Below, one piece after another: positions 1 through 64,000 of a DNA stretch of 64,000 nucleotides (position 1 is the stretch's first letter; every line of letters begins with the position of its first letter). Origin of the DNA: Chitinophagaceae bacterium. GTDB taxonomy: Bacteria; Bacteroidota; Bacteroidia; Cytophagales; JASGCU01. Under the pieces are notes generated by a model, which had not been told where the DNA came from, ran no database searches, and saw only the letters and a program-made list of their open reading frames with translations. The position numbers were made by a program, and so were the translations under genes. Where the stretch lies: NCBI GenBank assembly GCA_030053935.1, contig JASGCU010000001.1:14738-78737 (forward strand). The letters are read 5' to 3'.

Positions 1-3000
1 TGTTCTGTATTTGTTCTAGGACAGCAGAGTTAGATATATTGTAGCGAGCAGAGAGTTCTGAGTTTATAGAAGGGGTTAGTTTTATTTTTTTTCTTTCTGC
101 GTATTGTAATAGAGTATCTTTTAGGTTTGTGATAGTTTGATTTGCTTTATGAATAGTTATCACAAAGGTTTGAGTAGTAGGATTGTAATTTTCATTTCCT
201 GATTGGGATACGGTCATAGATACTGTTCCTGCTCCTTTTATTACCAAGGTATCTTGAATGAAAGAAACGATTGTTGTGTCGTGGGATACATATTGAGAAA
301 TAGGTAAATAAGAAGTAGCAGTGATGGTATTTAGTTTATATTTGGTTTTGCTATAGATGAGAGTAGTAGGGGTATAATGTATGGTTTGGTTTGCTTTTTG
401 GATAGTGAGTGGTATTGATATTTGTGTTTTGTATGTTTCTGCGTTTCCATTTTGGGTTGCTGTTATGAATACTTTTCCTGTTCCTACGATAGAAGCGGTT
501 GTACCTTGTATTTTGACAATAGATGTATTAGAAGATATATAGTTTATAGGAAGATGGGCAGAACTTTGTGCATTAAGAGCAAATGAGCTGTCTGTATATT
601 TTTTAGGAGAAGTTACATAGAATTCTGATATGGTTTGGTAGTTTTTATTGACAGAGTATGTATAGCTTTGTATAACGTCATTAGGTGTAGTTCCTGTTTC
701 TGCGGATATAAATATTGATCCTGTATTATCAATAGTAGATGTGAGGTGGTTTGTAGTGAGATTATAAGGAGATGGTGCTATGGTATTCCATATATTATTT
801 TTATATATCCATACTTGTGGTATGTTGTTTTCTATTGCGGATTTGTAGATAATTCCTTCATTATCTATGAGTATATGAGGGTAAGAACTGGTTCCAAATC
901 CTTGTGTTCCTAAGTCGTTCCATGTGCTTCCGTTATAATATTTTGTAATGAGAGAGGATATGTTATTAAGATATGCTATGTAAGGTATATTATCTGGTCC
1001 AAAAATTATTGGGGAGCTTACATTTCCGGAAGTGAGAGTTGTGCCGACAACTCCTACACTTATCCATGTATTATTTTGATATCTGTATGTTTTCAGCGAG
1101 CTCGCGTTATTTACAGTAATATAAGGTATATTATCGTGATCAAAAGACAGTTTTCCATAGGAGTTCGTAATAGATGTTCCTAAGTTCACCCAGTTTGTTC
1201 CTTTGTTTTTTATTATATAAGTAGCATTATCTGTTATTTTTCGGAAAGAAACATAGAGGGTATCGTATTTATCAATTGCAAAATGGATATAATTAATATT
1301 ATCGGGTAAGGAAGAAGAGTTCAAGATGGTTTCCCATGTTTGTGTAATTTTATTATATTTTTTGAGATTTGCTTTATTCGTTCCATCTACGTAAGCAATA
1401 TATGGATTTCCATTATTATCAAGATTCATAAGAGAGTTAGTGCCTACCCCTGCGTTTCCTATATCTACAAAAGATTGTCCTTGGTATTTTAAAAGAGATA
1501 TAGAACCATTTGTTTTTCTAATAGATAGGTAAGGTACGTTATTGATTTTATCTATACCTAATGAATGTTCAGTAGATTTTATGAGTACTGGAGCGGGTGT
1601 AACGTCTGAAACGATATTATTTTTAATAGTTTGAACTCTGAGAGTATTTGCAAAATTACGAGATATAGATGCAATCATTGGTTCTTTATTTACATTTACA
1701 GAGAGAGATGCATCGGATGAAATGCCTGATGAGATGGGAATAGGAGTGTTCCATGCATTTGTATTTATATCAAATTTACTGTAATATATTAAGTTATCTG
1801 TTCCGATTCCACATGGGGAATTTGTTCTGAATACTATGTGCGGTATGGTATCTCTATCTAACACAAGAGTTGGTTTTTCGGATATGTTAGATTGGCATCC
1901 TGATGGGTCTGATGCTCCTGCACTGTTCCATACGATTCCTGCTATTCCTTGGAATGTACTATTTCCTAAGTCTGTCCATATATTTTTGCTATATTTTTTT
2001 ACTCTCAATTTTTGGATTGTTCCTGTTTCTTTGAAAGCGACAAAAACATCACCATTAGGTGCAACAGCAATAGAAGTATAGAGAGCATTTGTAGATATGT
2101 TTCCTATATTTTCCCATCCTGTAGTGGTATTCTGTATAGTTATTTTATAAATATTAAGTCCTGTGTTATCTATGAGAGAGGCGTACGCTGTATCTTGTTC
2201 AGATATTGTTATGTCTATGTTATTTCCGTCTTTTGATATGCTTCTTATAGTATCCCATTTGTTTTGCGATGTGTTATAAAAATAGAGATATAATTTGGTT
2301 CCTGTGTTTGTAAATATATATGGTTTTCCTTTGTGGTAGGTGGTAATATTTCTCCCTGTTGTTGGTATCTCTCCCCTATTTCCTAATACGTTCCATTCAT
2401 TTCCGTCGTACTTCATTGCAGTGATATTATTGTTTTCTGAGGCATCTTGGAAACTTGTGTATATATTATTGGCAGAGTCAGCTGCGATGGATATATTTGT
2501 AGCAAAAGTTATGGAAGAAAGTGAAGCTGTGGAAAACGATTTTGAACCTACGTATTTCCATTCGTTATTTTCTAATGTTCGTATTGCTGCGGTGCCGTTA
2601 CCGTCTTGGAAAGCGGTATATATAGTTCCTATTGAATTTACATATACGGATGTTTGGTTGAGTAATATACTTCCTTCTGCGGGTGAAGATGGTATAGGTG
2701 CAAAGCGTTTTGTATTATCTACAACTGTTGTATTTATTCCATTAGTAATACTTGGTTTTACTTGAATAACAAATGTATTATACAAAGAAGTATATTCTGA
2801 ATTTCCATTGTTCGTTGCGGTAAGTGTGGTATTTCCTATTCCTTTCATTACAAGAGTATCGTTGCCTTTTATAGAAGCTACGGAAGTATTAGAGCTGGTA
2901 AAAGATACTGTTCCTGATGGGATAATTGTATAAGTTAATTTCAGAGGAGCATCACCTAAAAAAACATTGGGATTTGTAAATATAATAGTTTGATTTGCTT

Positions 3001-6000
3001 TATTTATAGATATGGTTTTTGTGATACTTGCGGGGAAATAATTAGCATTTCCTGTTTCAAATGCTGTTATTTGTATTGTTTTACTTGTTCCCGCTGCGGT
3101 AATAGTAACAGTATTGCTTATTATACTTACATTTGTATTGCTGCTGCTAAAAGATACGGGTAATAATGATGTTGAGGTAGCTGTAATTGTAAATGGTACC
3201 CCTATAGTAGTTTCGGTAGGATAAGTGGTAGTAATTTGTTGAGAAGATTTTTGGAGGTTGATGCTTATTGGGTAGGTGACTGTATTCGCTGCTTGATAAT
3301 TTATATTTCCGCTTTGATTTGCAATTATAGAAACCGTGCCACCGGATGCAAATAAGGTTCTTGCTGTGGAGGAAAGGGTGACAGTTCCAGCAGCGATAAT
3401 AGTAAATCCTGTATTTGTAGATGAGTATGTTATAGGTAATCCCGAGGTGGTAATTGCGGGATTAAATATAAGAGATGTGTCATTTCTACCAAAAACATAG
3501 GTTGTATCAAAGGTTATAGATTGTGATGCTCTGTGAATAGTAATATTTTGAGTAACAGAGGCGGGGTTATAATTTTGATTTCCTGTTTGGTATATGGTTA
3601 CGGAGGTCGTGCCTGCTTCCAAAATAGTTATAGTATTTCCGGTTATATCTATCTTCGTATTTGCACTTGAGTAAGAGAGTGGTAGTGTAGAACTATTTGT
3701 AGCCACTATAACAAATGGAGCATCTCTGTATGTTTTATTTGCTAATGTAAATTGTATATTTTGGTTTTGTTGGGATACTGTAAAAATAAGAGATATAGGA
3801 GGAGCAGCATCGTAGATGTTGTTTCCGGTTTGATAAGCAACAAGAGATGTTGTTCCTGCATTTCTTATAATAACTGTAGATCCGCTTATTTGAGCTATTT
3901 GTGTGTTAGAGCTGCTGTATTTTAGGGGAAGTAAAGAGGAGGCAGTTGCATTTAAGACAAAAGAAGGGTCTCCATAAGTTTTATTCGTAATGGCAAAAGT
4001 TATGGTTTGTGTATTTACTTTATAACCAATGGTAAAGTATCCAATAGTTGTGCTTGGGGTAAATACAAATTCTAATTGGTTGGTATGAGAGTTAGCGGTT
4101 GGATTGATGACGGTTACATTATTAAAATTTTTATTATCTGCAATGATCATACTGTACTTAGAAGGGTTTTCTAGATTTGAGAGAGCGAAGTTCAAAGTAA
4201 GTTCTCCTATGTTTCCTGTATGTTGGTATGCAAATACTCTTGTTAATAATCTATGAGGATTATAGATATGGTTCACGCTATCTACTCTTGTACCGCTAAA
4301 GGAAGAGGTTCCTGTGTTATTATCTCCCCATATAAAATAAGAGTTATTGGTTGGTTCGCTGTTGTATCTTATTTTGAGTATACCTGTTCCTTGGGCTTCT
4401 GTTACTTTTTCTTGGGAAGAAATTTTTCCGATACCTGCCACATTGAGGTCAAAATCTCCTAAAGCGGGATTATCTAGAGTATATAAGTCTACCGTTGGGG
4501 TGAGAGTTATATTATATTTAGCTGCGAGATAATTCGTAAGAATATTGTGTTCTACGGTATTTATTTTTCTATTATAGAGAATTATTTCATGAATAGTTCC
4601 TTTCCAGAGAGATCCTTGGGTTATTTCAGAATTTGCACCGATTCTGAATATATTATGAGGGGTAGAATCTATACGTGTGAAAAGTGGAGAGGTGTTATTA
4701 ATGGAGAATAAGAGAGAATCATTGTTGTAAAGTGCGGCAGTTATAGTAGGAGTATTGAGAGCGGTAGAGGAAGAAGCACTTGTATTATTATTCGCAAATA
4801 GGGTATACTTATCGCTTGTATTTTTTCCTATTCCGAAAGAGGTTTGGTTATTTTTTTCTCCGTAAGAAATAATATACGCTGTATTGTTGGTAGTAGCGCT
4901 GTCACTTGCAACGGTGATGAGAGTTCTGCTTTCTTGATAGAATGGGATTCTGTTATTTCCGAAGGTGTAATAGGTATTTGTTCCGTTGAAATAGATACCT
5001 CCTTTATTTGGCTGTGTTCCAACAAATATACCTCTATTAGAAGTAGAAGATTGAATTGCATTATTATTTCTATTAGATTTATCTTTCCATGTTTGAACAA
5101 CCGTGCCTGCTGTTGGGTTTGGAGTACTTACGTCTCTTCCGTCTAACCAAAGGACTACATCTGTTTCTTGTCCATTTACAATGCCGATTCCTGCAGGTCC
5201 ATTAGGATTTTCTACATAGAGGGTGTCATGGATAGGGATTATGACATAATTTTTATTGCGAGTATTAACGCCTGTTGTATCTACTGTGATGGGGTATTTT
5301 CCTATGGAATTAGGGGTAGTAGATATGGTGGCAGTAGGTTTGAGAGTATAGATATTTTGATCATCGGGTGTTATAAATCCTTTATAGGATATGGTAAATA
5401 GAGGGTTTTCTTGATATACAGTTTTTGTTTTTCTATCGGCTTTTGCAAAAACAGTTGCTTGGGTTACTGTTAATCTTCCTGTATTGTATACAAAATTGTA
5501 ACGAGAAGAAGCTCCACCTGAAAGTTTTATGGTATCGTATATTCCAATAGGTATGGTTTTAGGGATAGGAATAAGAGATATGGGTGAAGAGAAGTCAATG
5601 CTATCATAAGTGTGTCCTGTTTTCAAACCATTTATACTCAGGTTTGATGGTTTGAAAGAAATCGTATCTGTAGTTCCAAAAGATCTGCTTATAGGAGCTA
5701 TAGTTATAGAAAGAGAGGATTTGTTAATAGTTATGGATTGTTGTGCGGATCCGTAAGCAAGTATATTATCAACAGCATTTTGTTGTGCAATGAGAGAAAT
5801 AGTTCCTATTTTTTTTATGATAAGCGTATTTCCATTTACCGATGCGACTTGTGTGTTGCTGGAAATATAGGTAATTGGGGTTGTGGAAGATGATGTTATG
5901 TATGTATTCAGGTTTATTTCTCCTTGGGCGTAGTAAATAGGAGGAATATTCATAGTTATTCTTTGTGGAGTAGCATTTGCTCTGCTGGCAATAGTGAAGA

Positions 6001-9000
6001 ATCCTGTTGAGGTATTTGGTTTTATTCTAAAAATAATTTTATCAGAAAGAACATTTTTAGGAGAGATTTCCACAGCATTGGTCATGTTTCTATTTGGACT
6101 TATGATCAAGAGGTGTTGGGTAGTAGTATTTGTTAGGTAAAAAGTAAGGGTGAGGGAGTCAATAGCATTTGCACTTGGTCCTGCACTATTTCTTTGATTA
6201 AATGACCATTTCTTTTGGATAGTGCTGAATCTTGCACCGTTTGTAATAAGTGTATCTGTAAAGAGGTTTAGAGAATCATTATCCCCCCAGATAAAATATT
6301 CTCCATTTACATCTAATCCTAGTGGATGAGAAATTTTTAGTATGCCTGTTCCTTTTGCGGAAGTAATAGTTCCATCTGCTTCTTGTCCTATACCCGATAC
6401 ATTATAATCAAATCCATTTGTTATTTCATCTTGAGTATAGTAGTTATTTTGAGAAAGAGTAGTGTTGTATTTTGCAGATAGGTAGTTAGATAGAATTATT
6501 TGTTCTACTGTGCTGAGAGTTCTATTAAATATTATAATTTCATTTATAGAGCCGTTCCAATATTTAGAATTATTAGAGGCATCATATCCTATGGATAAAA
6601 ATTCATGAGAAGTAGAATCTATGGATACAGTATCAGCTTGGAAATTATGTATTCTTCCTCCTACTTTAAAAGATACTTTATTTGTATTGTTATTCGGGAT
6701 ACTCACGACAGACATTATATCGGTAGTTGATGTATTATTTGAGGAAGATATTTTTTTATAGTTATTTCCTGATAAGAAAGCATAAAAATTTTGTGCATCT
6801 TTTCCTATTGCAAAATTTTTCTGGGTAGTGCTATTTCCAATGGATAGTATGTAGCGAGTTCCTAAATCGGTGTTTCCTACAGCAATTATAGTTCTTTGTT
6901 GTAGTTTGGTAGGAATGTTTGTTTTCCCAAAGGTCATTCCACTTGTTCCGTCAAATGTGAGAGAAGGTGAATTTTTATTTGGGAATGTGAATGTTATAGT
7001 TCCTCTGCTTGTTTGTGCGTTATTATTCTGTCCAGATTTATCATTCCATAAGGATAGAGTAGTATTTGCATTATTTTTATCAATGCTATTTGCGTCTAAC
7101 CAAAGAGTTATATCGGGAACGGATGAGTTTATTGCTCCTATTCCTGCTGGTCCTTTTGATTCTACTATTGATAGTGTTCCTGTTTGAGGAATGATTTTAT
7201 AGTTATTTCCTGAAATGGATGCGTTAGCATCTGTTGTATCCAATGTTATGGAATGATTTCCGATAATATTGGGAGTTCCTATTTGGATTTGTGGTTTTGT
7301 ATTGAGGTTAGATTCTGTTTCATTATTTACAAATCCTTGGTATATTATTGGAATAGTAGGAATAGTGTTTTCAATAACAACTGCTTTACTTTGAGGTGTG
7401 GCGATGAGAGTAGCACGTTCTATTTTTATATTTCCTTCTCTATAATCAAAGGTATAGTTATTTGCTTTGGCGTTAGCAATAGTAAGAGCATTGAGTTTGA
7501 GTCCTGCGTTGAAGTTTATTCCTTGTTTTACTTTTACGGTAGGATATTGTACAAGAATATTTTGTGGTGTTTCACCTGTTTTGAGTCCATTAAATTGGAA
7601 GGCATTGAGATTAAACGTATTTGCGAATGCAGTATCTCCATATATTTTTATTGGGGTTTGTGTTAAGTTTATAGTAGCTCGTGCTTTGTTTATGGTAATT
7701 GTTTTATATACGGGTAATGCGTGGTCGTATGTTTGGTATCCTTCTTTTTCTGCTATAATAGTGACTATTCCTACGCCTTTTATTTGAGCATTGTATATTC
7801 CTGTGGCGCCGCTCATTGTTAATTTCAAAAGAGTAGTATCTAAGCTTCTTATAGTTACGGGGGTGAATGTGCTTCCGGTTGCGGAGGCATTTATAATAAA
7901 GTCAGCGTCTGCATACTCTTTTGTTTGGGTTATTTGATTATATGTTATTACTTGGGCTGTTTTACTTCTACTTGCGGCTAAGGTAAAGTATCCATTGGAT
8001 TGAGATCCTATTTTTACTTTATAGGTTACTTTTTCATTTGAATAGAATAATGGGTTTATTATCTGAGTAGTATTATCAAATACATTTGATGTATTTAAAA
8101 GGAGTTTTAAGGTATCCCCATTAAAAGAATTCGCAGAGAAAGTAAGGGTTACAGAATCTATATTTCCGATGTGATTAAATGCCCATTTTCTTTTGAAAGG
8201 ATTGTAGTTTTTAGTTTGTATAGTAAGATTATAGGAAGAGAGCGTTGCTGATGAATCGTTATCTCCTGCAAGGAAGTATTCATTGTCTTCTAATCCTATG
8301 GGGTTTGTAATTTTTAAAATATCTATTGGGGATGCTTCGGATACATAATTGCTATTATCTGTTTTTCCTATACCTGTAACATTGTAATCGTAGTTACCGT
8401 TTGCAGGGTTATCCATAGTATATATATCTTGGGATGTTAGAGGGATGTTATATTTTGCGGATAGATAATTTTGAATGATTATATCTTCAGTAGTATTGAG
8501 GGTTTTGTTGTAAATAAGGACTTCTTTCAGGTTCCCGTTCCAATATTCTGAATTTCCGTTGATGGAGCTGTTCCCTAGTTTATAAGCACCGTTCGCTGCG
8601 GGAGATGTGCTGAGTATTTGTGCATTGTTTATATCATTATTAATTTTTACTACGTTATTGATTACTGAAAGAAGAGTATTGTTAGAACTGGTGGCATTAG
8701 TAGATATTGTTTGAGAATTGCTAAAAAATGCATAGTTATTATTGATTTTGCCAATGTTGATATTGTTTCCTGTGGAAGTGCTTCCCCAAGAAAGTGCTAT
8801 TTGATTTCCGTTATTGGTATTGTTAGAGGTAACGATAAACACTGATTTGGGATTCGTTCCTGTTGGTATATCTGTGGAGCCAAAATTATAGAATTGTTCT
8901 TCCGATGCGTTAAAAATAAGTCCTCCATCATTTTGATTTGAGAGGAGAGCTGTTGGGGTTTTAGAAAATATGGTTTGGGTTGCGTCATTATATTTTCCTG

Positions 9001-12000
9001 ATTTATCTTTCCAAGTAGCGATTTGATAGGAAGCATTCGTTTTGTTTGCGTTTATATCTCTTCCATCAAGCCATAGAACAAGGTTATTATGAATTATTTT
9101 AGGGGTTATAGTAAATGGAGCTGTATTGAGAGTAAGGATATAATTTTTATTGAGTTTGGTTTCTGTAGTATCTATGGTAATAGAATAATTTCCTATTGGA
9201 GATGTTTTTATAGCGGTAGAATGTGCTTGTGGTAATCTACCTAAAGCGGATAGTTTGAGGGAATCGAAAGGGTTGATGGTATTGTATTGGATAGTAAATA
9301 GAGGGTTTTCTTCGTTAAATTCTTTTGTTTTATTATCAGGAGTAAGGGTCAGGTTTCGTTTTGTTATAGTGAGGTCAGAAGGTATATAATAGAATTCATA
9401 ATTCGTTGCTCTGGCATCTGATACTCTGACAGAGTCGTTATAAGTACCTACTTCAAGGGTAGAATCGGCGTATGTTATTGTAGGAGTAGTGGTGATGGCA
9501 GAATTGTTATCTGTAATTCCGTTGATAGTTTTAAATCCATTATAGGTAATAGAGGGGTTTGATGATGGTGTTTTATTTCCATAAATGCGAGATATGTTTG
9601 GAATGGTAACGGTAAGGATTGCTTTGTTGATAGTAAGAGTTCTTGTAACAGGTATTGCAGCGTTATACTGAGAGTTTCCTGTTTGAATAGCCGTTATGGT
9701 GGTAGTTCCAGCGGATAAAATTTGAATAAAATTACCGTTGTTATTTATAATTCTGATTACTTGGGTATTAGCATTGGAGTAAGTTACAGTAAGAGAAGAA
9801 CTGGCAGTTGCATTGAGTATTTTTAATCCATCTCCATAAACAAAGCTTGTTGGGAAGGTAAAATCTATAACATTTGATAATCTATTATTTACTACAAGGG
9901 TTCGGTATACGGGGGGAGCAGCTTTATAGTTATGGTTTCCTGTTTGAGTAGCTGTTATGGTTACGGTTCCGGGGTCTACAAGGGTTAGAGTAGAGTCGTT
10001 TATGAATCTTGCTATGTCTGTATTAGAAATGGAGAACATTATTTTGAGTCCGGAGGTAGTAGTAGCTGGTATAATAAAATCAGGGTCAAAAGGGTTTTTA
10101 TGAGCGAGTGCGGGAAATACAATAGTTTGGATAGCAGTGTCAATAGTTAATATTTGAGTAAGAGAAACGGAATTTGCATAGTTAGTTGGATCACCTGATA
10201 TAAGAGCGGTAATATTTACTGTGCCTGCTTGTTTTATTTTCACAGTATCGGTGTTTATAGAAGCGATAAGGGTATTATGGCTGGAGTATACAACCTTTAG
10301 GAGTGATGAGTTAGCTGTAGATTGAAGGATAAAAGGATTGTCTCCATAGGTTTTTCGTATATCTAAGAAAGCCAGGGTGAGTGTTTTTCTAAGAATATTC
10401 ATTGTGTATACAAGTGGTGTTGCAGATGCATAGTTTGCATTACCTGTTTGGATAGCAGTTATACTTGCCGTACCTGCTCCTAATATACGAATGGTATCCG
10501 CACCGATTCTTAATACTGAGGTGTTTGCAGATGAGAAAATTATAGGGAGCGAAGCATTATAATTATTAGGAGATGTAAGATTTGCGTTTATTATGAAGGG
10601 TGCATCTTCAAAGGTTTTTTGAGGAATGAATGCGATATTTATACTTTGTGAGTTTTTAGATACAGTAAATGTATGAGAAACTGTTTGGGAGGAGGGGTCA
10701 TAATTATTTCCTCCGTTATGAGTAGCATATATTGTAAATATTCCTGCATTCAAAATGGTTGCATTCACACTTGTAACCCCTGCTGCGGTGTTTATATATG
10801 TAGAATCATTTGAAAATACTATATTCGTATTTGATGATGAATATGTAATAGGTAGCTGAGCGGAGGAGAGAGCATTGAAAGTGATAATATTATTATTATC
10901 ACCAAATGTTCTGTTATTTATAGTAGCAAAAGAAAGTGATAATACCCGTGGAACTATGGTTACTATTTGAGAAACAGAATTTGCTGCCGATACATTGGTA
11001 TTGCCTGTTTGGGTTACAGTTATCAGGGTAGTTCCTATGGATAGTATTTGGAGATGGTTTGTGTTTATAATATTTCCTACTAAAGTATTGCTACTGCTAT
11101 ATATAAGAGGTAATCCGGTAGGTTTTGTAATATGGGAATATTGAGTAATTGCGGATAGTGTGAATATATTATTATTATTTCCGTAAGTTAATACAGGAAT
11201 ATTTGTGAGAGTAATTGTTTGATTTGCTTTGCTTATGGAAAAAGTTCGGATTTCAGGGGTAGCGGCATAAAAATCATCTGTGCCATCTACGGAAGCAGTG
11301 ATGTTTACGGTTCCTATTTCTGTTATTTGTAGAGAATCTGTTTGGGAAGGGGTTCCAAAGTTATTTGTAGTTATGAGAGATCTTTCGGGATGAGAACTTG
11401 TGAATCTTATGGGGAGAGATGATGATGAGGTCGCTTGGAGTAGAAATGCATTATCTCCATAAGTTTTATGTAAAAGATTAGGGAAATGTATGGATTGGGA
11501 TTTTTTGAAAATAACTAAGGGTTGGTTGAAAGATGATGAAGCGGGATTGTAGTTATCTCCTCCATTGTAGGAAGCGGTGATGATAGTTGTTCCTGATTTT
11601 ATAATATGTATGCTGTCATTACTTATAGAAACAATGGAAGAGCTGCTCGTATAGGTAAGCGAAAGAGATGGATTTATGCTTACGGTAGTAATTTTAAATG
11701 TAGGATCTCCGATAGTTTTGTTCGGTAATATTCCAAAGCTGAATACTACTGATTTTTTGCTGATGGTCAGTATTTGTCTGATAGTATCGGAAAGTATATA
11801 ATTTTCGTCTCCTGTATGAAAAGCAGATATTATTACGATTCCATTACCTCTTATTTGGATACTGTCTTTATTATTATTCCTGAAAATAGAAGCAATATGA
11901 GTGTTAGAAGAACGGAAAGAGACGGACAAAGGAGAAGAAGCAGAGGCAGAGAGGGGTATATTATTATCTCCAAAAGTATAGAGTAATGGTATAGAAGTAA

Positions 12001-15000
12001 ATTGAATGGTTTGCCCTGCTTTGTGAATAGTAAATATTCGGGTAATAGCTGTAGCAGGATTATAAATATTGTTTCCACTTTGATTTGCTGTAATGTATAC
12101 GGTGCCTGCTTTTAGTATTTGAATACTATCTACGGTTATTATTTTTGCGATTGTTGTATCCCCACTGGAATATGTTATAGGAAAATCTGCTATTGGTAGT
12201 ATTGTATTGGTTGAATCTACTGAGAAAGCAGTTAATTTCCATGTTCTATCTCCGAATGTTTTTATAGGGAGTGGTGCAAAACTTATACTTTGGAAGTTTC
12301 CATTTTGGACAACAAGAACTTGTGAACGTGCAATAGAATCATAATTTTGATTTCCTGTATTATACGCTGTAATAGTTACTGTTCCTAAACTGATAGTATG
12401 AACTACGCTGTCTTTAGTAATAGATATGTTTCCTTGAATAGAAGGGTTTGTAACATATTTTACTCTTAATCCTGCATTAGTAAAGCGAGGAATAGTATAG
12501 TTTACACCTGGTTTTAGAAATATATTTACAAAAGAGGGTATTCCATTTGCGTCTGGTATTGTTTGTTGTTTTTTATGGATGGTTAATATTTTCTGAGTAC
12601 TGGTGCTAATAATATTGCTATCTCCTATGTAGTATGCGGTAACAAGACAAGTTCCTGCGGACAGTATTTTGATAGAATCTACTTTTTGAAATTGTCCTGA
12701 TATGGTTCTTATTTGGATAAGGGTAGAGGAAGAACTGTATAAGACAGCAAATCCATTATTATTAGATACTGTATTTGTCTGCAGCGTATCGGAGCTTATA
12801 GAAGCAGTGAGAGGAAATGAAACATCGCCGTAGGTTTTTTGAGGAAGAGAGAATGCTATAGTTGGGGTATATTTTTTTACAAATATATTTTTTGTGGCAC
12901 TCGCTGTGTCATAATTTGAATTTTCTGTAATACGGGCAGTGAGTTTGAATAACCCTATTCCCTTTATGAAAATACTATCTCTTTTTTTAGTAGTATTTCT
13001 TAAAATTTCTGCTATTGTTTTGGAGGTAGAATAAGAAATAGTAAGTCCATTATTCTGCATGGATGGATTGGTTAGAAGAGATGTGGTTTGTAAATTTATG
13101 GGAGCAGTTCCGAAAGTAACCGTATCGGGGGTGTTTAATATAATAGTTGGTCTATTTTTGCTTATAGTCATTATTCTGATAACAGCAGTAGAGTCATAAT
13201 TTGTATAAGATATGTTATATGCGGTTATCTGTACGGTTCCGGTTCCTATAATTTTGAGAGTATCTGTGGTATGAGATTGTATTATTTGTGCTATGCTTGT
13301 ATTAGAACTTATATATTTTACACGTAGAATGGTATCCTGTATAGAAGATGGATTGGCTGTAATAGAGGCGGTGAGTTTGATAGGAGTATCTCCAAAAGTT
13401 TTAGAAGATGGAAGGTTAAATGTTATAGAAGGTGTATTTTTTTTTATTATAAGAGTTCGTTTTGTATACCCTGGTCTAACAGTTGCATTTCCTGTATTAA
13501 ATGCAGTTATGACAGTAGTTCCGGCGTTTTGGATTATGAGAGAATCTTGTGGTGTATTTGTTCCTCTTATTTTGACAATATTTGTGTTACTACTGCTGAA
13601 ATATACGGGAAGTGCGGAATTGGAAGTAGCAGTTATTTTAAATTGTGTCATTCCAAAAGTTTTTGGAGAGATTGAATCAAAGGTGATTATTTGAGCATCA
13701 TACTCTTTTCCGATAGTAAATACTCCGAAAGAATTAGGTTTTGGTGCTATTCTGTAAGATATAATGTTATTAACCGTATCTATATTTGTTTCATTATTTT
13801 TAGCACTTATTACTTTTACGCTATCATCACTTTCGTTATTATATCTTATTAATAATTTATATCGGGAATTGAGAGAATCTATTTGAGAGTAGATATTGAG
13901 AGTGAGAGAATCTATACTTCCTTTATGTTGAAAGCCATGATTTTTTTGAGACAGTTGGTAATATTTATTTCCTAAGGTTACAGAGCTTGTTCCTATTGCA
14001 TCTGTTGTAGATATCAGAGAGCTATCGCCCCAGAAGAAATATTCTCCATTTTGAATATTTAAAATATTATTTACACGAACGGAGTTTGTCCCTCTCGCAT
14101 CAGTAACGCTATCTATTGCTTCTTTTCCGACTCCTACTACGTTATAATCAAAATTTCCTTTGGTGCTGTTATCCATTTGGTATATATCTACGTTAGAAGT
14201 AAGAGCTGTATTATATTTAGCAGCAAGGTAATTCCAAAGGATATTTTGTTCAGCGGATGAGGTAGCATTATTTCCAATAGCACGATTATACATTATGATT
14301 TCATAAATAGTTCCATCCCATCGGGCAAGGTTAGAGGTGCTAACACTTTCTCCTATTTTAAATCTAAAAGAAGCTCCTGTTGCTATAGTAGTGTCGGCTC
14401 TGTAGGTGCTTATTCTATTTGTATTTCCATTAACAGAAAATAGTATATTTTTATTGAAAACAGTGGACGAAAGTACTGCATTTTGATCTGTTGCAATAAG
14501 AGGAGAGTTATTGTCTGCTATATTTTGGGTTTTTGAAAAATAGTTATATTTACCGCCTGTTTGTCCCATTCCGAATGCTACGGGAGTAGTTGCAGCATTG
14601 CCGTATTCTACGGATACTTTCTTGTTATTTGTAATAGTTCCTTTTACTGCTATAAACATACTCTTATTGGATGTTCCTAATGGTATTCCATTAAAAGTAG
14701 AGAGAGTAAGGACATGAGATGAAGAACTTGTAAAATTAACTCCTCCGGTTATTCTATTATTAGAAGTCGGGGTAGATGTTCCCGTTGCATTATTGCTTCG
14801 TCCTGATTTATCTGTCCATGTACTTATAGATTGGAGAGGTGTTATATCTCTTCCATCTAACCATAATATTACATCTGATCCTGAATTTCCAATAATACCG
14901 ACTCCTCCGGGTGATCTGGTAATATCTGATATAGTAAGAGTTCCCGTGCTTTTAGAAAGAACAAAAGTATAGTAAGGGTTTGTATAAGAATTTGTGGTAT

Positions 15001-18000
15001 CTAATGTTATACTATATGTTCCAATAGGACTCAAGAAAGTAGCATTTGTACTTATCGTTGGTTTTATGGCTAATATTGTGTCTATATCGTTATTTTTAAA
15101 TCCTGCATAAGTATAAGTCAGAATAGGATTATTTACTCTTACAAAACGTGTTTTATCGTCTACGGAAATAGAAAGACGGGCTTTTTGAATAGTAATAGTT
15201 GCTTTTATTGTATCAGAAGCATACACGGTACTACCTGTTTGAATACCAAGTATGGTCACTGTTCCATTCTTTTTTATTTTCAAGGTATAGTCTACAGCAG
15301 TTCCTTTGGGAGGGCTTATAGATACTATGTTTGTATCTAAAGCTATAATAGTAGAAACGGGTAGACCTGTAGAAGATACGTTGAGATTAGTAATAGGAGC
15401 ATCTCCGTAAGTTTTTACGGAAGGAATATTCACAAAAGTAAGAGTTTGTTTTTTTAATAATTTGCCTATACTGAATACTCCGTAAGAATTGGGAGTTGGA
15501 ATAAGTTTATATGTTATAAGAGAATCATTTCCTAATCTATTAGCTTTGATAGAAACAAGGTTAGCAGAAAGAGTAGTATCGTTTTGAGAAAGGAGTAGTT
15601 TATAGGTAGTATCTATTTTTGTGCGATTTGTTTCAAATGTGAAAAAGATGCTATCATTTCCTGTTCCGATTTTATTATATGCAAAAGTTCTCTTTAAAAG
15701 ATGATATTTTTGAGTTCCTATTTTTGTTTCTTGGAATGTATCTTTTTTATTATTATCTCCGTATATAAAGTAGTTATTGTTTTGCAGAGCATCCGAATTT
15801 GAATATACAGCTCTTACTTTGCTGCTTCCCTTTACGTTTAAGAGTGTTTGGTTATTTTCTTTTCCTATTCCTGTAACATTATAGTCATAATTTCCTCTCG
15901 TAGTATCATCCATAGTATATATATCTTGAGATGATAACAAGAAATTATATTTTGCAGAAAGGTGGTTAGAAAGGATGTTACGTTCTACAACATTGATATC
16001 TCTATTTATTAAAATAATTTCTTTTATAGTTCCATTCCACGATTGGGTTCCATTAAAATAACTTCCAAGTTTAAGTGTATCTTTTGTTTGGCTTACAAAT
16101 GTGGATCCTACTTTTGTATTATCATGGTATAATAATGCGGAATCTGCAGCAGATATTACTCTATAAGCGTAGAGAAGGTGATTGGTAGCAAGGGTAGAGT
16201 TAGCCGTGATTTTCAGATCTCCACTTCCAAAGAAAGCCAATTTATCATCTTTCTTTCCGAGGGAAAAACCACCACCTCTTTGGGATACTCCGAAAGATAG
16301 TATATATCTTTCTCCGATTGTTCCATCAGTATTGTTTATAACGGCTAAAAGAGATCTCTTCGCTCTATTAATACTTGGAATATTTGGCATTTGATATGAT
16401 TTTCCGTCCGTAAATAAAAGTCCTCCGTTCGCAGAGTAAGTAGCTTGTTTTGATGCATTAGTTTGAATAGCATCGAAACCTTTTCCTGACTTGTCTTTCC
16501 ATATCTCTACAGGGTTGTTGGGTGTAAAAGTATTTCCATTTCCGTTTATATCATGCCCATCAAGCCAAATCGATACATCACCATCTATTCCTATATTTCC
16601 CACTCCTGCTAATTGTCCATAGTTATTAGTAATAGTGAGAGTACCTGCGGGATTCGGGAGTATAAGATTATAATTCTGTGGTAGCTTTGTAGATATAGGA
16701 GAGGTAAGGGTTACGTTATACATTCCTGAAGGAGAGTATTGATTTGTATTTACAGACACTGTGGGTCTATTTTCCAAAGGAAGTTCTGTTTCATTATTTT
16801 TAAGTCCGTTATACAGCAGAGTGAAATTTTTATCTGTATTTCCTATAGGTCTTGTGACATTACCAACTGTTATAGTAAGATTTGCTTTTTTGACGGTAAA
16901 TATTTGAGTTACAGAGATAGCGGGGTTTGTTTTATCGTTTCCTTGCTGTGATATAGTAATAGTAGCAATTCCTGGGAACCTTACTATCGCTATATTGGAG
17001 GAAAAAGACACAACATTTGTGTGAGAACTGGAATAAGTAAGTAATAATCCTGCGGAAGAAGTGGCATTACAATAGTAGGGATCGGTTCCATATTCTTGTG
17101 TTAAAGCTGCAACAGGAATAGGAGTTATAGTTTGTGGTATTTTCGTGACTACGAAAGTTTTTGATACACTCAAAGCAGGATAAAAACTTGTATTTCCTGA
17201 TTGCATAGCGGTAATAGTAAATGTTCCTACTTTGCTTATAATTGCCGTATTCCCTTGTATAGAAGTATTTCCATCAGAAGAACTATAAGATATGTCCAAT
17301 CCAGAAGAAATAGATGCATTCAAAAATACTACTGCATCATTAAATCCATTCGGGAATGTTGTGTTTGCTATGTTTGAAAATGTGATACTTTGGAATTGTT
17401 TTCCCGAAATTATTTCTATAGTTTGACTTTGTGTAAAAGGCAAATAGTATATATTTTCATTTACATTTGCGGTAATACTGACAGTTCCTACTCCTGCACC
17501 AATCTGGACTGTATTGCCTGTAACAAGAGCAATATTTGTGTTAGAACTATTATATACTACGGGTAGTCCTGAACTTGCAGAAGCAGGGAGTACTTGCTTC
17601 TGAACATAATTTAAGTTAAAATTGACACTTTGGTACGACCTAAATATTCCTATATTTGTTATCTGATAAACGGGCAAGTAATTTGTATTTCCTGTTTCGT
17701 ATGCGGTAATACTTACTATATTAACAGGGGCTTGGATTCTAAATGAATCTCTGACTATTACTATTTGAGTGGCAGAAGAGCTGTATAGAATAGGGAGACC
17801 TGAATTTTTATACGGTGCTGTAAGTACTGCTTGTAGTTTTGTATATCCTCCGGTAGAAAATATATCTGTACTATTAAAAGTAATTATTTGGGATGATTTA
17901 TGTACTCTTAATAGAACACTATCTCTTACCGAAAGGTATGTTCCATTTCCATTTTGAATAATATGTATATAAGTAGTTCCTACATTGTTTATGTTCAAAG

Positions 18001-21000
18001 TATTCTGAGAGATTGTTGCCACAAGGGTATTTCGGGAAAAATAGCTGACCGCTAATCCCGATGATGACTGTCCTTCTAGTTGTATAGATGGTTCTCCATA
18101 AGTATGGTCGGTAATAAAATTATTAAAAGCTACTGTTTGAGGGGTTGACCCTGCTGTTTCCCTTCCTATAGTAAATACACCGCTTGTAAGGGTTCCAAAG
18201 TCCACATTATATCGGATACTATCTGTAAATATATCTGTATGAGAAGGGTTTATAACTGTTACACTTACTCCCGAATTGAAAGCCTTTGCAGAAGTGATAA
18301 CAAGATTATCATTGGCAGTAAAATTATATCCCGTGATTCTAAATGTTATAGTGATATTTCCTATCCCTGTATTTGATACTCTGCGTTGGTTAAATCCGTA
18401 GCTGCTATTGAGAAGGTTAAAAGTTCTATTATCTGCAAAAGTAGTGCTGGTTCCGGTTGCTAAAACAGGAGGGGTTACATTATCAGTAGTAGCACCACAA
18501 AAAAAGTAAGTTCCTGTACCTGCACTATTTATATTTGGAACAGAAACAGATAAGACACCAGGGCTTTGGGTTCTGCTCACAAAATCTATGGAAGATTCTC
18601 TTCCTACACCTATCACATGAAAATCGTAATTACTCCCCACACTATCCATAGTATAGTAATTATTACCTATTTCATCTGTATTGTATTTAGCGGCCAAGTG
18701 GTTAGATATGATATTTCTTTCGGTATGATTTATTGCTCTATTATAGAGTATTACTTCTCTAATAGAACCTTGCCATAGTCCGGCATTACCAAAAATATCA
18801 CCCGATTCTGGAGTTAGCCTCTCTCCTATGAAGTAGGATCTATTAAGGTTTGTATTGTTTGCTCGGGTTCTGGTTCCTATAAGGTTATTTGCTACATACA
18901 CTGGTGTAGAATTACTGGTATTTACTATGGCAGCTACTATAATATTATTAGTACTGGAAAAAGCAGTAGAGACAAATCCATTATCTAAGCGTGGGCAACC
19001 ATACATCGACGGTTCGGGTATAGAAAAGCCTATCCCGGCTGCATAAGATGTTCTTTTTCCTATAAAAAAAGCAGTTGATGTAAAACAATCTTGTCCATCG
19101 TATCCATACACAAAAGCAGCTCTTCCACCAGTGTTTCCCTCTATTCCTGTATTTGTGCTATTAGCTACCACAAAAGCAGATCTTGAGTTTCCACCACCTG
19201 GGAATCCATTCACACTCCCTGAATAACTACTAGATATAGAAACCCCCCCTCCATTACTTATTAAATTATTAAAATTTCCTCCTCCCGTAGCATTATTTCC
19301 TCTTCCTGATTTATCTCTCCATGTACCCACTGATGTTCCCGCTGTAGGATTGGTATTATTTGCATTTATATCTCTCCCGTCTAACCAAAGAACTATATCT
19401 GTGTTTGTTCCTCTATTTCCTATTCCTCCCGGTCCTGGTCCTGTGTTATTTGTAGTAATAGCTGAACGAATATTAAGTGTTCCATGAGTAAGGGATATGG
19501 TATAATAAGGGTTTGCATTTTTGAATCCCGATACCGTATCTAATCGTATAGTATAATTTCCAATAGGACTGGTAGTAATTGCAGTAGTAGTTGCAATGGG
19601 TGGGAAATTAATTGTTTGGTTACCTAATCCTGTATAGGTGATAGTAAAAGTAGGATTTGCAGTCCCTTGTATTTTGTTCAAATTATCAGCGGTTATACCG
19701 AGTACTTTACGGCTAATAGTAAAAGTACGAGTAATTGAAACTGGAGTATATGCCACACTTCCGCTCAAAGTAGCTGTGATAGACACTGTTCCCGTGCCTC
19801 TTATGGTTGCTATATTGTTATTTAAAGATACAATAGTATTGGAAACAGAAAAGGTTATAGGGTTACTGTTAGAAGAATAGGTCTGAAGTATAAAATCAGT
19901 ATCTCCGTAGGTCTTGTTGAGGATACTTGCAAAAGTAAGGGTCTGAGAAATTCCTTTCGTTCCTATACCCAATACCCCCTTTTTATATATACTATCTCCG
20001 TTAAGAGTAAATGTTATATTCTGAGGAGTTGCTTGAGATGGTTTTATTATCTGAAGTCCTTGTGATTGTAGTGTTTTATCTTTAAAGAGAAAAAGGCGCC
20101 ATGAGGTATCTGTTTGTGAAATATTAAAAGTAAGATCTATCGTACCAATATTTCCTGTTCTTTCGTATGCTATTTTTCGTGGTATAAGCAAGTAGGAAAT
20201 AGAAGGTAATAATTTAATACCCGATGTTTGAGAAGAGCTATCATTATCCGCCCAAATAAAATAATTTTTAGAGCCAACAAAAGCATCTTTTTTTTCTACA
20301 CCGAGTATCCCTGTTCCTATAGAAGAGAATATTTCTATGTTATTTTCTTTTCCAATACCTGCTAAATTATAATCATAGTTTCCACTATCAGGTTCATCAA
20401 GGGTATAGAGGTCATTTGCATATAGTTTTGTTCCATATTTTGAAGAGAGATAATTGGTTATTATATTTTCTTCTACTGTGTGTAAGGATCTATTAAATAC
20501 AAGCGCTTCTCTCAAGTAGCCGTTCCATTCTTTTAAGCCTATTCTAAAATGAGTATTTCCAGTATTATTAATGATACTGGTGTTAGTAGAATTATTATCT
20601 AATGAAACTGTTATATCATTATTGTTATGTGCTATTCCTTTAAATAAATGGTCAGAGTCATCTAATTCAGCAAAATCTGTATAGTTATTTCCATTAAAGA
20701 ACACGAAATTATTTTGTGTTCCATTATTTTTAATACCAAAAGCACTTACTCTTTTTGAAGCCTCGCTGGTATCACCATAAGAAAAAAGATATTGAGTCGA
20801 TTGAGGGAAGAGTTCTTGAGTTTTTCCTACTATAAAAAGAGATCTTGCATTATTACCTGTAGGGATTCCATTATTTCCAAAGTCATAATAATCATTATTT
20901 CCATCAAAGAGAATACCACCTTTTTCATTCAAACCCATTATATATCTTCCTCTATTGTTGATGTTATTTTGAATGGCATGATTATTTCTTCCTGATTTAT

Positions 21001-24000
21001 CTGACCATTGAACAATATAAGTAGATAAAAGAGATGCATTTTTTAATATTTCTCTCCCATCTAACCATAAAACAACATCATTATAAGTTCCTAATGTGCC
21101 TATTCCTGCAGGTCCATTTGGAAAAGATAGAGTTAATATCCCAGATACGGGGGTAATATTATATTTGTTAGAGTAGAAATTATTACTGTTTACATCTATA
21201 GTATACTGTCCATTTTGAGAAATATCAACGGGTGAATTAACGGTAGCAAAAGGGATATTTATATTTCCTAATGTTAAAATATTATCATTATTTTTAAAAC
21301 CTGTAAAAGAAATAATATATTTTGGAGTCGTTCCTTTGTTGATAGATATATCTTCTGCTTTTGCTACAAGGTTTGTTTTTACTACTTGAATTCCTATTGT
21401 TACAGGTGGTATGGCTTCGTAAACCGCATTACCCGTATTAGATACGGTAACAGTTGCTATTCCGCTACCATTAGTTTGGATAGAATTATTTTGGATAAAA
21501 ACAACACTTGTATTATTAGAGGAAAAAGAAACTGGTAACCCTGCACTTGTTGTTATATTAAGAGGTATAGGAGTATCTCCATACATCATATTAATATTAT
21601 GAGAAGCGAGATTATATGTTTGAGTTCTTTTATGTACGGTAAATACAACACTATTTGAATTACTACTATAGTCTATCCCATTTGTTTCGTAATAAGCAGT
21701 TATAATAGTAGTTCCTCCTCCAATAATTTTCATTGTATCTATTGTTGTTCCATGTATAGTAGCTACTTGTGGATTAGAAGAACTATAGAAAACAGGAAGA
21801 GAGGAAGGGATTATGGAAGCGGCTGTAAGTTTCACCGGGAGTATATTTGCACTATATGTTATAGAGTTCAGTTGATTGCCTCCAAAAGTAATAGGAGGAA
21901 TAATAAGATTATTTATATTAATAATAAGTGCTGTATGAGGTGTTAGTTGACTATAATTGGCATTCCCTGGTTGATAAGCAATAATAGTAGCTGTCCCTGC
22001 TATCCCTTTAAAAAGAACCGTACTTCCAGAAATCAATACTAAGTTTGTTGCAGATGTGCTGTATGTTATGGGGAGTCCTGCATTTGTAGTACTGATGAGT
22101 GTATAAGGGGCTGTATTGCTCGCATTTCTATATATTGTGGTGAGAGGAAATGTGAGAGATTGGTTGGCTTTATTTATGAGAAAAATTCTGGATACTGGGG
22201 ATGCGGCCGCGGTATCCGGACGTCCTGATTGTGTAGCTGTTACTGTTACTTGTCCTATTCCTAAGAGTGTAAGAGTATTACCGATAAGAGAAGTAACCCC
22301 AGACGCTGGAATAGATGATATAGAATAAGAAACGGGTAATCCAGAAGAAGCAGATGCATGTAATGGTATAGAACCACTTCCATACTGCCGAGACGCTATA
22401 GGAGAGAAGGTTATTGTTTGTGGTATAATCGGTTTTGCTAGGGCAAATATTCCGGAACTTGCTGTTGTATTTATTTTGTATTCTATTTGATATATATTAC
22501 TATTTTGAATATTCGGTTCTATTACTACGACATTATTACTACTAAAAGTAGTATCTGTGCTATTTGGATAGAGTAACAATTTGTAGTTGTTTGGGTTTGT
22601 ATTATTTACATAAAATACAAATGTTATTTCTCCCATGTAGGTGGTTTGGTTAAACCCATATTTTTTATTCATAAGAGCGTAGGGTATATTGCTAATAATC
22701 GTTTTTTGAGTATTATCAATATTAGTAGATCTATCATTTTCTCCCCATATAAAGTACCCATTGTTGGTAATTTGTGGCACCGATACTAATAAGATTCCGG
22801 ATCCTTTAGTATTCGTAACGATTTCTGTGGCAGAGTTTCTTCCTATACCCGCAACATGAAAATCAAAATTTCCTCTGACAACATCGTCCATACTATACAA
22901 ATCATTCGTTATAGAAAAATTATATTTTGCGGATAGATAATTGGCTATTATATTTTGTTCTACTGTGTTAACTTCTCTATTATATAAAATAAACTCACGA
23001 ATAGACCCTTTCCAAAACTCGGTTCCCCATACATTATTTCCTAATCTAAATGTTGTAGTACCTGTATTGAAATTTGATAATGCTGTTCTATATGCATTAT
23101 CAAAATTGTAAATAATATCTCCAGCTACAGTATTTGACATGTTTGCTTGGAACAAGTGATTATTGATGTTCGCATTATCTGTAGCATGGTCATTCTGCCA
23201 CCCAATAAAACCTAAACTAGTGGGATATTTCCCAAAACCAAAATGCTGAGATTGGGCAGATACTCCTCCATATGCATTAAGCCATCTATATACTGATTCA
23301 TTTATATCATTTGTATGCGCAACTATAAAAAGAGATCGAGCGGAAGTTCCGGTAGGAAGTCCCGAATTGCCCATGGGATAGTTATCATTACTACCGTCGA
23401 ATAACAATCCTCCTCCGTTGTTTGCGAGAGAAATAAATGTTGCTTGGTTTGCAGAAGTAGATTGCGTAGCATTATTTCCTCTTCCTGATTTATCCGTCCA
23501 TGTGGAAACAGATACTCCATTACTTGGATTTGTAGCATTTCCATTTATATCTCTCCCATCTAACCAAAGGACCAAATCATTATTTGATAAAACACTTCCT
23601 ATTCCTCCTGGTCCATTGGTGTTAGAAGTAATCGTAAGGGTTCCGGATGGATTGTATGTATATCTATATGCCAGAGTAGAAGCATTATTTAATCCCGAAG
23701 TATCTATAAAAGTAATGGGATATGTACCAATGGATGAATTGGTATTAGCAGTTGTAGTGAGATTGGGTCTTTGAATTCCTAAACTATATACATTATCATT
23801 CCATACAAATCCCGAGTAAGATATTGTCAAACTTGGGTTAGAGGTATTGACATACTTAGTTTTATTATCAGGGGTTACGGTAAGGAGTGCTTTTTCCACT
23901 GTAATCACTATGTTAATAGTAGTGGGAAAATAATTTTCATTACCTGATTGTATAAGAGATATAGTAGATGTGCCTACTCCTACCATGTAAAAATTATTTT

Positions 24001-27000
24001 GATTGATACGGACTACATTTGTCTGTTGGGATACGTAAGAAATTGGTAGACCTGATGTAGCAGATGCATTTAATACTACCTGATTTCCGTATGTTTGTTG
24101 GGATGATAAAGAGAATTGTATTGATTGTGGTTTTAATACTTTTATTATGGTAAAATATCCTGTGGGTAAAGATACTGTTGCATTATAGGTAATACTTGTG
24201 CTATTAAAACTTGTGGGGGTAATGGTATCGTAATTTGATAGGTCTTTTTGTGAGCTTATGAGTAGTAGGTATTGGGAGTTGAGATTGGGAATATAGAATT
24301 GAAAGCTTATGTTTTTACTTCCGTTTTTATTACTAAATGCAAATTGTTTATGAGTGGATAAAAAATGGGTAGTTTGTGAATTTTTGGTTACGGAAATATT
24401 TGAAAAATCTGTAGATAAATTATTATCTCCCCATATAAAATAAGAATTTGGAGAAAGAAGATCTCGTGAGGTTATGTGAGCAATACTTGTTCCTTTAGCG
24501 GATAGTACAATTCCATCGTTTTCAGCACCAATACCAGCTACATGAAAATCAAAATTTCCATTGGATGGTTCATCCATAGTATAAATATTCTGTAGTGGTG
24601 CCTCAGTATTGTATTTTGCAGAAATATATTCTTGAAGTATATTTTGTTCGGTGCTATTTAATGCCCTATTATAAATAAGGACTTCGTATATTTGTCCTCT
24701 AAAGAATTGATTGGGGATTGTATTATCTAAAACTCCTAATCTATACATACTATTAGGAAGAGTAAGAAAAAGGGAAGTGTTTATATTTTGTGAAGTATTT
24801 ATAAAACTACCATTTCCATTATTCATCTTCCATATAGCTATTTGAGGTGTTGCTAATTTTATAGAAGATACAATACTAGTGGTACCTCCTCCAAAAAAAG
24901 AAAGATTTTGAGAGGTATCTATACCCAATCCTACAAGGTTATTTGAGGTATTCGTTCCATAAGCCAAAGCATATTGAGAAGAGGTAATCTTTTTAATATT
25001 TGTATTTTTCAGGGCAATAAGTATGGTTCTATTTTGATTAGAAACAGGAATAGCATTAGATCCAAATTCATAAAAATTGGTGCTCCCGTTAAACAAAAAC
25101 CCTCCCTCATTTCCATTTGAACCTGCAAATAGAGGAACTTGATTAGTTTGGGTTGCATTATTATTTTTATTAGATTTATCTTTCCATTGATACACAGGGG
25201 TAGAAGCGGATGGATTTTCTCCGGTTCCAAAAATATCTTTTCCGTCAAGCCATAATACTAAATCTTGAGAAGATCCTATCCCTGCAGGGCCATTAGGATT
25301 TACAAAATTTAAAGTTCCCGATTGGATAATAAAAAAATAATTTTGAGAAGAAAGGTTATTTGGTATATTTACATCTATTTGATAAGAACCATTGGTAGTA
25401 ACAGGGATAGTTGTTGTTACAAGCGGTTTTGGATATATAATTTCTTCCCCATCGGAGTATTTAAACCCTGAATACGATACAGTAAATAAAGAATTATTAG
25501 GAATGGAAGTAATTGTTTTATCGTCTGCTTTTATTGTTAATGGGGCTTTATCTATAGAAAAATATCTAATAATGGGGTATGCAGGCGAGTATTGATTTGC
25601 TCCTGATTGATATGCAGTAATAGGGATATTATTACCTGCTCCTCTTATAGATAGAGTATTTGAATGTATAGAAATGAGAGTACTAGAACTAGAAAAATAC
25701 ACGGGTAATCCTGAAGAAGTAGATGCTATAAGGATAAAAGGAGAATCGCCGTATACTTTATTATTGATTCCTAAAAATGTTATATACTGTGTGTTTTTTG
25801 TAATATTTAAAATACGGGTAGTGGAGCTGGATAGATAATTTGTATTCTCAGGGTAATAAGCAGTTATGGTTACAGTTCCCCCTTCGTTTATTTTTATTGT
25901 GGTATCGATTTGTGTGGTTATTACTTGTGCAATATTGGTATTAGAACTGCTATATAAAACAGGAAATACTTTCCCATCAGAAGTATTCGCTTTTCCGTTA
26001 ATACGAAAAGGATCATCCCCAAAAGTATGGTTTGTTATCCCTGAAAATGTTACTGTACTCAAATATTTACTGGTTATTATGAGTGTTTGAGTAATAGGGT
26101 CAGCGGGATTATAATTGGCATTTCCTGTTTGTTGTGCGGTAATGGTAGTAGTAGCTGGTGGTGTGCCTGTTATTATTATGCTATCGTTAGAATTAACAAT
26201 TCTTGCTATCATAGGCAGAAAGTCCAATGTATATTGAATTGGTAATCGGGAACTGGCAGTAGGTTTTACATTATAAAAGCTTCTATGAAGGATAGATAAA
26301 ATGGGTACGGTTCCAAAATCAATAGTTTGGTTTGCTTTTACAACAGTAATTGTTTGGGTTACATTTTGTGATGAATAAGATGCATTTCCTGTATGGTATG
26401 CAGTAACAGATGCAATACCTGAACCTTGTATTCGTAAAGAATCGGGAGATATAATAGAAACTACAGATGTATTACTACTAGAAAATAATAAAGGGATGCC
26501 GGATACCGTACCTGTTATACTGAGTTTTATGTTCTTATCTCCGTATGTTTTCTGTGAAATTATATTTGAAAAAGTAAGAGATTGAACAGCTTTATTTCTT
26601 ACCAAAGTAAAATAACCGGATGTTCTATTTCCTACATTTATATTTTGAAATTCTATAGTGGTAGAAGTTATATTAGTAGGAGAAAGAACCAAAGGTGTGG
26701 TAGAAAAAGTACTGTCCGCTGATAGTACTAATCTATATCCTGCATGAGTATTTCGTATAGTGAATAGCAAATTCATATTTCCAATAGATCCTGTTTGATG
26801 GAAAGCGTACGTTTTTACTAATCTGTTTTCATACAATGTCCCGATTACTGTTGTAGGAGTGTTTGTAAAAGTACTGTCTGCGGTGTTGTTTTCCCCCCAT
26901 ATAAAATATGTTCCGTTTGATGGTATATCTTGGGTTTTTGTTATTCTTAGAATACTTCTATGGGTTTGTACGGATAAAGATGTTTGATTTCCTGAAGCAT

Positions 27001-30000
27001 CTTTTCCTATACCCGCAACCTGAAAATCAAAATTTCCTCTGACAGCATCGTCCATACTATACAAATCATTCGTTATAGAAAAATTATATTTTGCGGATAG
27101 ATAATTGGCTATTATATTTTGTTCTGCCCCATTAACTATTCTATTATATAAAATAGCTTCTCTAATAGAACCTTGCCAATATTCACCTCCTATTCTGTTA
27201 TTTCCTAAACGAAATACTCCGCTACCGGTATTTAATCCTGTTGCATCAGATCTCACGCCATTATCAAAATTATATTTTGCCGTTCCCGAAACCATATTTG
27301 CATGGAATAGATGTATATTTGTATTTGCATTATCGGGAAACACATCATTTCCCCATCCAAAAAAACCTAATCTACTAGTTGATGTTTTTCCAAATCCAAA
27401 GTTTTTATTACCAGTACCAGCATTATCTCCATAAGCAAGTATATGTCTGTATCCCGAAGTACTTATATCATTGGTATGTGCAACTATAAAAAGAGATCGA
27501 GCGGAAGTTCCGGTAGGAAGTCCCGAAGTGCCCATGGGATAGTTATCATTACTACCATCAAATAAGAGTCCTCCTCCATTGTTTGCGGGAGAAATAAATG
27601 TTGCTTGGTTTGCAGAAGTAGATTGGGTAGCGTTATTCCCTCTCCCAGATTTATCTGTCCATGTGGCAACAGAAGACGATGCAGCAGGGTTTATACCATT
27701 TCCATTGATATCTCGTCCATCAAGCCATAGAATCAAATTGCTTGTACTCCCAGTAATATCGACTCCTGCAGGCCCATTTGTTACCGTAGGTGTTGGTAAT
27801 AATACTTCTAAAGTTCCCGTAGTTATAGAAGTAAGTTTATAATTAGGAACATTAGCTGTCCATCCCCCATTTGTGGTAGTGTCTACAGAAATAGTGTAGT
27901 TACCATTTACATTAGGATTTGCTGGAGTAGTGAAAAGAGTTGGTGTATATAGTATATTTACAAAAAGGTCATTATTTACAAATCCATTATATGAGTAGGT
28001 AAATAGAGGGTTAGGATTCGTTTGTATTTTTTGTTTATTATCCACCAGTATATTCAAAGATTGACGAAATACTCTCAAAGTATGAGTAACAGGAACAAAA
28101 AAATCATTTGTGTTAACGTAGGCAGTAATATGAGTAGTTCCTGCTCCATTTATTCTGATGGAATCTCCAAAAACACTGGCTATAGCAGTGTTAGAACTAC
28201 TAAATAGAATAGGAATCTCTGAACTCACACTGCCTGTGAGTCGGAATGATGCATTACCATAAGTTCTATGCGGTAATGATGAAAAACTAATATTATGAAA
28301 GGTGTTATTTACATTTCCAATATTTGTTGTGGTACCTGTTGAACTCTGTGCTACTGAAATAGTAGAATATTTTCCTAACACAAAATAACCTGTATCTATA
28401 CTATTAATAGAAGTCGAAAATACTATTTGGTTATTGGATACTGTAATAGGTTTTAGAATATTTGCATTTTCAAAATTTTGATTTTTACTGATGATTAATC
28501 TGTAAGTAGTATCTAAGTTAGGAATAGAAAAATGAAAGGTAAAATTATGAAATATTTCGGAAGAGTTTGCTTTATACTGTTGAAATCCATATTTTTTATG
28601 CATTATATAATATGATTTTCCATCAATGTTAGTAGTAGAGTTGGGTATAGTGGCATTTTCATTATTATCTCCCCATATAAAATATTTCTCATCTCCAGAT
28701 ACAAGAGGAACAGATACTCTTAATATTCCTGTTCCTTTACTTGTAATAAGGGTTTCTCCGTCTGTATCTATACCTATTCCTGCTACGTTATAATCAAAAT
28801 TTCCTCTATTAAGATTATCTAATATATAAAAATCTTTTGAAGTAAGCAATGTATTGTATTTTGCAGAAAGATTATTGAGTAGAATATTATAATCTATTTG
28901 TCTTAATACCGTATTGAAGAAGAGAACTTCATAGATGTTTCCATTCCAGAATTTTTGAGCAGTTCCTATTTCAGCACCTATTCGGAATGGAGAATTTACG
29001 GAAGTATTAAAACCATAGTTTTCATAACCCGATGAAAAACTATCTCCTATCTTTATATCTGTTCCGTTATTATTACCGTCTTCTGTAAGTGATAGTATTT
29101 CAAAGGTATTTGCTGCAATAGAAGTGTTTATATCTGTTCCACTATAAGCACCTGTAAAATAATTATTACTATTATTTTTACCCAAGAAAAAACCATTTCC
29201 TGATTGTGGAACTCCATAAGAAAGTGCTACCTCGTCGCCAGAAGTAATATTATTTTTTAAAACTGCTATAATGGTTCTTTCCCCTGAAGAAAATCCTTGT
29301 AAAGATGGCACTTCAAAATATTCTTGATTCGTTCTATCAAAATAGAATCCACCTAATGGATCTGCTAAGGTAGAACCTAATCCCGAACTATGTATCATAG
29401 CATGATTTCCTCTTCCTGATTTATCTCTCCATTGAGAAACGCTACTATAAGGAATAACTGCGTTACCATTGCCATGTATATCACGTCCATCAAGCCATAA
29501 TACTAAATTTTCTAAAGAGGTTCCTCCGATAGTAGTATTTCCTTCTACTACTCTATAAGTAGTATTTTCTATTACAATACTGTATTTACTACTTCTCAAT
29601 CCTGTAGTATCTACTTGTAAAGTATACGTTCCTATTCTAAAAGTATCTACCAAAGCAAAATTCGGAGTAGGTAAACGAGAGAGTGAATTATTTTGATTAT
29701 CTCCTGTTACAAATCCCGAATACGTAAATGTTTCTATAGGTCCGGCATGCCCCAATAAGTGATCAGACCCAACGACAGGAAATATATGTAATGTTTTTTG
29801 AGATACAGATAGATTTTGTGAATATTCTACGGGATAGTAACCAATATTTCCCGTATTGTATGCTGTTATAAGAGCTTCCCCTGCTCCAATAAGAGTAAGA
29901 GTATTTCCATTAATAGAAATAACTCTCGTGTTAGAAGTCGAATAGATGAGTGGTAAATTCACATCAGAATTCTGTGGGACTACAAGCGGAGATGCTCCGT

Positions 30001-33000
30001 ATGTAGTAGGATCGATAGAAAATAATACCGTTTGTCTTCCTTTATCTATATATAAAAGAAAGGATTGATTCAAAGGATTATAAGTAGCATCTCCGCTATT
30101 AAAAGCGGTAATAAAGGTACTTCCCGTGCTTAATATACGAATACTATCTTTTCCCAAAGAAGAAAATATCTGTGCAATGGTAGAAGAACTGCTAAAAGAA
30201 ATGAGTAAAGTAGAATTAGCAGTATATTTGAGAGCAAATATATTTTTATTTGCTCCGTATATTTTAGAGTTTGTAGTTTCATTATCAAAAGTGATTACTT
30301 GCACTGTATTATTTACCACACGAAGAGTTCTAGAAACTGATAATGCAGGGTTATAATTACTATTTCCTGTTTGAATAGCAGTGATAGTGCATGTACCAAC
30401 TGATGTAATAGTAATAGATGCTCCATTAATAGACGCAACTGAGGGATCGGAACTGGAATAACTTATAGGGAGACCAGAAGTACTGGTAGCATCCATTAAA
30501 AAAATTCCTTCCGATGTACTCCTATCTCTCAATTGAGGAAGAGAAATAGATTGATTACCTTTTACAACTGTCAGGGAAAAGGTAGTGTCTTTCATAATAT
30601 AGTTTATATCTCCATAATTATAAGCCGTAATAGTTACAGATCCTACTCCTGTAATTTTTATTTGATTTATGCCATTAACACATTGAACTATATTGGTATT
30701 AGAAGAACTAAAAGCAAGAGATAAAGGAGAACTGTTCGTATAGGAAACAAAGAAATTAGGATCTCCATACGTTTTTTGAGAAGGAGGGTTCCATACAATA
30801 TTTTGTTGTTGCTTAGAAACAAAAAGAGTTTGAGATACTGAAGCGGTATCATATATACTATTTCCGGATTGAAAAACAGTTATAGAAGTAGATCCACTTT
30901 GTAAAATAGTAATGCTCCCAGATGTATATATAGCAATTTTTGTATCCGAAGAATAATAAGAAAGTGCCAAACCACTATTAGTAGATGCGGTAAATAAAAA
31001 AGGTGTATCTCCAAAAGTTTTAGGACTAATATTAGTAAAACTGATGGTTTGAGGCAGTTTATCCACTCTTAAAATTTGAGAAACGGAAGCAGAATCATAT
31101 TGGGTATTACCCGATTGGGATACTTTTATAACAGTTGTACCAGCTCCATTTATAGCTATTGTGTCCGATTGAATACTGGCTACGTAAGTATTAGAACTAC
31201 TATATGTAAGTGGTAAAAAACTATCTGTGGTAGCACCTACTAAAAAAGGATTATCTGTAATTGCTTTTGAAATAATAGCAGGGAATGTAATACTTTGTTT
31301 TAATAGTGATTGAGATAGAACAAAAACACCAGTCGTAATAGAAGGATTATACACAAAACTTATTCGAGAAGTACCAACTATTGAAGGTTTAATGGCTACA
31401 ATATTCTGAGGAAGTGTGGTAAAACTGGTATCTATAGCACTAGAAATTAACAATCTATAAGCAGCAGATGGATTAGGAACTTCAAATGATATGGTTATCT
31501 GTCCTATATTATTTATATTATTAAAACCATATCTTCTCTCCATAAGGAAATATCCCGTGTCCCTTATCCTTACATTTCTATTGGTATTTATAGTGGTAGA
31601 TAAGTTATTATCTCCCCATAAGAAATAGGAGTTAGTATTACTTATACCAGCACTAGAAATAGTTACTATGCCCGTTCCTCTGGATATTCTCAAAGTATCT
31701 GTAGCACTACCAGCTCTTCCTATACCCGCGACATTAAAATCTAAATTTCCATTTCCTGGATTATCCATGGTATAAAAATCATTCGTTATAGAAAAATTAT
31801 ATTTTGCGGATAGATAATTGGCTATTATATTTTGTTCTGCCCCATTAACTATTCTATTATATAAAATAGCTTCTCTAATAGAACCTTGCCAATGTTCGGT
31901 TCCTGCTCTATTATTTCCTAAACGAAATACTCCGCTACCAGTATTTAATCCTGTTGCATCAGATCTCACATCATTATCAAAATTATATTTTGCGGTTCCC
32001 GAAACCATGTTTGCATGGAATAGATGTATATCCGTATTTGCATTATCAGGATTCACATCATTTGCCCATCCAAAAAAACCCACCTTATTAGCAGATGTTT
32101 TTCCAAATCCAAAATTTTTACTAGCACTACCAACGTTGTCTGCATAAGCAAGTATATGTCTGTATCCCGAAGTACTTATATCATTTGTATGTGCAACTAT
32201 AAAAAGAGATCTAGCGGAAGTTCCGGTAGGAAGTCCCGAAGTGCCCATGGGATAGTTATCATTACTTCCATCAAATAAGAGTCCACCACCGTTATTTGTG
32301 AGAGAAATAAATGTTGCTTGGTTTGCAGGGGTAGATTGCGTAGCATTATTTCTTCTTCCTGATTTATCCGTCCATGTTTGAACTGATGAATTTACTGTAG
32401 GATTGGTTCCATTTCCATTTATATCTCGTCCATCAAGCCATAGAATAAGATTTCCAGACGATCCCGTAGAACCTACCCCCGCAGGGGATAGAATTCCTGT
32501 TGTGATAAGTAGATTATTATTGAGTGGATATTCTACTATATAATTGAGAATATCTGCATCATTTAAATCGTTCCATTGATACGCATTCCCATTCCCACCA
32601 GGGTTTGCTGCGGGCCATCCTGCAAGTCCTATTGCTACAGATTTTTGACCTGATGGAGAATAGGTCGCATCTGTATAATTATCGGGTTCTTGATTTCCAA
32701 AATTTTGGTAAACAGAGTTAAAAGTACTTCCACGATTACCGCTTACATTTCCCTGCCAAAATTGACTTGTAGTAGACGAAATATTTCTTCCATCCCAATA
32801 AAAATTCCCTTGATTTGTCGACGTTCCTCTTCTACCGCCTGTCCATACATAACGAACTCCTCCACCGTCATTCGCTGTAGGATAAGAACTGGTAGTGATA
32901 CTTTGTAAATACGTTCTTATGGTGTCGTATTCTGCAGAAGAATTAATTTCTAAAAGCCGTCCTCCTCTACTGACAGCATCAGAGGATGCACTTGCCCAAT

Positions 33001-33151
33001 TCTTAGCACAATTAGAAATAACTTCATATCTTTTACCCACCGGTGCAGGAGAAACAATACTGACAGTACACTGAGCACTTGATTTATATGTATATAATGA
33101 TATCCCTACTACTACTGCTACTACTAATTTTATGTGTGTGTTAAAATTCAT
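1..33151 (-). CDS. Giant secreted multidomain lectin/adhesin-like protein; N-terminus at 33151, 3' end runs off the window (>=11,050 codons visible)
   Basis: ATG at 33151-33149 with an in-frame TAA two codons upstream. Hand translation starts MNFNTHIKLVVAVVVGISLYTYKSSAQC. The frame (codon low coordinate = 2 mod 3) is shared by the ATG, by the last full codon at 2-4, and by the Trp codon of all 12 LWLDG motifs (low coordinates 32438, 29495, 27725, 25250, 23564, 21065, 19385, 16565, 14861, 9071, 7100, 5147). Hand-translated stretches (33151-30750, 30790-29460, near 20000, near 10000, 7100-5150, near 4260, 2760-2380, 1200-1) contain no stop. The ORF track lists no minus ORF in this frame, consistent with the caller dropping edge-truncated ORFs. 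Confidence 0.9.
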   Translation of the reverse strand, partial: MNFNTHIKLVVAVVVGISLYTYKSSAQCTVSIVSPAPVGKRYEVISNCAKNWASASSDAVSRGGRLLEINSSAEYDTIRTYLQSITTSSYPTANDGGGVRYVWTGGRRGTSTNQGNFYWDGRNISSTTSQFWQGNVSGNRGSTFNSVYQNFGNQEPDNYTDATYSPSGQKSVAIGLAGWPAANPGGNGNAYQWNDLNDADILNYIVEYPLNNNLLITTGILSPAGVGSTGSSGNLILWLDGRDINGNGTNPTVNSSVQTWTDKSGRRNNATQSTPANQATFISLTNNGGGLLFDGSNDNYPMGTSGLPTGTSARSLFIVAHTNDISTSGYRHILAYADNVGSASKNFGFGKTSANKVGFFGWANDVNPDNANTDIHLFHANMVSGTAKYNFDNDVRSDATGLNTGSGVFRLGNNRAGTEHWQGSIREAILYNRIVNGAEQNIIANYLSAKYNFSITNDFYTMDNPGNGNLDFNVAGIGRAGSATDTLRISRGTGIVTISSAGISNTNSYFLWGDNNLSTTINTNRNVRIRDTGYFLMERRYGFNNINNIGQITISFEVPNPSAAYRLLISSAIDTSFTTLPQNIVAIKPSIVGTSRISFVYNPSITTGVFVLSQSLLKQSITFPAIISKAITDNPFLVGATTDSFLPLTYSSSNTYVASIQSDTIAINGAGTTVIKVSQSGNTQYDSASVSQILRVDKLPQTISFTNISPKTFGDTPFLFTASTNSGLALSYYSSDTKIAIYTSGSITILQSGSTSITVFQSGNSIYDTASVSQTLFVSKQQQNIVWNPPSQKTYGDPNFFVSYTNSSPLSLAFSSSNTNIVQCVNGINQIKITGVGSVTITAYNYGDINYIMKDTTFSLTVVKGNQSISLPQLRDRSTSEGIFLMDATSTSGLPISYSSSDPSVASINGASITITSVGTCTITAIQTGNSNYNPALSVSRTLRVVNNTVQVITFDNETTNSKIYGANKNIFALKYTANSTLLISFSSSSTIAQIFSSLGKDSIRILSTGSTFITAFNSGDATYNPLNQSFLLYIDKGRQTVLFSIDPTTYGASPLVVPQNSDVNLPLIYSTSNTRVISINGNTLTLIGAGEALITAYNTGNIGYYPVEYSQNLSVSQKTLHIFPVVGSDHLLGHAGPIETFTYSGFVTGDNQNNSLSRLPTPNFALVDTFRIGTYTLQVDTTGLRSSKYSIVIENTTYRVVEGNTTIGGTSLENLVLWLDGRDIHGNGNAVIPYSSVSQWRDKSGRGNHAMIHSSGLGSTLADPLGGFYFDRTNQEYFEVPSLQGFSSGERTIIAVLKNNITSGDEVALSYGVPQSGNGFFLGKNNSNNYFTGAYSGTDINTSIAANTFEILSLTEDGNNNGTDIKIGDSFSSGYENYGFNTSVNSPFRIGAEIGTAQKFWNGNIYEVLFFNTVLRQIDYNILLNNLSAKYNTLLTSKDFYILDNLNRGNFDYNVAGIGIDTDGETLITSKGTGILRVSVPLVSGDEKYFIWGDNNENATIPNSTTNIDGKSYYIMHKKYGFQQYKANSSEIFHNFTFHFSIPNLDTTYRLIISKNQNFENANILKPITVSNNQIVFSTSINSIDTGYFVLGKYSTISVAQSSTGTTTNIGNVNNTFHNISFSSLPHRTYGNASFRLTGSVSSEIPILFSSSNTAIASVFGDSIRINGAGTTHITAYVNTNDFFVPVTHTLRVFRQSLNILVDNKQKIQTNPNPLFTYSYNGFVNNDLFVNILYTPTLFTTPANPNVNGNYTISVDTTTNGGWTANVPNYKLTSITTGTLEVLLPTPTVTNGPAGVDITGSTSNLILWLDGRDINGNGINPAASSSVATWTDKSGRGNNATQSTSANQATFISPANNGGGLLFDGSNDNYPMGTSGLPTGTSARSLFIVAHTNDISTSGYRHILAYGDNAGTGNKNFGFGKTSTSRLGFFGWGNDVFPDNANTNIHLFHANMVSGTAKYNFDNGVRSDATGLNTGSGVFRLGNNRIGGEYWQGSIREAILYNRIVNGAEQNIIANYLSAKYNFSITNDLYSMDDAVRGNFDFQVAGIGKDASGNQTSLSVQTHRSILRITKTQDIPSNGTYFIWGENNTADSTFTNTPTTVIGTLYENRLVKTYAFHQTGSIGNMNLLFTIRNTHAGYRLVLSADSTFSTTPLVLSPTNITSTTIEFQNINVGNRTSGYFTLVRNKAVQSLTFSNIISQKTYGDKNIKLSITGTVSGIPLLFSSSNTSVVSIISPDSLRIQGSGIASVTAYHTGNASYSSQNVTQTITVVKANQTIDFGTVPILSILHRSFYNVKPTASSRLPIQYTLDFLPMIARIVNSNDSIIITGTPPATTTITAQQTGNANYNPADPITQTLIITSKYLSTVTFSGITNHTFGDDPFRINGKANTSDGKVFPVLYSSSNTNIAQVITTQIDTTIKINEGGTVTITAYYPENTNYLSSSTTRILNITKNTQYITFLGINNKVYGDSPFILIASTSSGLPVYFSSSSTLISIHSNTLSIRGAGNNIPITAYQSGANQYSPAYPIIRYFSIDKAPLTIKADDKTITSIPNNSLFTVSYSGFKYSDGEEIIYPKPLVTTTIPVTTNGSYQIDVNIPNNLSSQNYFFIIQSGTLNFVNPNGPAGIGSSQDLVLWLDGKDIFGTGENPSASTPVYQWKDKSNKNNNATQTNQVPLFAGSNGNEGGFLFNGSTNFYEFGSNAIPVSNQNRTILIALKNTNIKKITSSQYALAYGTNTSNNLVGLGIDTSQNLSFFGGGTTSIVSSIKLATPQIAIWKMNNGNGSFINTSQNINTSLFLTLPNSMYRLGVLDNTIPNQFFRGQIYEVLIYNRALNSTEQNILQEYISAKYNTEAPLQNIYTMDEPSNGNFDFHVAGIGAENDGIVLSAKGTSIAHITSRDLLSPNSYFIWGDNNLSTDFSNISVTKNSQTTHFLSTHKQFAFSNKNGSKNISFQFYIPNLNSQYLLLISSQKDLSNYDTITPTSFNSTSITYNATVSLPTGYFTIIKVLKPQSIQFSLSSQQTYGNQVVLNASATSGLPISYVSQQTNVVRINQNNFYMVGVGTSTISLIQSGNENYFPTTINIVITVEKALLTVTPDNKTKYVNTSNPSLTISYSGFVWNDNVYSLGIQRPNLTTTANTNSSIGTYPITFIDTSGLNNASTLAYRYTYNPSGTLTITSNTNGPGGIGSVLSNNDLVLWLDGRDINGNATNPSNGVSVSTWTDKSGRGNNATQSTSANQATFISLANNGGGLLFDGSNDNYPMGNSGLPTGTSARSLFIVAHTNDINESVYRWLNAYGGVSAQSQHFGFGKYPTSLGFIGWQNDHATDNANINNHLFQANMSNTVAGDIIYNFDNAYRTALSNFNTGTTTFRLGNNVWGTEFWKGSIREFILYNREVNTVEQNIIANYLSAKYNFSITNDLYSMDDVVRGNFDFHVAGIGRNSATEIVTNTKGSGILLVSVPQITNNGYFIWGENDRSTNIDNTQKTIISNIPYALMNKKYGFNQTTYMGEITFVFYVNNTNPNNYKLLLYPNSTDTTFSSNNVVVIEPNIQNSNIYQIEYKINTTASSGIFALAKPIIPQTITFSPIASRQYGSGSIPLHASASSGLPVSYSISSIPASGVTSLIGNTLTLLGIGQVTVTATQSGRPDTAAASPVSRIFLINKANQSLTFPLTTIYRNASNTAPYTLISTTNAGLPITYSTSATNLVLISGSTVLFKGIAGTATIIAYQPGNANYSQLTPHTALIININNLIIPPITFGGNQLNSITYSANILPVKLTAASIIPSSLPVFYSSSNPQVATIHGTTIDTMKIIGGGTTIITAYYETNGIDYSSNSNSVVFTVHKRTQTYNLASHNINMMYGDTPIPLNITTSAGLPVSFSSNNTSVVFIQNNSIQTNGSGIATVTVSNTGNAVYEAIPPVTIGIQVVKTNLVAKAEDISINKGTTPKYIISFTGFKNNDNILTLGNINIPFATVNSPVDISQNGQYTIDVNSNNFYSNKYNITPVSGILTLSFPNGPAGIGTLGTYNDVVLWLDGREILKNASLLSTYIVQWSDKSGRNNHAIQNNINNRGRYIMGLNEKGGILFDGNNDYYDFGNNGIPTGNNARSLFIVGKTQELFPQSTQYLFSYGDTSEASKRVSAFGIKNNGTQNNFVFFNGNNYTDFAELDDSDHLFKGIAHNNNDITVSLDNNSTNTSIINNTGNTHFRIGLKEWNGYLREALVFNRSLHTVEENIITNYLSSKYGTKLYANDLYTLDEPDSGNYDYNLAGIGKENNIEIFSSIGTGILGVEKKDAFVGSKNYFIWADNDSSSQTSGIKLLPSISYLLIPRKIAYERTGNIGTIDLTFNISQTDTSWRLFLFKDKTLQSQGLQIIKPSQATPQNITFTLNGDSIYKKGVLGIGTKGISQTLTFASILNKTYGDTDFILQTYSSNSNPITFSVSNTIVSLNNNIATIRGTGTVSITATLSGSVAYTPVSITRTFTISRKVLGITADNLNKIQGTANPTFTITYTGLGNQTINFPPIATTTAITTSPIGNYTIRLDTVSGFKNANPYYTISLTHGTLNIRSAITTNNTGPGPGGIGNRGTNTDIVLWLDGRDINANNTNPTAGTSVGTWRDKSGRGNNATGGGNFNNLISNGGGVSISSSYSGSVNGFPGGGNSRSAFVVANSTNTGIEGNTGGRAAFVYGYDGQDCFTSTAFFIGKRTSYAAGIGFSIPEPSMYGCPRLDNGFVSTAFSSTNNIIVAAIVNTSNSTPVYVANNLIGTRTRANNTNLNRSYFIGERLTPESGDIFGNAGLWQGSIREVILYNRAINHTERNIISNHLAAKYNTDEIGNNYYTMDSVGSNYDFHVIGVGRESSIDFVSRTQSPGVLSVSVPNINSAGTGTYFFCGATTDNVTPPVLATGTSTTFADNRTFNLLNSSYGFNQRRVSNTGIGNITITFRITGYNFTANDNLVITSAKAFNSGVSVTVINPSHTDIFTDSIRYNVDFGTLTSGVFTIGRETAGSTPQTVAFNNFITDHTYGEPSIQLEGQSSSGLAVSYFSRNTLVATISQNTLNINNVGTTYIHIIQNGNGTYLSVRDSVLLRVHKSSQIITFNSTDIFSTGGYTKLQAVLTAPYKNSGLPILYSSSATQIVIVRDSFRIQAPVNIVSITAYETGNTNYLPVYQITNIGIFRSYQSVNFNLNYVQKQVLPASASSGLPVVYNSSNTNIALVTGNTVQIGAGVGTVSITANVNENIYYLPFTQSQTIEIISGKQFQSITFSNIANTTFPNGFNDAVVFLNASISSGLDISYSSSDGNTSIQGNTAIISKVGTFTITAMQSGNTSFYPALSVSKTFVVTKIPQTITPIPVAALTQEYGTDPYYCNATSSAGLLLTYSSSHTNVVSFSSNIAIVRFPGIATITISQQGNDKTNPAISVTQIFTVKKANLTITVGNVTRPIGNTDKNFTLLYNGLKNNETELPLENRPTVSVNTNQYSPSGMYNVTLTSPISTKLPQNYNLILPNPAGTLTITNNYGQLAGVGNIGIDGDVSIWLDGHDINGNGNTFTPNNPVEIWKDKSGKGFDAIQTNASKQATYSANGGLLFTDGKSYQMPNIPSINRAKRSLLAVINNTDGTIGERYILSFGVSQRGGGFSLGKKDDKLAFFGSGDLKITANSTLATNHLLYAYRVISAADSALLYHDNTKVGSTFVSQTKDTLKLGSYFNGTQSWNGTIKEIILINRDINVVERNILSNHLSAKYNFLLSSQDIYTMDDTTRGNYDYNVTGIGKENNQTLLNVKGSSKVRAVYSNSDALQNNNYFIYGDNNKKDTFQETKIGTQKYHLLKRTFAYNKIGTGNDSIFFTFETNRTKIDTTYKLLLSQNDTTLSANLVSIKANRLGNDSLITYKLIPTPNSYGVFSIGKLLKKQTLTFVNIPSVKTYGDAPITNLNVSSTGLPVSTIIALDTNIVSISPPKGTAVDYTLKIKKNGTVTILGIQTGSTVYASDTIKATITIQKARLSISVDDKTRFVRVNNPILTYTYAGFKNNDIDTILAIKPTISTNATFLSPIGTYSITLDTTNSYTNPYYTFVLSKSTGTLTISDITRSPGGVGIIGNSGSDVILWLDGRDITPLQSISTWTDKSGRSNNATGTSTPTSNNRITGGVNFTSSSSHVLTLSTFNGIPLGTSNKSMFIAVKGTITNNKKVSVEYGNAATTPVAFGMGQTGGKYNYFSKTQNIADNNSPLIATDQNAVLSSTVFNKNILFSVNGNTNRISTYRADTTIATGASFRFKIGESVSTSNLARWDGTIYEIIMYNRAIGNNATSSAEQNILWNYLAAKYNTALTSNVDIYQMDNSTKGNFDYNVVGVGKEAIDSVTDARGTNSVRVNNILNIQNGEYFFWGDSSLISTTDAIGTSSVTLGNKYYQLSQKNHGFQHKGSIDSLTLNIYSQIDSLNSRYKLLIRYNNESDDSVKVISAKNNETNIDTVNNIISYRIAPKPNSFGVFTIGKEYDAQIITFDSISPKTFGMTQFKITATSNSALPVYFSSSNTNIVKIRGTNTPQDSLIIQNAGTTVITAFNTGNATVRPGYTKRTLIIKKNTPSITFNLPSSKTFGDTPIKLTASITANPSSIQDTILRVKYISSNTSIAQIIQSHTTDTLKIIGTGTVQITAYNISYTNYDSTAVIRIMTISKNRPTIILNTPDTVTFGTAPINLQTTSLLTNPSMQNNGLTISYSTSKTIAEILRNTTKKRDSIFIKGIGLFKLTARITENSNYDTASATKNIFVKKYTPTIAFSLPQKTYGDVSFPLTASISSDTLQTNTVSNNNGFAVLYSSSSTLIQIRTISGQFQKVDSIKILSAGTCLVTAYYIGDSNIISTSTQKILTIHKKQQTIPDANGIPSFVNIFLKPGVNYTIPRFTNAGLRVKYVTNPSIQGNISITKDSVVHTISLGTVTITAYNTGNQNYDSIARSQVLVVQNGNFQSISFAPLPIKTFGDRTWKLTAFSVDSTNTILPIADFPITYSSGDTTIAKIITVDSIQILKAGTVYITANQSGNNIYNPATAITRIFTIHKAGQTIQFTSIPLLYTFGDNNIPLSASASSPLSVSFRSSNTHIASIFRNNNKDSIQIRGNGIVIISAFHTGDENYILSDTIRQILTISKKSVVFSFGILPNKTIGDPTFKITTVSINPSLSLTYTSSSSIVSISNDSIHIIKSGTTIITASYNGGDNYNPASSSFNQPLVIFKKSQSIHFPNLLHKTYGDNAFLLQATSSSSLPIRFTSSHPERSLITTNNFGTPSQTDSLQITEIGTVNITASVDGTDDFYAATPEIRTFSISKANQTITLTNIPVLTYGNNNNIFTLSAITQYSHITKPTGLPLIYSSSNTLVGNIINTNHLQILSIGTTLITVTQTGNTNVSAANSVSQIVTIVPRVLSLSFATINNRTFGDNNNIITFNALSSAQLPITYSSSNTNIVFSNDSTYINTAAGVTSVNATILNAGIFTIYATHNGGNNYDPSSQTVSHTFTVSKNSQSINIAFIPQKTFEDAPFIINANLTSPNNYNASLPIIFSSANTSVLRIGADTIRILGAGTASITAIQTGNANYASATPLVYTMNILRKTLTLAFLDIRKTYGDNPFILQSTANSSLLKVVYSSHNTLIASINTDTVKIKQAGTVNITALISGDPTNYANSVSLTQILTIDTAIQTIVFPALAHKNPFDPDFIIPATTTSGLKIMFSISNTDIARFINDSTLTLVDPGTVTITATQTGNHNYKAAPPVYRTLVVNNRLSNVIDFTFPTSFVYGDGLKILNATASSSLTVTYSNANTQVIRIINNNGNFIQILSAGTTTITAIQTGNSQYNAAIPVTRTLTINKAILTVTIPNISRIYGNKTPSSNPSITYNGFKTINGITDNNSAITTTPTITYADSTLEVGTYNDSVRVSDARATNYEFYYIPSDLTITKRNLTLTPDNKTKEFNEENPLFTIQYNTINPFDSLKLSALGRLPQAHSTAIKTSPIGNYSITIDTTETKLNKNYILTLNTAPFTITPKIIHNNLVLWLDGRDINANKTNASYQIATWKDKSGKYNDATQTIFSKTPTALLSNQNDGGLIFNASEEQFYNFGSTDIPTGTNPKSVFIVTSNNTNNGNQIALSWGSTSTGNNINIGKINNNYAFFSNSQTISTNATSSNNTLLSVINNVVKINNDINNAQILSTSPAANGAYKLGNSSINGNSEYWNGNLKEVLIYNKTLNTTEDIIIQNYLSAKYNIPLTSQDIYTMDNPANGNYDYNVTGIGKTDNSNYVSEASPIDILKITNPIGLEDNEYFLAGDNDSSATLSSYNLTIQTKNYNPFKRKWAFNHIGNIDSVTLTFSANSFNGDTLKLLLNTSNVFDNTTQIINPLFYSNEKVTYKVKIGSQSNGYFTLAASRSKTAQVITYNQITQTKEYADADFIINASATGSTFTPVTIRSLDTTLLKLTMSGATGIYNAQIKGVGIVTIIAEKEGYQTYDHALPVYKTITINKARATINLTQTPIKIYGDTAFANTFNLNAFQFNGLKTGETPQNILVQYPTVKVKQGINFNAGLKLNALTIANAKANNYTFDYREGNIKIERATLIATPQSKAVVIENTIPTIPIIYQGFVNNETESNLNTKPQIQIGTPNIIGNHSITLDTTDANASISGNNYKIIPQTGTLSIVESKGPAGIGAINSSVPDITLWLDANSIDKNNANTTLSLWNDKSGQNNNAQTSRGTITFTFPNKNSPSLTFDGTSGMTFGKTNIPTKLQQRTIIAVGNTDLGTRYILSIGNSTTQKNFAIGKDAQNFYAFLSGNNYKKISSSNNTSTTDIMSVVSIPNNNTNKVSFKVGGRIHNFQADTVSIDSTSHEFLSIGYDASNNSKYWNGSINEIIIFNRTLSTVEQIILSNYLSAKYNTTLSQNNYYTQDEITNGFDYNVSGIGQEADGTITSAKGTGILKISHPLGLDVNGEYFIWGDNDSLNLFTDTLITNGARFSTIQKKWSFNQRNSAGPSANAIDSLTLTFYLTNTTTQHLLIISPNRNMTNAVEISPKNVLSDKIIFRIKPNTSTGFFTIASRANATPQRITMNIPPIYYAQGEINLNTYITSSSTTPITYISSNTQVASVNGNTLIIKKIGTISLIAQQNAVDNILAYGSAQQSITINKSSLSITIAPISRSFGTTDTISFKPSNLSINGLKTGHTYDSIDFSSPISLIPIPKTIPIGIYDTIKLSGGASSRYNFVYNTGRLTVTQATVFAKADRKTKTVYQENPLFTISYKGFITPDDQNIYTLKPTATISTTPNSIGKYPITVDTTGVNTRNKNYVIIPIHDTLYVENPNGPAGIGIVNGQETDVVLWLDGRDVSTPNPTAGTVVQTWKDKSNRNNNAIQSSTSNRGIFVGTQPNKGGIYFNGTNTYYTFGNNRIPFYQESRTLITVASDSATTNNTAYIISYGEKNNQTSFGIGKNTSDKYTLFANNNTSASSSTALNTPTITAALYNNDSLLFSINNTSPLFTRIDSTPHNIFRIGANSEITQGSLWKGTIHEIILYNRKINTVEHNILTNYLAAKYNITLTPTVDLYTLDNPALGDFDLNVAGIGKISSQEKVTEAQGTGILKIRYNSEPTNNSYFIWGDNNTGTSSFSGTRVDSVNHIYNPHRLLTRVFAYQHTGNIGELTLNFALSNLENPSKYSMIIADNKNFNNVTVINPTANSHTNQLEFVFTPSTTIGYFTIGYKVNTQTITFAITNKTYGDPSFVLNATASSLLPLKYSSSNTQIAQISGSTVIIRNAGTTSLVAYQTGNNIYDAAPPISLIFTVSQQNQNIQFTLANKTYRDAPFVIVATNSSTLPLSYSSANTKIDITGNTITILEAGTTSVTIYQTGNQNYNPASVTQNITIHRASQSITFDTTYVFGRNDTSLIFNPAITTSGLPITYSSTNTGFTIIAAGTVTLSSTARTLFASGGTVSIIANQSGNINYQAANTVTYPISINLQKSSQQITTTYPTETTIGVPFTITATSTSLLPVSFSSSNTNVSIISNTVTITAAGTSKTIQITAFETGNANYFPASITKTISINKANQTIIFTNPNVFLGDAPLKLTYTIIPSGTVSFTSSNTSVASIKGNDTLVMKGIGNTTLTATNNGNSEYTSLYNTFVIQVKPSITNGINTTVVDNTKRFAPIPSSPAEGSILLNQTSVYVNSIGTIYTAFQDGNGTAAIRTLENNEWKYVGSKSFSTASLSSITFATNISIAADSANNIYTSFQDASENNNITAMKYDGNEWNVLGNRGEIPTTGRNITTYHKGKPYIFTNTGTKLYLYFYNTSQNKWDTIRSISKDGNNIDITISEQDTAYASLIDNTGLNIYKITIQNTTTGWENIGNISTNALYTSIAVAPNGDVFVAFKETGTIQKLRVKKYSKNIWTDLGNSTFQGIAGIVWNSAGASDPSGCQSNISEKPTLVLDRDTIPHIVFRTNSPCGIGTDNLIYYSKFDINTNAWNTPIPISSGISSDASLSVNVNKEPMIASISRNFANTLRVQTIKNNIVSDVTPAPVLIKSTEHSLGIDKINNVPYLSIRKTNGSISLLKYQGQSFVDIGNAGVGTNSLMNLDNNGNPYIAYVDGTNKANLKKYNKITQTWETILNSSSLPDNINYIHFAIDKYDTLYVSFRKITDNATYIIKNKGTNWVNLGTSITNSYGKLSFDHDNIPYITVNNASSLKTYRYQNNTWISVGVVGTTLTSGNVSSPIIFGPDNIPYIAYLNNISSLITKYYNGSTWNDLGTQGFGTSSYPHILIDNEGIIYKSAIENNIPQVWIYKNNIWNTIAPSPYNLTTNHLTSTIDNTGSIFISAETGTTPNDVIQSYTYSVNKNYQTISEFYVTSPKKYTDSSFALNAQSSAHLPINYISSNTSIVKIQGTTASIVGTGKVFITATQNGNAETYKTQISIPLTIQKANQTIHYTPTTLIYSKTKYKLNTITATSYLPISQYVSHDTTIVSFIQDTLVIKGAGTVSMTVSQSGNENYNPTTQTFVITIHKANQTITNLKDTLLQYAERKKIKLTPSINSELSARYNISNSAVLEQIQN
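700..2750 (-). repeat. Beta-propeller-like region, ~12 repeats of ~55 aa, inside the giant ORF
   Basis: Hand translation shows recurring blades such as IYTAFQDGNGTAAIRTLENNEWKYVG, IYTSFQDASENNNITAMKYDGNEWNVLG, IPYITVNNASSLKTYRYQNNTWISVG and IPYIAYLNNISSLITKYYNGSTWNDLG. The pattern is (P/I)Y(I/T)A(F/Y)...(K/R)(Y/T)....W..(L/V)G. Confidence 0.5.
4515..5170 (-). repeat. LamG/ConA-like lectin domain, module 12 of 12
   Basis: Starts VVLWLDGRDVSTPN and ends LTNYLAAKYNI. Confidence 0.6.
6470..7125 (-). repeat. LamG/ConA-like lectin domain, module 11 of 12
   Basis: Starts TLWLDANSIDKNNANTTLSLWNDKSGQNNNAQ and ends ILSNYLSAKYNT. Confidence 0.6.
8450..9095 (-). repeat. LamG/ConA-like lectin domain, module 10 of 12
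   Basis: Starts VLWLDGRDINAN and ends IQNYLSAKYNI. Confidence 0.6.
9640..13690 (-). repeat. Tandem array of ~16 Ig-like repeats (~83-97 aa each) inside the giant ORF
   Basis: Unit boundaries (K-x-x-Q-T/S-I motif followed by K-T/N-F/Y-G-D-x-P-F) recur near 9640, 9890, 10140, 10385, 10660, 10950, 11225, 11505, 11755, 12015, 12300, 12575, 12880, 13160, 13440 and 13690. Each unit reads roughly Q.I.F....K.(F/Y)GD..F.L.A...SGL...Y.SS.......I.G..(I/V).I...G...I.A.Q.GN..Y..A. Confidence 0.6.
14215..14890 (-). repeat. LamG/ConA-like lectin domain, module 9 of 12
   Basis: Starts ILWLDGRDITP and ends LWNYLAAKYNT. Confidence 0.6.
15950..16590 (-). repeat. LamG/ConA-like lectin domain, module 8 of 12
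   Basis: Starts SIWLDGHDINGNG and ends LSNHLSAKYNF. Confidence 0.6.
18685..19410 (-). repeat. LamG/ConA-like lectin domain, module 7 of 12
   Basis: Starts IVLWLDGRDINANN and ends ISNHLAAKYN. Confidence 0.6.
20435..21090 (-). repeat. LamG/ConA-like lectin domain, module 6 of 12
   Basis: Starts VVLWLDGREI and ends ITNYLSSKYG. Confidence 0.6.
22882..22961 (-). repeat. 80-nt tract identical to 27046-27125 (intragenic, in-frame offset 4164 nt)
   Basis: catcgtccatactatacaaatcattcgttatagaaaaattatattttgcggatagataattggctattatattttgttct is present at both sites. Confidence 0.8.
22920..23590 (-). repeat. LamG/ConA-like lectin domain, module 5 of 12
   Basis: Starts LVLWLDGRDINGNA and ends IIANYLSAKYNF. 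Same subfamily as modules 1 and 3. Confidence 0.7.
24615..25280 (-). repeat. LamG/ConA-like lectin domain, module 4 of 12
   Basis: Starts LVLWLDGKDIFGTGENP...QWKDKSNKNNNATQ and ends LQEYISAKYNT. Confidence 0.65.
27046..27180 (-). repeat. Tract sharing 80 identical nt with 22882-22961 and 118 identical nt (27063-27180) with 31776-31893
   Basis: Direct comparison of the printed sequence. The offsets of 4164 and 4713 nt are both multiples of 3. Confidence 0.8.
27090..27750 (-). repeat. LamG/ConA-like lectin domain, module 3 of 12
   Basis: Starts LILWLDGRDINGNG and ends IIANYLSAKYNF. Shares long nucleotide-identical tracts with modules 1 and 5. Confidence 0.7.
28855..29530 (-). repeat. LamG/ConA-like lectin domain, module 2 of 12
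   Basis: Starts LVLWLDGRDIHGNGNAVIPYSSVSQWRDKSGRGNHAM and ends ILLNNLSAKYNT. Confidence 0.7.
31776..31893 (-). repeat. 118-nt tract identical to 27063-27180
   Basis: aaatcattcgttatagaaaaattatattttgcggatagataattggctattatattttgttctgccccattaactattctattatataaaatagcttctctaatagaaccttgccaat is found at both sites. High similarity continues to about 32440 and 27725. Confidence 0.8.
31800..32470 (-). repeat. LamG/ConA-like lectin domain, module 1 of 12
   Basis: Starts LILWLDGRDINGNGTNPTVNSSVQTWTDKSGRRNNATQ and ends EQNIIANYLSAKYNF. About 215 aa with the Laminin_G_3-type layout. Confidence 0.7.
32531..33034 (-). other. C-type lectin-like domain (CTLD), aa ~40-207 of the giant protein
   Basis: Hand translation gives NCAKNWASASSDAVSRGGRLLEINSSAEYDTIRTYLQS...VRYVWTGGRR...GNFYWDG...FWQG...NQEPDNY...YQWNDLNDADILNYIVEY. 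These match the CTLD hallmarks: W..A...C...GG.L..I.S..E, WIGG, F.W.DG, an EPN/QPD-type triad (here EPD), and WND. Confidence 0.65.
33071..33151 (-). other. N-terminal signal peptide of the giant protein
   Basis: MNFNTHIK then hydrophobic core LVVAVVVGISLY, then polar YKSSAQC. This is a classic n-h-c layout. Cleavage after SSA or lipidation at the Cys cannot be decided from sequence. Confidence 0.6.
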
Positions 33152-33193
33152 AAGTTATATTATATTTTTGTTTTGTTTTTTTTTATTCTCTAA

Positions 33194-34585
33194 TTATTTT
33201 AGAAATATATTTTTAAAAATCATAAACAATAAAGCAGATAAAATTATAGTGACCGGGAGAGTAAGCACCCAGGCAAGAATTATATTTTTTATTGTTTTGG
33301 CACGAAGGTTTTTTATTCCTTTACTTGCAACCATTGTTCCCATTATACCCGAAGAAAGTATTTGAGTAGTGCTGACGGGAAGAGAAAAAATGCTTGCTAA
33401 AGATATTGTTCCAGCTGCTACTAATTCTGCGGAAGCTCCCTGAGCGTATGTAAGGTCCTGTTTTCCAATTTTTTCTCCGATGGTCACAACTATTCTTTTC
33501 CAACCAATCATAGTACCTATTCCTAAAGAAATAGATACTAAAATTACAACCCAATACGGAACATATTCTATATTATTTTTCAAATAAGAGATATTTTTTT
33601 TGTATTCTTTCACATCTTCTTTTGTTTTTATGACCCTGTCTTCTGTTAAAAGCTTACTCAGTTTTATGACTCTCTGTATTTCTTTTCTTATCGTAAATAA
33701 CTGTGCATTTTCTATTTGTTTCAATTCTGTTGCAGAATGTATTTGAGTATTAATATTTTGAATAGATTGTAGGATTTCCCTGCTGTAAGAATTTTCCGTA
33801 TTTACTCCATCTATATTTTTTTGTTTTTGCAGTATAGATTCTATTTTTCTTGTGCTCTGTATTAAGTCTTCGGGAAGTGTATTTGGATTTATTACCGTTG
33901 ATGCAGGTAAAAGAATTATTAAAAATATCATAATGAGTCCTATTCCTTTTTGCCCATCGTTACTTCCATGGCTATAGCTGACGCTGGAGCAGGTAAATAT
34001 GAGCAATACTCTTATCCAAAGAGGCGGAGAAGTTTTTTCTTTCGGTGCTTTAAATATAGTGTCATTTTTAATTATTTTCCGAAGTATTATATAACATATT
34101 ATTGCTAAACAAAATCCTAAAAAAGGAGATATTAATAAACTCAATCCTATATCTCCTGCTTTAGACCAATTCACCCCTTCGTATCCTTGCCCCTGTATAT
34201 ACGAAAAAGCAATCCCCGCACCTAATATACTACCAACAAGAGTGTGAGAACTCGAACAAGGAATACCAAAATACCAAGTAGTAAAATTCCATATAATAGC
34301 GCTTGTAAGTAATGCCATCACTAGTATTACGCTTTGTTCCGTTCCAGAAGCTATAAGCATATCCATAGGAATTAAGTTTGTTATCCCCATTGCAACACCA
34401 ACTCCTCCTAGTATAACCCCTATGCTATTCATCACCCCACTTAACAACACAGCTTTCCAAGGTTTTAGTGATTTACTATATATAACTGTTGCAACAGCAT
34501 TTGCAGTATCATGAAATCCATTAATGAATTCAAAAGCACATGCTGCAATTAAGCAAATTAATAATAATAAAATTGTTTGTTCCAT
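33194..34585 (-). CDS. Inorganic phosphate transporter, PiT family
   Basis: 463-aa ORF. N-terminal FEFINGFHDTANAVATVIYS and the duplicated C-terminal half (YSHGSNDGQKGIG) are PiT/PHO4 signatures. Multiple TM segments flank a long hydrophilic central loop. Confidence 0.85.
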   Translation of the reverse strand: MEQTILLLLICLIAACAFEFINGFHDTANAVATVIYSKSLKPWKAVLLSGVMNSIGVILGGVGVAMGITNLIPMDMLIASGTEQSVILVMALLTSAIIWNFTTWYFGIPCSSSHTLVGSILGAGIAFSYIQGQGYEGVNWSKAGDIGLSLLISPFLGFCLAIICYIILRKIIKNDTIFKAPKEKTSPPLWIRVLLIFTCSSVSYSHGSNDGQKGIGLIMIFLIILLPASTVINPNTLPEDLIQSTRKIESILQKQKNIDGVNTENSYSREILQSIQNINTQIHSATELKQIENAQLFTIRKEIQRVIKLSKLLTEDRVIKTKEDVKEYKKNISYLKNNIEYVPYWVVILVSISLGIGTMIGWKRIVVTIGEKIGKQDLTYAQGASAELVAAGTISLASIFSLPVSTTQILSSGIMGTMVASKGIKNLRAKTIKNIILAWVLTLPVTIILSALLFMIFKNIFLK

Positions 34586-34659
34586 TTCAAAATTAGGTTT
34601 TTCTCTTCTATATCTATAAAAAATTATAAATCAAAATAAAATCGTTTTTAGTAACTATG

Positions 34660-34690
34660 CAAATATAATAGTTTTTTTAGTATAAACAAA
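34660..34690 (-). promoter_or_regulatory. Candidate Bacteroidetes-type promoter (TTTG-N19-TATATTTG) upstream of the PiT gene
   Basis: The minus strand reads TTTG tttatactaaaaaaactat TATATTTG. This matches the -33 TTTG / -7 TAnnTTTG consensus with a 19-nt spacer, about 75 nt upstream of the ATG at 34585. Confidence 0.4.
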
Positions 34691-35674
34691 GTTTATTAAA
34701 AATATGTTTCTTTTCATTAGTTTTTTGTGTTTACTTTTTTGTCTTTGTGAAACTTAAAAAACAAAAAATCTCGAAAGGATAAAAAAATAATTATCTTTTA
34801 TTACATTTTCTATCTTATCTTACCCCAATCTATAAGCTTACTCACTTGATATCAAAAGTATTTTTCTTCTTAGGATGAAATAACAATGTACTCGAAAATG
34901 CTTTTTATTTCGTATTTATTTCCATAATTATTTATTTTTATTTTTTTACTAAAATAGTGTATTTTTACTTTATTTTATATAATGAGTCATATAACGATTC
35001 ATTTTGATGAAAATGTATCAATTTTTTTCTAATTTAGTTTTGCAACGGTCTCAATTTGGCAACTATTTGATTACCAATGGTTTTAAAACTTAATAGTTTT
35101 GTGAAAATGACTTTTCAAAATAGATTCATTGATTTAAAACATTTATTTTTGAATTTTCTACAGTAAAATCTTTTTTTGGATTTTATTTTTTTTACAAAAA
35201 TGATTAAAAACATTTTTTCTTCTAAACGAATTTATTATTTGTCTTTTTGTTTTAGTGATATACTTGTACCATTTTTATTTTAATTTTTGGTTAAATTAAA
35301 GAAAATACTAACAGAATAATATTTTTCACAAAGTACATGTTGACATTTTTTTTATTTTTAAGTTTTTTTAGATAATACATTCCTAAAATAATTTGAAATT
35401 ACAAAAAAAAGATGTCATCCGAACAGCAAGAATAGAAAAAAAATAAAAAAAACAGTTGAATCAGGATTAGACATATTAAACGAAGGGTAGCATGTATACG
35501 ACTCAAAAAGATATAAAACTCACAGGAAAACAAATACAAATTCTCTCTACGGGATGGAAAAATAAGCTTTCTGTTTCAAAAATTAGAGATACTTTGAATA
35601 CGTTATAATCTTAAATAGATATAAAAAACACCACAAAGGAAAAAAATTTAACCATCTTATCTTATATATACAAA

Positions 35675-36442
35675 ATGAAAATAATCATATCTTATCTACT
35701 CAAAAAAATACCGAGAAAATATCTTCAAATATTTTCACCTTCCTTTTTTTTCATAATAAAAATTTTGTATAGAGGTAATAAAGTAGAATGCCCTCTTTGT
35801 CATACACGCTTGAAAAAGTTTTTACCATACGGAAGGATCCCCCGAGATAATGCCCTTTGCCCGAACTGTCTCTCATTAGAAAGGCATCGATTAATATATC
35901 TCTTTATGAGTCATAAGACCTCTTTTTTTCAGCAAAAGAACAATGTTTTGCACATAGCACCTGAGGTTTGTTTCTTCAAAAAATTTGAAAAGGTACATAC
36001 CGATACCTATATTACAGCGGACATAGAATCTCCTTTAGCAAAAGTAAAAATGGACATTCATCACATACCTTATAGTGATAATTTTTTTGACGTTATTCTT
36101 TGTAACCATGTACTAGAGCATGTAGAATCCGATACAAAAGTTTTATCCGAGTTATTTAGGGTATTAAAAAAAGGCGGTTGGGCTATCTTACAAGTTCCTT
36201 TTTTTGAACCTATACCTGAAATAACTTTAGAAGATCCAAATATCATTTCCCCCGAAGCACGATTTCAACACTACGGACAAGATGACCATTTGAGAAAATA
36301 CGGTAAGGATTACCCCAAGAGAATCAGTAATGTGGGATTTGATGTAGAAGAAAACATGTTTATAAAAACCCTTTCTCCAGAAGAAATCCAAAAATATGGA
36401 TTACCCATAGAGGAAGTTATTTACTTTTGTAAAAAAAAATAG
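35675..36442 (+). CDS. Class I SAM-dependent methyltransferase with N-terminal Cys4 zinc-ribbon
   Basis: 255-aa ORF. It has CPLCHTRLKKF...CPNCLSLERHR (CxxC...CxxC) and the Methyltransf_11-like motif DVILCNHVLEHVESDTKVLSELFRVLKKGGWAILQVP. Confidence 0.8.
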   Translation: MKIIISYLLKKIPRKYLQIFSPSFFFIIKILYRGNKVECPLCHTRLKKFLPYGRIPRDNALCPNCLSLERHRLIYLFMSHKTSFFQQKNNVLHIAPEVCFFKKFEKVHTDTYITADIESPLAKVKMDIHHIPYSDNFFDVILCNHVLEHVESDTKVLSELFRVLKKGGWAILQVPFFEPIPEITLEDPNIISPEARFQHYGQDDHLRKYGKDYPKRISNVGFDVEENMFIKTLSPEEIQKYGLPIEEVIYFCKKK

Positions 36443-36460
36443 GAGGGCTAAGTTATGTGA

Positions 36461-36484
36461 GTTCTAAAAATCAATTTTTAGAAC
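36461..36484. repeat. Abutting 11-bp inverted repeats GTTCTAAAAAT-CA-ATTTTTAGAAC
   Basis: Near-perfect palindrome read directly. The same 11-mers bound a 104-bp element at 42570-42673. Confidence 0.6.
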
Positions 36485-36489
36485 CCGCC

Positions 36490-36618
36490 TTTGTACAAGG
36501 TAAACAAAACAGATATAAAATAGAACAAAACAATTCAAATACAAGACATTATTTATCTATAATGGCAAGACGAACAAAAGTAGTTAGTAAATCAATTATG
36601 ATGTTTGATATAAATTAA
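36490..36618 (+). pseudogene. IS1-family transposase C-terminal remnant (~40 codons)
   Basis: The frame reads GKQNRYKIEQNNSNTRHYLSIMARRTKVVSKSIMMFDIN*. This aligns position by position with the IS1 InsB tail as I remember it (IER.N..LRQ.L.RL.R+T..FSKS...H). No intact upstream catalytic region is present. Confidence 0.4.
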
Positions 36619-36676
36619 GAATTGTTTGGGCTTTGCATGAAAGTATACTTTATATAACGAATTTCAAAAAATATTT

Positions 36677-37606
36677 TTATCTATCTATATTCAACACTCT
36701 CTTTTTTTCTACTATAGAGTCAATAAATTCAAAAATTTTTTTTGTGTTAGCAGGATGAAACGAAGAAAATTCGGCATCTCTCTTAAACCAAGTAATTTGT
36801 CTCTTGGCGTAATTTCTACTATGTTGCTTCAAAAGCTGTATAGCCATATTTTTATCATATCTTTTATCCAAAAAATCAAAAATTTCCTTATAACCAACCG
36901 TTTGTAATGCAGGGTATTGCTTAAAAGTATACAAATTGGTTGCCTCTTCAAATAAACCATCTTCTATCATTCTATCCATACGATTATTAATAACGTTATA
37001 GAGTTCCTCTCTCTCTCTTTCCAAGAGTATTTTCAATATAGAATATGTTTTAGCAGATTTTTTTTGTTTTCTAAAAGTAGAAAAGGGTATACCTGTAGAA
37101 TCTATAATTTCTGCTGCTCTTATGAGACGTTGAGCATTCTGCAAATCTACCCGATTATAGTAGAAAAAATCATGAGTTCTTATATATTCTTGAATAAAAA
37201 AAAGTCCTCTTTCTTGATATACGGTATTCCATTTCTCTCTTATATTATCTTCTACCTCGGGCATTTCATCAAAACCATCACAAACAGATTGGATATACAA
37301 CCCTGAACCTCCTACCATAACAATTATTTCGTGTTTTTGAAATAATTCATTTAATTTTTTTTCTGCTTCTTCTCCAAATTTTCCCGCAGAATAAGATTCT
37401 GTAATGGATTTTGTATTTATAAAATGGTGAGGAATGGTTTCTAACATAGAAAGAGTAGGTTTAGAAGTGCCTATTTCTAATTCTTTATATATTTGACGAG
37501 AATCAGCGGAAATAATTTCTGTTTGAAATGCTTTTGCTAAGGAATAGGCGACCTCTGTCTTTCCTACTCCTGTAGCACCCGCAATTACAATAAGGGTTTT
37601 ATTCAA
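36677..37606 (-). CDS. miaA: tRNA dimethylallyltransferase
   Basis: 309-aa ORF with P-loop IAGATGVGKT and ISADSRQIYKELEIGTSKP, typical of MiaA. Confidence 0.9.
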   Translation of the reverse strand: MNKTLIVIAGATGVGKTEVAYSLAKAFQTEIISADSRQIYKELEIGTSKPTLSMLETIPHHFINTKSITESYSAGKFGEEAEKKLNELFQKHEIIVMVGGSGLYIQSVCDGFDEMPEVEDNIREKWNTVYQERGLFFIQEYIRTHDFFYYNRVDLQNAQRLIRAAEIIDSTGIPFSTFRKQKKSAKTYSILKILLEREREELYNVINNRMDRMIEDGLFEEATNLYTFKQYPALQTVGYKEIFDFLDKRYDKNMAIQLLKQHSRNYAKRQITWFKRDAEFSSFHPANTKKIFEFIDSIVEKKRVLNIDR

Positions 37607-37632
37607 AATTATAGAAATAATTATTATTGCTA

Positions 37633-39450
37633 TTAGATAATTTTGATACTTCGTTCCATAAAAGCTGTGAGTTTTTCTCCTAAGAGCATATTTTGAGAAA
37701 GTAATGCTAAATCATACACCTGACTTACGATATTTATTTGCTCTTCTTCGGTTTCTGTTTTTAATATCTTTGATATTACGGAATGATTTGTATTTATAGA
37801 CAAATCGAACATATCAGGCATATTTTTACTTCCACTTCTATCCATCATCAGGGACATATCTTTCATTCGTCTAAAAAACTCAGGAAGTGTAATAACCGCA
37901 GGAAAAAACTCGGGAGACATTCCTTCTAAATGTATCGTCACAGAATTATTATTTATTACTTTTTTGAATAATTCTTTTATTTTTTCTTCCTCCGATGTGG
38001 ATAAAACAGAATGCCTTTCTTCATTTTTGGGGATTAATTTTTCTAATATGTCTGCATCTACTCGCTTCCAATTTATTTTTTCTAATTTCATTTCAAAATG
38101 ATTCATAAAATGATTGTCTATTGGACTGTCCATTTTTATGACTGTAAAGCCCTGTTTTATGGCATTTTGAATGTAACTGTGTTGTTTTTCTGAATCATTC
38201 GTATAGAGAATCACAAAATTTCCATCTTTATCTAATTGATTCGTTCCAAATGATTCTTGTGCTTCTTTGAGAGTGTAAAATTTTTCATTTACATCCTCTA
38301 TAAGGAGGGAATCCTTGAGCTTCTCTTGGAATTTTTCATCTGTAACCATTCCATATTTTACAAAAAGTCCTATATCTTTCCATTTTTTTTCAAACTCTTC
38401 TCTATTTTTATTAGATAATTCTACTAATTTGTCCCCTACTTTTTTAGTAATATAGGTATGTATTTTTTTTACGTTAGAATCCGCTTGTAAGTAGCTTCGA
38501 GAAACATTTAAAGGTATATCGGGGGAATCTATAACTCCTCGCAGAAGCGTCAGAAACTCAGGAACTATATCTTTTACTTCATCGGTAATAAATACTTGTC
38601 GGCTATAGAGCTGTATTTTCTCTTGGGAAGTGCTAAAGTCTTTCTTCATCCTCGGAAAATACAATACCCCGGTGAGGTTAAAAGGATAATCTACATTGAG
38701 ATGGATCCAAAAAAGAGGTTCTTCCGCAAAAGGATATAATTCTTTGTAAAACTGAGTATAGTCCTCGTCTTTCAAATCAATTGGTGGCTTAGTCCAAAGA
38801 GGTTTTGGGTTATTAATAACCTTTCCATTAAATTCTATTTCTACGGGCAAAAACTTGCAATACTTTTTGAGCATAGTATCTATCTTATTTTTTTCTAAAA
38901 ACTCAAGACAATCGTCCATAAGATGGATAACCACCTCAGTTCCTCTTTCTTGTTTTACATGAGGAGTTATTTCAAATTCTGTAGAACCATCGCATTCCCA
39001 ACGAATTGCTTCCGCACCTTCTTTATAAGAAAGAGTATAGATTTCTACTTTCTTTGCTACCATAAAAGCCGAGTAAAAACCTAAACCAAAATGCCCTATA
39101 ATCTGCTTATGAGCGTCAGCATCTTTGAATTTTTCTATAAATTCTGTAGCACCCGAAAATGCTATTTGATTTATGTATTTTTTAACCTCGTCCCCGGTCA
39201 TACCTATGCCTCTATCGGAAATAGTAATAGTTTTAAGGGCTTCATTGATAGAAACTGTAATTTTTGTATCCCCTATATCTTGAGAAAATTCTCCTTGATT
39301 GGCTAATTGTGTCAGTTTGCTCGTGGCATCTACTGCGTTTGAAACTAATTCTCTTAAAAATATCTCTTGGTCAGAGTATAAAAATTTTTTAATTATGGGA
39401 AAAATATTTTCCGTATTGATGGAAAGTGTTCCTTTTTCTGTTGTTGACAT
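37633..39450 (-). CDS. htpG: Molecular chaperone HtpG (Hsp90 family)
   Basis: 605-aa ORF with FLRELVSNAVDA, DRGIGMT and GHFGLGFYSAFMVA GHKL-ATPase motifs and an Hsp90 middle/C-terminal region. Confidence 0.92.
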   Translation of the reverse strand: MSTTEKGTLSINTENIFPIIKKFLYSDQEIFLRELVSNAVDATSKLTQLANQGEFSQDIGDTKITVSINEALKTITISDRGIGMTGDEVKKYINQIAFSGATEFIEKFKDADAHKQIIGHFGLGFYSAFMVAKKVEIYTLSYKEGAEAIRWECDGSTEFEITPHVKQERGTEVVIHLMDDCLEFLEKNKIDTMLKKYCKFLPVEIEFNGKVINNPKPLWTKPPIDLKDEDYTQFYKELYPFAEEPLFWIHLNVDYPFNLTGVLYFPRMKKDFSTSQEKIQLYSRQVFITDEVKDIVPEFLTLLRGVIDSPDIPLNVSRSYLQADSNVKKIHTYITKKVGDKLVELSNKNREEFEKKWKDIGLFVKYGMVTDEKFQEKLKDSLLIEDVNEKFYTLKEAQESFGTNQLDKDGNFVILYTNDSEKQHSYIQNAIKQGFTVIKMDSPIDNHFMNHFEMKLEKINWKRVDADILEKLIPKNEERHSVLSTSEEEKIKELFKKVINNNSVTIHLEGMSPEFFPAVITLPEFFRRMKDMSLMMDRSGSKNMPDMFDLSINTNHSVISKILKTETEEEQINIVSQVYDLALLSQNMLLGEKLTAFMERSIKII

Positions 39451-39768
39451 GGTGTGTTTTTAATTGAGTAAATAATTCTATACTTATATGTAATTCCAAA
39501 ATACAAATGTAATGCCTTTCATTTTTTCATTCTTTTTAGGACAAAATGGCATAATATATATGGATAACAAAAAAACATATTTTTTTTCATTATTCAAACC
39601 TATTTCTATCAAATAATTTACAATTTATATTTCGTAATTTGGTATATATTAAAATTTATAAAAAGATACATAACTTTGCGAAGTGGATACGACAAAGAGA
39701 AAGAGATTATGTATTATTATGTATCACAAATATATTATTAACAGTTATTACATACCATTTATAATATT

Positions 39769-40113
39769 ATGCCATATAAAGCACATATAATAGAAAAAAG
39801 ATACTATTCCATAGGAGAAGTAACACAAAAAACAGGTGTTTCCGAGGCAACTATCAGATATTGGCAGCACGAATTAGAAGAACTCATAGGTATCAGAACA
39901 TTTCCGAATAGTAAAAATAGATGTTTTACTCAAGAAGATATTGAAAAGATACTCAAAGTAAAATATCTAAAAGATAAACATTTTACTTTGGAGGGCATAA
40001 AAGAACAATTGAGTAGAAAAGATTCAGAAGAAATTACTCAAAAAATGAAGCTTATAGATAGTTTGATGCGATTGAGGGAATTTTTAGTAAAAATATCGGA
40101 ATCGGTTAAGTAG
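39769..40113 (+). CDS. MerR-family HTH transcriptional regulator
   Basis: 114-aa ORF. YSIGEVTQKTGVSEATIRYWQHE is a MerR-type HTH, followed by a coiled-coil tail. It lies 8 nt upstream of dprA. Confidence 0.75.
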   Translation: MPYKAHIIEKRYYSIGEVTQKTGVSEATIRYWQHELEELIGIRTFPNSKNRCFTQEDIEKILKVKYLKDKHFTLEGIKEQLSRKDSEEITQKMKLIDSLMRLREFLVKISESVK

Positions 40114-40121
40114 ATCCTTCT

Positions 40122-41252
40122 ATGCAAGAAAAGATATTTCAGCTTGCTCTCAATGCTACGCCTGGAGTTGGTCCTGTAAGTATAAAAAACCTTATAAACT
40201 ATACGGGGAGTGCATCTAATGTTTATAAATCCGCAAAAGCATCTCTCCTCAAAATACCAGGAATAGGAGAAAAAACAGTGAATAGTATAAAGGACAAGCA
40301 ATGGATTCAAAAAGCAGAAGAGATATTAAAAAAATGTGAAAAAGATGCTCTTTCTATTACTTTTTATACCGATCCAAATTACCCATCTCGTTTTAAAAAT
40401 ATCATTGATTCTCCCGTTATCCTTTTCTCAAAAGGAAATATAGATTTTAATCCTCAAAAATCCATAGCAATTATAGGCACACGCAATGCAACCGACTATG
40501 GGAAAACAATCACCAAAGAAATTATTGAAGGAGTAAAAAAGTATAACCCTCTTATAGTCAGCGGACTCGCCTACGGGATAGATATAGAGGCACATAAACA
40601 ATCGCTCCATAACGAATTGCCAACTATTGCTATTATGGGAAGCGGAGTAGATATAATATATCCAAAACTCCATCAAAAAATAGCAGATAAAATGATACAT
40701 GCCGCCGGAAGCGGCGTAGTAAGTGAATTTACTCCTGGTACAGACCCTGACCCCGGTAATTTTCCGGCAAGAAATAGAATTATTGTGGCACTTGCAGACA
40801 TTATTATAATAGTAGAAACCGCACTGAAAGGTGGTAGTTTAATCTCTGCTGAAATAGCAAACTCTTACGAAAAAGATATCTTAGCAGTGCCAGGAAATAT
40901 CAATCAAATTTTCTCCCAGGGCTGTAATCATTTGATACTCAATCATAAAGCACATATCTATACCAAACCCGAAGATATTACTGCTCTGATGAATTGGGAC
41001 TTGGGCAAGAATACTAATAATGCCAACACAAAAACTCCTTCTATTTTTAATATTCCCGAAGATTTTACCATAGAAGAAAAAAAGATACTACAATATCTCC
41101 AAGAAAAAGAAACCGGAGAACATATAGATCTTCTGAGCTGGGCAACACAAATTCCCATAAACCAATTATTTAATGCCTTACTGCAATTAGAATTTGCGGG
41201 ATATATAAAATCGCTTCCCGGAAAATATTATAAATTCACGAATCCAAAATGA
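40122..41252 (+). CDS. dprA: DNA-processing protein DprA
   Basis: 376-aa ORF with the Rossmann-like core IAIIGTRNATDYG...SGLAYGIDIEAHKQ...FPARNRIIVALAD...TALKGGSLISAEIA and a C-terminal winged-helix-like tail. Confidence 0.88.
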   Translation: MQEKIFQLALNATPGVGPVSIKNLINYTGSASNVYKSAKASLLKIPGIGEKTVNSIKDKQWIQKAEEILKKCEKDALSITFYTDPNYPSRFKNIIDSPVILFSKGNIDFNPQKSIAIIGTRNATDYGKTITKEIIEGVKKYNPLIVSGLAYGIDIEAHKQSLHNELPTIAIMGSGVDIIYPKLHQKIADKMIHAAGSGVVSEFTPGTDPDPGNFPARNRIIVALADIIIIVETALKGGSLISAEIANSYEKDILAVPGNINQIFSQGCNHLILNHKAHIYTKPEDITALMNWDLGKNTNNANTKTPSIFNIPEDFTIEEKKILQYLQEKETGEHIDLLSWATQIPINQLFNALLQLEFAGYIKSLPGKYYKFTNPK

Positions 41253-42520
41253 AATTTTTTATTCTCTCTTCTATTTTTTTTCTTTCTTTTTTTGCAAAAT
41301 CTCAATCCATAAGTTTTTTTGAGAATATAGAATCTCTCCCTGTAAACTCAAAGTACAATGAAGAAACTCCTATAATCCATCCTTCTCAAAAAGAACTCTA
41401 TATCACACGCATAAAACATTCTGAAAATGTGGGTGGAGTAGCGGATGAAGGGGATATTTGGGTTTCCACAATGCACAACAATCGTATTTCCTCACCCACA
41501 CGTATTCCATTAAATGACAGACATTCCGCTCGTCTATTGGGTTTTACCAAGCAAGATGAAATGTTCCTTGCAATAAATTTTGTAGATGCGCAAAGCAGAA
41601 AGCGTTCCCTCATTGCAATAAGTAAACAACATAAAAATCAATGGCAGAAACCGAATCCACTACATATTCCCTATTTTCCAATATATTCCGAACATATAAG
41701 TGGCTCTATAACATTAGACGGATATACGCTTATCCTCGCAATAGAATCCATTCCCCGACAGGGTGCAGAGGATATATATGTCTGTTTTAGAACTTCCGAT
41801 ACTTCTTTTACAGAATTAAAAAATGTAGGAAGTACAATAAACACGCCTTTGCAAGAAAAAACCCCCTATCTTTTTAATGATGGAAAAACTCTTTATTTTT
41901 CCACAAATGGCAGAAATGGAAAAGGAAGTTTTGATATTTTTACCTCTCAAAGAGTTGATGATACTTGGAAAAATTGGACTGAGGTGATCAGTGTTTCACC
42001 CCCTGTGAATACCAATGGAACCGAGCTGGGTTTTTTTTTTATTCCCGAAACCGAATATGCTTATTTTTCTTCCACTCAAAATTCTATTGGGTATAGTGAT
42101 ATAAAAAGAATACGAATACAACAAGCATCTCCTCAAAACAATACTTTTGCAGATTTAGATTCTGCAAAAATAGGACAGACCATTACTCTCAATACTATCC
42201 TTTTTCAGCAAGGGAAAGAGGTTTTATTAGAAAGTTCCATTCCCGAGTTAAACAATTTGCTCTCTTTTCTCAACAAAAATAAGGATATACATATATTTAT
42301 TGCGGGGCATACCGATGTTTTGGGAGATGAAAATCACAATATGCTGTTGTCTCAAAAAAGAGTAGATACTATTATAAAGTATTTGATACAAAATGGCATC
42401 AATAAACAGAGATTAGAAGGTAAAGGATTCGGGAATACACGACCTCTCTACTCTCAAGAGGCATCCGAAGAGAAAAGAGCTTATAATAGAAGAGTAGAAA
42501 TTACTCTTTTCAATAAATAA
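41249..42520 (+). CDS. OmpA-family protein with TolB-like N-terminal repeats
   Basis: 423-aa ORF with a signal peptide (MKFFILSSIFFLSFFAKSQS). The C-terminal OmpA_C motif reads GHTDVLGDENHNMLLSQKRVDTIIKYL...NRRVEI. Its start overlaps the dprA stop (ATGA at 41249-41252). Confidence 0.8.
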   Translation: MKFFILSSIFFLSFFAKSQSISFFENIESLPVNSKYNEETPIIHPSQKELYITRIKHSENVGGVADEGDIWVSTMHNNRISSPTRIPLNDRHSARLLGFTKQDEMFLAINFVDAQSRKRSLIAISKQHKNQWQKPNPLHIPYFPIYSEHISGSITLDGYTLILAIESIPRQGAEDIYVCFRTSDTSFTELKNVGSTINTPLQEKTPYLFNDGKTLYFSTNGRNGKGSFDIFTSQRVDDTWKNWTEVISVSPPVNTNGTELGFFFIPETEYAYFSSTQNSIGYSDIKRIRIQQASPQNNTFADLDSAKIGQTITLNTILFQQGKEVLLESSIPELNNLLSFLNKNKDIHIFIAGHTDVLGDENHNMLLSQKRVDTIIKYLIQNGINKQRLEGKGFGNTRPLYSQEASEEKRAYNRRVEITLFNK

Positions 42521-42569
42521 GAGTATGGTCTCCTCATTTGCTTTAAAAATTACGATGTAATATAGAGGG

Positions 42570-42673
42570 GTTCTAAAAATTCAAATCCTAAAAACTGTAT
42601 CTCTTAAAAACCAATAGTAGAGACGTAATGCATTACGTCTCTACTATTTTTTGAAGAAATCAATTTTTAGAAC
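42570..42673. repeat. 104-bp element bounded by GTTCTAAAAAT / ATTTTTAGAAC inverted repeats, carrying the terminator hairpin
   Basis: Terminal 11-mers sit at 42570-42580 and 42663-42673. The same pair abuts at 36461-36484. Confidence 0.5.
42614..42653. terminator. Bidirectional rho-independent terminator between the convergent OmpA-family gene and lgt
   Basis: Perfect 34-bp palindrome ATAGTAGAGACGTAATG|CATTACGTCTCTACTAT, followed by a T-run on the plus strand and preceded by AAAAA (a T-run on the minus strand). Confidence 0.75.
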
Positions 42674-42743
42674 CTACCAATAATTAAAACATTGATAGTG
42701 TGAAATAAATGGTATCCTTTCAGAGTTTGTAAACCGTTCATTT

Positions 42744-43898
42744 CTATTTTATAATCTTACCCTCCTTTTGTGGTTGTTTCTCAATAGTTTTCTTTTTTAT
42801 TTTATAAAATAAATATATACCTGCTCCAATAAGAGGTATAGATAATATTTGTCCCATATTGAGTATAAGTTTTGATTCAAAATCTTCTTGATTTTCTTTC
42901 AAAAACTCTATGGAAAACCGAAATGCCCACAATCCCATTAAAAAGAGAGAAAAGATATATCCATTATTCATCGTATTTCTTTTTTTTACCCATACAAAAA
43001 ATAAAAATAGAAAAAATAAAAAATAAAAAACGGATTCATATATCTGAGTCGGATGCCTCACTATTCCGTATGTTTGAAATTCTGCATAGATATCCCCATC
43101 TGATTTGTATAAATTATAAGGAATCGGGGTATTTATATCGTGATAAAACACACCATCACTGGATTTGGATAGTAAAGTAAACTGTAGTTGCCTTCCATAA
43201 AACTCATACTCTCTTTGCATATTATAGGGAGCTCCTTTTTTGTATTTTACTAATACATTCACAGGAATAATACCTGGTTTCGGCGATGTAATCTTATCTG
43301 TAGTAGTTATTTTTATAGATTCATAGTCAGAAAGATTCGGTTGTAATACCTCTTTCATTTGACGTGCAAAAACAATCCCATAGTCAGAATGTGTTTGTTT
43401 GCCAATAATTTCTGAATTTATGTAGTTCCCCATTCGGATAAGGCATCCCGTAAATGTAATCACAATAACCATTCTATCCAATACCCAAAGATATGATTTT
43501 TTATTGCTATAACAATATAACCATAGTGCAAGAAGGATTCCTACTGCTGCACCGTGACTTGCGAGTCCTCCTTCACGTACTGCAAGTATTTTCATTGGGT
43601 TTGCAAAATAATAATCGGGATTGTAAAAAAGAACATGCCCTAATCTTGCCCCAATAAAAGTAGCAAGAACCATATAAATACTCAAAGTATCTACTTCTAT
43701 AGGAGATACTTTATCTTTTTTATAAATATAATATAATATTTGTTGACTTATAAGGAACCCCAAAGCAAATAAAACACCATACCAAACGATAGAAAACGGT
43801 CCTTTTATATGAAATCCTAAAAAAGTAAAGTCGATTGCTTTCCCAAAAAAATGGGATATTTCTATAAACACAGGATCTGGATCCCAAACTCTATACAT
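42744..43898 (-). CDS. lgt: Prolipoprotein diacylglyceryl transferase, long form with ~100-aa insertion
   Basis: 384-aa ORF with Lgt motifs WYGVLFALGF, GARLGHVLFYNP, GGLASHGAAVG and RHPTQIYES. An extra hydrophilic segment lies between the last two conserved blocks. Confidence 0.85.
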   Translation of the reverse strand: MYRVWDPDPVFIEISHFFGKAIDFTFLGFHIKGPFSIVWYGVLFALGFLISQQILYYIYKKDKVSPIEVDTLSIYMVLATFIGARLGHVLFYNPDYYFANPMKILAVREGGLASHGAAVGILLALWLYCYSNKKSYLWVLDRMVIVITFTGCLIRMGNYINSEIIGKQTHSDYGIVFARQMKEVLQPNLSDYESIKITTTDKITSPKPGIIPVNVLVKYKKGAPYNMQREYEFYGRQLQFTLLSKSSDGVFYHDINTPIPYNLYKSDGDIYAEFQTYGIVRHPTQIYESVFYFLFFLFLFFVWVKKRNTMNNGYIFSLFLMGLWAFRFSIEFLKENQEDFESKLILNMGQILSIPLIGAGIYLFYKIKKKTIEKQPQKEGKIIK

Positions 43899-44077
43899 AT
43901 CTATATGAATTATTGTTAATAATAGTAAATTTATTAAATATATTTTTTATTATTGAGAGTTACTACACCCTCTTAAACTGATAGGGTAAAAATATAATAT
44001 CATTTATATTTTTACGAAAACGAAAAATAAAAGCATAATTTTATATTTTATACATTCTATTTTTTGTAACTAATTGG

Positions 44078-44350
44078 TGCTTGCGAGAAAACTCTTAATT
44101 TTTAAATGTTATTCTTATTTTTTAGAATACTTCTTTTGGGACTATTTTGTGTTACAGTACGGCGACTGTCATATTACAAATTATCTAATCGATTGATTTA
44201 AATGAAAATGAAATATATATTAAATTGTACTTTTTAATGCAAATGAGCATATTAAATATACAAAAATACAATATATTCATCCATTAATCATATAATCATA
44301 ATAATATATTGAATTCACTTACTACTCAAGGTTTTAAGAGTTTTCTTGCT
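44078..44350 (-). repeat. MITE-like intergenic element, copy 1 (inverted relative to copy 2)
   Basis: The reverse complement begins GCAAGAAAACTCTTAAAACCTTGAGTAGTAAGTGAATTCAA...GGATGAATATATTGTATTTTTGTATAT and ends TTAAGAGTTTTCTCGCAAGCAC. It matches both ends of 50079-50365. The termini form a 16-bp inverted repeat. Confidence 0.6.
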
Positions 44351-44513
44351 TATAAGTAAGTGTAGTTTTTATAAATAAGTGTAGTTTTTTAAAAATAAAA
44401 ACACATTAATAGAGATTTATGAAAATATTCTATAATATACAGAAAAAATACTTTTTTTTTCAAAAAAATACAATTTATTTACATTTTACAAACTAAAAAA
44501 ACGATATTATTAT

Positions 44514-45575
44514 ATGAAATTCAGAGCAGGAGTTTTAACGGGGGAAGAGGTAAAAGAGTTATTTTCTTATGCAAAAGAAAAGCAATTCGCATTACCGGCA
44601 GTGAATGTTACGGGAACGAACACTATAAATGCAGTTTTGGAGACAGCAAAAGTAGTTAACTCTCCTGTGATCATACAATTTTCAAACGGGGGGTCATCTT
44701 TTTATGCGGGGAAGTCCATAAGTAATGATAAACAACAGGCATCTATAATAGGAGCTATATCGGGTGCGTATCATGTGCATTTTTTAGCAGAAAAATATGG
44801 AATTCCTGTTATTTTACATACAGACCACTGTGCAAAACAGTTATTGCCTTGGATAGATGGACTTTTAGAAGAAGGAGAGAAATTTTTTGAGAAAAATAAA
44901 AGGTCACTTTTTAGCAGTCACATGTTAGATTTATCCGAAGAACCTCTTCATGAGAATGTAGAAATATGTGCAAATTATTTTCAAAGAATGAAAACACTTG
45001 GTATGACAATAGAAATAGAGTTAGGAGTGACGGGTGGAGAAGAAGACGGGGTAGACAATACCAATGTAGATAATTCTAAATTATATACTCAGCCCGCAGA
45101 TGTTTTATATGCTTACGAAATCTTATCTCGGGTTGATAAAAAATTCACTATAGCGGCTTCTTTTGGCAATGTGCATGGTGTATATAAGCCAGGGAATGTA
45201 AAACTGATGCCCATTATACTCAAAAACTCTCAGCATTATATAGAAACAAAGTTAAAAACCAATTTCAATCCGGTTGATTTTGTTTTTCATGGCGGTTCGG
45301 GTTCCAGTAGAGAAGAAATCAGAGAAGCACTTTCTTATGGAATTGTAAAAATGAATATAGATACTGATATACAGTGGACTTTTTGGGAAGGTGTGAAGGA
45401 TTTTTACAAAAGTAAAGAAGCATATCTGCAATCCCAACTTGGCAATCCCGAAGGGGCAGATAAACCCAATAAAAAATATTATGACCCCCGCGTATGGCTG
45501 AGAGAAGGGGAAAAAAATATTGTCAAAAGGTTAAAAAATGCTTTTGAAGACCTCAATAATATTAATAGAAACTAA
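44514..45575 (+). CDS. fbaA: Class II fructose-1,6-bisphosphate aldolase
   Basis: 353-aa ORF with ALPAVNV, VILHTDHC, FGNVHGVYKPGNVKL, HGGSGS and KMNIDTD motifs of class II FBA. Confidence 0.9.
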   Translation: MKFRAGVLTGEEVKELFSYAKEKQFALPAVNVTGTNTINAVLETAKVVNSPVIIQFSNGGSSFYAGKSISNDKQQASIIGAISGAYHVHFLAEKYGIPVILHTDHCAKQLLPWIDGLLEEGEKFFEKNKRSLFSSHMLDLSEEPLHENVEICANYFQRMKTLGMTIEIELGVTGGEEDGVDNTNVDNSKLYTQPADVLYAYEILSRVDKKFTIAASFGNVHGVYKPGNVKLMPIILKNSQHYIETKLKTNFNPVDFVFHGGSGSSREEIREALSYGIVKMNIDTDIQWTFWEGVKDFYKSKEAYLQSQLGNPEGADKPNKKYYDPRVWLREGEKNIVKRLKNAFEDLNNINRN

Positions 45576-45635
45576 TATTTCATCATCGGAGAACTTATTA
45601 TTTGATACTAGGGTCTCCTTAATTATATACATAGA

Positions 45636-46616
45636 GTGAAAGAAATAGATTTTTATTCAGCATATTTGAATAAAGAAATAGAGAAGTTACGATTTGGAAG
45701 TAATCCCATAGAACTCTATCAGCCCATAGAATATATTATGGGTTTAGGTGGTAAAAGAATAAGACCAATACTGGTGTTTGTAGCATATACTCTGTTTCAA
45801 AAGAACTTTCAAAACATACTGAAGGCGGCTCTTTCGGTAGAATTGTTTCATAATTTCACCCTTATGCATGATGATATTATGGATAATGCTCCCATACGCA
45901 GAAATATGCCCACCGTTCATAAGAAATGGAACACAAACAGATCTATTATATCGGGAGATGCGATGATGATAAAGACGTATGATTATCTACTTACCGTTCC
46001 AAAGAAAAAATTGTATACCGTGCTACAAGTATTTAATACATGTGCCACTCAGGTTTGCGAGGGACAGCAATTAGACATCAATTTTGAAACACAATCAGAG
46101 GTGACAGAAGAGGAATATATTGCTATGATACAACTAAAAACGGCTGTTTTGATTGGTTATAGTTTGGAATTAGGAGCGATATTAGGTGGAGCAAATGCGG
46201 ATATAAGAAATTCTCTCTCTGTATTTGGAGAAAAATTGGGAATAGGGTTTCAATTGAAGGATGATTTGTTGGATATATATGCAGAAAATGCAAAATTTGG
46301 CAAACAAATAGGGGGAGATATTATTACGAATAAAAAAACATTTCTGTATATAAAAGCATTAGAACTGTCATCTCCCGCAGATAAAGAAATACTCATACAG
46401 TACTTTTCTACACCCACTCAGGCGGGAGATGCAGAACAAAAAATACAAGCGGTGAAACATATTTATAATACAGTAAATATATATAACATCACACAACAGA
46501 AAATAAATAGTTATTTTGAGATGGCACTCGCTGTATTAGACAAGATGCCCCTCCCCGATGAGAAAAAAATACTCTTACAAAACCTCTCTTCTTACCTTAT
46601 TGAAAGAGAAAGGTAA
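45636..46616 (+). CDS. Polyprenyl (geranylgeranyl/farnesyl-type) diphosphate synthase
   Basis: 326-aa ORF with a GTG start. It has first and second Asp-rich motifs LMHDDIMD and QLKDDLLD, plus GGKRIRP. Confidence 0.85.
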   Translation: MKEIDFYSAYLNKEIEKLRFGSNPIELYQPIEYIMGLGGKRIRPILVFVAYTLFQKNFQNILKAALSVELFHNFTLMHDDIMDNAPIRRNMPTVHKKWNTNRSIISGDAMMIKTYDYLLTVPKKKLYTVLQVFNTCATQVCEGQQLDINFETQSEVTEEEYIAMIQLKTAVLIGYSLELGAILGGANADIRNSLSVFGEKLGIGFQLKDDLLDIYAENAKFGKQIGGDIITNKKTFLYIKALELSSPADKEILIQYFSTPTQAGDAEQKIQAVKHIYNTVNIYNITQQKINSYFEMALAVLDKMPLPDEKKILLQNLSSYLIERER

Positions 46617-46675
46617 AAGGAATGTTTACACATTATCTGTGGAATCATTTATATTTGTTTTGTTTAAAATTAAAT

Positions 46676-48658
46676 TTATTTTCCAATAGGTTTATATATG
46701 ATACCAAAAGAAAGGTAAAATGGAGTATTATAATAGTTTCCTGCCTTTTGAAGTTGTTCATTATTCATATTTACAAAAGCAGATGAAGGAAAGAAGAAAG
46801 AAGTTTCTTTGAATAGTAACCCATCTGCTTTTATTATATCTAAGCCCGTATAAGCAGCTTCTATAAAAAATCTCAGCGTAGGTCTCCATTCATAAGAAAG
46901 CTGGACAGCAGGTGCTATATTCCATGAGCGTTTTTCTGTATATACTTTCATCTGCTCGGTAGTTATTTTAGTGCCATTGGCAGAGAAATCTATTGGGGTC
47001 TCATATTTACCCAAATAATAACTCAATCGCCTATATCCTGTCTTTATTTTTACATTCAAGTAGAGAGGATGCTTTGTTTTATTGCGTCTCATATTCTTTT
47101 CATAACTTACATATATATAATTCGAATTTTCTGAAGCATTGGTCAGTGCCTCACTGAGAGTAAAAAAATTACCACTGCCTTCCAAACCGATAATACAGTA
47201 TTTTCGTATTTCGTATCCTATAGAATTTGTAAAAGAAAAACTGTGAGTATTTTGTGAGAAGGATCTATTCAGTGCAAATGAAGAAGCAGTGTAATTGAGA
47301 ATGGTAGGATCTGAATATATGGGATAATAAGAAACCCCTATTTCAACTCTTACTCTTTTCATAAAACGTAATATTTTTTCTAAGGTTCTATAAGGGGAAA
47401 GCTTAGTAAAATGGGGTGATTTTTTAAAAGCAGAAGTATCTTTTGGGGTATAGCTTTTAAAGAGATTGGTTTCTTCTTCGGTGGGCTTTACTGTGTTATA
47501 GTTTTTCCAAAAAGAACTATCATATTTTTTAGGTGCTTCATCTATCAGTATATCCGAACGAAAAAATCTTTCAGAATAGGGAATCTTTACGGTATCCGAA
47601 GGATACGTATTAGTAGTAGAATAAAAAAAATCATAAAAATGACTTTGAATGGTATCCTTTTGCATATTATATTTTGTATGGGCATATTGGTAGGAGTTTC
47701 TCCACAGAGAATCATTATATTTTGTGTATTCTACTTGTCCAATGACATGCGAATGTCTATACCCCGCCATTAATTGATTGAATCTGTGTGCCTCATCCAC
47801 CTGGAAAAAGTAGTTCGTTTCATCTATTTCTAAATTACAGCAGGAGACCTGTTCGGCTTTTATGATAGCGTAAGTTTTGTCTTGTATAAAAAGAGTTACG
47901 GAGGTCTTAGAAAATTTTCTATGGGTAATTTTTATGAGATATGTTTTCATTCCTTTGGATAAAAACGTTTTTTGCAACAAGAAAGTAGTGTTTTTTGACT
48001 TTACAGCGTCTTCTATACCTTCTCTATCATAAATAGGGTCTTCAAAAGCTACCTCTGCTTGCCCATATATTTTATGAGTCAGTTTTTCTATTTGAGGAGA
48101 TTCATAGTTTCTCCCTTTGAGCATTTTTACTTCGCCTATTTTTGGCTTTTGGTATCCCGATTTGATACTCTTAATGGTTACTTCAGATATCCATATAGGG
48201 TTTTTCAAAGTACTGTCGTAAGATGCTTTTTCTCTTAAAAATCCTTCGTTTACTTCCGTTTGTGTAGGATAGTTTTTAGGAATGCGTTTGAGAGCAGAGT
48301 CCACCAAACTTCTCGGAAAGTCCTTATACTTTACTACCACTTCTTTTAATTGTTGAAATGACTCTTCTAATCCTATTTGTAAATTGGAATAATCATACAG
48401 AGGAAGGGTCACTTTCTTTTTTTCATATCCAATAGAAGAAATCAAGATAGATACTTTTTCTACCTGTGTTGCCCGTGCAATATACAATTCAAACTCACCA
48501 TGACTATTGGTAACAGTGCCTATTTTCGTATTTTCAAAAATGATATGGGCAAATGCTACTGCCTCTTTGGTTCTGCTGTTCGTAATCTTTCCTTTTATGC
48601 TATACATATCTTGGGAATATGCAGCAAAAGAAAAGAGTAATAAAAAAAAATGTTGCAT
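46676..48658 (-). CDS. Outer-membrane protein with N-terminal CarboxypepD_reg-like domain
   Basis: 660-aa ORF with a signal peptide. YSIKGKITNSRTKEAVAFAHIIFENTKIGTVTNSHGEFEL is typical of a carboxypeptidase-regulatory-like fold. The C-terminus has alternating aromatic/polar beta-strand character. Confidence 0.6.
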   Translation of the reverse strand: MQHFFLLLFSFAAYSQDMYSIKGKITNSRTKEAVAFAHIIFENTKIGTVTNSHGEFELYIARATQVEKVSILISSIGYEKKKVTLPLYDYSNLQIGLEESFQQLKEVVVKYKDFPRSLVDSALKRIPKNYPTQTEVNEGFLREKASYDSTLKNPIWISEVTIKSIKSGYQKPKIGEVKMLKGRNYESPQIEKLTHKIYGQAEVAFEDPIYDREGIEDAVKSKNTTFLLQKTFLSKGMKTYLIKITHRKFSKTSVTLFIQDKTYAIIKAEQVSCCNLEIDETNYFFQVDEAHRFNQLMAGYRHSHVIGQVEYTKYNDSLWRNSYQYAHTKYNMQKDTIQSHFYDFFYSTTNTYPSDTVKIPYSERFFRSDILIDEAPKKYDSSFWKNYNTVKPTEEETNLFKSYTPKDTSAFKKSPHFTKLSPYRTLEKILRFMKRVRVEIGVSYYPIYSDPTILNYTASSFALNRSFSQNTHSFSFTNSIGYEIRKYCIIGLEGSGNFFTLSEALTNASENSNYIYVSYEKNMRRNKTKHPLYLNVKIKTGYRRLSYYLGKYETPIDFSANGTKITTEQMKVYTEKRSWNIAPAVQLSYEWRPTLRFFIEAAYTGLDIIKADGLLFKETSFFFPSSAFVNMNNEQLQKAGNYYNTPFYLSFGIIYKPIGK

Positions 48659-48765
48659 TATGTGTTTATTTATTGGGTAAAAAAGTATAAAACGTTCTTT
48701 TTCTTTATAGTATTAAAAAAAGAGGTTCTCATAATGTATAATTTTTATTGAGAAAATGAAAAGAA

Positions 48766-49995
48766 TCAAGAATAATCCTTGTGGAATCGGGAATAAGAAC
48801 CATCAAGTATTCGTAAAGATTTGAGTATTCCATTACAAGCAATATGTATTTCATCTTCTGAAATGGTGAGTGGGGGTGCTATTCGGAGAGAGTTATTGCA
48901 AAAGAGAAACCAATCTACCAAAATTCCGTTTTCTAAACAGAGAGATACGAGTTTGGAAATAGAAATATCTTTTTGGAGTTCTATTGCCATCATAAGTCCT
49001 TTTGCTCTTACTTCTTTTATGAGAGGATGCAGGAGAAGGGAACAAAATAATGCTTGTTTGAAAGGGATATTTTGCAAAATATTTTCTGCTTTTATCACCT
49101 GCATAGTAGCAAGGGAAGCCGCTGCAGAGAGAGGATTGCCTCCAAAGGTAGTTATATGTCCTAAAGGTGGATTGTTTGATATACTTTGCATTATATGTTG
49201 CGGGGCAATAAATGCTCCGAGAGGTAGCCCCCCTCCCATTCCCTTTGCAGAAACTAATATATCAGGGATAAAACCATAATCTTGGAATGCCCAAAAAAAA
49301 CCTGTCCTGCCAAAGCCACATTGTATCTCATCTACTATCAGTAATGCTCCGTTGTGCGAGCATTTTTCTCGGAGTTTTTGAAAATAAAGGGTAGATGCCG
49401 TTCTTACCCCTGCTTCTCCTTGAACAGTTTCTATGATAACACACGCTGTTTCTTCGTTAATAACGGATAGATTTTCTTCATTTCCAAACTCAATATGGAG
49501 TACAGAAGGCAGAAGCGGTCTGTATTTCCTTCGCATACCATCGTCAGATAGAAGAGACAAAGCACCTTGTGTGCTTCCGTGATAGCAATGCTTACAAGTA
49601 ATAATGGTATGTCTGCGAGTCATTTTTTTGGCAATTTTCATTGCTCCTTCTATTGCTTCGCTCCCTGAATTAACGAAATAGATATTATCTAATGGAGGGG
49701 GGAGGGTTTCTTTGAGGGCTTCTGCGAGTAATATCTGCGGGGACAATATGACTTCACCATACACCATTATATGCATATATTTTTCTAATTGTTTTTTTAT
49801 AGCTTCTACTACCGTAGGGTGTCTATGCCCAATGTTACTCACAGCTATTCCGCTAATGAGATCAAGTATTTTTTTTCCCTGGGGAGTATATAAAAAAACA
49901 CCTTCCGCCTTCTCTATTTCTATTCCTATAGGATTAGAAGATGTTTGTGCTAACCAATTGTAAAAAATCTCTTTTTTATCTCTCATTTTTTTCAA
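48766..49995 (-). CDS. Class-III (acetylornithine/ornithine-type) PLP-dependent aminotransferase
   Basis: 409-aa ORF with NSGSEAIEGAMKIA, DEIQCGFGRTG and the PLP-lysine context DILVSAKGMGGGLPLGA. The listed start is a TTG; the ATG at 49986 is more likely. Confidence 0.8.
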   Translation of the reverse strand: MKKMRDKKEIFYNWLAQTSSNPIGIEIEKAEGVFLYTPQGKKILDLISGIAVSNIGHRHPTVVEAIKKQLEKYMHIMVYGEVILSPQILLAEALKETLPPPLDNIYFVNSGSEAIEGAMKIAKKMTRRHTIITCKHCYHGSTQGALSLLSDDGMRRKYRPLLPSVLHIEFGNEENLSVINEETACVIIETVQGEAGVRTASTLYFQKLREKCSHNGALLIVDEIQCGFGRTGFFWAFQDYGFIPDILVSAKGMGGGLPLGAFIAPQHIMQSISNNPPLGHITTFGGNPLSAAASLATMQVIKAENILQNIPFKQALFCSLLLHPLIKEVRAKGLMMAIELQKDISISKLVSLCLENGILVDWFLFCNNSLRIAPPLTISEDEIHIACNGILKSLRILDGSYSRFHKDYS

Positions 49996-50070
49996 ATATT
50001 ATTTACTTGTTTTACACAACCATTATCTTCAAAAAGTTTATTTTAACATTTTAATGGTTGATACCTTATT

Positions 50071-50428
50071 TAGTATCTGCAAGAAAGCTCTTAAAAACCT
50101 TGATTAGTAAAAGGATTCAATTTATTATTAATAGATGAATATATTGTATTTTTGCATATATTTAGAATAAAAAACATTAATTATTTACTATAAAATAGAA
50201 TGTATGCGAAAGGAGTTAAGCGCTGATACATTTTCATCTACACTGTCTATTAGTGAGGTTGAAATACCTAAAAATGAAACAAAAATTATTTTTTTGTTTG
50301 TATTATAAAAAAATATTCTATATGGTTTATTAAAGTTTAAAAAGTAAGAGTTTTCTTGCATGCACTACATTAATAATGCGTTGAATCCTTTTAATAATCA
50401 AGTCTTATGGGTTTTCTTGCAGATACTA
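50071..50428 (+). repeat. MITE-like intergenic element, copy 2, with ~48-bp imperfect terminal inverted repeats
   Basis: Left end TAGTATCTGCAAGAAAGCTCTTAAAAACCTTGATTAGTAAAAGGATTCAA (50071-50120). The reverse complement of the right end is TAGTATCTGCAAGAAAACCCATAAGACTTGATTATTAAAAGGATTCAA (50381-50428). An internal third copy of the motif, AAGAGTTTTCTTGCATGCAC, sits near 50345-50365. Confidence 0.65.
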
Positions 50429-50453
50429 ATAGTTCAGTTTTTTTATGTATTTT

Positions 50454-51206
50454 TTACATTTTTTTTCTGATCAATTTTAGAATACCATTTATGAAAGTAA
50501 GTGGGTGTGGTGGGTTTCCGGGTACATAGAGGTCTATGGAGTATTTTTGGATGAACTCTCTTTTTAGGGCAGGTGATTCTTGGAATATTCCTCCGGATAT
50601 AGCGTCTGTTCCTGCGAGAATAATTATTTTTGGGTTTGGAACGGCATCATAGCATATTTGAGTAGCTTCAGCCATATTTACAGATAGGGGTCCGGATATT
50701 ACTATTCCATCTGCATGCCTTGGTGAGGCGACAAAGTTTATTCCGAACCTTCCCATATCAAAGTTTACATTTTCTGTGGCGTTGAGTTCTAGTTCTGTAG
50801 AATTATCGCCGGCAGCACATATTTGTCGTAATTTTAAGCTTCTTCCAAAAAGAGATCTTATTTCTTTGCGTATTAATGCTTCATTCAAGAGTATGTGGTT
50901 CTCTTCTCCTTCGGTTATGATGAGGTTTTCTCTTACATTTGTTGCCATATTATGTTCGTTTGTGAATGTTATTTTTTGGGGGGCATAAAAAGCGCATGCG
51001 CCGCAAAAAGTGCATTTTCCTAAATCTATAGAAAATGGATTTTTTTGAATAGCATTTGTAGGGCAGATACTCTCTAAAAGATCTTTATCTGCGGGTTCTT
51101 TATTTATGATAGGTTTTCCTTTAAATGGTGGTGGTATTGTTGCTTTTGTAATATCGGGAATGTATTGTTTTCCTTGTAGTTTTAATAGTTTCAATTCTGC
51201 TATCAT
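50454..51206 (-). CDS. HyfH+HyfI-like fusion: ferredoxin-like remnant fused to a NuoB/HycG-like small subunit lacking Fe-S ligands
   Basis: 250-aa ORF. The N-terminal part reads ICPTNAI...GKCTFCGACAFYAP. The C-terminal part reads FVASPRHADGIVISGP...GTDAISGGIF...DLYVPGNPPHP, which is collinear with HycG/NuoB but has Cys replaced by D and N. Confidence 0.75.
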   Translation of the reverse strand: MIAELKLLKLQGKQYIPDITKATIPPPFKGKPIINKEPADKDLLESICPTNAIQKNPFSIDLGKCTFCGACAFYAPQKITFTNEHNMATNVRENLIITEGEENHILLNEALIRKEIRSLFGRSLKLRQICAAGDNSTELELNATENVNFDMGRFGINFVASPRHADGIVISGPLSVNMAEATQICYDAVPNPKIIILAGTDAISGGIFQESPALKREFIQKYSIDLYVPGNPPHPLTFINGILKLIRKKM

Positions 51207-51242
51207 TTTGTTTTTTTTTAAGAAAGATGGTAAGAAAGTATT

Positions 51243-52814
51243 TTATAGGTCATTTCCGCAATAGGAAAGATTAAAGCTTTTATTATTTATAGGGAAATCG
51301 GATATTTCTAATTCTCTCAATGCTATTTCTAATGCTTTCCAGTTGTGGAGGGATGGGTCTTTTATTTTATAATGTATTATTTTTCCTGTGCTATCGGTGA
51401 TGGCAGAGTGTACTATTTCGCCACGCCATCCTTCTGCAAGGGAAAAGGCGATATGTTCTTTTTTGAGGGACAGCTGTTCGTCTAAAATGGGTGATGGTAT
51501 TGTTTCATTATTTTGTTTCCAAAGATGGATCAGGGATTGGATGTAGCGGATAGATTTTTTTATTTCCATTCTTCGGAGTAAAGCCCGAGAAAAAACATCT
51601 CCTGTGGTAGTTATACTCGTGAAATAAGGATTATAAACATAAGCCATAGATGGGTGTGATGCTCTGATATCTCTGATAATTCCGCATGAACGGGCTACCA
51701 TACCTACTGCTCCTATTTGTTGTGCTTGAGTTTTTGTTACATTTCCTATTCCTTTGAGGCGTAAAATAGCGCTGGGGAGTGAAAATAGTTTTTGAGACAT
51801 TTGGTCGAATTTTTTTTCGTAGTTATGTAGTAGTTTGAGTATGTTTTCTGCTAATATGAGAGAAAATGGATGAAATGTTCCATTTGCTCGTATGAGTGAT
51901 TTTCCGAATCTATTTCCGCACCAGCTCTGTAAAAAGTTAATAATGGGAGTTCTTAAAGCTGCGTAGACAGAAGCACTGAGTTGATACGCTATTCCGATTG
52001 ATAGGTTGGCAAGGTCAGCTGTGTGCATTGCTATGCGTTCTAATTCCATTGCGATGGTTCTTTCTAGTTCTAATTTTTGAGGAATAGGAGATCCGTTTAG
52101 CGCTTCTATTACAGAGCAAAAAACTACAGAGTGCCCTATAGATGTGTCTCCTGCTATATTCTCTGCAAGGGTATTTCTTTGGAATAGTTTTGTTTTTTGT
52201 AAAAAAAGTGTTTCTATTCCTCTGTGTTGCCACCCCAGTTGTATTTCTAAATGGTGTACTGTTTCCCCGTGGCAAGTAAATCTAAAATGACCTGGCTCTA
52301 TAACTCCTGCATGTATAGGACCTACACCTATTTGATGTAGTTGGCTTCCTTCTATTTCATAGAAAGGGTAATTATAGATGTTCTGTGAAGTATCTTCTCT
52401 ATTGTGGGGGTAGCGAATCGGTTTGAGCCATGGATGATTTTCAAAATATATTCCAAAATTTTCTGCTATTTCTCTTTCAAAAATATGCATTGCTTCTATA
52501 GATTGAGTGATGGATTCCAATTTTTTTTTCTTGGCATTTTCTATTATATGGGAAAGAAGGAGTATATTTTTTGTTTCGTCATCGGCAATAGCAATGATGC
52601 ACTGCAAGTTATTTTTTTGGGGGTAGGCGTAGTAGTTCACACAATGAAAAGTATCATTGCTTTTTATTATATCTACCACAGTGGTATAAAAATCTGTATA
52701 ATTTAGTATGGGAACAGATTGTATTTCTATTGCTTGATTATTTTTAACAGAAACAAACTTCTTGATGAGTGTTTGTATGTTTTTTTTTCTTAGTTCGTTT
52801 ATTGATGTATTCAT
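51243..52814 (-). CDS. HycE/HyfG/NuoC-D-like large subunit lacking the [NiFe]-binding cysteines
   Basis: 523-aa ORF with a NuoC-like N-terminus (ENHPWLKPIRYPHN) and a NuoD/HycE-like core (GVGPIHAGVIEPGHFRF, LGWQHRGIE). The L1 site reads ENIAGDTSIGHS and the C-terminus reads NLSYCGNDL. Confidence 0.8.
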   Translation of the reverse strand: MNTSINELRKKNIQTLIKKFVSVKNNQAIEIQSVPILNYTDFYTTVVDIIKSNDTFHCVNYYAYPQKNNLQCIIAIADDETKNILLLSHIIENAKKKKLESITQSIEAMHIFEREIAENFGIYFENHPWLKPIRYPHNREDTSQNIYNYPFYEIEGSQLHQIGVGPIHAGVIEPGHFRFTCHGETVHHLEIQLGWQHRGIETLFLQKTKLFQRNTLAENIAGDTSIGHSVVFCSVIEALNGSPIPQKLELERTIAMELERIAMHTADLANLSIGIAYQLSASVYAALRTPIINFLQSWCGNRFGKSLIRANGTFHPFSLILAENILKLLHNYEKKFDQMSQKLFSLPSAILRLKGIGNVTKTQAQQIGAVGMVARSCGIIRDIRASHPSMAYVYNPYFTSITTTGDVFSRALLRRMEIKKSIRYIQSLIHLWKQNNETIPSPILDEQLSLKKEHIAFSLAEGWRGEIVHSAITDSTGKIIHYKIKDPSLHNWKALEIALRELEISDFPINNKSFNLSYCGNDL

Positions 52815-52816
52815 TT

Positions 52817-54238
52817 TTATGGGATGAAAGGGTTTATAGATTTATGTATATGCTTTGCTAAAAAATCAAATTGAGTGATTCCCATATACATAACGGATAA
52901 TATGACTAAAAGTTGTATGATAGAATGCCATTTGTTTATTGCTGATAGTTCTACTTTTGTTGTTCTTTGAGATGAGTAAATAATAGGAATAATACGATGT
53001 ATTATCCCATATAATATGATAATGAGAAATACCATAGTAATACCTAGTATAAAATAATGATGGCTGAGAAATATACTTTTTAGTATAAGGAATTCGGAGA
53101 AGAATATCCCCGTTGGGGGGAATGCGAGTAACGAATATGTTCCTAATAGTATTACTAATGCCCCTATGGGATTTATTTTTATATAGTTACCTATAGAATC
53201 ATCTATTTTAGAATGAAATATGCTGTGCATTTGTCCTATCTGAAAAAAGAGAACGGATTTTATAAGAGAGTGAAATACCAAATGGAGAACAGAAGCAAAG
53301 TATCCAATACCACCACAAGCAAAGGCAATTACTGCTAAACTAGCATGTTCCATCCCTGAATAAGCAAGGAGGCGTTTGATATTTTTTACTTTTAATAAAT
53401 AAACAGATGCAAAAAGTAAACTTAATACTCCAGTGATGAGAAGTACCTTATTCATCCATTCTTGGATAGGAGTATAAGCATAATAAAACCGAAGAATGGT
53501 AACAAATGCAGCATTGAGCATAACAGAACTAAGATTTGCTCCTACGGGAGAAGGGGCTACATCTTTTGCATCTATATCTACGTTGAAAAGTGGTACCAGT
53601 CCCATTTTTACACTAAATCCCGTAAGAATAAAAAGAAAAGAAGTTTTGAGCCATAAGGGGTTCATACTATATGCATGTTTTTTTACTACCTCGTATGATA
53701 AATCATGGTCCGTGGTCTGATTCACCGCTATTGTTAAAAAAAGTATTCCTGCAAAAGCCAGTGCTACCCCAATAGAGCAAACATACAAGTATTTCCATGT
53801 CGCTTCCAAAGCCCCTTTATCTCTATCATGATAAATAAGTAAACTCGCTGAAAGGGTCGTTGCTTCTATAAATACCCATAAAAATCCAAAATTATTCGTA
53901 GTGAGTACACCTGTTATTGAGGCATAAAAAATAATTGTCCCAGCGTTATGAAGTCGTATAGTATAATCCGTTTCTTGCCTCACTTCTGCATATTGCTTGT
54001 AATGGATCCCAGACAAAAAAGATATTATAACCGTAAGCCATAAAAAAAGTAACGAAAGATTATCTACCATAAAAAAAGTATCATATACTATCCCCACTCG
54101 CATACTAAAAAAGCACACAAAACCTAATAAAACAAACGAATATAAGAATGTAATAAGATGACTTATTGTTTTATTGAAAAAAAAACTCCCTCCTATACAG
54201 AGACACGAAACTATTAAAAAAGAAAGAACCATATACAT
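52817..54238 (-). CDS. HyfF/NuoN/MrpD-like antiporter-type membrane subunit
   Basis: 473-aa polytopic ORF in the proton-conducting-membrane-transporter family (KMGLVPLFNVDIDAKDVAPSPVGANLSSVMLNAAF). Confidence 0.75.
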   Translation of the reverse strand: MYMVLSFLIVSCLCIGGSFFFNKTISHLITFLYSFVLLGFVCFFSMRVGIVYDTFFMVDNLSLLFLWLTVIISFLSGIHYKQYAEVRQETDYTIRLHNAGTIIFYASITGVLTTNNFGFLWVFIEATTLSASLLIYHDRDKGALEATWKYLYVCSIGVALAFAGILFLTIAVNQTTDHDLSYEVVKKHAYSMNPLWLKTSFLFILTGFSVKMGLVPLFNVDIDAKDVAPSPVGANLSSVMLNAAFVTILRFYYAYTPIQEWMNKVLLITGVLSLLFASVYLLKVKNIKRLLAYSGMEHASLAVIAFACGGIGYFASVLHLVFHSLIKSVLFFQIGQMHSIFHSKIDDSIGNYIKINPIGALVILLGTYSLLAFPPTGIFFSEFLILKSIFLSHHYFILGITMVFLIIILYGIIHRIIPIIYSSQRTTKVELSAINKWHSIIQLLVILSVMYMGITQFDFLAKHIHKSINPFIP

Positions 54239-54287
54239 TATATTTGTTTTTTTTAGTAATATAAAATAAAACTATATCTAAATTTTT

Positions 54288-54926
54288 CTAATCTTTCAAA
54301 TCAGACAAACTATCCGCATTGTCTGCCTCAAAAGTAATACTGACCCTATTAAAAAATATACCCATTACCAAAATACTACTAAAAATATCCAATAAGATAG
54401 CTGAATTTATCAGAATAGGAATATCACTCCCTATTGCTAAGGAAAGCAAAAAAATACCATTTTCTAACACCAAATACCCAACTATGTGAGTAATAATCTC
54501 TTTGTGTGTAATTGCTATAAATAAACCTATAAGAACAGAAGATATTGCCACCGTGAGATATTTAATATTCAAATGCTCTTTATAAAGTATATGTGCTAAA
54601 GTAAAACTTATCAGCACCGCCACTATAGCAAATAATACAGAATAAAACCCTTGTAATAAAAACACATTATGTCTTGAATTTTCCATCATATTTTGTCTTT
54701 TTATAATCCATTTCAAAAATAAAGGGATAAATATCGCTTTAAATACGAGGGTTTCTAACAAAATAAACACTAAATGTTTTATATCTATTTCATGAAGCTC
54801 TAAAATACCAATGAAAAACAGTAAAATCCCTTGAAACCCTAACAGCCAAACATAACTCACTACTAACTCTGTCTTTACTAAAAATATTAAACTAATAAGA
54901 AATAAAATGATAAGAAACGAAAGCAT
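54288..54926 (-). CDS. HyfE-like small membrane subunit
   Basis: 212-aa ORF with ~7 TM segments. Its position between the HyfC-like and HyfF-like genes matches hyf operon order. Confidence 0.6.
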   Translation of the reverse strand: MLSFLIILFLISLIFLVKTELVVSYVWLLGFQGILLFFIGILELHEIDIKHLVFILLETLVFKAIFIPLFLKWIIKRQNMMENSRHNVFLLQGFYSVLFAIVAVLISFTLAHILYKEHLNIKYLTVAISSVLIGLFIAITHKEIITHIVGYLVLENGIFLLSLAIGSDIPILINSAILLDIFSSILVMGIFFNRVSITFEADNADSLSDLKD

Positions 54927-54931
54927 AATTT

Positions 54932-55840
54932 TTATATTTTATTGTTAATAATAATAATTACAAATAAAAGTATGATAGAAAAACAGAAGAGGGATATTAA
55001 AAAAATACTGTTTTTTATCATTTTATTCCTTGCTCTAAATGATTCATAAATCCCTATCCCAACAGCAAAGAGAACCTGTATACATAAAAATAGAAATATT
55101 GCTAATATACCCTGTAAATCCCCAGGTAATATACAATTGGCTATAAAAGTACCGAATATACTCATTTTTAGTGCTGTCCCTAATTGCACTAATGCTAAAT
55201 CAAAACCACTGTGATCTAAAATTATCACTTCATGTACCATAGTAAGCTCCAAATGTGTGTTTGGATCATCAACAGGGAGACGGCTCGTTTCCACTAAAGT
55301 AATACTTGCTAATATATATACACTCAAAAATGCTATCATGAAAGAAAAATCCGACCCAAAATGAAGCTCCTGAAACAGTGACGCAAATGAAGTATGACCC
55401 GTAAACATACACAAAGAAGCTAATAAAGTAAAAAACACCGGCTCCACAAACAAACTATACAGAACTTCCCTATTTACTCCCATTCCTTCAAAACCACTAG
55501 AAACATCTAAACCCGAAAGGACCATAAAAAAACGCCCTAAACTAAACATATATGCAAAAAAAATAAAATCTCCCTCAAAGGAAAGAATCCCATTAAAATG
55601 GCATACAGGTACTACTAAAGACCCAATTAAGATACTCACAAAGTAAACCACAGAACCTATCTGCATAAGAAACGAAGAAGAACTGCTAAAAATACTCCCT
55701 TTTTTGAATAACCGCATTATATCATAAAACGGTTGAAAAATAGAAGCACCGCAACGACCACTCAAATACGCCTTAGTCCGAGCAATTATACCTGAAAAAA
55801 CCAAAGCCGATACAAATATTAACAAAAATACTACCATCAC
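54932..55840 (-). CDS. HyfC/HycD/NuoH-like membrane subunit
   Basis: 302-aa polytopic ORF with the NuoH-like conserved patch RLPVDDPNTHLELTMVHE. Its start overlaps the upstream gene's stop (55837-55840). Confidence 0.7.
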   Translation of the reverse strand: MMVVFLLIFVSALVFSGIIARTKAYLSGRCGASIFQPFYDIMRLFKKGSIFSSSSSFLMQIGSVVYFVSILIGSLVVPVCHFNGILSFEGDFIFFAYMFSLGRFFMVLSGLDVSSGFEGMGVNREVLYSLFVEPVFFTLLASLCMFTGHTSFASLFQELHFGSDFSFMIAFLSVYILASITLVETSRLPVDDPNTHLELTMVHEVIILDHSGFDLALVQLGTALKMSIFGTFIANCILPGDLQGILAIFLFLCIQVLFAVGIGIYESFRARNKMIKNSIFLISLFCFSIILLFVIIIINNKI

Positions 55841-57810
55841 AATATGCTTAAAAATGTTAATAACCCTATTATTAATAAAAATAATAACGGATATACTACA
55901 TAATGATTAATATATCCCGTCTGAACCTTTGCCATAACATGCGAGCAAAAGAAAATAATACCCGATATTTTTTGTGTAAAGAAAACATCTAACCCATCTT
56001 TTACATAAGAATGAAATTTTCTCCCCACAGGAAATATCTCTTTCTCCTCTATCTTTTTATATTCTACTTTATTATGCAACACAGGATTCAAAATACCTCT
56101 TAGATTATCTGAAAAAGAAGAGAGTGTATACTGATGTCTATAATCCGATCCCGAATAACCACAACCCCAAGTAGCACTCCTTTCTACGATTACTTTTGAC
56201 AAATGCCACCTCCTCAAAGCATATATTATTCCAAAACATATTATCAATCCTATATGAAGAATACTTATACTCTCTAATGTTCCTATCAAAGCATCACGGT
56301 CTGTACTTTCTAATGAAAAAACACCGACGCTTCTTTCTAAAAAAAGAAACATATACTGAGGCAAAATACCAATACAAAGCATAAAAAATATCAACACAAA
56401 AGGAAGTTTTGTCATCCAAAAAGAATTTTCTGGAAGCTTTTTTTCCCCTAAAACACTACGGCTACTCCCCAAAAAAGTTAAACCATACATTCTTACAAAA
56501 GAAAAAAGAGACAAACCACCTATTAAAGTCATCCCTATAATAGATACAACACCCAAAATAATCTCTTGATACGAACCCCCTAATACAAAAGAATAAGAAG
56601 CCCTATACAGTAAAAATTCCGAAATAAAACCATTCAAAGGCGGTAAAGCTAAAATACCCATAGAACCCATTAAAACTAAAAAACTCGTAACAGGAATCTT
56701 TTGTGCCAATCCTCCTAAAAGCGTCGCATCCGTACCGCCTACCATTTTTTGAATATTCCCAGTCATAAAAAATAATAACGACTTATACAAACAATGCCCA
56801 AACACATGTAGCAAAGCACCCGAAAAACCCAAATACGAAATTATAGAAGAATGAAAACCCCTTCCCAAAAGTCCTATTCCCATACCTATTCCTATAATTC
56901 CTATGTTTTCTATGCTACTATATGCAAATATCCGTTTTATATCTTTTTCAAAAATCGACTGTAAAATCCCATATATACCCGTGCAAATCCCAAAAAACAA
57001 CATCCCCATCCCAAACTCTAAAGAAAAAACACTTATAGGTATAATAACTTTCATAATTCCAAAAATACCCATCTTCGTAATAATAGCAGACATTATTGCT
57101 GAAATATGCGAAGGAGAAGCAGCATGAGCATCAGGAAGCCACGAATGAAAAGGAATAAAGCCCGCTTTAAACCCAAATCCTATACATAAAAAAACACTCA
57201 CTATCACACTTTCTTTCTGACCTGATATCTTTCCTAAACTCTCAAAAGACATACTCCCCGTAAAACTATCCAAAAGAAAAAAACCTATACACAGAAAGAA
57301 AAAACCTATATGCATCTGAACAATATACCGTAAAGCAGCATCTATTACCTTCTTTTCTTCCGAATGAAAAAGTATCAGTAAAAAGGCACTCACCGTCATC
57401 ATTTCCCACCAAAATAAAAATGAGAACCCTCCATCCATACTTACTACCAATATCAAAGAACTATGCAGTAATACCAACGAAAAAAAATACAAAGACATCC
57501 ACATATTTCCCTTCTTCAAATCATAACCTTGCATATAATCTAAAGCGTAAAAATTCGCTACCATTACAACTATATGAATCATAAGTGAAAACAGAAAAGA
57601 CAAACCATCTATTTTTATAAAAATAGCTTCTTGTGAAAAAGGCGATAAAAAATACACAATCTGAACACCACTATTCCAAAAATTCAAAACCCAACGCATA
57701 TCTACCACAAAAATAAATAAATGCAACAACAACGAATAGTATTTTTTTATACCCGATGGCAGTATAAAAATAGCCCCCCCTAATAAAAGCACTCCTAATA
57801 TTAAAAACAT
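55837..57810 (-). CDS. HyfB/HycC/NuoL-like antiporter-type membrane subunit
   Basis: 657-aa polytopic ORF with HSWLPDAHAASPSHISAIMSAIITKMGIFG, typical of NuoL/MrpA/HyfB. Confidence 0.8.
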   Translation of the reverse strand: MFLILGVLLLGGAIFILPSGIKKYYSLLLHLFIFVVDMRWVLNFWNSGVQIVYFLSPFSQEAIFIKIDGLSFLFSLMIHIVVMVANFYALDYMQGYDLKKGNMWMSLYFFSLVLLHSSLILVVSMDGGFSFLFWWEMMTVSAFLLILFHSEEKKVIDAALRYIVQMHIGFFFLCIGFFLLDSFTGSMSFESLGKISGQKESVIVSVFLCIGFGFKAGFIPFHSWLPDAHAASPSHISAIMSAIITKMGIFGIMKVIIPISVFSLEFGMGMLFFGICTGIYGILQSIFEKDIKRIFAYSSIENIGIIGIGMGIGLLGRGFHSSIISYLGFSGALLHVFGHCLYKSLLFFMTGNIQKMVGGTDATLLGGLAQKIPVTSFLVLMGSMGILALPPLNGFISEFLLYRASYSFVLGGSYQEIILGVVSIIGMTLIGGLSLFSFVRMYGLTFLGSSRSVLGEKKLPENSFWMTKLPFVLIFFMLCIGILPQYMFLFLERSVGVFSLESTDRDALIGTLESISILHIGLIICFGIIYALRRWHLSKVIVERSATWGCGYSGSDYRHQYTLSSFSDNLRGILNPVLHNKVEYKKIEEKEIFPVGRKFHSYVKDGLDVFFTQKISGIIFFCSHVMAKVQTGYINHYVVYPLLFLLIIGLLTFLSIL

Positions 57811-57885
57811 ATCTTTTTTATCGTATGATAATGAAATAAAAAAGTAAAAGGCAGAAAATACATCTCGCCTTTTACAAATACTACA

Positions 57886-60072
57886 CTACTTTTTTTCAAG
57901 TAATACACTCAAAAATTTCTCGGAAAATCTTATTATTTGTGTTATACCATACACATCTAATAACTCTTTCTTAGAATGGATAACAACCCTATTTTTACGG
58001 CACTCCATGTGAACATACACATTGTCTTCAAAAAATGTTATTATACTTTTATCAAAAAACTTGTTTATAGCATCCTCTTCATCCCCTCGCAAGTAATATT
58101 TTTGTGAAAATATAGGATATTCTGGAAAATCTATATCTTTACCAGAAGAAATTTCTGAAATCTTTGTAAAAAATCCCTCCGGAATAAGTATGAAATCTGG
58201 AACACTCAACGGTAATTCTGTCAAATACAAAACAGTAATAAAAGTATCATTCCGCTCCCGTAATACTCCCTCTGTTATAATAATATCAGATACAGTCACA
58301 TGCCCTTTTTCCAAATATACATCCAAAACGTTCTCTTCGTAAGAAATTCTACTCCCTATCTGAATATTAAAATCCCTAAATTTCATAAGATTCTTCACCT
58401 TTTGTGGAATAAAACCATACTCATTTTCAGAAGCATATATCTGTAAGGCACGCTGTCTTTCTGATAGCTTTATCTCTATTTTATATTTGGTATTAGGATC
58501 ATATTTTCGAGATGCAGTAGGATATTCTGAAAAAAGACGAAAATTATCAAAGCCTGTTATAGAAACCTTCCCCCCTTTGTCTGTAAAGTCTGATTCAAAA
58601 TATGCCAAAGCATCCATAAAACTATGATCTACAAACTTAGAACCCGAAAAATCAAAGATAATCAGTTTCTCTTTAAGTAATCCCATAAATAATTTTTTAT
58701 ATCCTATTAAATTAGAAAATATTGCCGACCCAAAGACAAAAACTTTATATCCTCCCTCTATACTCTCTAATGTGTAACGCGGTTTAAATAAATCCCGAAC
58801 AGAAACCCCGTTATATAAATGATATAAAAATTTAATCAAAACACCTGTAAAAATACCTATTAACAGATCTGTTACCAAAGTCGTAATTATGGTTACTAAA
58901 AAAATAACTAACTGCTCTGAACCTATTTTATACATTTTTAGAAACTCACTCGGCGATGCCAATCTATATGCCACTGATATCAAGAGGGCTGCCAAAGCAG
59001 AATTAGGTATCAATTCTATAATAGGTATAAAAAATAGCATCGCTACAAATAGAAAAAAACCATGGAAAAAATTAGACCAACGAGTCCTTGCTCCAAAAGT
59101 AATATTAGCAGAGCTCCTCGCTACCTCTGATATCATAGGAATTCCACCAAATAAACTTGAAATGGTATTCCCAAAACCAACTGCTATCAAATCCTTATTC
59201 GGGTCAGATTCTCGCTTCCAAGGATCTAAACCATCCATAGCACGCACCGTCAGCAAGGACTCTAAACTCCCTACTAACAAAAACATCAATACGTACTTCC
59301 AAAAAACAATACTCGAAATCCCAGAAAAATCCGCATGGAAAGTAATATCTTTCCAAAAATCCCCTATACCCACTAATGCATACTGAGGCTCCGTATCTTT
59401 AAAATCCATAAATATCTCCATTGGAATGGTTACTAATAAAACCAGTAATGCTATAGGTATCTTTTTCAAAATACCTATCTTTACCTTTGGAACCCCAAAA
59501 ATTATGAATAAACTTACTATACCAATGATAGTAACCCGAATATCCTCGTGAATAATAGAACTCGGAATCTTTCCATATAACTCTAAAGCACTGAACCCTT
59601 TTAATTCTGCAGGATCAATCCCCAAAAGAATATGGATTTGTTTAGAAAAAATAATCAATCCTATTGCTGCCAACATTCCATGCACCGCTGCATATGGAAA
59701 AAAAACAGTCAAAGAACCTATTTTAAAAAAACCAAATACCATCTGAAAAAGAGACGCTACGACTATAACTCCTAATGCCAATTCCCAACCCGATTCCCCA
59801 CCACCAAATTCCATCACACAACCCGAACAAATAGTAATCAAACCCGCTGCGGGTCCTTTTATGGTTAACCGAGAACCAGAAAAAATACTTACCAGCATAC
59901 CACCAACCATTGCCGTAAAAACCCCCATTGATGCAGGAAATTCGCTCGCCTTTGCTATACCCAAACTTAACGGTAAAGCGAGCAAAAACACCATAAAACC
60001 CGACGTCATATCTCCCAACCAATTCTCCTTCAATCCTTTTATTCCATCTAAAGGAACCCTTTGTGCTATCAT
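57886..60072 (-). CDS. SulP-family anion transporter with STAS domain and an extra ~200-aa C-terminal domain
   Basis: 728-aa ORF. The SulP TM core includes LPLSLGIAKASEFPASMG and AVGFGNTISSLFGGIPM. A STAS-like segment follows (KVFVFGSAIFSNLIGYKKLF...IIFDFSGSKFVDHSFMDAL). About 200 further residues match no domain I recognise. Confidence 0.8.
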   Translation of the reverse strand: MIAQRVPLDGIKGLKENWLGDMTSGFMVFLLALPLSLGIAKASEFPASMGVFTAMVGGMLVSIFSGSRLTIKGPAAGLITICSGCVMEFGGGESGWELALGVIVVASLFQMVFGFFKIGSLTVFFPYAAVHGMLAAIGLIIFSKQIHILLGIDPAELKGFSALELYGKIPSSIIHEDIRVTIIGIVSLFIIFGVPKVKIGILKKIPIALLVLLVTIPMEIFMDFKDTEPQYALVGIGDFWKDITFHADFSGISSIVFWKYVLMFLLVGSLESLLTVRAMDGLDPWKRESDPNKDLIAVGFGNTISSLFGGIPMISEVARSSANITFGARTRWSNFFHGFFLFVAMLFFIPIIELIPNSALAALLISVAYRLASPSEFLKMYKIGSEQLVIFLVTIITTLVTDLLIGIFTGVLIKFLYHLYNGVSVRDLFKPRYTLESIEGGYKVFVFGSAIFSNLIGYKKLFMGLLKEKLIIFDFSGSKFVDHSFMDALAYFESDFTDKGGKVSITGFDNFRLFSEYPTASRKYDPNTKYKIEIKLSERQRALQIYASENEYGFIPQKVKNLMKFRDFNIQIGSRISYEENVLDVYLEKGHVTVSDIIITEGVLRERNDTFITVLYLTELPLSVPDFILIPEGFFTKISEISSGKDIDFPEYPIFSQKYYLRGDEEDAINKFFDKSIITFFEDNVYVHMECRKNRVVIHSKKELLDVYGITQIIRFSEKFLSVLLEKK

Positions 60073-60158
60073 TCTATTAAAAATTTATACATACAGAAAT
60101 ACATTCTAAAACAACCCATCAAAAATAGTGGATTGTAGTACTTTATAGAGGGTTATCA

Positions 60159-60202
60159 CAATTTCACGAACACATGAAATTGAGTTCTTCATTATAGAAC
60201 TC
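60159..60202. promoter_or_regulatory. Two adjacent perfect inverted repeats upstream of the SulP/hyf-like cluster
   Basis: CAATTTCA-N8-TGAAATTG (60159-60182) is immediately followed by GAGTTCT-N7-AGAACTC (60182-60202). A -7-like box TATTTTTG lies on the minus strand at about 60120-60127, 48 nt upstream of the SulP ATG. Confidence 0.3.
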
Positions 60203-60299
60203 ATTGAGATCTATAATAAAGCATATATAATCAAGGTGTTATTTCAACAATAAAAACCTTTATACACAAAATCTTTCTCTTAAAAAAATAAAATGGAAA

Positions 60300-60659
60300 T
60301 CAATCCCGAAGCTGGTGTAGGAGTATGTATTTTCTGCAGAACGAAAATGCGATACGGGATCTATGATGAGATAAGGAATAATTGTAAACGAAACAAAAAG
60401 AAATAATAACAATACAAAAAGAATAAAAGGAAGTTTTTTTTTCTTTCCCCTCCTCTTCATTCTCATTTTCTCGTAATTCAAAAAAAGATAGATATATCTT
60501 TAGAAAATTATGTATTGATCCCTCTTGTGATACAAGCAATTCATTTGTTCCTTGGTACGAAACACAGGGATGTACTATTAAAATAGCATCTGCCATAATT
60601 TCAGAAACTATAGTACATAATACCAAAGAAAATAAGATAGATGCCATTTTTTTTTTCAT
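60300..60659 (-). CDS. Hypothetical small secreted/membrane protein (weak call)
   Basis: 119-aa ORF with a signal-like N-terminus MKKKMASILFSLVLCTIVSEIMADA. The C-terminal half is low-complexity and overlaps an alternative-frame ORF (60260-60481). Confidence 0.25.
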   Translation of the reverse strand: MKKKMASILFSLVLCTIVSEIMADAILIVHPCVSYQGTNELLVSQEGSIHNFLKIYLSFFELRENENEEEGKEKKTSFYSFCIVIISFCFVYNYSLSHHRSRIAFSFCRKYILLHQLRD

Positions 60660-60897
60660 TGTAAATTCATTTTTGACATACTTTTAATTTTGTAATTATT
60701 TGATTATCAATAGTTAAAACCTAATATTTTTGTAAAAAGAACTTTTTGGGGTAACTCAAATACAAATATTTTTTTAGTAATAAAGCACAAAAAATAAAAT
60801 AATTTGAATTACAAAAAAACTGATATATTTTTATTTTTTGTATGATATTATTTATATACTAATGTATGTAGCGAAATTATACATCTATGAATATATT

Positions 60898-61152
60898 TTA
60901 TTTTGTTTTGATAGCTTTTTCAATATCTTCTACCATCTTTTTAGATACAGATTTGGGATATTTTTCCTTGTGGACAAGAAGCACACGGTATGCTTTTTCC
61001 GCTATTTCATAAAGTCCTATTGGATTTTTATCGTATCTATAGCTTGCTATTACATATTCTAACTCTGCTTGAATTGTTGGTTCTATATCTAATTGGTGAA
61101 GCTTTTCTTTTGCATCTACACATGCTTTTTCTATTCTTTCATTTGCTGTCAT
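60898..61152 (-). CDS. Hypothetical 84-aa helical protein
   Basis: The ORF has balanced, non-repetitive composition (MTANERIEKACVDAKEKLHQLDIEPTIQAELEYVIASYRYDKNPIG...). I recognise no domain. Confidence 0.45.
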   Translation of the reverse strand: MTANERIEKACVDAKEKLHQLDIEPTIQAELEYVIASYRYDKNPIGLYEIAEKAYRVLLVHKEKYPKSVSKKMVEDIEKAIKTK

Positions 61153-61431
61153 AGTATTTAATTTTAATTTTTAATAATTGAAATAATAATTTTACAAATA
61201 TTTTTTGTTTTGTTCTCTCTTTTTATTTTTTATACCTATAAATATATAAATTGATTACAGAAGTATAATAAAAATGAATTTTATTATAAAAAAATAAAAA
61301 TAAGAAAATATATTTTAATTTTGTTTTTTTGTATCAAATAAAAAAATAAAAAGAATACATTCATTTTAATTTTAAAAACAAAGCAATAACAATTCGTAAT
61401 ATACATAATATAATACTTAAAAATACAATAG

Positions 61432-61893
61432 ATGATTAGAAGTTGGTTTAATTGCAAAATAAAATGCCAAAGAGAAAATGAAGACGGTGAGGTAAAACAA
61501 GTAATAGAGTCCTATTTGGTGAACGCTGGAAGTTATACAGAAGCAGAATCCATTATATACGAACGACTCATAGAATCAGTAAAAGGTGGTTTCTACCTCC
61601 AAAGTATTGCTAAAACAAGAATCAGCGATGTCTTTCAATATGCTGAGGGGGATTTTTGGTTCAAATGTAAGGTAATTTATTATTCTGTGGATGATGAAAC
61701 AGGTAATGAAAAAAAAATAAGAAACGATATGCTTGTATATGCAACTGATGTCAAAAGTGCATACGACAGATTATTAGAAAAAATAAGTGGTATCATAATA
61801 GATGTAACCATTCCTGATATTGTGCAAACGAACATAATAGAAATATTTCCGTATCAAGAGGCACAATTAGTAGAAGAAACAGAGGAGTCCTAA
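61432..61893 (+). CDS. DUF4494-like protein
   Basis: 153-aa ORF. The N-terminus WFNCKIKCQRENEDGEVKQVIESYLVNAGSYTEAESIIYERL resembles the Bacteroidetes DUF4494 family as I remember it. Confidence 0.6.
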   Translation: MIRSWFNCKIKCQRENEDGEVKQVIESYLVNAGSYTEAESIIYERLIESVKGGFYLQSIAKTRISDVFQYAEGDFWFKCKVIYYSVDDETGNEKKIRNDMLVYATDVKSAYDRLLEKISGIIIDVTIPDIVQTNIIEIFPYQEAQLVEETEES

Positions 61894-61914
61894 TATATTT
61901 TTTGTTCTATATTT

Positions 61915-63315
61915 TTGTTTCACTCTCTACCAAAAATGAATTTTTTGCTTCCCATATCATATATCTATTACAGTATACCATCACTATTAAGGGCAATAAC
62001 CAAGAGAATCTTGCTATTTTCTTTGTTCATTGCCCTTTCTTATACTACAAAAGCAGAGAATACATTTTTGTCTTATCGAATAAATACATACCAAAAAAAC
62101 TACTATCCCCCTACTTACAGAAGGTCTTTTTCTCAATCTTCTTTTTTTCGAAAAAACTCAACCCCATCTCCAAAAATAAGAAAACGCCCCCCCGTATCCC
62201 TTTCCCGAAAACGACAGAGAACCAAACCCCTCTTCATTGCATTGAACGATATAGGAACTTCTATCCGTAAAAATATTCAACAAAATAGAATTTCTGATAG
62301 AAAAACATCATTTTATAATCAAACTTACCCTCTCAAAAAAACTCATCAAACAGCAACAAGAGAAAAACAACATAAAAAAAAAAACAGTATACATTCTTCT
62401 CGTAATAGTAATATCCACTTGATAACCAAAACAAGTGTGGCAATAATCTTAGCCCCGGTAGCTATTCCTTATCTTTTGTTAGAAAAAGTATTTTCTCATA
62501 CTACATCGGGAGGGGAAATAAGTATCAGAAAAACAAAACCCGTATCTATTTCTCGTAGAAGAACAAAATCCCAACCATTACTCACTTCTCTATTCGCTCT
62601 CAAAAAGAAGAAAAATACTCTTTCTCCCCATAGAAATAAAAATCTAAATACCGAAGTAGCTGTATACAAAAGAAAAATGCAATACAAAACTACCGCATAT
62701 TCTCATACCAAACAGGACTATAAAAACACACGTTCCCAATCTTACAAATTCAAAAGTATCTTTTTGACCAGTTCTTCTGTGGTATTAGCTCCTGTAGTTA
62801 TTCCATATATACTTGTAAAAAAAATATTTGAAAAGAACCATCATATATCCCGTGAAAAAAGTCACAAAAGAACAGAACCCGTATCCATATCCCGTAAAAG
62901 GACAAAAGCACCTCCTATATTCATATCCTTTCACACATGGAAACAAAAAACTATCCATACTATTTCCCGCGGCTCTATAAAAAATAAGCATATATCACCC
63001 TTAGATGATAGAGTTTATTCCTCGCAAAATACCAACAAAAACTCAAAATCTAAATCTATACTTTTTTATAGCAGTGCAGTAATAGTATCCCCTATTATAG
63101 CACCTTATTTGCTTATCAAAAAATTATATAATCAAACGAATTCCTCCTCCAAACAAAAAACATTTACCAAAAATGAACACCAATCCAATTTTTATAAAGA
63201 GGTAAATGATGTAAAATGGTCTCTCAAGTCCTTATGGAAAGGATTAACGGATGCAGTAAAACGCATCAGAAAATCGCCATACGATAGGGGAGAAAGTGCT
63301 ATTTGGTATAAATAG
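61915..63315 (+). CDS. Highly basic protein with three tandem ~113-aa repeats, each with a hydrophobic segment
   Basis: A 466-aa ORF is very unlikely by chance in AT-rich DNA. The repeats carry PVS(L/I)SR(K/R)R...P(L/I)F and (A/S)P(V/I)xIPY(L/I)L.KK(I/L/V)(F/Y). The more likely start is the MNFLL Met at 61936, which gives a signal/anchor-like N-terminus. Confidence 0.6.
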   Translation: MFHSLPKMNFLLPISYIYYSIPSLLRAITKRILLFSLFIALSYTTKAENTFLSYRINTYQKNYYPPTYRRSFSQSSFFRKNSTPSPKIRKRPPVSLSRKRQRTKPLFIALNDIGTSIRKNIQQNRISDRKTSFYNQTYPLKKTHQTATREKQHKKKNSIHSSRNSNIHLITKTSVAIILAPVAIPYLLLEKVFSHTTSGGEISIRKTKPVSISRRRTKSQPLLTSLFALKKKKNTLSPHRNKNLNTEVAVYKRKMQYKTTAYSHTKQDYKNTRSQSYKFKSIFLTSSSVVLAPVVIPYILVKKIFEKNHHISREKSHKRTEPVSISRKRTKAPPIFISFHTWKQKTIHTISRGSIKNKHISPLDDRVYSSQNTNKNSKSKSILFYSSAVIVSPIIAPYLLIKKLYNQTNSSSKQKTFTKNEHQSNFYKEVNDVKWSLKSLWKGLTDAVKRIRKSPYDRGESAIWYK

Positions 63316-63490
63316 ATAAAAAAAATATCCAATAAAAAAAAATTGTATCTATATTAAAAATAAAATTATACTTAAAAAAACAAGTAAGCAATAAAATTTT
63401 AAAATATGAGTCCTATCCAAAGTAGAATTATATGCATAAAAAAACAAGTTATGAATCGACAGAAAAGTTATAAATAATAAATAAAAAAAT

Positions 63491-64000
63491 ATGACAATAC
63501 AAAAAATTTTAATTGCTAATAGAGGAGAAATAGCATTGAGGGTTATAAGGACAGCAAAGGAAATGGGAATAAAAACAGTTGCCATTTATAGTGATGTAGA
63601 TAGGAATTCGCTTCACGTAAGGTATGCTGATGAGGCGGTTTGGATAGGAGGTATTGTTTCTCAAGATTCATACCTTCGAAAAGAGAAAATAATAGAAGCT
63701 TGCAAAAAAACCAAAGCAGATGCAGTTCATCCGGGATATGGTTTTTTATCCGAAAACGCAGATTTTGCACAGATGCTACAGGATAATAGTATTATTTTTA
63801 TAGGACCTTCTGCGGCTTCCATTCGTTCTATGGGAGATAAGCTTTCCGCAAAAAAAACAGTATCTCAATATAATATTCCGATGGTGCCGGGTATAAATCG
63901 GTCTATTCATAATTTAGAAGCAGTAAAAAAAGAATTAGAACAAATTGGTTACCCTATTCTTATCAAAGCCAGTGCGGGAGGAGGTGGAAAAGGTATGCGA
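63491..64000 (+). CDS. accC: Biotin carboxylase (acetyl-CoA carboxylase type), 5' partial, runs off the window
   Basis: The ATG at 63491 gives MTIQKILIANRGEIALRVIRTAKEMGIKTVAIYSDVDRNSLHVRYADEAV...HPGYGFLSENADFA...GYPILIKASAGGGGKGMR. It is absent from the ORF track because no stop lies in the window. Confidence 0.88.
   Translation, partial: MTIQKILIANRGEIALRVIRTAKEMGIKTVAIYSDVDRNSLHVRYADEAVWIGGIVSQDSYLRKEKIIEACKKTKADAVHPGYGFLSENADFAQMLQDNSIIFIGPSAASIRSMGDKLSAKKTVSQYNIPMVPGINRSIHNLEAVKKELEQIGYPILIKASAGGGGKGMR

Follow-up and report, generated by a model that had tools for sequence, protein, structure and literature searches.

Is the left half of the window (the whole stretch of 64,000 nt that was analysed) a single giant gene, and what kind of protein would such a gene encode? 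An earlier note on this DNA had claimed one open frame on the minus strand that was absent from the ORF track. Translation bore this out. From the ATG at 33151-33149 to window position 2, there were 11,050 codons and no stop: no in-frame TAA, TAG or TGA was found between 2 and 33148. The in-frame TAA that the note had placed two codons 5′ of the ATG was present at 33157-33155. The ORFs listed in 1-33151 were indeed all of ≤141 aa, and the only cause of the omission was that ORFs open at an edge are not listed in the track.

The giant open reading frame and its setting

2..33151, minus strand: giant ORF, 5′-complete, 3′ end beyond the window edge; 11,050 codons visible, about 14,740 codons inferred for the full length
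33194..34585, minus strand: pitA-like phosphate transporter gene (PHO4, E = 6.7e-91), 42 nt upstream of the giant ORF on the same strand

The other five frames over the same 33 kb had 468-1148 stops each, with a longest open run of 150 codons. At a stop probability of 0.070 per codon, a run of 11,050 codons would escape every stop with a probability of about 1e-349. No tRNA, no Rfam match and no overlapping ORF of more than 141 aa on other frames was found in 1-33151. GC content at the third codon position was 0.22 in the giant ORF and 0.26 in neighbouring housekeeping genes. The visible protein is rich in Thr, Asn and Ser and poor in Cys, a composition typical of extracellular β-repeat proteins, and 91% of its residues could be assigned to a repeat architecture by self-BLAST and internal HMMs. 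We conclude that 2-33151 on the minus strand holds the first three quarters of a single real, uninterrupted coding gene.

The genes around it are chromosomal housekeeping genes. Proteins of the neighbouring genes matched exactly NCBI entries of "Chitinophagaceae bacterium" (a MAG, 423-kb contig), which places the host in Bacteroidota. No terminator-like site was found in the 42-nt gap between the pitA-like gene and the giant ORF. A Bacteroidota-type promoter motif was found upstream of pitA, at 34690-34660 on the minus strand, and none directly before the giant ORF; co-transcription of the two genes is possible from this arrangement. A scan for sigma-70 promoters gave fewer sites than shuffled sequences and was set aside, as its model is unsuited to Bacteroidota.

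Full length, and a draft copy with a broken gene

A lower-quality draft of the same contig is public (ENA ERZ26695264, contig_6). Its gene table calls a 12,012-codon ORF here, which extends about 11 kb to the left of the window. From this call we put the stop codon at that distance, and the full protein is probably about 14,740 aa long (about 1.6 MDa), with about 3,690 codons beyond the window. This agrees with the earlier claim that the C-terminus was missing. In a search for the C-terminus among GTDB-representative genomes, the sole match was a distant Spirochaetota locus; two metagenome scans, with protein patterns and with the exact 55-mer from the window start, gave no match. A word search of a protein database returned neither the giant protein nor the 12,012-aa draft piece.

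In the draft copy, the gene is broken by three indels of 1 bp, near window positions 27185, 25433 and 25167 and all within its first 8.2 kb, into four ORFs of 1996, 540, 147 and 12,012 aa. This split would be expected if the open frame in the window were an artefact, whether of misassembled repeats or of polishing that erased the true frameshifts of a pseudogene. The differences between the two copies might be read in the same way: 19 of the 26 residue differences in the first 1,989 aa fall in modules 1 and 3, the most similar of the paralogous modules described below. Because the differences concentrate in these near-identical paralogues, the base-level sequence is uncertain there. DprA, an OmpA-family gene and a methyltransferase are, however, broken in the same draft too, and in the window each of them is intact and full-length by comparison with Pfam. 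We therefore regard the draft as an error-prone copy and read its three indels, two of which sit in short A runs, as errors. Even so, this draft independently has an open frame of 12,012 codons at the locus. Internal DNA repeats of the giant ORF reach at most 736 bp (88.6% identity) and have diverged too far for collapse or expansion, and a decaying pseudogene would not stay free of stops for 11,050 codons at a per-codon stop expectation of 7%. An artefactual frame is thus highly improbable.

The N-terminus

33074..33151, minus strand: N-terminal Sec-type signal peptide, aa 1-26, MNFNTHIKLVVAVVVGISLYTYKSSA, followed by QC (read by eye and by hydrophobicity scan)
32537..33073, minus strand: unique N-terminal domain, aa 27-205, possibly C-type lectin-like, with EPD and WND motifs (sub-threshold Pfam match)

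The first 26 residues have a basic n-region, a hydrophobic core and a c-region of small residues, and they were among the most hydrophobic 19-mers of the protein in the hydrophobicity scan. By these features the N-terminus is signal-peptide-like, as Sec export of a type IX secretion system (T9SS) cargo requires.

The next domain had been claimed to be a C-type lectin-like domain (CTLD). "EPD" (in GNQEPDNY) and "WND" (in YQWNDLN) occur in the order and at the spacing expected of a CTLD, with no significant alignment across them. Pfam Lectin_C (PF00059) matched aa 50-145 with E = 0.0048 and 18.0 bits, under its cut-off of 22.6, and CTLD matches in PDB were weak (LOX-1 and type II antifreeze CTDs, E 0.2-0.4). 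Cys occurs just twice in aa 27-205, at C28 and C48, so the conserved disulfide cysteines of CTLDs are absent, and the CTLD fold was not recovered: the AlphaFold2 (AF2) model of this domain, run without alignment depth, had pLDDT <50. A homologue search with aa 27-205 found none. A C-type lectin-like nature of this domain is suggestive only.

Twelve LamG-type modules

Self-BLAST and internal HMMs within the protein defined 12 copies of a diverged module along its visible part. The plan of the module is MBG_2, then a LamG jelly-roll, then a DUF8202-like segment.

31481..32473, minus strand: module 1, aa 227-557, LamG jelly-roll and DUF8202-like segment, without MBG ahead
28538..29785, minus strand: module 2, aa 1123-1538, MBG_2, LamG and DUF8202-like segment (Laminin_G_3, 28.7 bits)
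26759..28051, minus strand: module 3, aa 1701-2131, 72% identical to module 1
24293..25537, minus strand: module 4, aa 2539-2953
22610..23881, minus strand: module 5, aa 3091-3514, 62-63% identical to modules 1 and 3
20123..21367, minus strand: module 6, aa 3929-4343
18338..19699, minus strand: module 7, aa 4485-4938
15632..16876, minus strand: module 8, aa 5426-5840, IWLDG variant
13889..15172, minus strand: module 9, aa 5994-6421
8135..9349, minus strand: module 10, aa 7935-8339
6137..7405, minus strand: module 11, aa 8583-9005, LWLDA variant
4184..5449, minus strand: module 12, aa 9235-9656, the query that found relatives with DUF8202 and T9SS C-terminal domains (CTDs)

Pairwise identity of the non-identical lectin-fold modules was 28-40%; copies 1, 3 and 5 are more similar to one another, as listed above. 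The earlier note had counted 12 LWLDG motifs; there are 12 module copies, but the motif is exact in only 10 of them, the others having IWLDG (aa 5528) and LWLDA (aa 8683).

Its claim of 12 LamG domains held, through self-similarity together with structure prediction. The AF2 model of module 1 had pLDDT 80-93 over a LamG core of about 230 aa. In a Foldseek search of PDB, this model matched ConA-like/LamG domains with E from 6e-10 to 1e-6, including a trans-sialidase lectin domain, BoNT/TeNT Hc-N, AbnA domain 4, the PilC lectin module and pentraxin. By its model, then, the LamG part is a ConA-like two-sheet β-sandwich jelly-roll. At the sequence level, Laminin_G_3 (PF13385) was just above its cut-off of 27.6 bits in module 2 (28.7 bits, aa 1275-1417) and reached 18.9 bits in module 11; the other ten copies were not reported.

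The MBG-like domains of the note were also recovered. MBG_2 (PF18676, YGX type) scored 56-86 bits per third of the protein, in 3-4 stretches each, against a gathering cut-off of 25 bits. When the protein was cut into 1000-aa pieces, eight of 10 exceeded 25 bits, and the internal HMMs placed 11 copies, one ahead of each of modules 2-12. In the Pfam scan by whole thirds, only MBG_2 and the one Laminin_G_3 match were above threshold, and a rescan with 1000-aa pieces and single domains added nothing further above threshold.

For the segment after LamG, a precomputed DUF8202 (PF26628) match was found on the 540-aa draft fragment, which covers this segment of module 3. No PF26628 match was reported in the Pfam scan of the giant protein, and no DUF8202 match is on record for the 1996-aa draft fragment. 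We call the segment DUF8202-like from this sequence match; its AF2 model was not confident. PDB profile matches of the module were T9SS CTDs only; these were contributed by outside homologues in the alignment and were discarded as uninformative.

Repeat arrays and a predicted propeller region

Between and after the modules, an iterative HMM within the protein found 60 copies of a repeat of about 85 aa in 13 arrays.

aa 562-1146, 1567-1723, 2141-2562 and 2953-3114, minus strand: repeat arrays 1-4
aa 3524-3951, 4336-4509, 4924-5449 and 5834-6017, minus strand: repeat arrays 5-8
aa 6432-7959, 8333-8518, 9088-9172, 9650-10155 and 10784-11032, minus strand: repeat arrays 9-13
9275..13858, minus strand: longest array, 17 copies, aa 6432-7959 (iterative HMM)
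56..802, minus strand: three further Ig/MBG-like repeats after the propeller region, aa 10784-11032; the protein runs on past the window
803..2686, minus strand: unique region of about 630 aa, aa 10156-10783, made of repeats of about 55-60 aa; predicted β-propeller(s) (AF2 and Foldseek)

The ~85-aa repeats are diverged, with about 30% identity in the alignment. Pfam scans of 44 of them gave sub-threshold matches to Big_1, Big_2, Big_3_5 and MBG_2, with 1-3 repeats matched per family, and none of the 44 reached the gathering threshold of Big_1, Big_2 or Big_3_5. Their profile matched intimin, a LigB-like protein and a teneurin-like protein in PDB weakly. Antibody heavy chains were its top PDB matches and were treated as uninformative. 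The repeats claimed earlier as Ig-like are thus present in 60 copies; their likeness to Ig/MBG β-repeats comes from sub-threshold matches only, through which we call them Ig/MBG-like.

The propeller that had been claimed agreed with the structural model. AF2 predicted aa 10150-10790 to be all-β, with regular 4-strand units in two lobes (mean pLDDT 65, pTM 0.44). All of the 50 top Foldseek matches were propellers, with E from 1e-12 to 1e-10 but TM by query ≤0.32 and a large rmsd; they included BT4663, PLL/PHL lectins, PorZ, YWTD and WD40 propellers. The region is likely to belong to the β-propeller fold class and probably forms two lobes. Self-BLAST found no internal paralogue of aa 10156-10783, and the only relatives found, 25-26% identical to it, were a JGI protein and a locus in a Spirochaetota MAG.

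Relatives of the module

The LamG-module profile matched 37,731 clusters at E≤1e-3 and 1,900 at E≤1e-30. The top matches were proteins of 1,000-6,500 aa with up to 19 modules. None of the best 150 relatives was longer than 6,500 aa, in a library that lacks the 12,012-aa draft piece and so may lack very long proteins in general. The closest relatives are Bacteroidota proteins of 4,500-6,500 aa that end in a T9SS sorting domain; large ones include P0014 (6,104 aa), P0017 (6,154 aa), P0023 (4,525 aa) and P0026 (4,592 aa). P0023 and P0026 carry Calx-beta, Laminin_G_3 and, at the extreme C-terminus, Por_Secre_tail (PF18962, type A). PF13385 was found in P0013 as well as in P0023, and DUF8202 matches are on record for P0006-P0012. 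Relatives of about 600 aa combine DUF8202 with a T9SS type-A CTD; for example, P0007 of Ohtaekwangia koreensis (617 aa) has a single module.

The giant protein and these large Bacteroidota proteins share an N-terminal signal peptide and many modules spaced by β-sandwich domains. Within the module they share, in order, the linker GPxG[IV]G, the motifs (L/I)WLD and W.D.SG..N inside a LamG jelly-roll, a helix that closes with NYL(A/S)AKY, and then Y..D...D..VAGIG...(F/W)G.(D/N)N. They differ in the spacers, which are Calx-beta in the relatives but MBG_2 and ~85-aa Ig/MBG-like repeats in the giant protein. The relatives also lack its CTLD-like N-terminus and its propeller region, and those among the top 150 have at most 6,500 aa, compared with 11,050 aa visible and about 14,740 aa inferred here. 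The T9SS CTD is visible in the relatives, whereas the C-terminus of the giant protein lies outside the window. The module set is thus common in large Bacteroidota surface proteins, and this is a known kind of system; what is remarkable is the giant size.

Secretion and function

The earlier note had proposed a secreted protein, and the signal-peptide-like N-terminus and the T9SS sorting domains of the module relatives speak for this. By analogy with these relatives, and with a signal peptide and a Bacteroidota host, the giant protein is probably T9SS cargo. No internal TM-like segment was found in the visible protein by the hydrophobicity scan, and no T9SS genes were found within the 64,000-nt window.

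We think it quite likely that the ORF is the first three quarters of a real gene for a fibre-like, T9SS-exported, multivalent lectin-type surface adhesin of about 14,700 aa. Such a protein would be exported by Sec and carried across the outer membrane by the type IX secretion system via a putative C-terminal sorting domain beyond the window. It would then be anchored on the cell surface and form a long fibre. The non-identical lectin-fold modules, the N-terminal tip domain and the propeller may bind polysaccharide or glycoprotein ligands multivalently, and the protein would be an adhesin through which the cell holds to surfaces, particles or other cells. The glycan-binding role is suggested by the predicted folds; LamG folds also have non-lectin roles.

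The same folds could instead belong to a scaffold for polysaccharide-processing enzymes, in which the LamG and propeller parts would be carbohydrate-binding or catalytic accessory modules and the catalytic domain or domains would lie in the C-terminal quarter. The structural matches of LamG include the lectin or CBM-like domains of glycosidases, namely trans-sialidase, GH43 AbnA domain 4, GH54 and a PL7 alginate lyase, those of the propeller include a GH74-type xyloglucanase entry (5fkr), and about 3,690 aa beyond the window leave room for such domains. Pfam, however, finds no catalytic family in 11,050 aa, and no enzyme domain occurs in the sequenced relatives, which are made only of LamG, DUF8202, Calx-beta and CTD. 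An arrangement of 12 binding modules set apart on Ig-like stalks is of the adhesin type, and we consider an enzyme scaffold unlikely. A mobile gliding adhesin is a narrower alternative: like SprB of Flavobacterium johnsoniae, a repetitive T9SS gliding adhesin of 669 kDa (PMC9143113), the protein would be cargo with a type-B CTD, bound to a PorP/SprF-like partner and propelled along the surface. The Bacteroidota host and the huge, repetitive, surface-type protein fit this reading, but the module relatives carry type-A sorting domains (PF18962), not type-B, and the place of a putative sprF-like gene, downstream of the giant ORF, lies beyond the window; we consider it very unlikely.

Comparison with other giant proteins and adhesins

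The likeness of SprB to the multivalent adhesin that we prefer is one of functional analogy as a fibre or adhesin: both are very large, highly repetitive Bacteroidota surface proteins that use Sec and then T9SS (predicted here). SprB has a type-B CTD and a cognate SprF and acts as a motility adhesin, while the module relatives have type-A CTDs, and the giant protein is about 2.4 times the size of SprB.

It had also been claimed that this protein ranks among the largest in bacteria. In the survey of West-Roberts et al. 2023 (bioRxiv 10.1101/2023.11.21.568195), proteins of ≥10,000 aa are termed "large" and those of ≥30,000 aa "giant", and they are rare; proteins of ≥30,000 aa were described in Omnitrophota. 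The "large" proteins there are predicted to be extracellular and repetitive, with carbohydrate-binding-like folds. The survey highlights Omnitrophota and other PVC phyla, Actinobacteriota, Myxococcota and Margulisbacteria, and the word Bacteroidota is absent from its text. With 11,050 codons visible, our protein belongs to the rare class of ≥10,000 aa, so that the claim stands to this extent; it falls well short of the Omnitrophota proteins, being less than half the size that defines the "giant" class. The giants of that survey also have other domain sets (dockerin, thrombospondin repeats, hydrolases).

In RTX/LapA-type adhesins and in Gram-positive "periscope" proteins, a rod of tandem Ig-like domains projects ligand-binding domains off the cell. 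The design principle of an Ig-like rod presenting binding domains is common to them and the giant protein. They differ in the secretion route (T1SS or sortase, unlike the predicted T9SS route) and have tip-clustered binding domains and near-identical repeats, whereas the giant protein has 12 binding-type modules along its whole length and diverged repeats (about 30% identity).

Proteins of ≥10,000 aa usually escape notice because assemblies are fragmented, because long-read drafts carry frameshifts or because of the rules of ORF calling at contig or window edges. The last two causes were both met at this locus, as frameshifts in the ENA copy and as the edge rule in the ORF track.

A bolder and doubtful extension is that this is the largest T9SS substrate yet (about 1.6 MDa, more than twice SprB), in which at least 12 deeply diverged lectin-fold modules each bind a different glycan. 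The fibre would then read the combined pattern of glycans on the surface of a partner, host or prey cell, and an attached, epibiotic or predatory lifestyle of this low-GC Chitinophagaceae lineage would be indicated. If this were true, how the T9SS translocon copes with cargo of such a size would become a question.

The locus gives a well-supported case in Bacteroidota in which about 44 kb of genome is spent on one surface protein. In it, the LamG/DUF8202 module family, which is very common (about 37,700 clusters) but uncharacterised, is seen in a protein more than double the size of the known relatives. The giant protein is a reasonable subject for work on the ligands of the LamG/DUF8202 module and on how large a cargo the T9SS can export.

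Open reading frame and coding evidence

Translation from an ATG at 33151 on the minus strand gave 11,050 sense codons that remained open to window position 2, with an in-frame TAA two codons 5′ of the ATG. Both features had been claimed in the earlier note, and the in-frame stop between 2 and 33148 by which that note proposed to refute the frame was not present. The other five frames over the same 33 kb had 468-1148 stops and open runs of at most 150 codons. With a stop rate of 7% of codons expected from the base composition of the region, the probability of finding no stop in 11,050 codons was ~1e-349. GC3 was similar in the giant ORF (0.22) and in neighbouring housekeeping genes (0.26). The ORF track, as had been pointed out, lacks this frame; the reason is that ORFs running off an end of the source go unlisted. 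It lists no ORF of >141 aa within 1-33151.

PitA, HtpG and FbaA were exact matches to MDI9355403, MDI9355406 and MDI9355411 of a 'Chitinophagaceae bacterium' MAG (423,289-bp contig). The same region was also found in contig_6 of ENA ERZ26695264, where the giant gene is broken into gene calls of 1996, 540, 147 and 12,012 aa; the 'proteins' of 1996 and 540 aa that public protein collections now list are fragments called from this copy. In DNA alignment (~99% identity), three 1-bp indels and clustered substitutions in the giant gene distinguished this copy from the window, and scattered 1-bp indels and clustered substitutions were seen along window 23194-44585. The genes for DprA, the OmpA-family protein and the methyltransferase were also split in this copy and all intact in the window, where DprA and the OmpA-family protein align almost end to end with their Pfam models. 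From these breaks we conclude that the second copy is a lower-quality draft of the contig.

The frame would be an assembly artefact or a pseudogene only with very small probability. Its longest internal DNA repeat is 736 bp at 88.6% identity, and repeats this short and diverged make collapse or expansion unlikely. Even the draft retains 12,012 uninterrupted codons in its last piece, an ORF that starts at draft position 19620, or about aa 2729 of the giant protein, and this supports the frame independently. By this ORF the stop lies ~11.07 kb to the left of window position 1; the whole protein would therefore be about 14,740 aa long, with a mass of about 1.59 MDa, of which 1.195 MDa is visible. 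Over its first 1,989 aa, the 1996-aa fragment disagreed with the window at 26 residues. Since 19 of these fell in modules 1 and 3 (72% identical paralogues), the base-level sequence is uncertain there. We regard it as almost certain that this giant extracellular-type protein is real.

Architecture of the giant protein

By self-BLAST, alignment and internal HMMs, 10,097 of the 11,050 residues were assigned.

Features of the visible giant protein from the N-terminus (minus strand)
aa 1-26: signal-peptide-like N-terminus
aa 27-205: unique N-terminal domain
module 1 of 12: without MBG
modules 2-12: MBG_2, GPAGIG-type linker, ~215-aa LamG-like domain, ~115-aa conserved segment
arrays of ~85-aa repeats, copies following each of modules 1-12 in turn: 7, 2, 5, 2, 5, 2, 6, 2, 17, 2, 1 and 6
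aa 10156-10783: unique 628-aa region
after aa 10156-10783: three further ~85-aa repeats, then the window edge

The gene encodes a signal-peptide-bearing, Cys-poor (0.1%), all-beta repetitive protein rich in Thr, Asn, Ser and Ile, and no internal TM-like segment was found in a scan of its visible part. Its 12 lectin-fold modules stand on Ig-like spacers.

Pairwise protein identity between modules was 28-40%, except for modules 1, 3 and 5 (31481-32473, 26759-28051 and 22610-23881), which shared 62-72%, with DNA identity up to 88.6% over 736 bp. The high similarity was limited to the LamG and following conserved segment and did not extend into the repeats on either side, suggesting a recent local event, either duplication or gene conversion. 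These three modules also hold most of the differences between draft and window. The repeat counts after the modules alternate between long and short, suggesting that the protein grew by duplicating a super-unit of one long-stalk and one short-stalk module.

Domain identities

The MBG-like domains proposed earlier were borne out, with MBG_2 (PF18676) clearly above the Pfam threshold. The 12 proposed LamG domains correspond to the 12 module copies found by self-comparison and HMM; Laminin_G_3 was just above the cut-off on module 2 (28.7 bits versus 27.6). An AF2 model of module 1, from an alignment of paralogous modules and six outside homologues, had pLDDT of 80-93 over a jelly-roll core. Its Foldseek matches were ConA-like/LamG folds: a trans-sialidase lectin domain (E=6e-10), clostridial neurotoxin Hc-N, AbnA domain 4, the PilC lectin module and C-reactive protein. 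Ten of the 12 LWLDG motifs reported earlier are exact; the others read IWLDG and LWLDA.

The segment after LamG is probably DUF8202 (PF26628), as judged from precomputed annotations on a draft fragment and on homologues. PF26628 was not reported in the Pfam scan of the giant protein, and the segment had no confident structure in the module 1 model.

The Ig/MBG-like identity of the ~85-aa repeat is by inference from scattered sub-threshold matches to Big_1, Big_2, Big_3_5 and MBG_2 and weak profile matches in the PDB to intimin, a LigB-like and a teneurin-like protein. The N-terminal domain carries CTLD-like landmarks (W..A...GG.L.EI.S..E, EPD and WND), but Lectin_C was below the Pfam threshold, all CTLD matches in the PDB had E>0.2, the homologue search found no homologues and AF2 gave no resolved structure.

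The unique region at aa 10156-10783 consists of ~55-60-aa repeats; in its model (mean pLDDT 65), four-stranded units follow one another regularly and form two lobes. Its top Foldseek matches were all beta-propellers, at low TM-scores, including BT4663 tandem propellers, Photorhabdus PLL/PHL lectins, PorZ, YWTD and WD40; the propeller claimed earlier is likely as a fold class. The region is nearly an orphan, its sole detected relatives being one JGI protein (1233 aa) and one Spirochaetota MAG locus (CAZFGQ010000095.1, 1662-3566), at 25-26% identity. All three share the repeat PY[IV]AY.D...K..V..Y.G..W..[VL]G..GF (~55-60 aa), which in the JGI protein occurs together with malectin (PF11721). They may represent a family of propeller repeats that is undescribed and has a link to carbohydrate binding.

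Relatives of the module

With module 12 as query, we found proteins of ~600 aa, among them one from Ohtaekwangia koreensis, in which DUF8202 is combined with a T9SS type-A sorting domain. When a profile built from the 12 LamG+DUF8202-like units was searched against 1.84 billion representatives, 37,731 clusters matched at E<=1e-3, of which 1,900 also reached E<=1e-30. The best matches were proteins of 1,000-6,500 aa in which the module occurs up to 19 times; those inspected had a signal peptide, Calx-beta spacers between modules and Por_Secre_tail at the extreme C-terminus. None of the best 150 of the 37,731 clusters exceeded 6,500 aa, in a collection from which the 12,012-aa draft piece is absent and which may therefore miss very long proteins. 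The module relatives are T9SS cargo by their predicted sorting domains, which, with the signal-peptide-like N-terminus, agrees with the earlier prediction of a secreted-type protein.

Gene neighbourhood

The flanking genes are ordinary chromosomal ones: pitA, methyltransferase, miaA, htpG, merR-family, dprA, ompA-family, lgt, fbaA and polyprenyl synthase, followed to the right by a CarboxypepD_reg-domain protein, an aminotransferase and these features:

50454-57810, minus: six-gene complex-I/Mrp-like cluster, directly downstream of the SulP-family transporter
54288-54926, minus: 212-aa ORF in this cluster, no Pfam match at E<=1e-3
57886-60072, minus: SulP-family transporter, 728 aa
61915-63315, plus: 466-aa ORF, no Pfam match at E<=1e-3

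Besides the 212-aa ORF, the cluster has NuoB-like (4Fe-4S motif), fused NuoC-NuoD-like, two Proton_antipo_M and NuoH-like genes, a layout that resembles energy-converting hydrogenase-related complexes. Searches of the window found no tRNAs or Rfam families.

pitA and the giant ORF share a strand, and pitA ends 42 nt before the ORF; no terminator-like site was found in this gap, and the sole nearby Bacteroidota-type promoter motif (34690-34660, minus strand) lies upstream of pitA. Co-transcription is therefore possible, with this motif as a candidate promoter for pitA and perhaps also for the giant gene. The motif lies in a gene-poor, very AT-rich stretch of 1.1 kb (34586-35674; GC 0.27 in bin 34001-36000) that separates pitA from the methyltransferase gene. 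The consensus TTTG-N17-21-TAnnTTTG had 10 matches in the window against 3.1 expected from shuffles. Five were antisense inside the giant gene (plus strand: 3547-3577, 12118-12147, 15305-15333, 16087-16116, 17629-17658), and the excess may be no more than a consequence of the T-rich plus strand. The strong positive plus-strand GC skew over 1-14000 (0.21-0.37) is explained by the minus-strand gene, which is rich in Thr, Ser and Asn and has C over G in its codons; the skew is therefore not a replication signal.

Proposed function and comparison with known systems

The protein would be exported by Sec and would then cross the outer membrane by the T9SS via a predicted C-terminal domain beyond the window, a route that we consider fairly probable. 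It would be anchored at the surface and extend as a fibre. Judging from their folds, the diverged LamG modules, the N-terminal tip domain and the propeller would bind polysaccharides or glycoconjugates multivalently; glycan-binding adhesion specifically is a tentative proposal. By analogy, the protein may work like SprB, a 669-kDa large repetitive T9SS surface protein of Bacteroidota (PMC9143113), and other such proteins. That it is itself an SprB-like type-B motility adhesin is quite unlikely, and an enzyme scaffold with catalytic domains in the C-terminal part beyond the window is also unlikely.

A homologous module is common to the giant protein and the LamG/DUF8202/Calx-beta proteins. Its spacers are MBG_2 and Ig-like rather than Calx-beta, it alone has the CTLD-like N-terminus and the propeller insert, and it is more than twice as long as the relatives found. 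The suggestion that it ranks among the largest bacterial proteins holds in part: with 11,050 visible codons it is 'large' (>=10,000 aa) but falls short of 'giant' (>=30,000 aa) as defined by West-Roberts et al. 2023 (bioRxiv 10.1101/2023.11.21.568195). The protein is an exceptionally large new case of an already known type.

Follow-up and report, generated by a model that had tools for sequence, protein, structure and literature searches.

Concerted evolution through ectopic or intragenic gene conversion in bacterial surface-protein genes has been described for the direct repeats of Helicobacter pylori cagY (PMC2194252) and for babA/babB (PMC5483490; see also the review PMC4534519). It also underlies the cassette-type antigenic variation of Neisseria pilE/pilS, Borrelia vlsE and Mycoplasma genitalium MgPa (PMC2169797), where silent donors are located outside the expression site and are accompanied by specialised cis elements or high switching rates. 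The Periscope Proteins carry arrays of adjacent, highly identical tandem copies, the number of which varies between strains (PMC8201768).

We analyzed a 64-kb stretch of DNA (hereafter the window) from the MAG of an uncultured environmental Chitinophagaceae bacterium, which encodes a giant surface protein with an array of lectin-like modules. Three of these, modules 1, 3 and 5 (M1, M3 and M5), share orientation and frame at distances of 4.2-4.7 kb, and have probably undergone repeated, short, non-reciprocal gene conversion among themselves inside this single gene. As in cagY and babA/babB, direct in-frame repeats in or between surface-protein genes offer substrates for homologous recombination, and the outcome is mosaic alleles, differences between close strains and preserved reading frames. 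However, unlike in cagY, the partners are whole lectin domains of ~256 aa separated by diverged modules, and while the main outcome of recombination in cagY is the loss or duplication of repeats, the events in the giant gene would be short conversions that leave its length unchanged. The host also differs from H. pylori in being an environmental organism with no known immune pressure.

The giant protein parallels the Periscope Proteins (PMC8201768) in being a long repetitive surface protein, in which similarity between the DNA of the domains is expected to permit intragenic recombination. Unlike in those proteins, only three of the 12 modules are similar, these are non-adjacent (4164 and 4713 nt apart) and their identity is patchy (73-87%). 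A TRF search of positions 1-33200 found no tandem repeat, and hence no adjacent array of the Periscope type; nor was variation in repeat number seen between two assemblies that are colinear over 10 kb of the gene (M1-M4 and part of M5). With the cassette systems the giant gene would share the segmental non-reciprocal copying of short patches that generates mosaic variants of a surface-exposed binding protein. It departs from them in that one and the same ORF supplies donors as well as acceptors, all of them expressed, and no specialised element was found. We rejected cassette-type antigenic variation on the grounds that all the similar copies are inside one open frame, with exact repeats of 20 nt or longer nowhere else. 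A diversity-generating retroelement was likewise rejected: no RT is present among the Pfam matches of the neighbouring genes, and the differences between modules and strains involve all four bases rather than being adenine-specific.

The window start cuts the giant ORF, which has at least 11,050 codons inside the window and a reading frame that remains unbroken across 33 kb. From gene calls on a public MAG contig of a related strain (L001; see below), we infer a full protein of ~14,700 aa; these calls are of 1996, 540, 147 and 12012 aa, with the split being caused by 1-bp indels. The N-terminus resembles a signal peptide, and Pfam matches in the ORF are to MBG_2 and Laminin_G_3. We recovered at least 12 modules with a ConA/LamG fold, and the original prediction had correctly numbered M1, M3 and M5 from the N-terminus of this minus-strand gene. 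The ORF and the modules used below are:

Positions 2 to 33151, minus strand: giant open reading frame with all modules (stop-free frame, start codon ATG at 33151).
Positions 31712 to 32479, minus strand: core of module 1 (aa 225-480), lectin-like with a ConA/LamG fold, a probable participant in exchange (alignments, dS, AF2/Foldseek).
Positions 28748 to 29536, minus strand: core of module 2, a control (~34% aa identity to M1/M3/M5; 1 substitution between strains).
Positions 26999 to 27766, minus strand: core of module 3 (aa 1796-2051), the probable mosaic hub, with an M1-like centre and an M5-like 3' end (dS by segment, recombination tests).
Positions 24503 to 25291, minus strand: core of module 4, a control (33-36% aa identity; 4 substitutions between strains).
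Positions 22835 to 23605, minus strand: core of module 5 (aa 3183-3439), with two M1/M3-like blocks and a diverged central stretch of ~320 nt (alignments, dS by segment).

The AF2 model of M1 (pLDDT 79.9, pTM 0.82) retrieved trans-sialidase lectin domains, the PilC lectin module, the BoNT Hcn domain and the pentraxin C-reactive protein in Foldseek searches against the PDB (E down to 7e-10, TM ~0.55-0.60). M1 is thus predicted to adopt the beta jelly-roll of the ConA-like superfamily, a fold that the giant-gene modules would share with the ConA-like lectin/LamG superfamily (PF13385; PF26628). M1 on its own, however, scores below the threshold for that family (PF13385; 14.2 bits against a gathering cut-off of 27.6), and in the N-terminal 5,000 aa the sole region that passes (29.5 bits) does so via module 2. 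PF26628 (DUF8202) is a precomputed annotation found on the L001 fragment of the gene and on the three database homologues, the only ones that there are. Our searches found no orthologue from another species, the best matches being 32% identical among GTDB representatives, 29% in JGI metagenomes and at most 45% in the protein database.

The module array is old: its members have diverged to 28-42% protein identity in every pairing, with saturated synonymous sites, the exception being the M1/M3/M5 pairs (67-81%). The spacing of modules 1-8 alternates between long and short, which indicates an ancient two-module super-repeat, with M1, M3 and M5 occupying equivalent positions (A-type modules) in its first three units. 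Modules 2 and 4 are strongly diverged, as the original prediction had noted, with ~34% protein identity to M1/M3/M5 and to each other. Its further estimate of about 650 nt of high similarity per module holds for M1 and M3 (87% over the 768-nt core) but not for M5, which is 73-76% identical to them overall: two blocks of ~160 nt are highly similar, while the central ~320 nt are only ~60-65% identical.

Within these cores we found long stretches of perfect nucleotide identity. The two that had been noted from the sequence are exact and maximal, extending over 118/118 nt between M3 and M1 and 80/80 nt between M5 and M3, at offsets (4713 and 4164 nt) that are multiples of 3 and hence in frame. No other exact direct repeat in the window is as long as these two, which are followed by 63 nt common to M1, M3 and M5 (22899-22961 = 27063-27125 = 31776-31838) and by tracts of 54, 48, 43 and 37 nt, all among the same three modules. 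Every exact repeat of at least 20 nt links modules of the giant gene; in 10 mononucleotide shuffles of the window the longest repeat was 15-18 nt. The principal tracts, all from the exact repeat search, are:

Positions 27063 to 27180, minus strand: 118-nt tract, M3 copy, identical to 31776-31893 in M1, dS = 0 (segment IV).
Positions 31776 to 31893, minus strand: 118-nt tract, M1 copy.
Positions 27046 to 27125, minus strand: 80-nt tract, M3 copy, identical to 22882-22961 in M5 (segment V).
Positions 22882 to 22961, minus strand: 80-nt tract, M5 copy.
Positions 32213 to 32266, minus strand: 54-nt tract, M1 copy, identical to 27500-27553 in M3.

The 80-nt and 118-nt tracts overlap in M3, and 27063-27125 is thus shared without a mismatch by all three modules. 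The tracts are not accounted for by codon bias: in the other 63 module pairs the same codon is used at 54% (sd 5%) of identical degenerate residues, and at a baseline of 0.54 the chance of shared codons is ~4e-11 for 39 consecutive residues and ~1e-7 for 26.

A profile of synonymous divergence along the core revealed a mosaic. The flanks of the core are saturated, as is its first segment, which serves as an internal control:

Positions 32368 to 32479, minus strand: segment I of M1, with equivalents at 27656-27766 (M3) and 23495-23605 (M5); protein conserved, dS saturated.

In segment I (the first 111 nt of the core) dS is 1.0-1.2 with dN of 0.24-0.45; in this gene, protein constraint alone comes without nucleotide identity. 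Segment II, a block of 159 nt, has a dS of 0.27-0.39 in all pairs, while in the centre (segment III) dS is 0.25 for M1-M3 and 1.06-1.34 for M5 against the others. In segment IV dS for M1-M3 falls to 0, and in segment V, near the 3' end, it is M3-M5 that has a dS of 0, with M1 at 0.30. Uniform divergence, which had been named as the outcome that would speak against conversion, is thereby contradicted, dS ranging from 0 to saturation within one 768-nt core. The nearest paralog changes along the alignment beyond what a chance order of sites allows: we observed 73 runs of informative sites against 109 expected (p < 5e-5), Sawyer-type tests of the longest concordant fragments gave p = 0.001 for M3-M5 and p = 0.02 for M1-M3, and a 3SEQ-type random walk gave p ~5e-5 when M3 was taken as the child, i.e., a mosaic of M1 and M5, and p = 1e-4 when M1 was. 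A PHI-type test on five sequences, which offer few informative pattern classes, was not significant (p = 0.86), and there is no increase of GC3 in the converted modules.

Could these similarities instead be a relic of a recent duplication of a module or a super-repeat unit, after which the copies diverged in the ordinary way under purifying selection of uneven strength? The equivalent super-repeat positions of M1, M3 and M5 fit such a history, and the motifs best conserved in the family are encoded where the three modules are most similar. However, a recent duplication of whole units is excluded because these are only ~30-40% identical outside the core, and the core flanks in the same units are saturated at synonymous sites. 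Segment I demonstrates that selection on the protein does not preserve nucleotides, and the switch of M3's nearest relative from M1 to M5 is impossible under a single tree. Exchanging only the 770-nt core for the copy of another module would itself be conversion. The duplication scenario is hence very improbable and already contradicted. An even fainter prospect is that the tracts are kept identical by constraint at the nucleotide level, imposed for instance by an embedded antisense gene, internal promoter or RNA element. Two antisense ORFs, each of 109 aa, do occur at 27105-27434 and 31818-32147, but they merely mirror the repeat, and M5 has no equivalent ORF of at least 100 aa despite the shared tract. 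Moreover, there is no Rfam match anywhere in the window, in the second strain the tracts are broken up or displaced, and such constraint cannot yield a switch of the nearest paralog.

Turnover of the tracts is visible in a closely related strain, represented by L001 (ENA ERZ26695264 contig_6; NCBI Chitinophagaceae MAG), the strain comparison being one of two assemblies. L001 is colinear with the window over 23195-44579 at 99.6% identity, with only 1-bp indels, and covers 10 kb of the giant gene (23195-33151), namely M1-M4 and part of M5. It is noisy, with nine 1-bp indels, several of them adjoining homopolymers. The Logan contig L007, with 1 mismatch to the window, shows a third haplotype. Substitutions between L001 and the window amount to 0.04% of sites in the flanks, 0.32% in the parts of the gene outside the modules, 2.2% in M1 and 3.4% in M3. 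The latter two modules thus differ 7-11 times more than the rest of the gene, with 43 substitutions in their cores against 4.9 expected (Poisson p ~8e-26), whereas the controls M2 and M4 have 1 and 4. Outside the modules, 14 substitutions are synonymous and 13 nonsynonymous, while random error would make ~24% synonymous (p = 0.0016), which points to a real difference between strains and not to sequencing error.

The differences in M1 and M3 occur as clusters carrying the haplotype of the paralog, and this supports the description of conversion as ongoing. Strain-variable clusters in M1 are found, for example, at aa 338-342, 353-357 and 373-374. In alignment columns 385-398, L001 M3 departs from window M3 at 7 sites, at all of which it matches L001 M1, and two of the alleles common to L001 M1 and M3 are absent from M1, M3 and M5 of the window. 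L001 k-mers of 18-69 nt that carry a variant match the other module of the window exactly, while the window contains no donor for variants that lie outside the modules. Because the clusters carry the paralog's haplotype, the two strains have their identical tracts in different places: in L001 the 118-nt tract is broken into 28 + 27 + 66 nt, and tracts of 69, 56 and 54 nt are new at other positions. Both assemblies have in common the 48-nt M3=M5 tract and 66 nt of the 118-nt tract, and the first 411 nt of M5 are 100% identical between them. Agreement of an L001 base with the paralog is also expected from a private point mutation in the window copy, and a binomial test overstates the case; the argument for a paralog template is founded on the clustering, on eight 'private' alleles that M5 has as well and on the two novel alleles common to L001 M1 and M3. 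Taken together, the two assemblies suggest paralog-templated polymorphism between close strains, the events being apparently younger than the strain split. The expansion, contraction or shuffling of the array that had also been envisaged was not seen, module order being the same in both assemblies over 23195-33151.

An alternative source of these differences is allelic recombination between strains, with divergent M1 and M3 alleles imported from another lineage and no exchange between modules since the split. A substitution density across the giant gene ~7 times that of its flanks is as expected of a surface-protein gene that recombines between strains, and for several of the clustered variants the window offers no donor, e.g., those of L001 M1 at 32127-32138. 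Yet the excess is confined to the two modules with similar paralogs and spares the M2 and M4 controls, and many of the variant patches reproduce the other module's haplotype exactly. Import also leaves the mosaic within each genome unexplained, at most moving some events into the history of another strain; as a full account we consider it unlikely.

Less likely still is an artefact of assembly or polishing, whereby reads from paralogous modules were merged or mis-mapped in a consensus, giving rise to the tracts, the strain differences or both. The original prediction had warned of a risk to short-read assembly, and identical tracts of at least 31 nt do break short-read graphs: the Logan contig L002 ends at 32237, exactly the point at which a k=31 unitig has to stop once it enters the 54-nt M1=M3 tract. 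L001 is error-prone, with frameshifting indels, both assemblies are metagenome-derived, with L007 adding a third haplotype, and at the assembly level of our comparison a chimeric consensus or mis-polishing across paralogs could mimic paralog-templated differences. Nevertheless, the two independent assemblies keep three distinct modules in the same order, with 80-100 M1-M3 differences and long identical tracts, several of them shared. The patches of intermediate dS (0.25-0.39) are not expected from a collapse, and all window modules lack the two alleles common to L001 M1 and M3. The synonymous enrichment outside the modules implies that the strains truly differ, and the window frame is intact over its 33 kb.

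The earlier reading of intragenic gene conversion is thus supported by the synonymous mosaic, the recombination tests and the second strain: patches have a dS of 0, ~0.3 or >1, the closest partner changes from patch to patch and the pattern differs between the two strains. In the mechanism that we envisage, perfect identity over at least ~25 nt would let RecA-type strand invasion pair modules on the same or the sister chromosome, and repair of the heteroduplex would copy tens to a few hundred nt, sometimes patchily, with the number of modules unchanged; here we infer RecA dependence, tract polarity and donor direction alike. The resulting similarity would sustain more exchange, such that M1, M3 and M5 evolve in concert, while M2, M4 and M6-M12 might have fallen under the pairing threshold and drifted apart. 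The net effect would be that variants of the lectin domain are both homogenised and reshuffled among positions and strains.

Short-read assemblies break at the tracts, and in the public MAG the giant gene is split into four ORFs; variation at the level of modules therefore needs long accurate reads to be trusted in genes of this kind. The locus is a new example of a known process; the mechanism is not new, and repeat homogenisation in surface-protein genes is well known. It nevertheless offers a clean natural case of conversion in which the domains concerned are non-adjacent and belong to one giant bacterial surface protein (~14,700 aa), and comes with an internal control, in which the protein is conserved while the synonymous sites are saturated, and with tract turnover visible between two strains. 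A more speculative proposal, for which we hold out limited expectation, is that the three expressed modules act as mutual cassettes, a built-in shuffling that reassorts their variable stretches between positions and strains. If true, such shuffling would diversify ligand binding by an adhesin of an environmental member of the Bacteroidota, and would need neither silent donor loci nor dedicated enzymes.

All the repeated tracts considered here lie within one minus-strand frame free of stops, which begins at an ATG at 33151 with a signal-peptide-like N-terminus, continues for at least 11,050 codons and exits at the window start. Exact look-up of the neighbouring-gene proteins (MDI9355403, MDI9355406 and MDI9355411) led to a public contig, ENA ERZ26695264 contig_6 (L001, from a closely related strain), on which 1-bp indels break the gene into ORFs of 1996, 540, 147 and 12012 aa; these lengths imply a predicted complete gene of ~44 kb coding for ~14,700 aa. 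On this MAG contig the same splitting affects housekeeping genes, dprA among them, and the database annotation of the giant gene is therefore fragmented. The ORF (window 2-33151, minus; L001 11435-21392) is among the very largest in bacteria.

Pfam recovered MBG_2 domains and a marginal Laminin_G_3 match in the giant protein. An AlphaFold model of the first module (pLDDT 80) matches lectin jelly-rolls of the ConA/LamG type, including the trans-sialidase lectin domain, the PilC lectin module, BoNT Hcn and pentraxin, and the label 'LamG module' of the original prediction is therefore correct as far as the fold is concerned. The window part of the gene codes for 12 such modules (M1-M12 from the N-terminus), each marked by a 'WLDG' motif. 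Among the first eight modules, spacings alternate between long (~830-980 aa) and short (~560-590 aa), a pattern that indicates an old two-module super-repeat in four copies. The modules discussed below are:

31712-32479, minus strand: M1 core
28748-29536, minus strand: M2 core, diverged control
26999-27766, minus strand: M3 core
24503-25291, minus strand: M4 core, diverged control
22835-23605, minus strand: M5 core
18638-19426, minus strand: module 7, A-type position of the fourth super-repeat unit

The N-terminal 224 aa before M1 (window 32480-33151, minus) give a sub-threshold Lectin_C match (E = 0.004, 18.3 vs 22.6 bits), and a second, unrelated lectin fold of the C-type may stand at the protein start. 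Within the same ORF the plus-strand GC skew lies between +0.21 and +0.37 at 1-14 kb versus ~0 to 0.1 over 14-33 kb, except for a value of 0.21 at 24-26 kb, and the AT skew likewise differs between 1-14000 and 14001-33000; judging from this strong shift, codon usage or amino-acid composition must be very different in the distal, C-terminal part of the predicted protein.

The two identical tracts that had been reported are exact and maximal: 118 nt are shared by M3 and M1 (27063-27180 and 31776-31893), and 80 nt by M5 and M3 (22882-22961 and 27046-27125). They are the longest exact repeats of the window and overlap in M3, such that 63 nt are identical in M1, M3 and M5; further tracts between these modules measure 54, 48, 43 and 37 nt, against longest repeats of 15-18 nt in shuffled sequence. 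Codon bias as their cause is ruled out, since in the other 63 module pairs identical residues use the same codon in 54% of cases, which gives ~4e-11 for 39 consecutive codons. Protein identity is 81% for M1-M3, 69% for M3-M5 and 67% for M1-M5, with all remaining pairs at 28-42%; M2 and M4 are indeed diverged, at ~34% to everything. The proposed ~650 nt of high similarity per module holds for M1-M3 (87% over 768 nt) and fails for M5, which is like M1 and M3 in two blocks of ~160 nt with ~60-65% identity in between. No comparable high-identity module pairs were found in two distant homologous loci (L003 and L005).

Exact identities of 23-30 nt, longer than the 15-18 nt of shuffles, also link modules that are otherwise 30-40% identical in protein:

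19286-19315 = 23465-23494
19295-19322 = 29405-29432
4317-4342 = 24420-24445
8448-8470 = 22920-22942 = 27084-27106 = 31797-31819

These seemingly fall at the most conserved motifs of the family and could reflect either biased codon choice in motifs that do not vary or micro-conversions of very short length. Module 7, 39-42% identical to M1, M3 and M5, carries a ~14-aa insertion, IPEPSMYGCPRLDN, and from its sequence seems to be an A-type copy that homogenisation no longer reaches.

We aligned the three cores and their flanks by codon and computed Nei-Gojobori distances for consecutive segments.

Synonymous divergence (dS) between modules; segments in M1 coordinates
Region; M1-M3; M3-M5; M1-M5
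Flanks, outside core; 1.18 to saturated; 1.23 to saturated; saturated
Segment I, 32479-32369; 1.04; 1.20; 1.11
Segment II, 32368-32210; 0.39; 0.27; 0.28
Segment III, 32209-31889; 0.25; 1.34; 1.06
Segment IV, 31888-31820; 0; 0.46; 0.46
Segment V, 31819-31733; 0.30; 0; 0.30

Segment I, where dN is only 0.24-0.45, serves as an internal control and shows that, in the giant gene, constraint on the protein does not keep nucleotides unchanged. As the nearest relative of M3 changes from M1 to M5 along the core, no single duplication tree fits. Runs of site patterns number 73 where 109 are expected, a strong clustering (p < 5e-5), and the longest concordant fragments exceed permutation for M3-M5 (p = 0.001) and M1-M3 (p = 0.02). 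A 3SEQ-type walk supports a mosaic make-up for M3, from M1 and M5 (p ~5e-5), and for M1 (p = 1e-4); a PHI-type test on five sequences, with few informative pattern classes, was not significant (p = 0.86). The converted modules are without the GC3 rise of GC-biased conversion. Recent duplication of whole units is excluded by the super-repeat units being only ~30-40% identical outside the cores, and to replace a core alone by another module's copy would already amount to conversion.

When the proteins of three flanking genes were looked up by exact identity, only ENA contig_6 (L001, L006; 99.6%) and short Logan contigs from SRR23378605 (L002, L007) and SRR23378604 (L008) were found; the Logan contigs are 99.99-100% identical to the window. 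L007 (window 34999-42545) differs by one base, at 36407, which is not an L001 difference; hence at least three closely related haplotypes are present in public data. L001 is colinear with window 23195-44579 save for nine 1-bp indels, several adjoining homopolymers, which fits a noisy long-read assembly.

Substitutions between the window and L001
Flanks, 11.4 kb; 5 (0.04%)
Giant gene outside M1 and M3, 8.4 kb; 27 (0.32%)
M1 core, 768 nt; 17 (2.2%)
M3 core, 768 nt; 26 (3.4%)
M2 core (control); 1
M4 core (control); 4
M5, first 411 nt; 0

The M1 and M3 cores thus hold 43 substitutions against 4.9 expected (p ~8e-26). The 27 substitutions outside these modules comprise 14 synonymous and 13 nonsynonymous changes where random error expects ~24% synonymous (p = 0.0016), and window and L001 are therefore really different strains; for mis-polishing in one of the two assemblies, against which this excess speaks, there is a small probability.

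Within the modules the differences are tightly clustered. At alignment columns 385-398, L001 M3 equals L001 M1 while departing from window M3 at 7 sites, and two of the alleles common to L001 M1 and M3 occur in none of the three window modules; columns 426-431 repeat the pattern, an unconverted site separating both patches. Variant k-mers of L001, 18-69 nt long, have exact matches in the window's other module, and for variants outside the modules no donor was found in the window. Two L001-specific patches, at 32127-32138 and 27370-27381, may derive from further modules in the ~11 kb of the gene past the window start. As a consequence of these clustered paralog-haplotype differences, M1 and M3 differ at 80 sites in L001 versus 100 in the window, and the identical tracts are placed differently in the two strains: the 118-nt tract is split in L001, with new tracts of 69, 56 and 54 nt. 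A binomial test of L001 bases against paralog bases (p 1e-10 to 1e-21) was rejected as flawed and too favourable, as an identical pattern arises from a private point mutation in one strain's copy. The argument that exchange probably continues rests instead on the clustering, the donor haplotypes, the two novel alleles that L001 M1 and M3 have in common and 8 'private' alleles that also occur in M5.

The original prediction had warned of short-read mis-assembly, and L002, 100% identical to the window, bears this out. It ends at 32237, at the 54-nt M1=M3 tract (32213-32266); the first k=31 word fully within that tract is 32236-32266, and a unitig from unique sequence must therefore stop at 32237. 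Collapse during assembly is nonetheless an unlikely source of the tracts: two independent assemblies retain three distinct modules with several tracts in common, the frame of the window is intact across 33 kb, and collapse would not give the patches of intermediate dS that exist.

Taken together, the dS mosaic, the switch in nearest paralog, the recombination tests and the paralog-haplotype clusters between strains uphold ongoing intragenic gene conversion as proposed, and with the tracts confirmed we hold this interpretation with good confidence. The data show that in-frame, presumably non-reciprocal patches, from tens to a few hundred nt long, form a mosaic among three same-orientation paralogs 4.2-4.7 kb apart; M3, the middle copy, shares patches with both neighbours, and patches turn over between strains. 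Perfect-identity stretches would seed RecA-type pairing, to be followed by heteroduplex formation and patchy mismatch repair with non-crossover outcomes. Similarity would keep exchange going among M1, M3 and M5, the other modules having presumably drifted past the pairing threshold, so that only these three would be affected. Crossovers between tracts would delete or duplicate 4,164, 4,713 or 8,877 nt in frame; none were seen in the one strain pair compared. It is a rather doubtful, if conceivable, extension that each of the three expressed modules serves the other two as a cassette, reshuffling predicted lectin binding-loop variants.

Concerted evolution through ectopic or intragenic gene conversion is documented for surface-protein genes of bacteria, for instance Helicobacter pylori cagY (PMC2194252) and babA/babB (PMC5483490; reviewed in PMC4534519), and the exchange among M1, M3 and M5 is most probably a case of this process. 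Cassette-type antigenic variation is ruled out because there are no silent donors. The locus is no Periscope Protein (PMC8201768), with no adjacent tandem array by TRF, patchy identity and no length variation seen; nor is it a DGR, as no reverse transcriptase lies nearby and the changes are not adenine-specific. A search for Rfam elements found none. Two plus-strand antisense ORFs of 109 aa (window 27105-27434 and 31818-32147) merely mirror the M3 and M1 repeat, and as M5 has no equivalent they are probably not genes. Elsewhere in the window, 50454-57810 (minus) codes for Oxidored_q6, Complex1_49kDa plus Complex1_30kDa, NADHdh and two Proton_antipo_M domains, a complex-I/Mrp-antiporter-like cluster whose predicted content is like that of an Mrp-type module or a membrane-bound hydrogenase; over 54-60 kb the GC skew takes strongly negative values (-0.28 to -0.40).

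Among GTDB species representatives the best match to the protein was 32%, in a Chitinophagales MAG, with no orthologue; JGI metagenomes gave at best 29%, and a 5.8-billion-protein database three matches of at most 45%. Literature searches on DUF8202, PF26628 and the sample accessions found nothing. The host belongs to an uncultured Chitinophagaceae lineage for which no close relatives were found in public data. Rather than a new kind of system, the locus adds an example to a known one, and its setting is unusual in that the probable gene conversion acts on non-adjacent whole lectin domains of a ~14,700-aa protein.

Follow-up and report, generated by a model that had tools for sequence, protein, structure and literature searches.

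A Bacteroidota EhrS protein predicted to retain a single, probably medial, [4Fe-4S] cluster in a complex-I-like assembly without a NiFe site

1. Introduction

In the 64,000-nucleotide stretch of Chitinophagaceae DNA analyzed here (hereafter, the window), a gene at positions 50454–51206 of the minus strand encodes a protein in which a NuoI/HycF-like ferredoxin domain is fused to a NuoB/HycG-like domain, and in which most of the cysteines expected of such an iron-sulfur protein are missing. This configuration raises the question of which complex the protein belongs to, which cluster it could still bind, and what a single cluster would do once its neighbors are gone.

The evidence discussed below leads to the Ehr complexes, which have carried this name for about two decades and occur in many phyla (PMC10284858). 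Their gene clusters resemble those of group 4 hydrogenases, except that the large subunit has no NiFe-binding CxxC motifs (PMC6349859, PMC10284858). Their gene layout has been named ehrABCDLS (PMC6688271), and no function has been established for them in the literature (PMC6349859, PMC10284858, PMC7894505).

2. Gene Organization and Identity of the Complex

The gene under study, designated here ehrS, is an intact ORF of 250 aa, and an identical GenBank entry (MDI9355415.1), from a Chitinophagaceae MAG, is annotated as 'hypothetical protein'. It is the last of six co-oriented genes (50454–57810, minus strand) separated by gaps of −4 to 49 nt, a layout that was kept in 60–77 of 80 genome loci. 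Upstream of ehrS on the same strand lie ehrL (51243–52814), encoding a NuoC-NuoD/HycE-like large subunit with the Pfam domains Complex1_30kDa and Complex1_49kDa; ehrD (52817–54238), encoding a HyfF/NuoN-like subunit of the antiporter type (Pfam Proton_antipo_M; syntenic in 69/80 loci); ehrC (54288–54926), whose HyfE-like membrane subunit was recognized by a weak NCBIfam match to a hydrogenase-4 membrane subunit and by synteny in 64/80 loci; ehrB (54932–55840), encoding a NuoH/HyfC-like membrane anchor (Pfam NADHdh; syntenic in 62/80 loci); and ehrA (55837–57810), encoding a HyfB/NuoL-like, antiporter-type subunit that was assigned by Pfam (Proton_antipo_M) and synteny. The cut-off of an NCBIfam model was not reached by any of the six Ehr subunits. 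In the Ehr membrane subunits, the translations still show the WxE, K, and E residues that mark antiporter-like subunits, and the preservation of these Glu and Lys residues makes ion translocation plausible. A single HyfB/NuoL-like gene was present in the window operon (55837–57810), and two such genes stood in tandem in most Bacteroidota loci (e.g., L081, 1451–5472).

When EhrL was aligned with HycE, the four NiFe-ligating cysteines C241, C244, C531, and C534 fell on A, T, S, and G, respectively, and EhrL therefore does not carry the four cysteines that mark the large subunit of a group 4 [NiFe] hydrogenase. The same alignment placed a Thr of EhrL at what we take to be the position of the quinone-binding Tyr of complex I. 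The initial annotation had labeled the protein as a HyfH-HyfI fusion, i.e., as part of hydrogenase-4, and this label had to be replaced, since both the six-gene set in ehrABCDLS order and the absence of all four NiFe cysteines identify the complex as Ehr and not as Hyf. Judged by its sequence, the operon is of the ehrABCDLS type and the window gene encodes EhrS; the six-subunit set, its order, and a large subunit devoid of NiFe cysteines are shared with the Ehr complexes described previously (PMC6349859, PMC10284858, PMC6688271, PMC7894505).

The resemblance to HycF and HycG of formate hydrogenlyase (PDB 7Z0S), and to HyfH and HyfI of hydrogenase-4, lies in homologous domains arranged in the same order, and EhrS has kept the FxGKP motif as well as, by prediction, the N-terminal helix of HycF (PMC9474812). 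However, EhrS is a single fused protein without the C-terminal Cys-quartet extension of HycF, it has ligands for one cluster instead of three, and its partner large subunit lacks a NiFe site, so the complex is not a hydrogenase. Beyond the operon itself, no neighboring gene was conserved in the 80 loci, including any electron-input module (formate dehydrogenase, NuoEF, or a HycB-like protein). When 68 Bacteroidota large subunits were compared, 150 of the 523 EhrL positions were the same in at least 97% of them. These comprise numerous His residues along with H57-C58, C181, and the terminal SY(C)GxDL, at which the protein ends without a C-terminal extension for protease maturation.

3. Cysteine Ligands and Predicted Cluster of EhrS

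In the clostridial type of 2x[4Fe-4S] ferredoxin, each cluster is bound by the CxxCxxC of one motif together with the CP cysteine of the other. The ferredoxin-like (NuoI/HycF-type) domain of EhrS comprises residues ~28–100 (50907–51125, minus strand), as delimited by an alignment with HycF over residues 28–96 and by alignments with NdhI/NuoI. It includes the FKGKP motif, which precedes the clusters in HycF, and Fer4 was recognized by Pfam at residues 59–72 with 24.3 bits against a gathering score of 21.1. The cysteines found in the ORF translation are those at residues 48, 65, 68, 71, 130, and 185.

The E. coli reference HycF was taken from NC_000913 and compared with EhrS by BLASTP, the two proteins being alignable from the shared F(R/K)GKP motif onward. 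In motif 1, C40, C43, and C46 of HycF fell on P38, K41, and L44 of EhrS, and C50-P51 on C48-P49 (51060–51065, minus strand), which is thus the sole remnant of this motif and would supply the fourth ligand of the retained cluster. In motif 2, C75, C78, and C81 corresponded to C65, C68, and C71, and C85-P to A75-P76; the resulting stretch, C65-x2-C68-x2-C71-x3-A75-P76 (50979–51014, minus strand), would provide the other three ligands and has an Ala where the CP cysteine of the other cluster would be. That A75 occupies the motif-2 CP cysteine position was observed independently in HMMER alignments with chloroplast and cyanobacterial NdhI from solved NDH structures. The Cys codons were also read directly on the minus strand, at 51063–51065 for C48, 51012–51014 for C65, 51003–51005 for C68, and 50994–50996 for C71. 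EhrS is homologous to the 2x[4Fe-4S] ferredoxin family without presenting its two CxxCxxCxxxCP motifs and eight cysteines.

The NuoB/HycG-like domain, delimited by alignment with MbhJ, comprises residues ~118–248 (50463–50855, minus strand), and Oxidored_q6 (NuoB) was recognized by Pfam at residues 138–245 (E = 3e-18). The best PDB match to the C-terminal half of EhrS was MbhJ (6CFW_J; E = 2e-21), whose four cluster cysteines fell on D134 (50805–50807), T137 (50796–50798), D201 (50604–50606), and N231 (50514–50516; all minus strand). The AF2 model of EhrS presented a mean pLDDT of 82.7, reaching ~90 over residues 31–110, which correspond to the ferredoxin core, and an N-terminal amphipathic helix of the NuoI/HycF type was predicted in it. 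The C-terminal half of this model matched MbhJ and NuoB in Foldseek with a probability of 1.00 and an rmsd of 2.2–2.4 Å, superposed on NuoB/MbhJ/HycG with 2.2–3.4 Å, and gave 2.0–2.5 Å against NuoB/NDUFS7-type chains of many complex I entries. The NuoB fold is present in EhrS, and the four cysteines of the proximal [4Fe-4S] cluster of group 4 small subunits are not.

These alignments confirmed, at the sequence level, one full four-Cys ligand set in EhrS, the complete disappearance of the other ferredoxin set, and the lack of any canonical N2 ligand, so that C48, C65, C68, and C71 are predicted to bind a [4Fe-4S] cluster. The initial annotation had described a motif 1 reduced to C48-Pro, a motif 2 with C65/C68/C71 and AP in the place of CP, and a ligand-less NuoB-like domain; the alignments with HycF, NdhI, and MbhJ agreed with this description as well as with its assignment of cysteines to clusters. 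Compared with complex I, EhrS shares the folds of NuoI, which holds N6a and N6b, and of NuoB, which holds N2, but it lacks the equivalents of N6a and N2.

4. Conservation among Bacteroidota Orthologues

The 120 best database matches of EhrS spanned many Bacteroidota lineages, some of them aerobic (e.g., Flavobacterium and Chitinophagaceae). Together with EhrS they formed an alignment of 121 sequences, the matches being 62–89% identical to it (typically ~65–70%) and nearly all of ~250 aa. C48, P49, C65, C68, C71, and P76 were invariant in 121/121 sequences, and since only 18 of the first 100 columns were invariant (66/250 overall), the cysteine pattern exceeds what chance would produce. At position 75, the residues were F in 94 sequences, Y in 13, S in 4, A in 3, and C in 2, and no conserved Cys was found at positions 38, 41, and 44.

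5. Cluster Classes in the Wider EhrS Family

When 1.8 billion representatives were searched exhaustively with HMMER, 3,679 homologues were obtained. Many of the best 150 of these were ~250-aa fusions like EhrS, and these fusions fell into four cluster classes. In class (a), both ferredoxin motifs were complete and accompanied by the four N2 cysteines. Class (b) combined the same single ferredoxin cluster as the window EhrS with the four N2 cysteines, as in P0130 (Wallbacteria) and P0131 (Cloacimonadota). Class (c) presented the single ferredoxin cluster and swapped N2 ligands, the residues differing by lineage (DTDN, DIDD, DVDS, DEDS, and others), and class (d) kept both ferredoxin clusters in the absence of N2 (P0215). 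The homologues P0127, P0188, P0234, P0148, P0144, and P0229, in which CxxCxxC appeared to be missing, were set aside because they look like frameshifted metagenome ORFs; in P0127, P0188, P0234, and P0148, the N-termini were scrambled.

The ligands of the outer ferredoxin cluster were nearly all-or-none, with 40 representatives having zero or one upstream Cys and no motif-2 CP Cys, ~26–28 having all four (counted after correcting cases with Pro directly behind the first motif-1 Cys), and ~4 being mixed. This loss or retention of ligands as a whole set is what selection on whole clusters predicts, and EhrS would constitute a clean natural case of iron-sulfur clusters lost as whole units and not ligand by ligand. 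Among 34 diverse fused homologues with a mean column identity of 27%, only 12 columns were invariant, four of them being the C48/C65/C68/C71 ligands, and Cys was found at the outer-cluster ligand columns in 17–21/34 and at the N2 ligand columns in 28/34. The initial annotation had attributed the ligand pattern to selection rather than to random decay, and had suggested testing whether this exact pattern is conserved in orthologues. The four cysteines, conserved in 121/121 orthologues and 34/34 diverse fusions, and the nearly all-or-none behavior of the outer-cluster ligands bear out this view.

A profile search with the 34-member alignment revealed both full motifs and the N2 cysteines in 114 of the best 120 matches, and such three-cluster EhrS were hosted by Deltaproteobacteria, Verrucomicrobia, Omnitrophica, Elusimicrobia, and Planctomycetes. 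Most EhrS found outside the Bacteroidota thus keep both ferredoxin clusters and N2, whereas those of the Bacteroidota keep only the medial one. The large subunits were NiFe-less in each class checked, namely, the three-cluster class (L088, L090, L091), the class with one cluster plus N2 (L085, L086), the class with two clusters without N2 (L089), and the Bacteroidota (L081). The motifs AGDT..GH and NKSFxLSYCGxDL were common to these seven aligned Ehr large subunits, except that L089 presented SSDT and SYSG. It is through the AGDT and SYCGxDL motifs, shared with other NiFe-less large subunits, that the window EhrL may be assigned to the Ehr clade beside the group 4 hydrogenases. From the predominance of three clusters among the best profile matches and the NiFe-less large subunits in all classes checked, the Bacteroidota EhrS is, as far as sequences can tell, derived from a three-cluster ancestor by the loss of both flanking clusters. 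In addition, a neighbor-joining tree, which had long branches and carried no support values, suggested that the outer cluster and N2 had been lost independently on several occasions. The ancestral EhrS would have been a HycF-HycG-type fusion with three [4Fe-4S] clusters (outer, medial, and N2-type), forming a wire to a large subunit that was already devoid of the NiFe site, and the Bacteroidota lineage would have cleanly dropped both the outer and the N2 cluster, leaving the medial one at C48/C65/C68/C71.

With regard to the cluster content of the Ehr small subunit, the literature searched went no further than noting in general terms that Ehr has no NiFe ligands. Neither the medial-only retention in Bacteroidota EhrS nor the graded family series was found described in that literature, which excluded the founding Ehr papers of Coppi (2005) and Marreiros (2013). 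The family itself is known, and the predicted medial-only variant and the graded series may be the new part. The Ehr family would offer a natural series of three, two, or one cluster, always beside a NiFe-less large subunit with conserved pocket motifs, and throughout this series no cofactor site other than that of the medial cluster is invariant. Such a series makes it testable whether Ehr needs electron flow at all, and should the Bacteroidota Ehr prove functional despite a cut wire, classical redox-driven pumping would not be the core function conserved in these complexes.

6. Identity and Possible Role of the Retained Cluster

The clusters of complex I follow the order N5-N6a-N6b-N2 (PMC8577454), and the NuoI-like subunit of MBS carries a 'distal' and a 'medial' cluster (PMC7684303). 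Since class (b) proteins keep the same cluster as the window EhrS together with N2, the retained cluster should be the one adjacent to N2, as the wire would otherwise be broken in them. In Nqo9 of Thermus, Sazanov and Hinchliffe reportedly found in 2006 that N6b is bound by the motif-1 CP Cys and the motif-2 CxxCxxC, and this is the ligand set kept in EhrS. The predicted cluster is therefore probably the medial, N2-adjacent one and the likely equivalent of N6b.

The initial annotation had also suggested that this cluster may have a structural or sensing role instead of sitting in an electron-transfer chain, which is a reasonable proposal for the window protein. A loss of electron transfer does not follow from outer-cluster loss alone, since P0130 and P0131 keep the same single cluster with an intact N2; in the Bacteroidota lineage, the wire appears broken only because N2 has disappeared in addition to the outer ferredoxin cluster. 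Considering that N2 and the NiFe site are absent and that no electron-input gene is conserved, no electron relay to the large-subunit pocket is expected by the ancestral route, and a lone medial cluster without a flanking one would provide none. Nevertheless, the medial cluster was strictly kept while both its neighbors were repeatedly lost, which argues for a requirement for this cluster itself.

In the simplest reading, the medial cluster would serve as a keystone in the structure of the ferredoxin domain and in the attachment of this domain to the NuoB-like and membrane subunits. Equally compatible with the observations, it might report the redox or oxygen state of the cell to the ion-translocating membrane arm, which would then be a cation/proton translocator either independent of redox input or gated by it. 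A structural-keystone or redox-sensing role is what our analysis suggests for the lone cluster, and taken as a whole, the explanation that we favor with some reserve is that of an EhrS belonging to a wire-cut Ehr, in which only the medial cluster is left, most likely as a structural keystone and maybe as a redox or oxygen sensor.

Some known systems share parts of this configuration. N7 of NuoG is likewise an iron-sulfur cluster retained outside the main electron pathway of complex I (PMC8577454). However, it belongs to another subunit and fold, and the rest of the complex I wire is intact. Pohl et al. reportedly found in 2007 that N7 is needed for stability. MBS of Pyrococcus furiosus is likewise related to group 4 hydrogenases and has no working NiFe site (PMC7684303), but it keeps all three clusters, of which the N2-type one is catalytic, whereas EhrS lacks the N2-type cluster. 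The Mrp Na+/H+ antiporter, which has antiporter-like membrane subunits as well, works without redox input, but it has neither a NuoB/C/D/I-like peripheral arm nor an iron-sulfur cluster.

7. Former N2 Site and Alternative Explanations

It could be argued that the single cluster is still redox-active, taking electrons from ferredoxin or another donor and then reducing a substrate that reaches it via the vacated N2 space, or driving conformational ion translocation by its redox cycling. The class (b) proteins P0130 and P0131 make a shortened ferredoxin domain compatible with a working wire, the pocket motifs of the large subunit stay conserved after the wire is cut, and MBS, a NiFe-less relative, reduces polysulfide directly at an iron-sulfur cluster (PMC7684303). 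However, the N2 site of the window EhrS reads D/T/D/N, no donor or acceptor gene was conserved nearby in the 80 loci, and aerobes such as Flavobacterium and Chitinophagaceae are among the hosts. Distance also counts against a redox-active cluster, as the path from N6b to the pocket would, by our own estimate, exceed the tunnelling limit of ~14 Å. In complex I, electrons pass from N6b over N2 to quinone in two hops, N2 lying ~12 Å from the quinone site (PMC8577454). Taken together, these points make a redox-active single cluster unlikely.

The wire might instead have been rerouted, and not cut, if the former N2 site had turned into another metal or cluster site using Asp, Asn, and relocated Cys. 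D201 and N231 were invariant in 121/121 orthologues, and position 134 was D in 90, S in 18, and A in 12 of them, while position 137 was C in 75 and D in 30, with other residues in the rest. Two alternative Asp/Cys states were observed, D134/C137/A165 in 67 sequences and S or A134/D137/C165 in 27, and C144 and C185 were found in 104/121 and 119/121 orthologues, respectively. This pattern speaks for a rerouted site, but the two states seem to reflect one change at the level of a clade, which makes the covariation of 134, 137, and 165 a single event. Moreover, the window EhrS has T137 and T144, with only C130 and C185 left in its NuoB-like domain, and we know of no [4Fe-4S] site with one Cys plus Asp, Asp, and Asn. 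A rerouted wire thus seems improbable, although a substitute metal site might keep the wire working in the orthologues that carry C137, C144, and C185. The residues 130, 134, 137, 144, 165, 185, 201, and 231 (window 50514–50819) make up a candidate for a new metal or functional site. Finally, neutral decay of a pseudogenizing hydrogenase operon, or an assembly artefact, would account for the loss of every catalytic metal ligand of the hydrogenase ancestor. Against this, the ORF is intact and of family-typical length, as many as 66 of 250 columns were invariant in the 121 sequences, the complete operon recurs in dozens of genomes, and the only apparently cluster-less homologues look like frameshifted metagenome calls. 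The conservation data effectively refute neutral decay, to which we attach almost no probability.

8. SulP Transporter and Other Neighboring Genes

A gene encoding a SulP-family anion transporter of 728 aa (57886–60072, minus strand; Pfam Sulfate_transp) was found 75 nt upstream of ehrA. Its ~200-aa C-terminal domain matched no Pfam or PDB entry and no useful homologue. Full-length SulP orthologues (59–61% identity) were located 27 nt downstream of ehrS in the Cyclobacteriaceae loci L008, L013, and L031. The pairing of ehr and SulP was thus kept in a different gene order, and the SulP-carrying loci (L008, L013, L031, L006, L018, and L039) have one EhrA gene. The SulP transporter may be a partner of the ehr operon. 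It can be speculated that the Bacteroidota Ehr is a complex-I-like machine without electron transfer, whose peripheral arm forms a regulatory cap in which the lone cluster gates the cation/proton arm according to the redox or oxygen state, and which, in the subclade of the window, is coupled to the SulP transporter of anions (bicarbonate or sulfate). The chances of this proposal being correct appear slim; if the SulP coupling were true, it would represent an energized anion uptake, loosely comparable to that of DAB or of the cyanobacterial NDH-1/Cup CO2-uptake complexes.

In L039 (11378–18756), from a Saprospiraceae MAG, ehrS was followed by SulP, a porin, a split DabA (PF10070, an inorganic-carbon pump subunit), and a 622-aa NuoL-like gene. 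Since DabA adjoined the operon in only 1/81 loci, a link with carbon uptake is not established. A Porin_O_P-like gene was also observed behind SulP in L008 and L018.

Regulatory genes were found beside some ehr operons. Directly before three-cluster ehr operons of deltaproteobacterial and verrucomicrobial MAGs, L090 (1738–2445) and L091 (1742–2431) harbored a fusion of HTH_17 and PTS_EIIA_2, i.e., a PtsN-like regulator, which hints at a regulation tied to ion or nitrogen status. Rrf2-family regulator genes stood by ehr or ehr-SulP-porin clusters of unrelated lineages, in L086 (8976–9410), L008 (14394–14834), and L013 (13086–13526), and members of this family often bind Fe-S clusters. Within the window, a Lys/Ser/Thr-rich ORF of 466 aa was found at 61915–63315 on the plus strand, containing three internal repeats, each with a hydrophobic segment (e.g., ILAPVAIPYLL).
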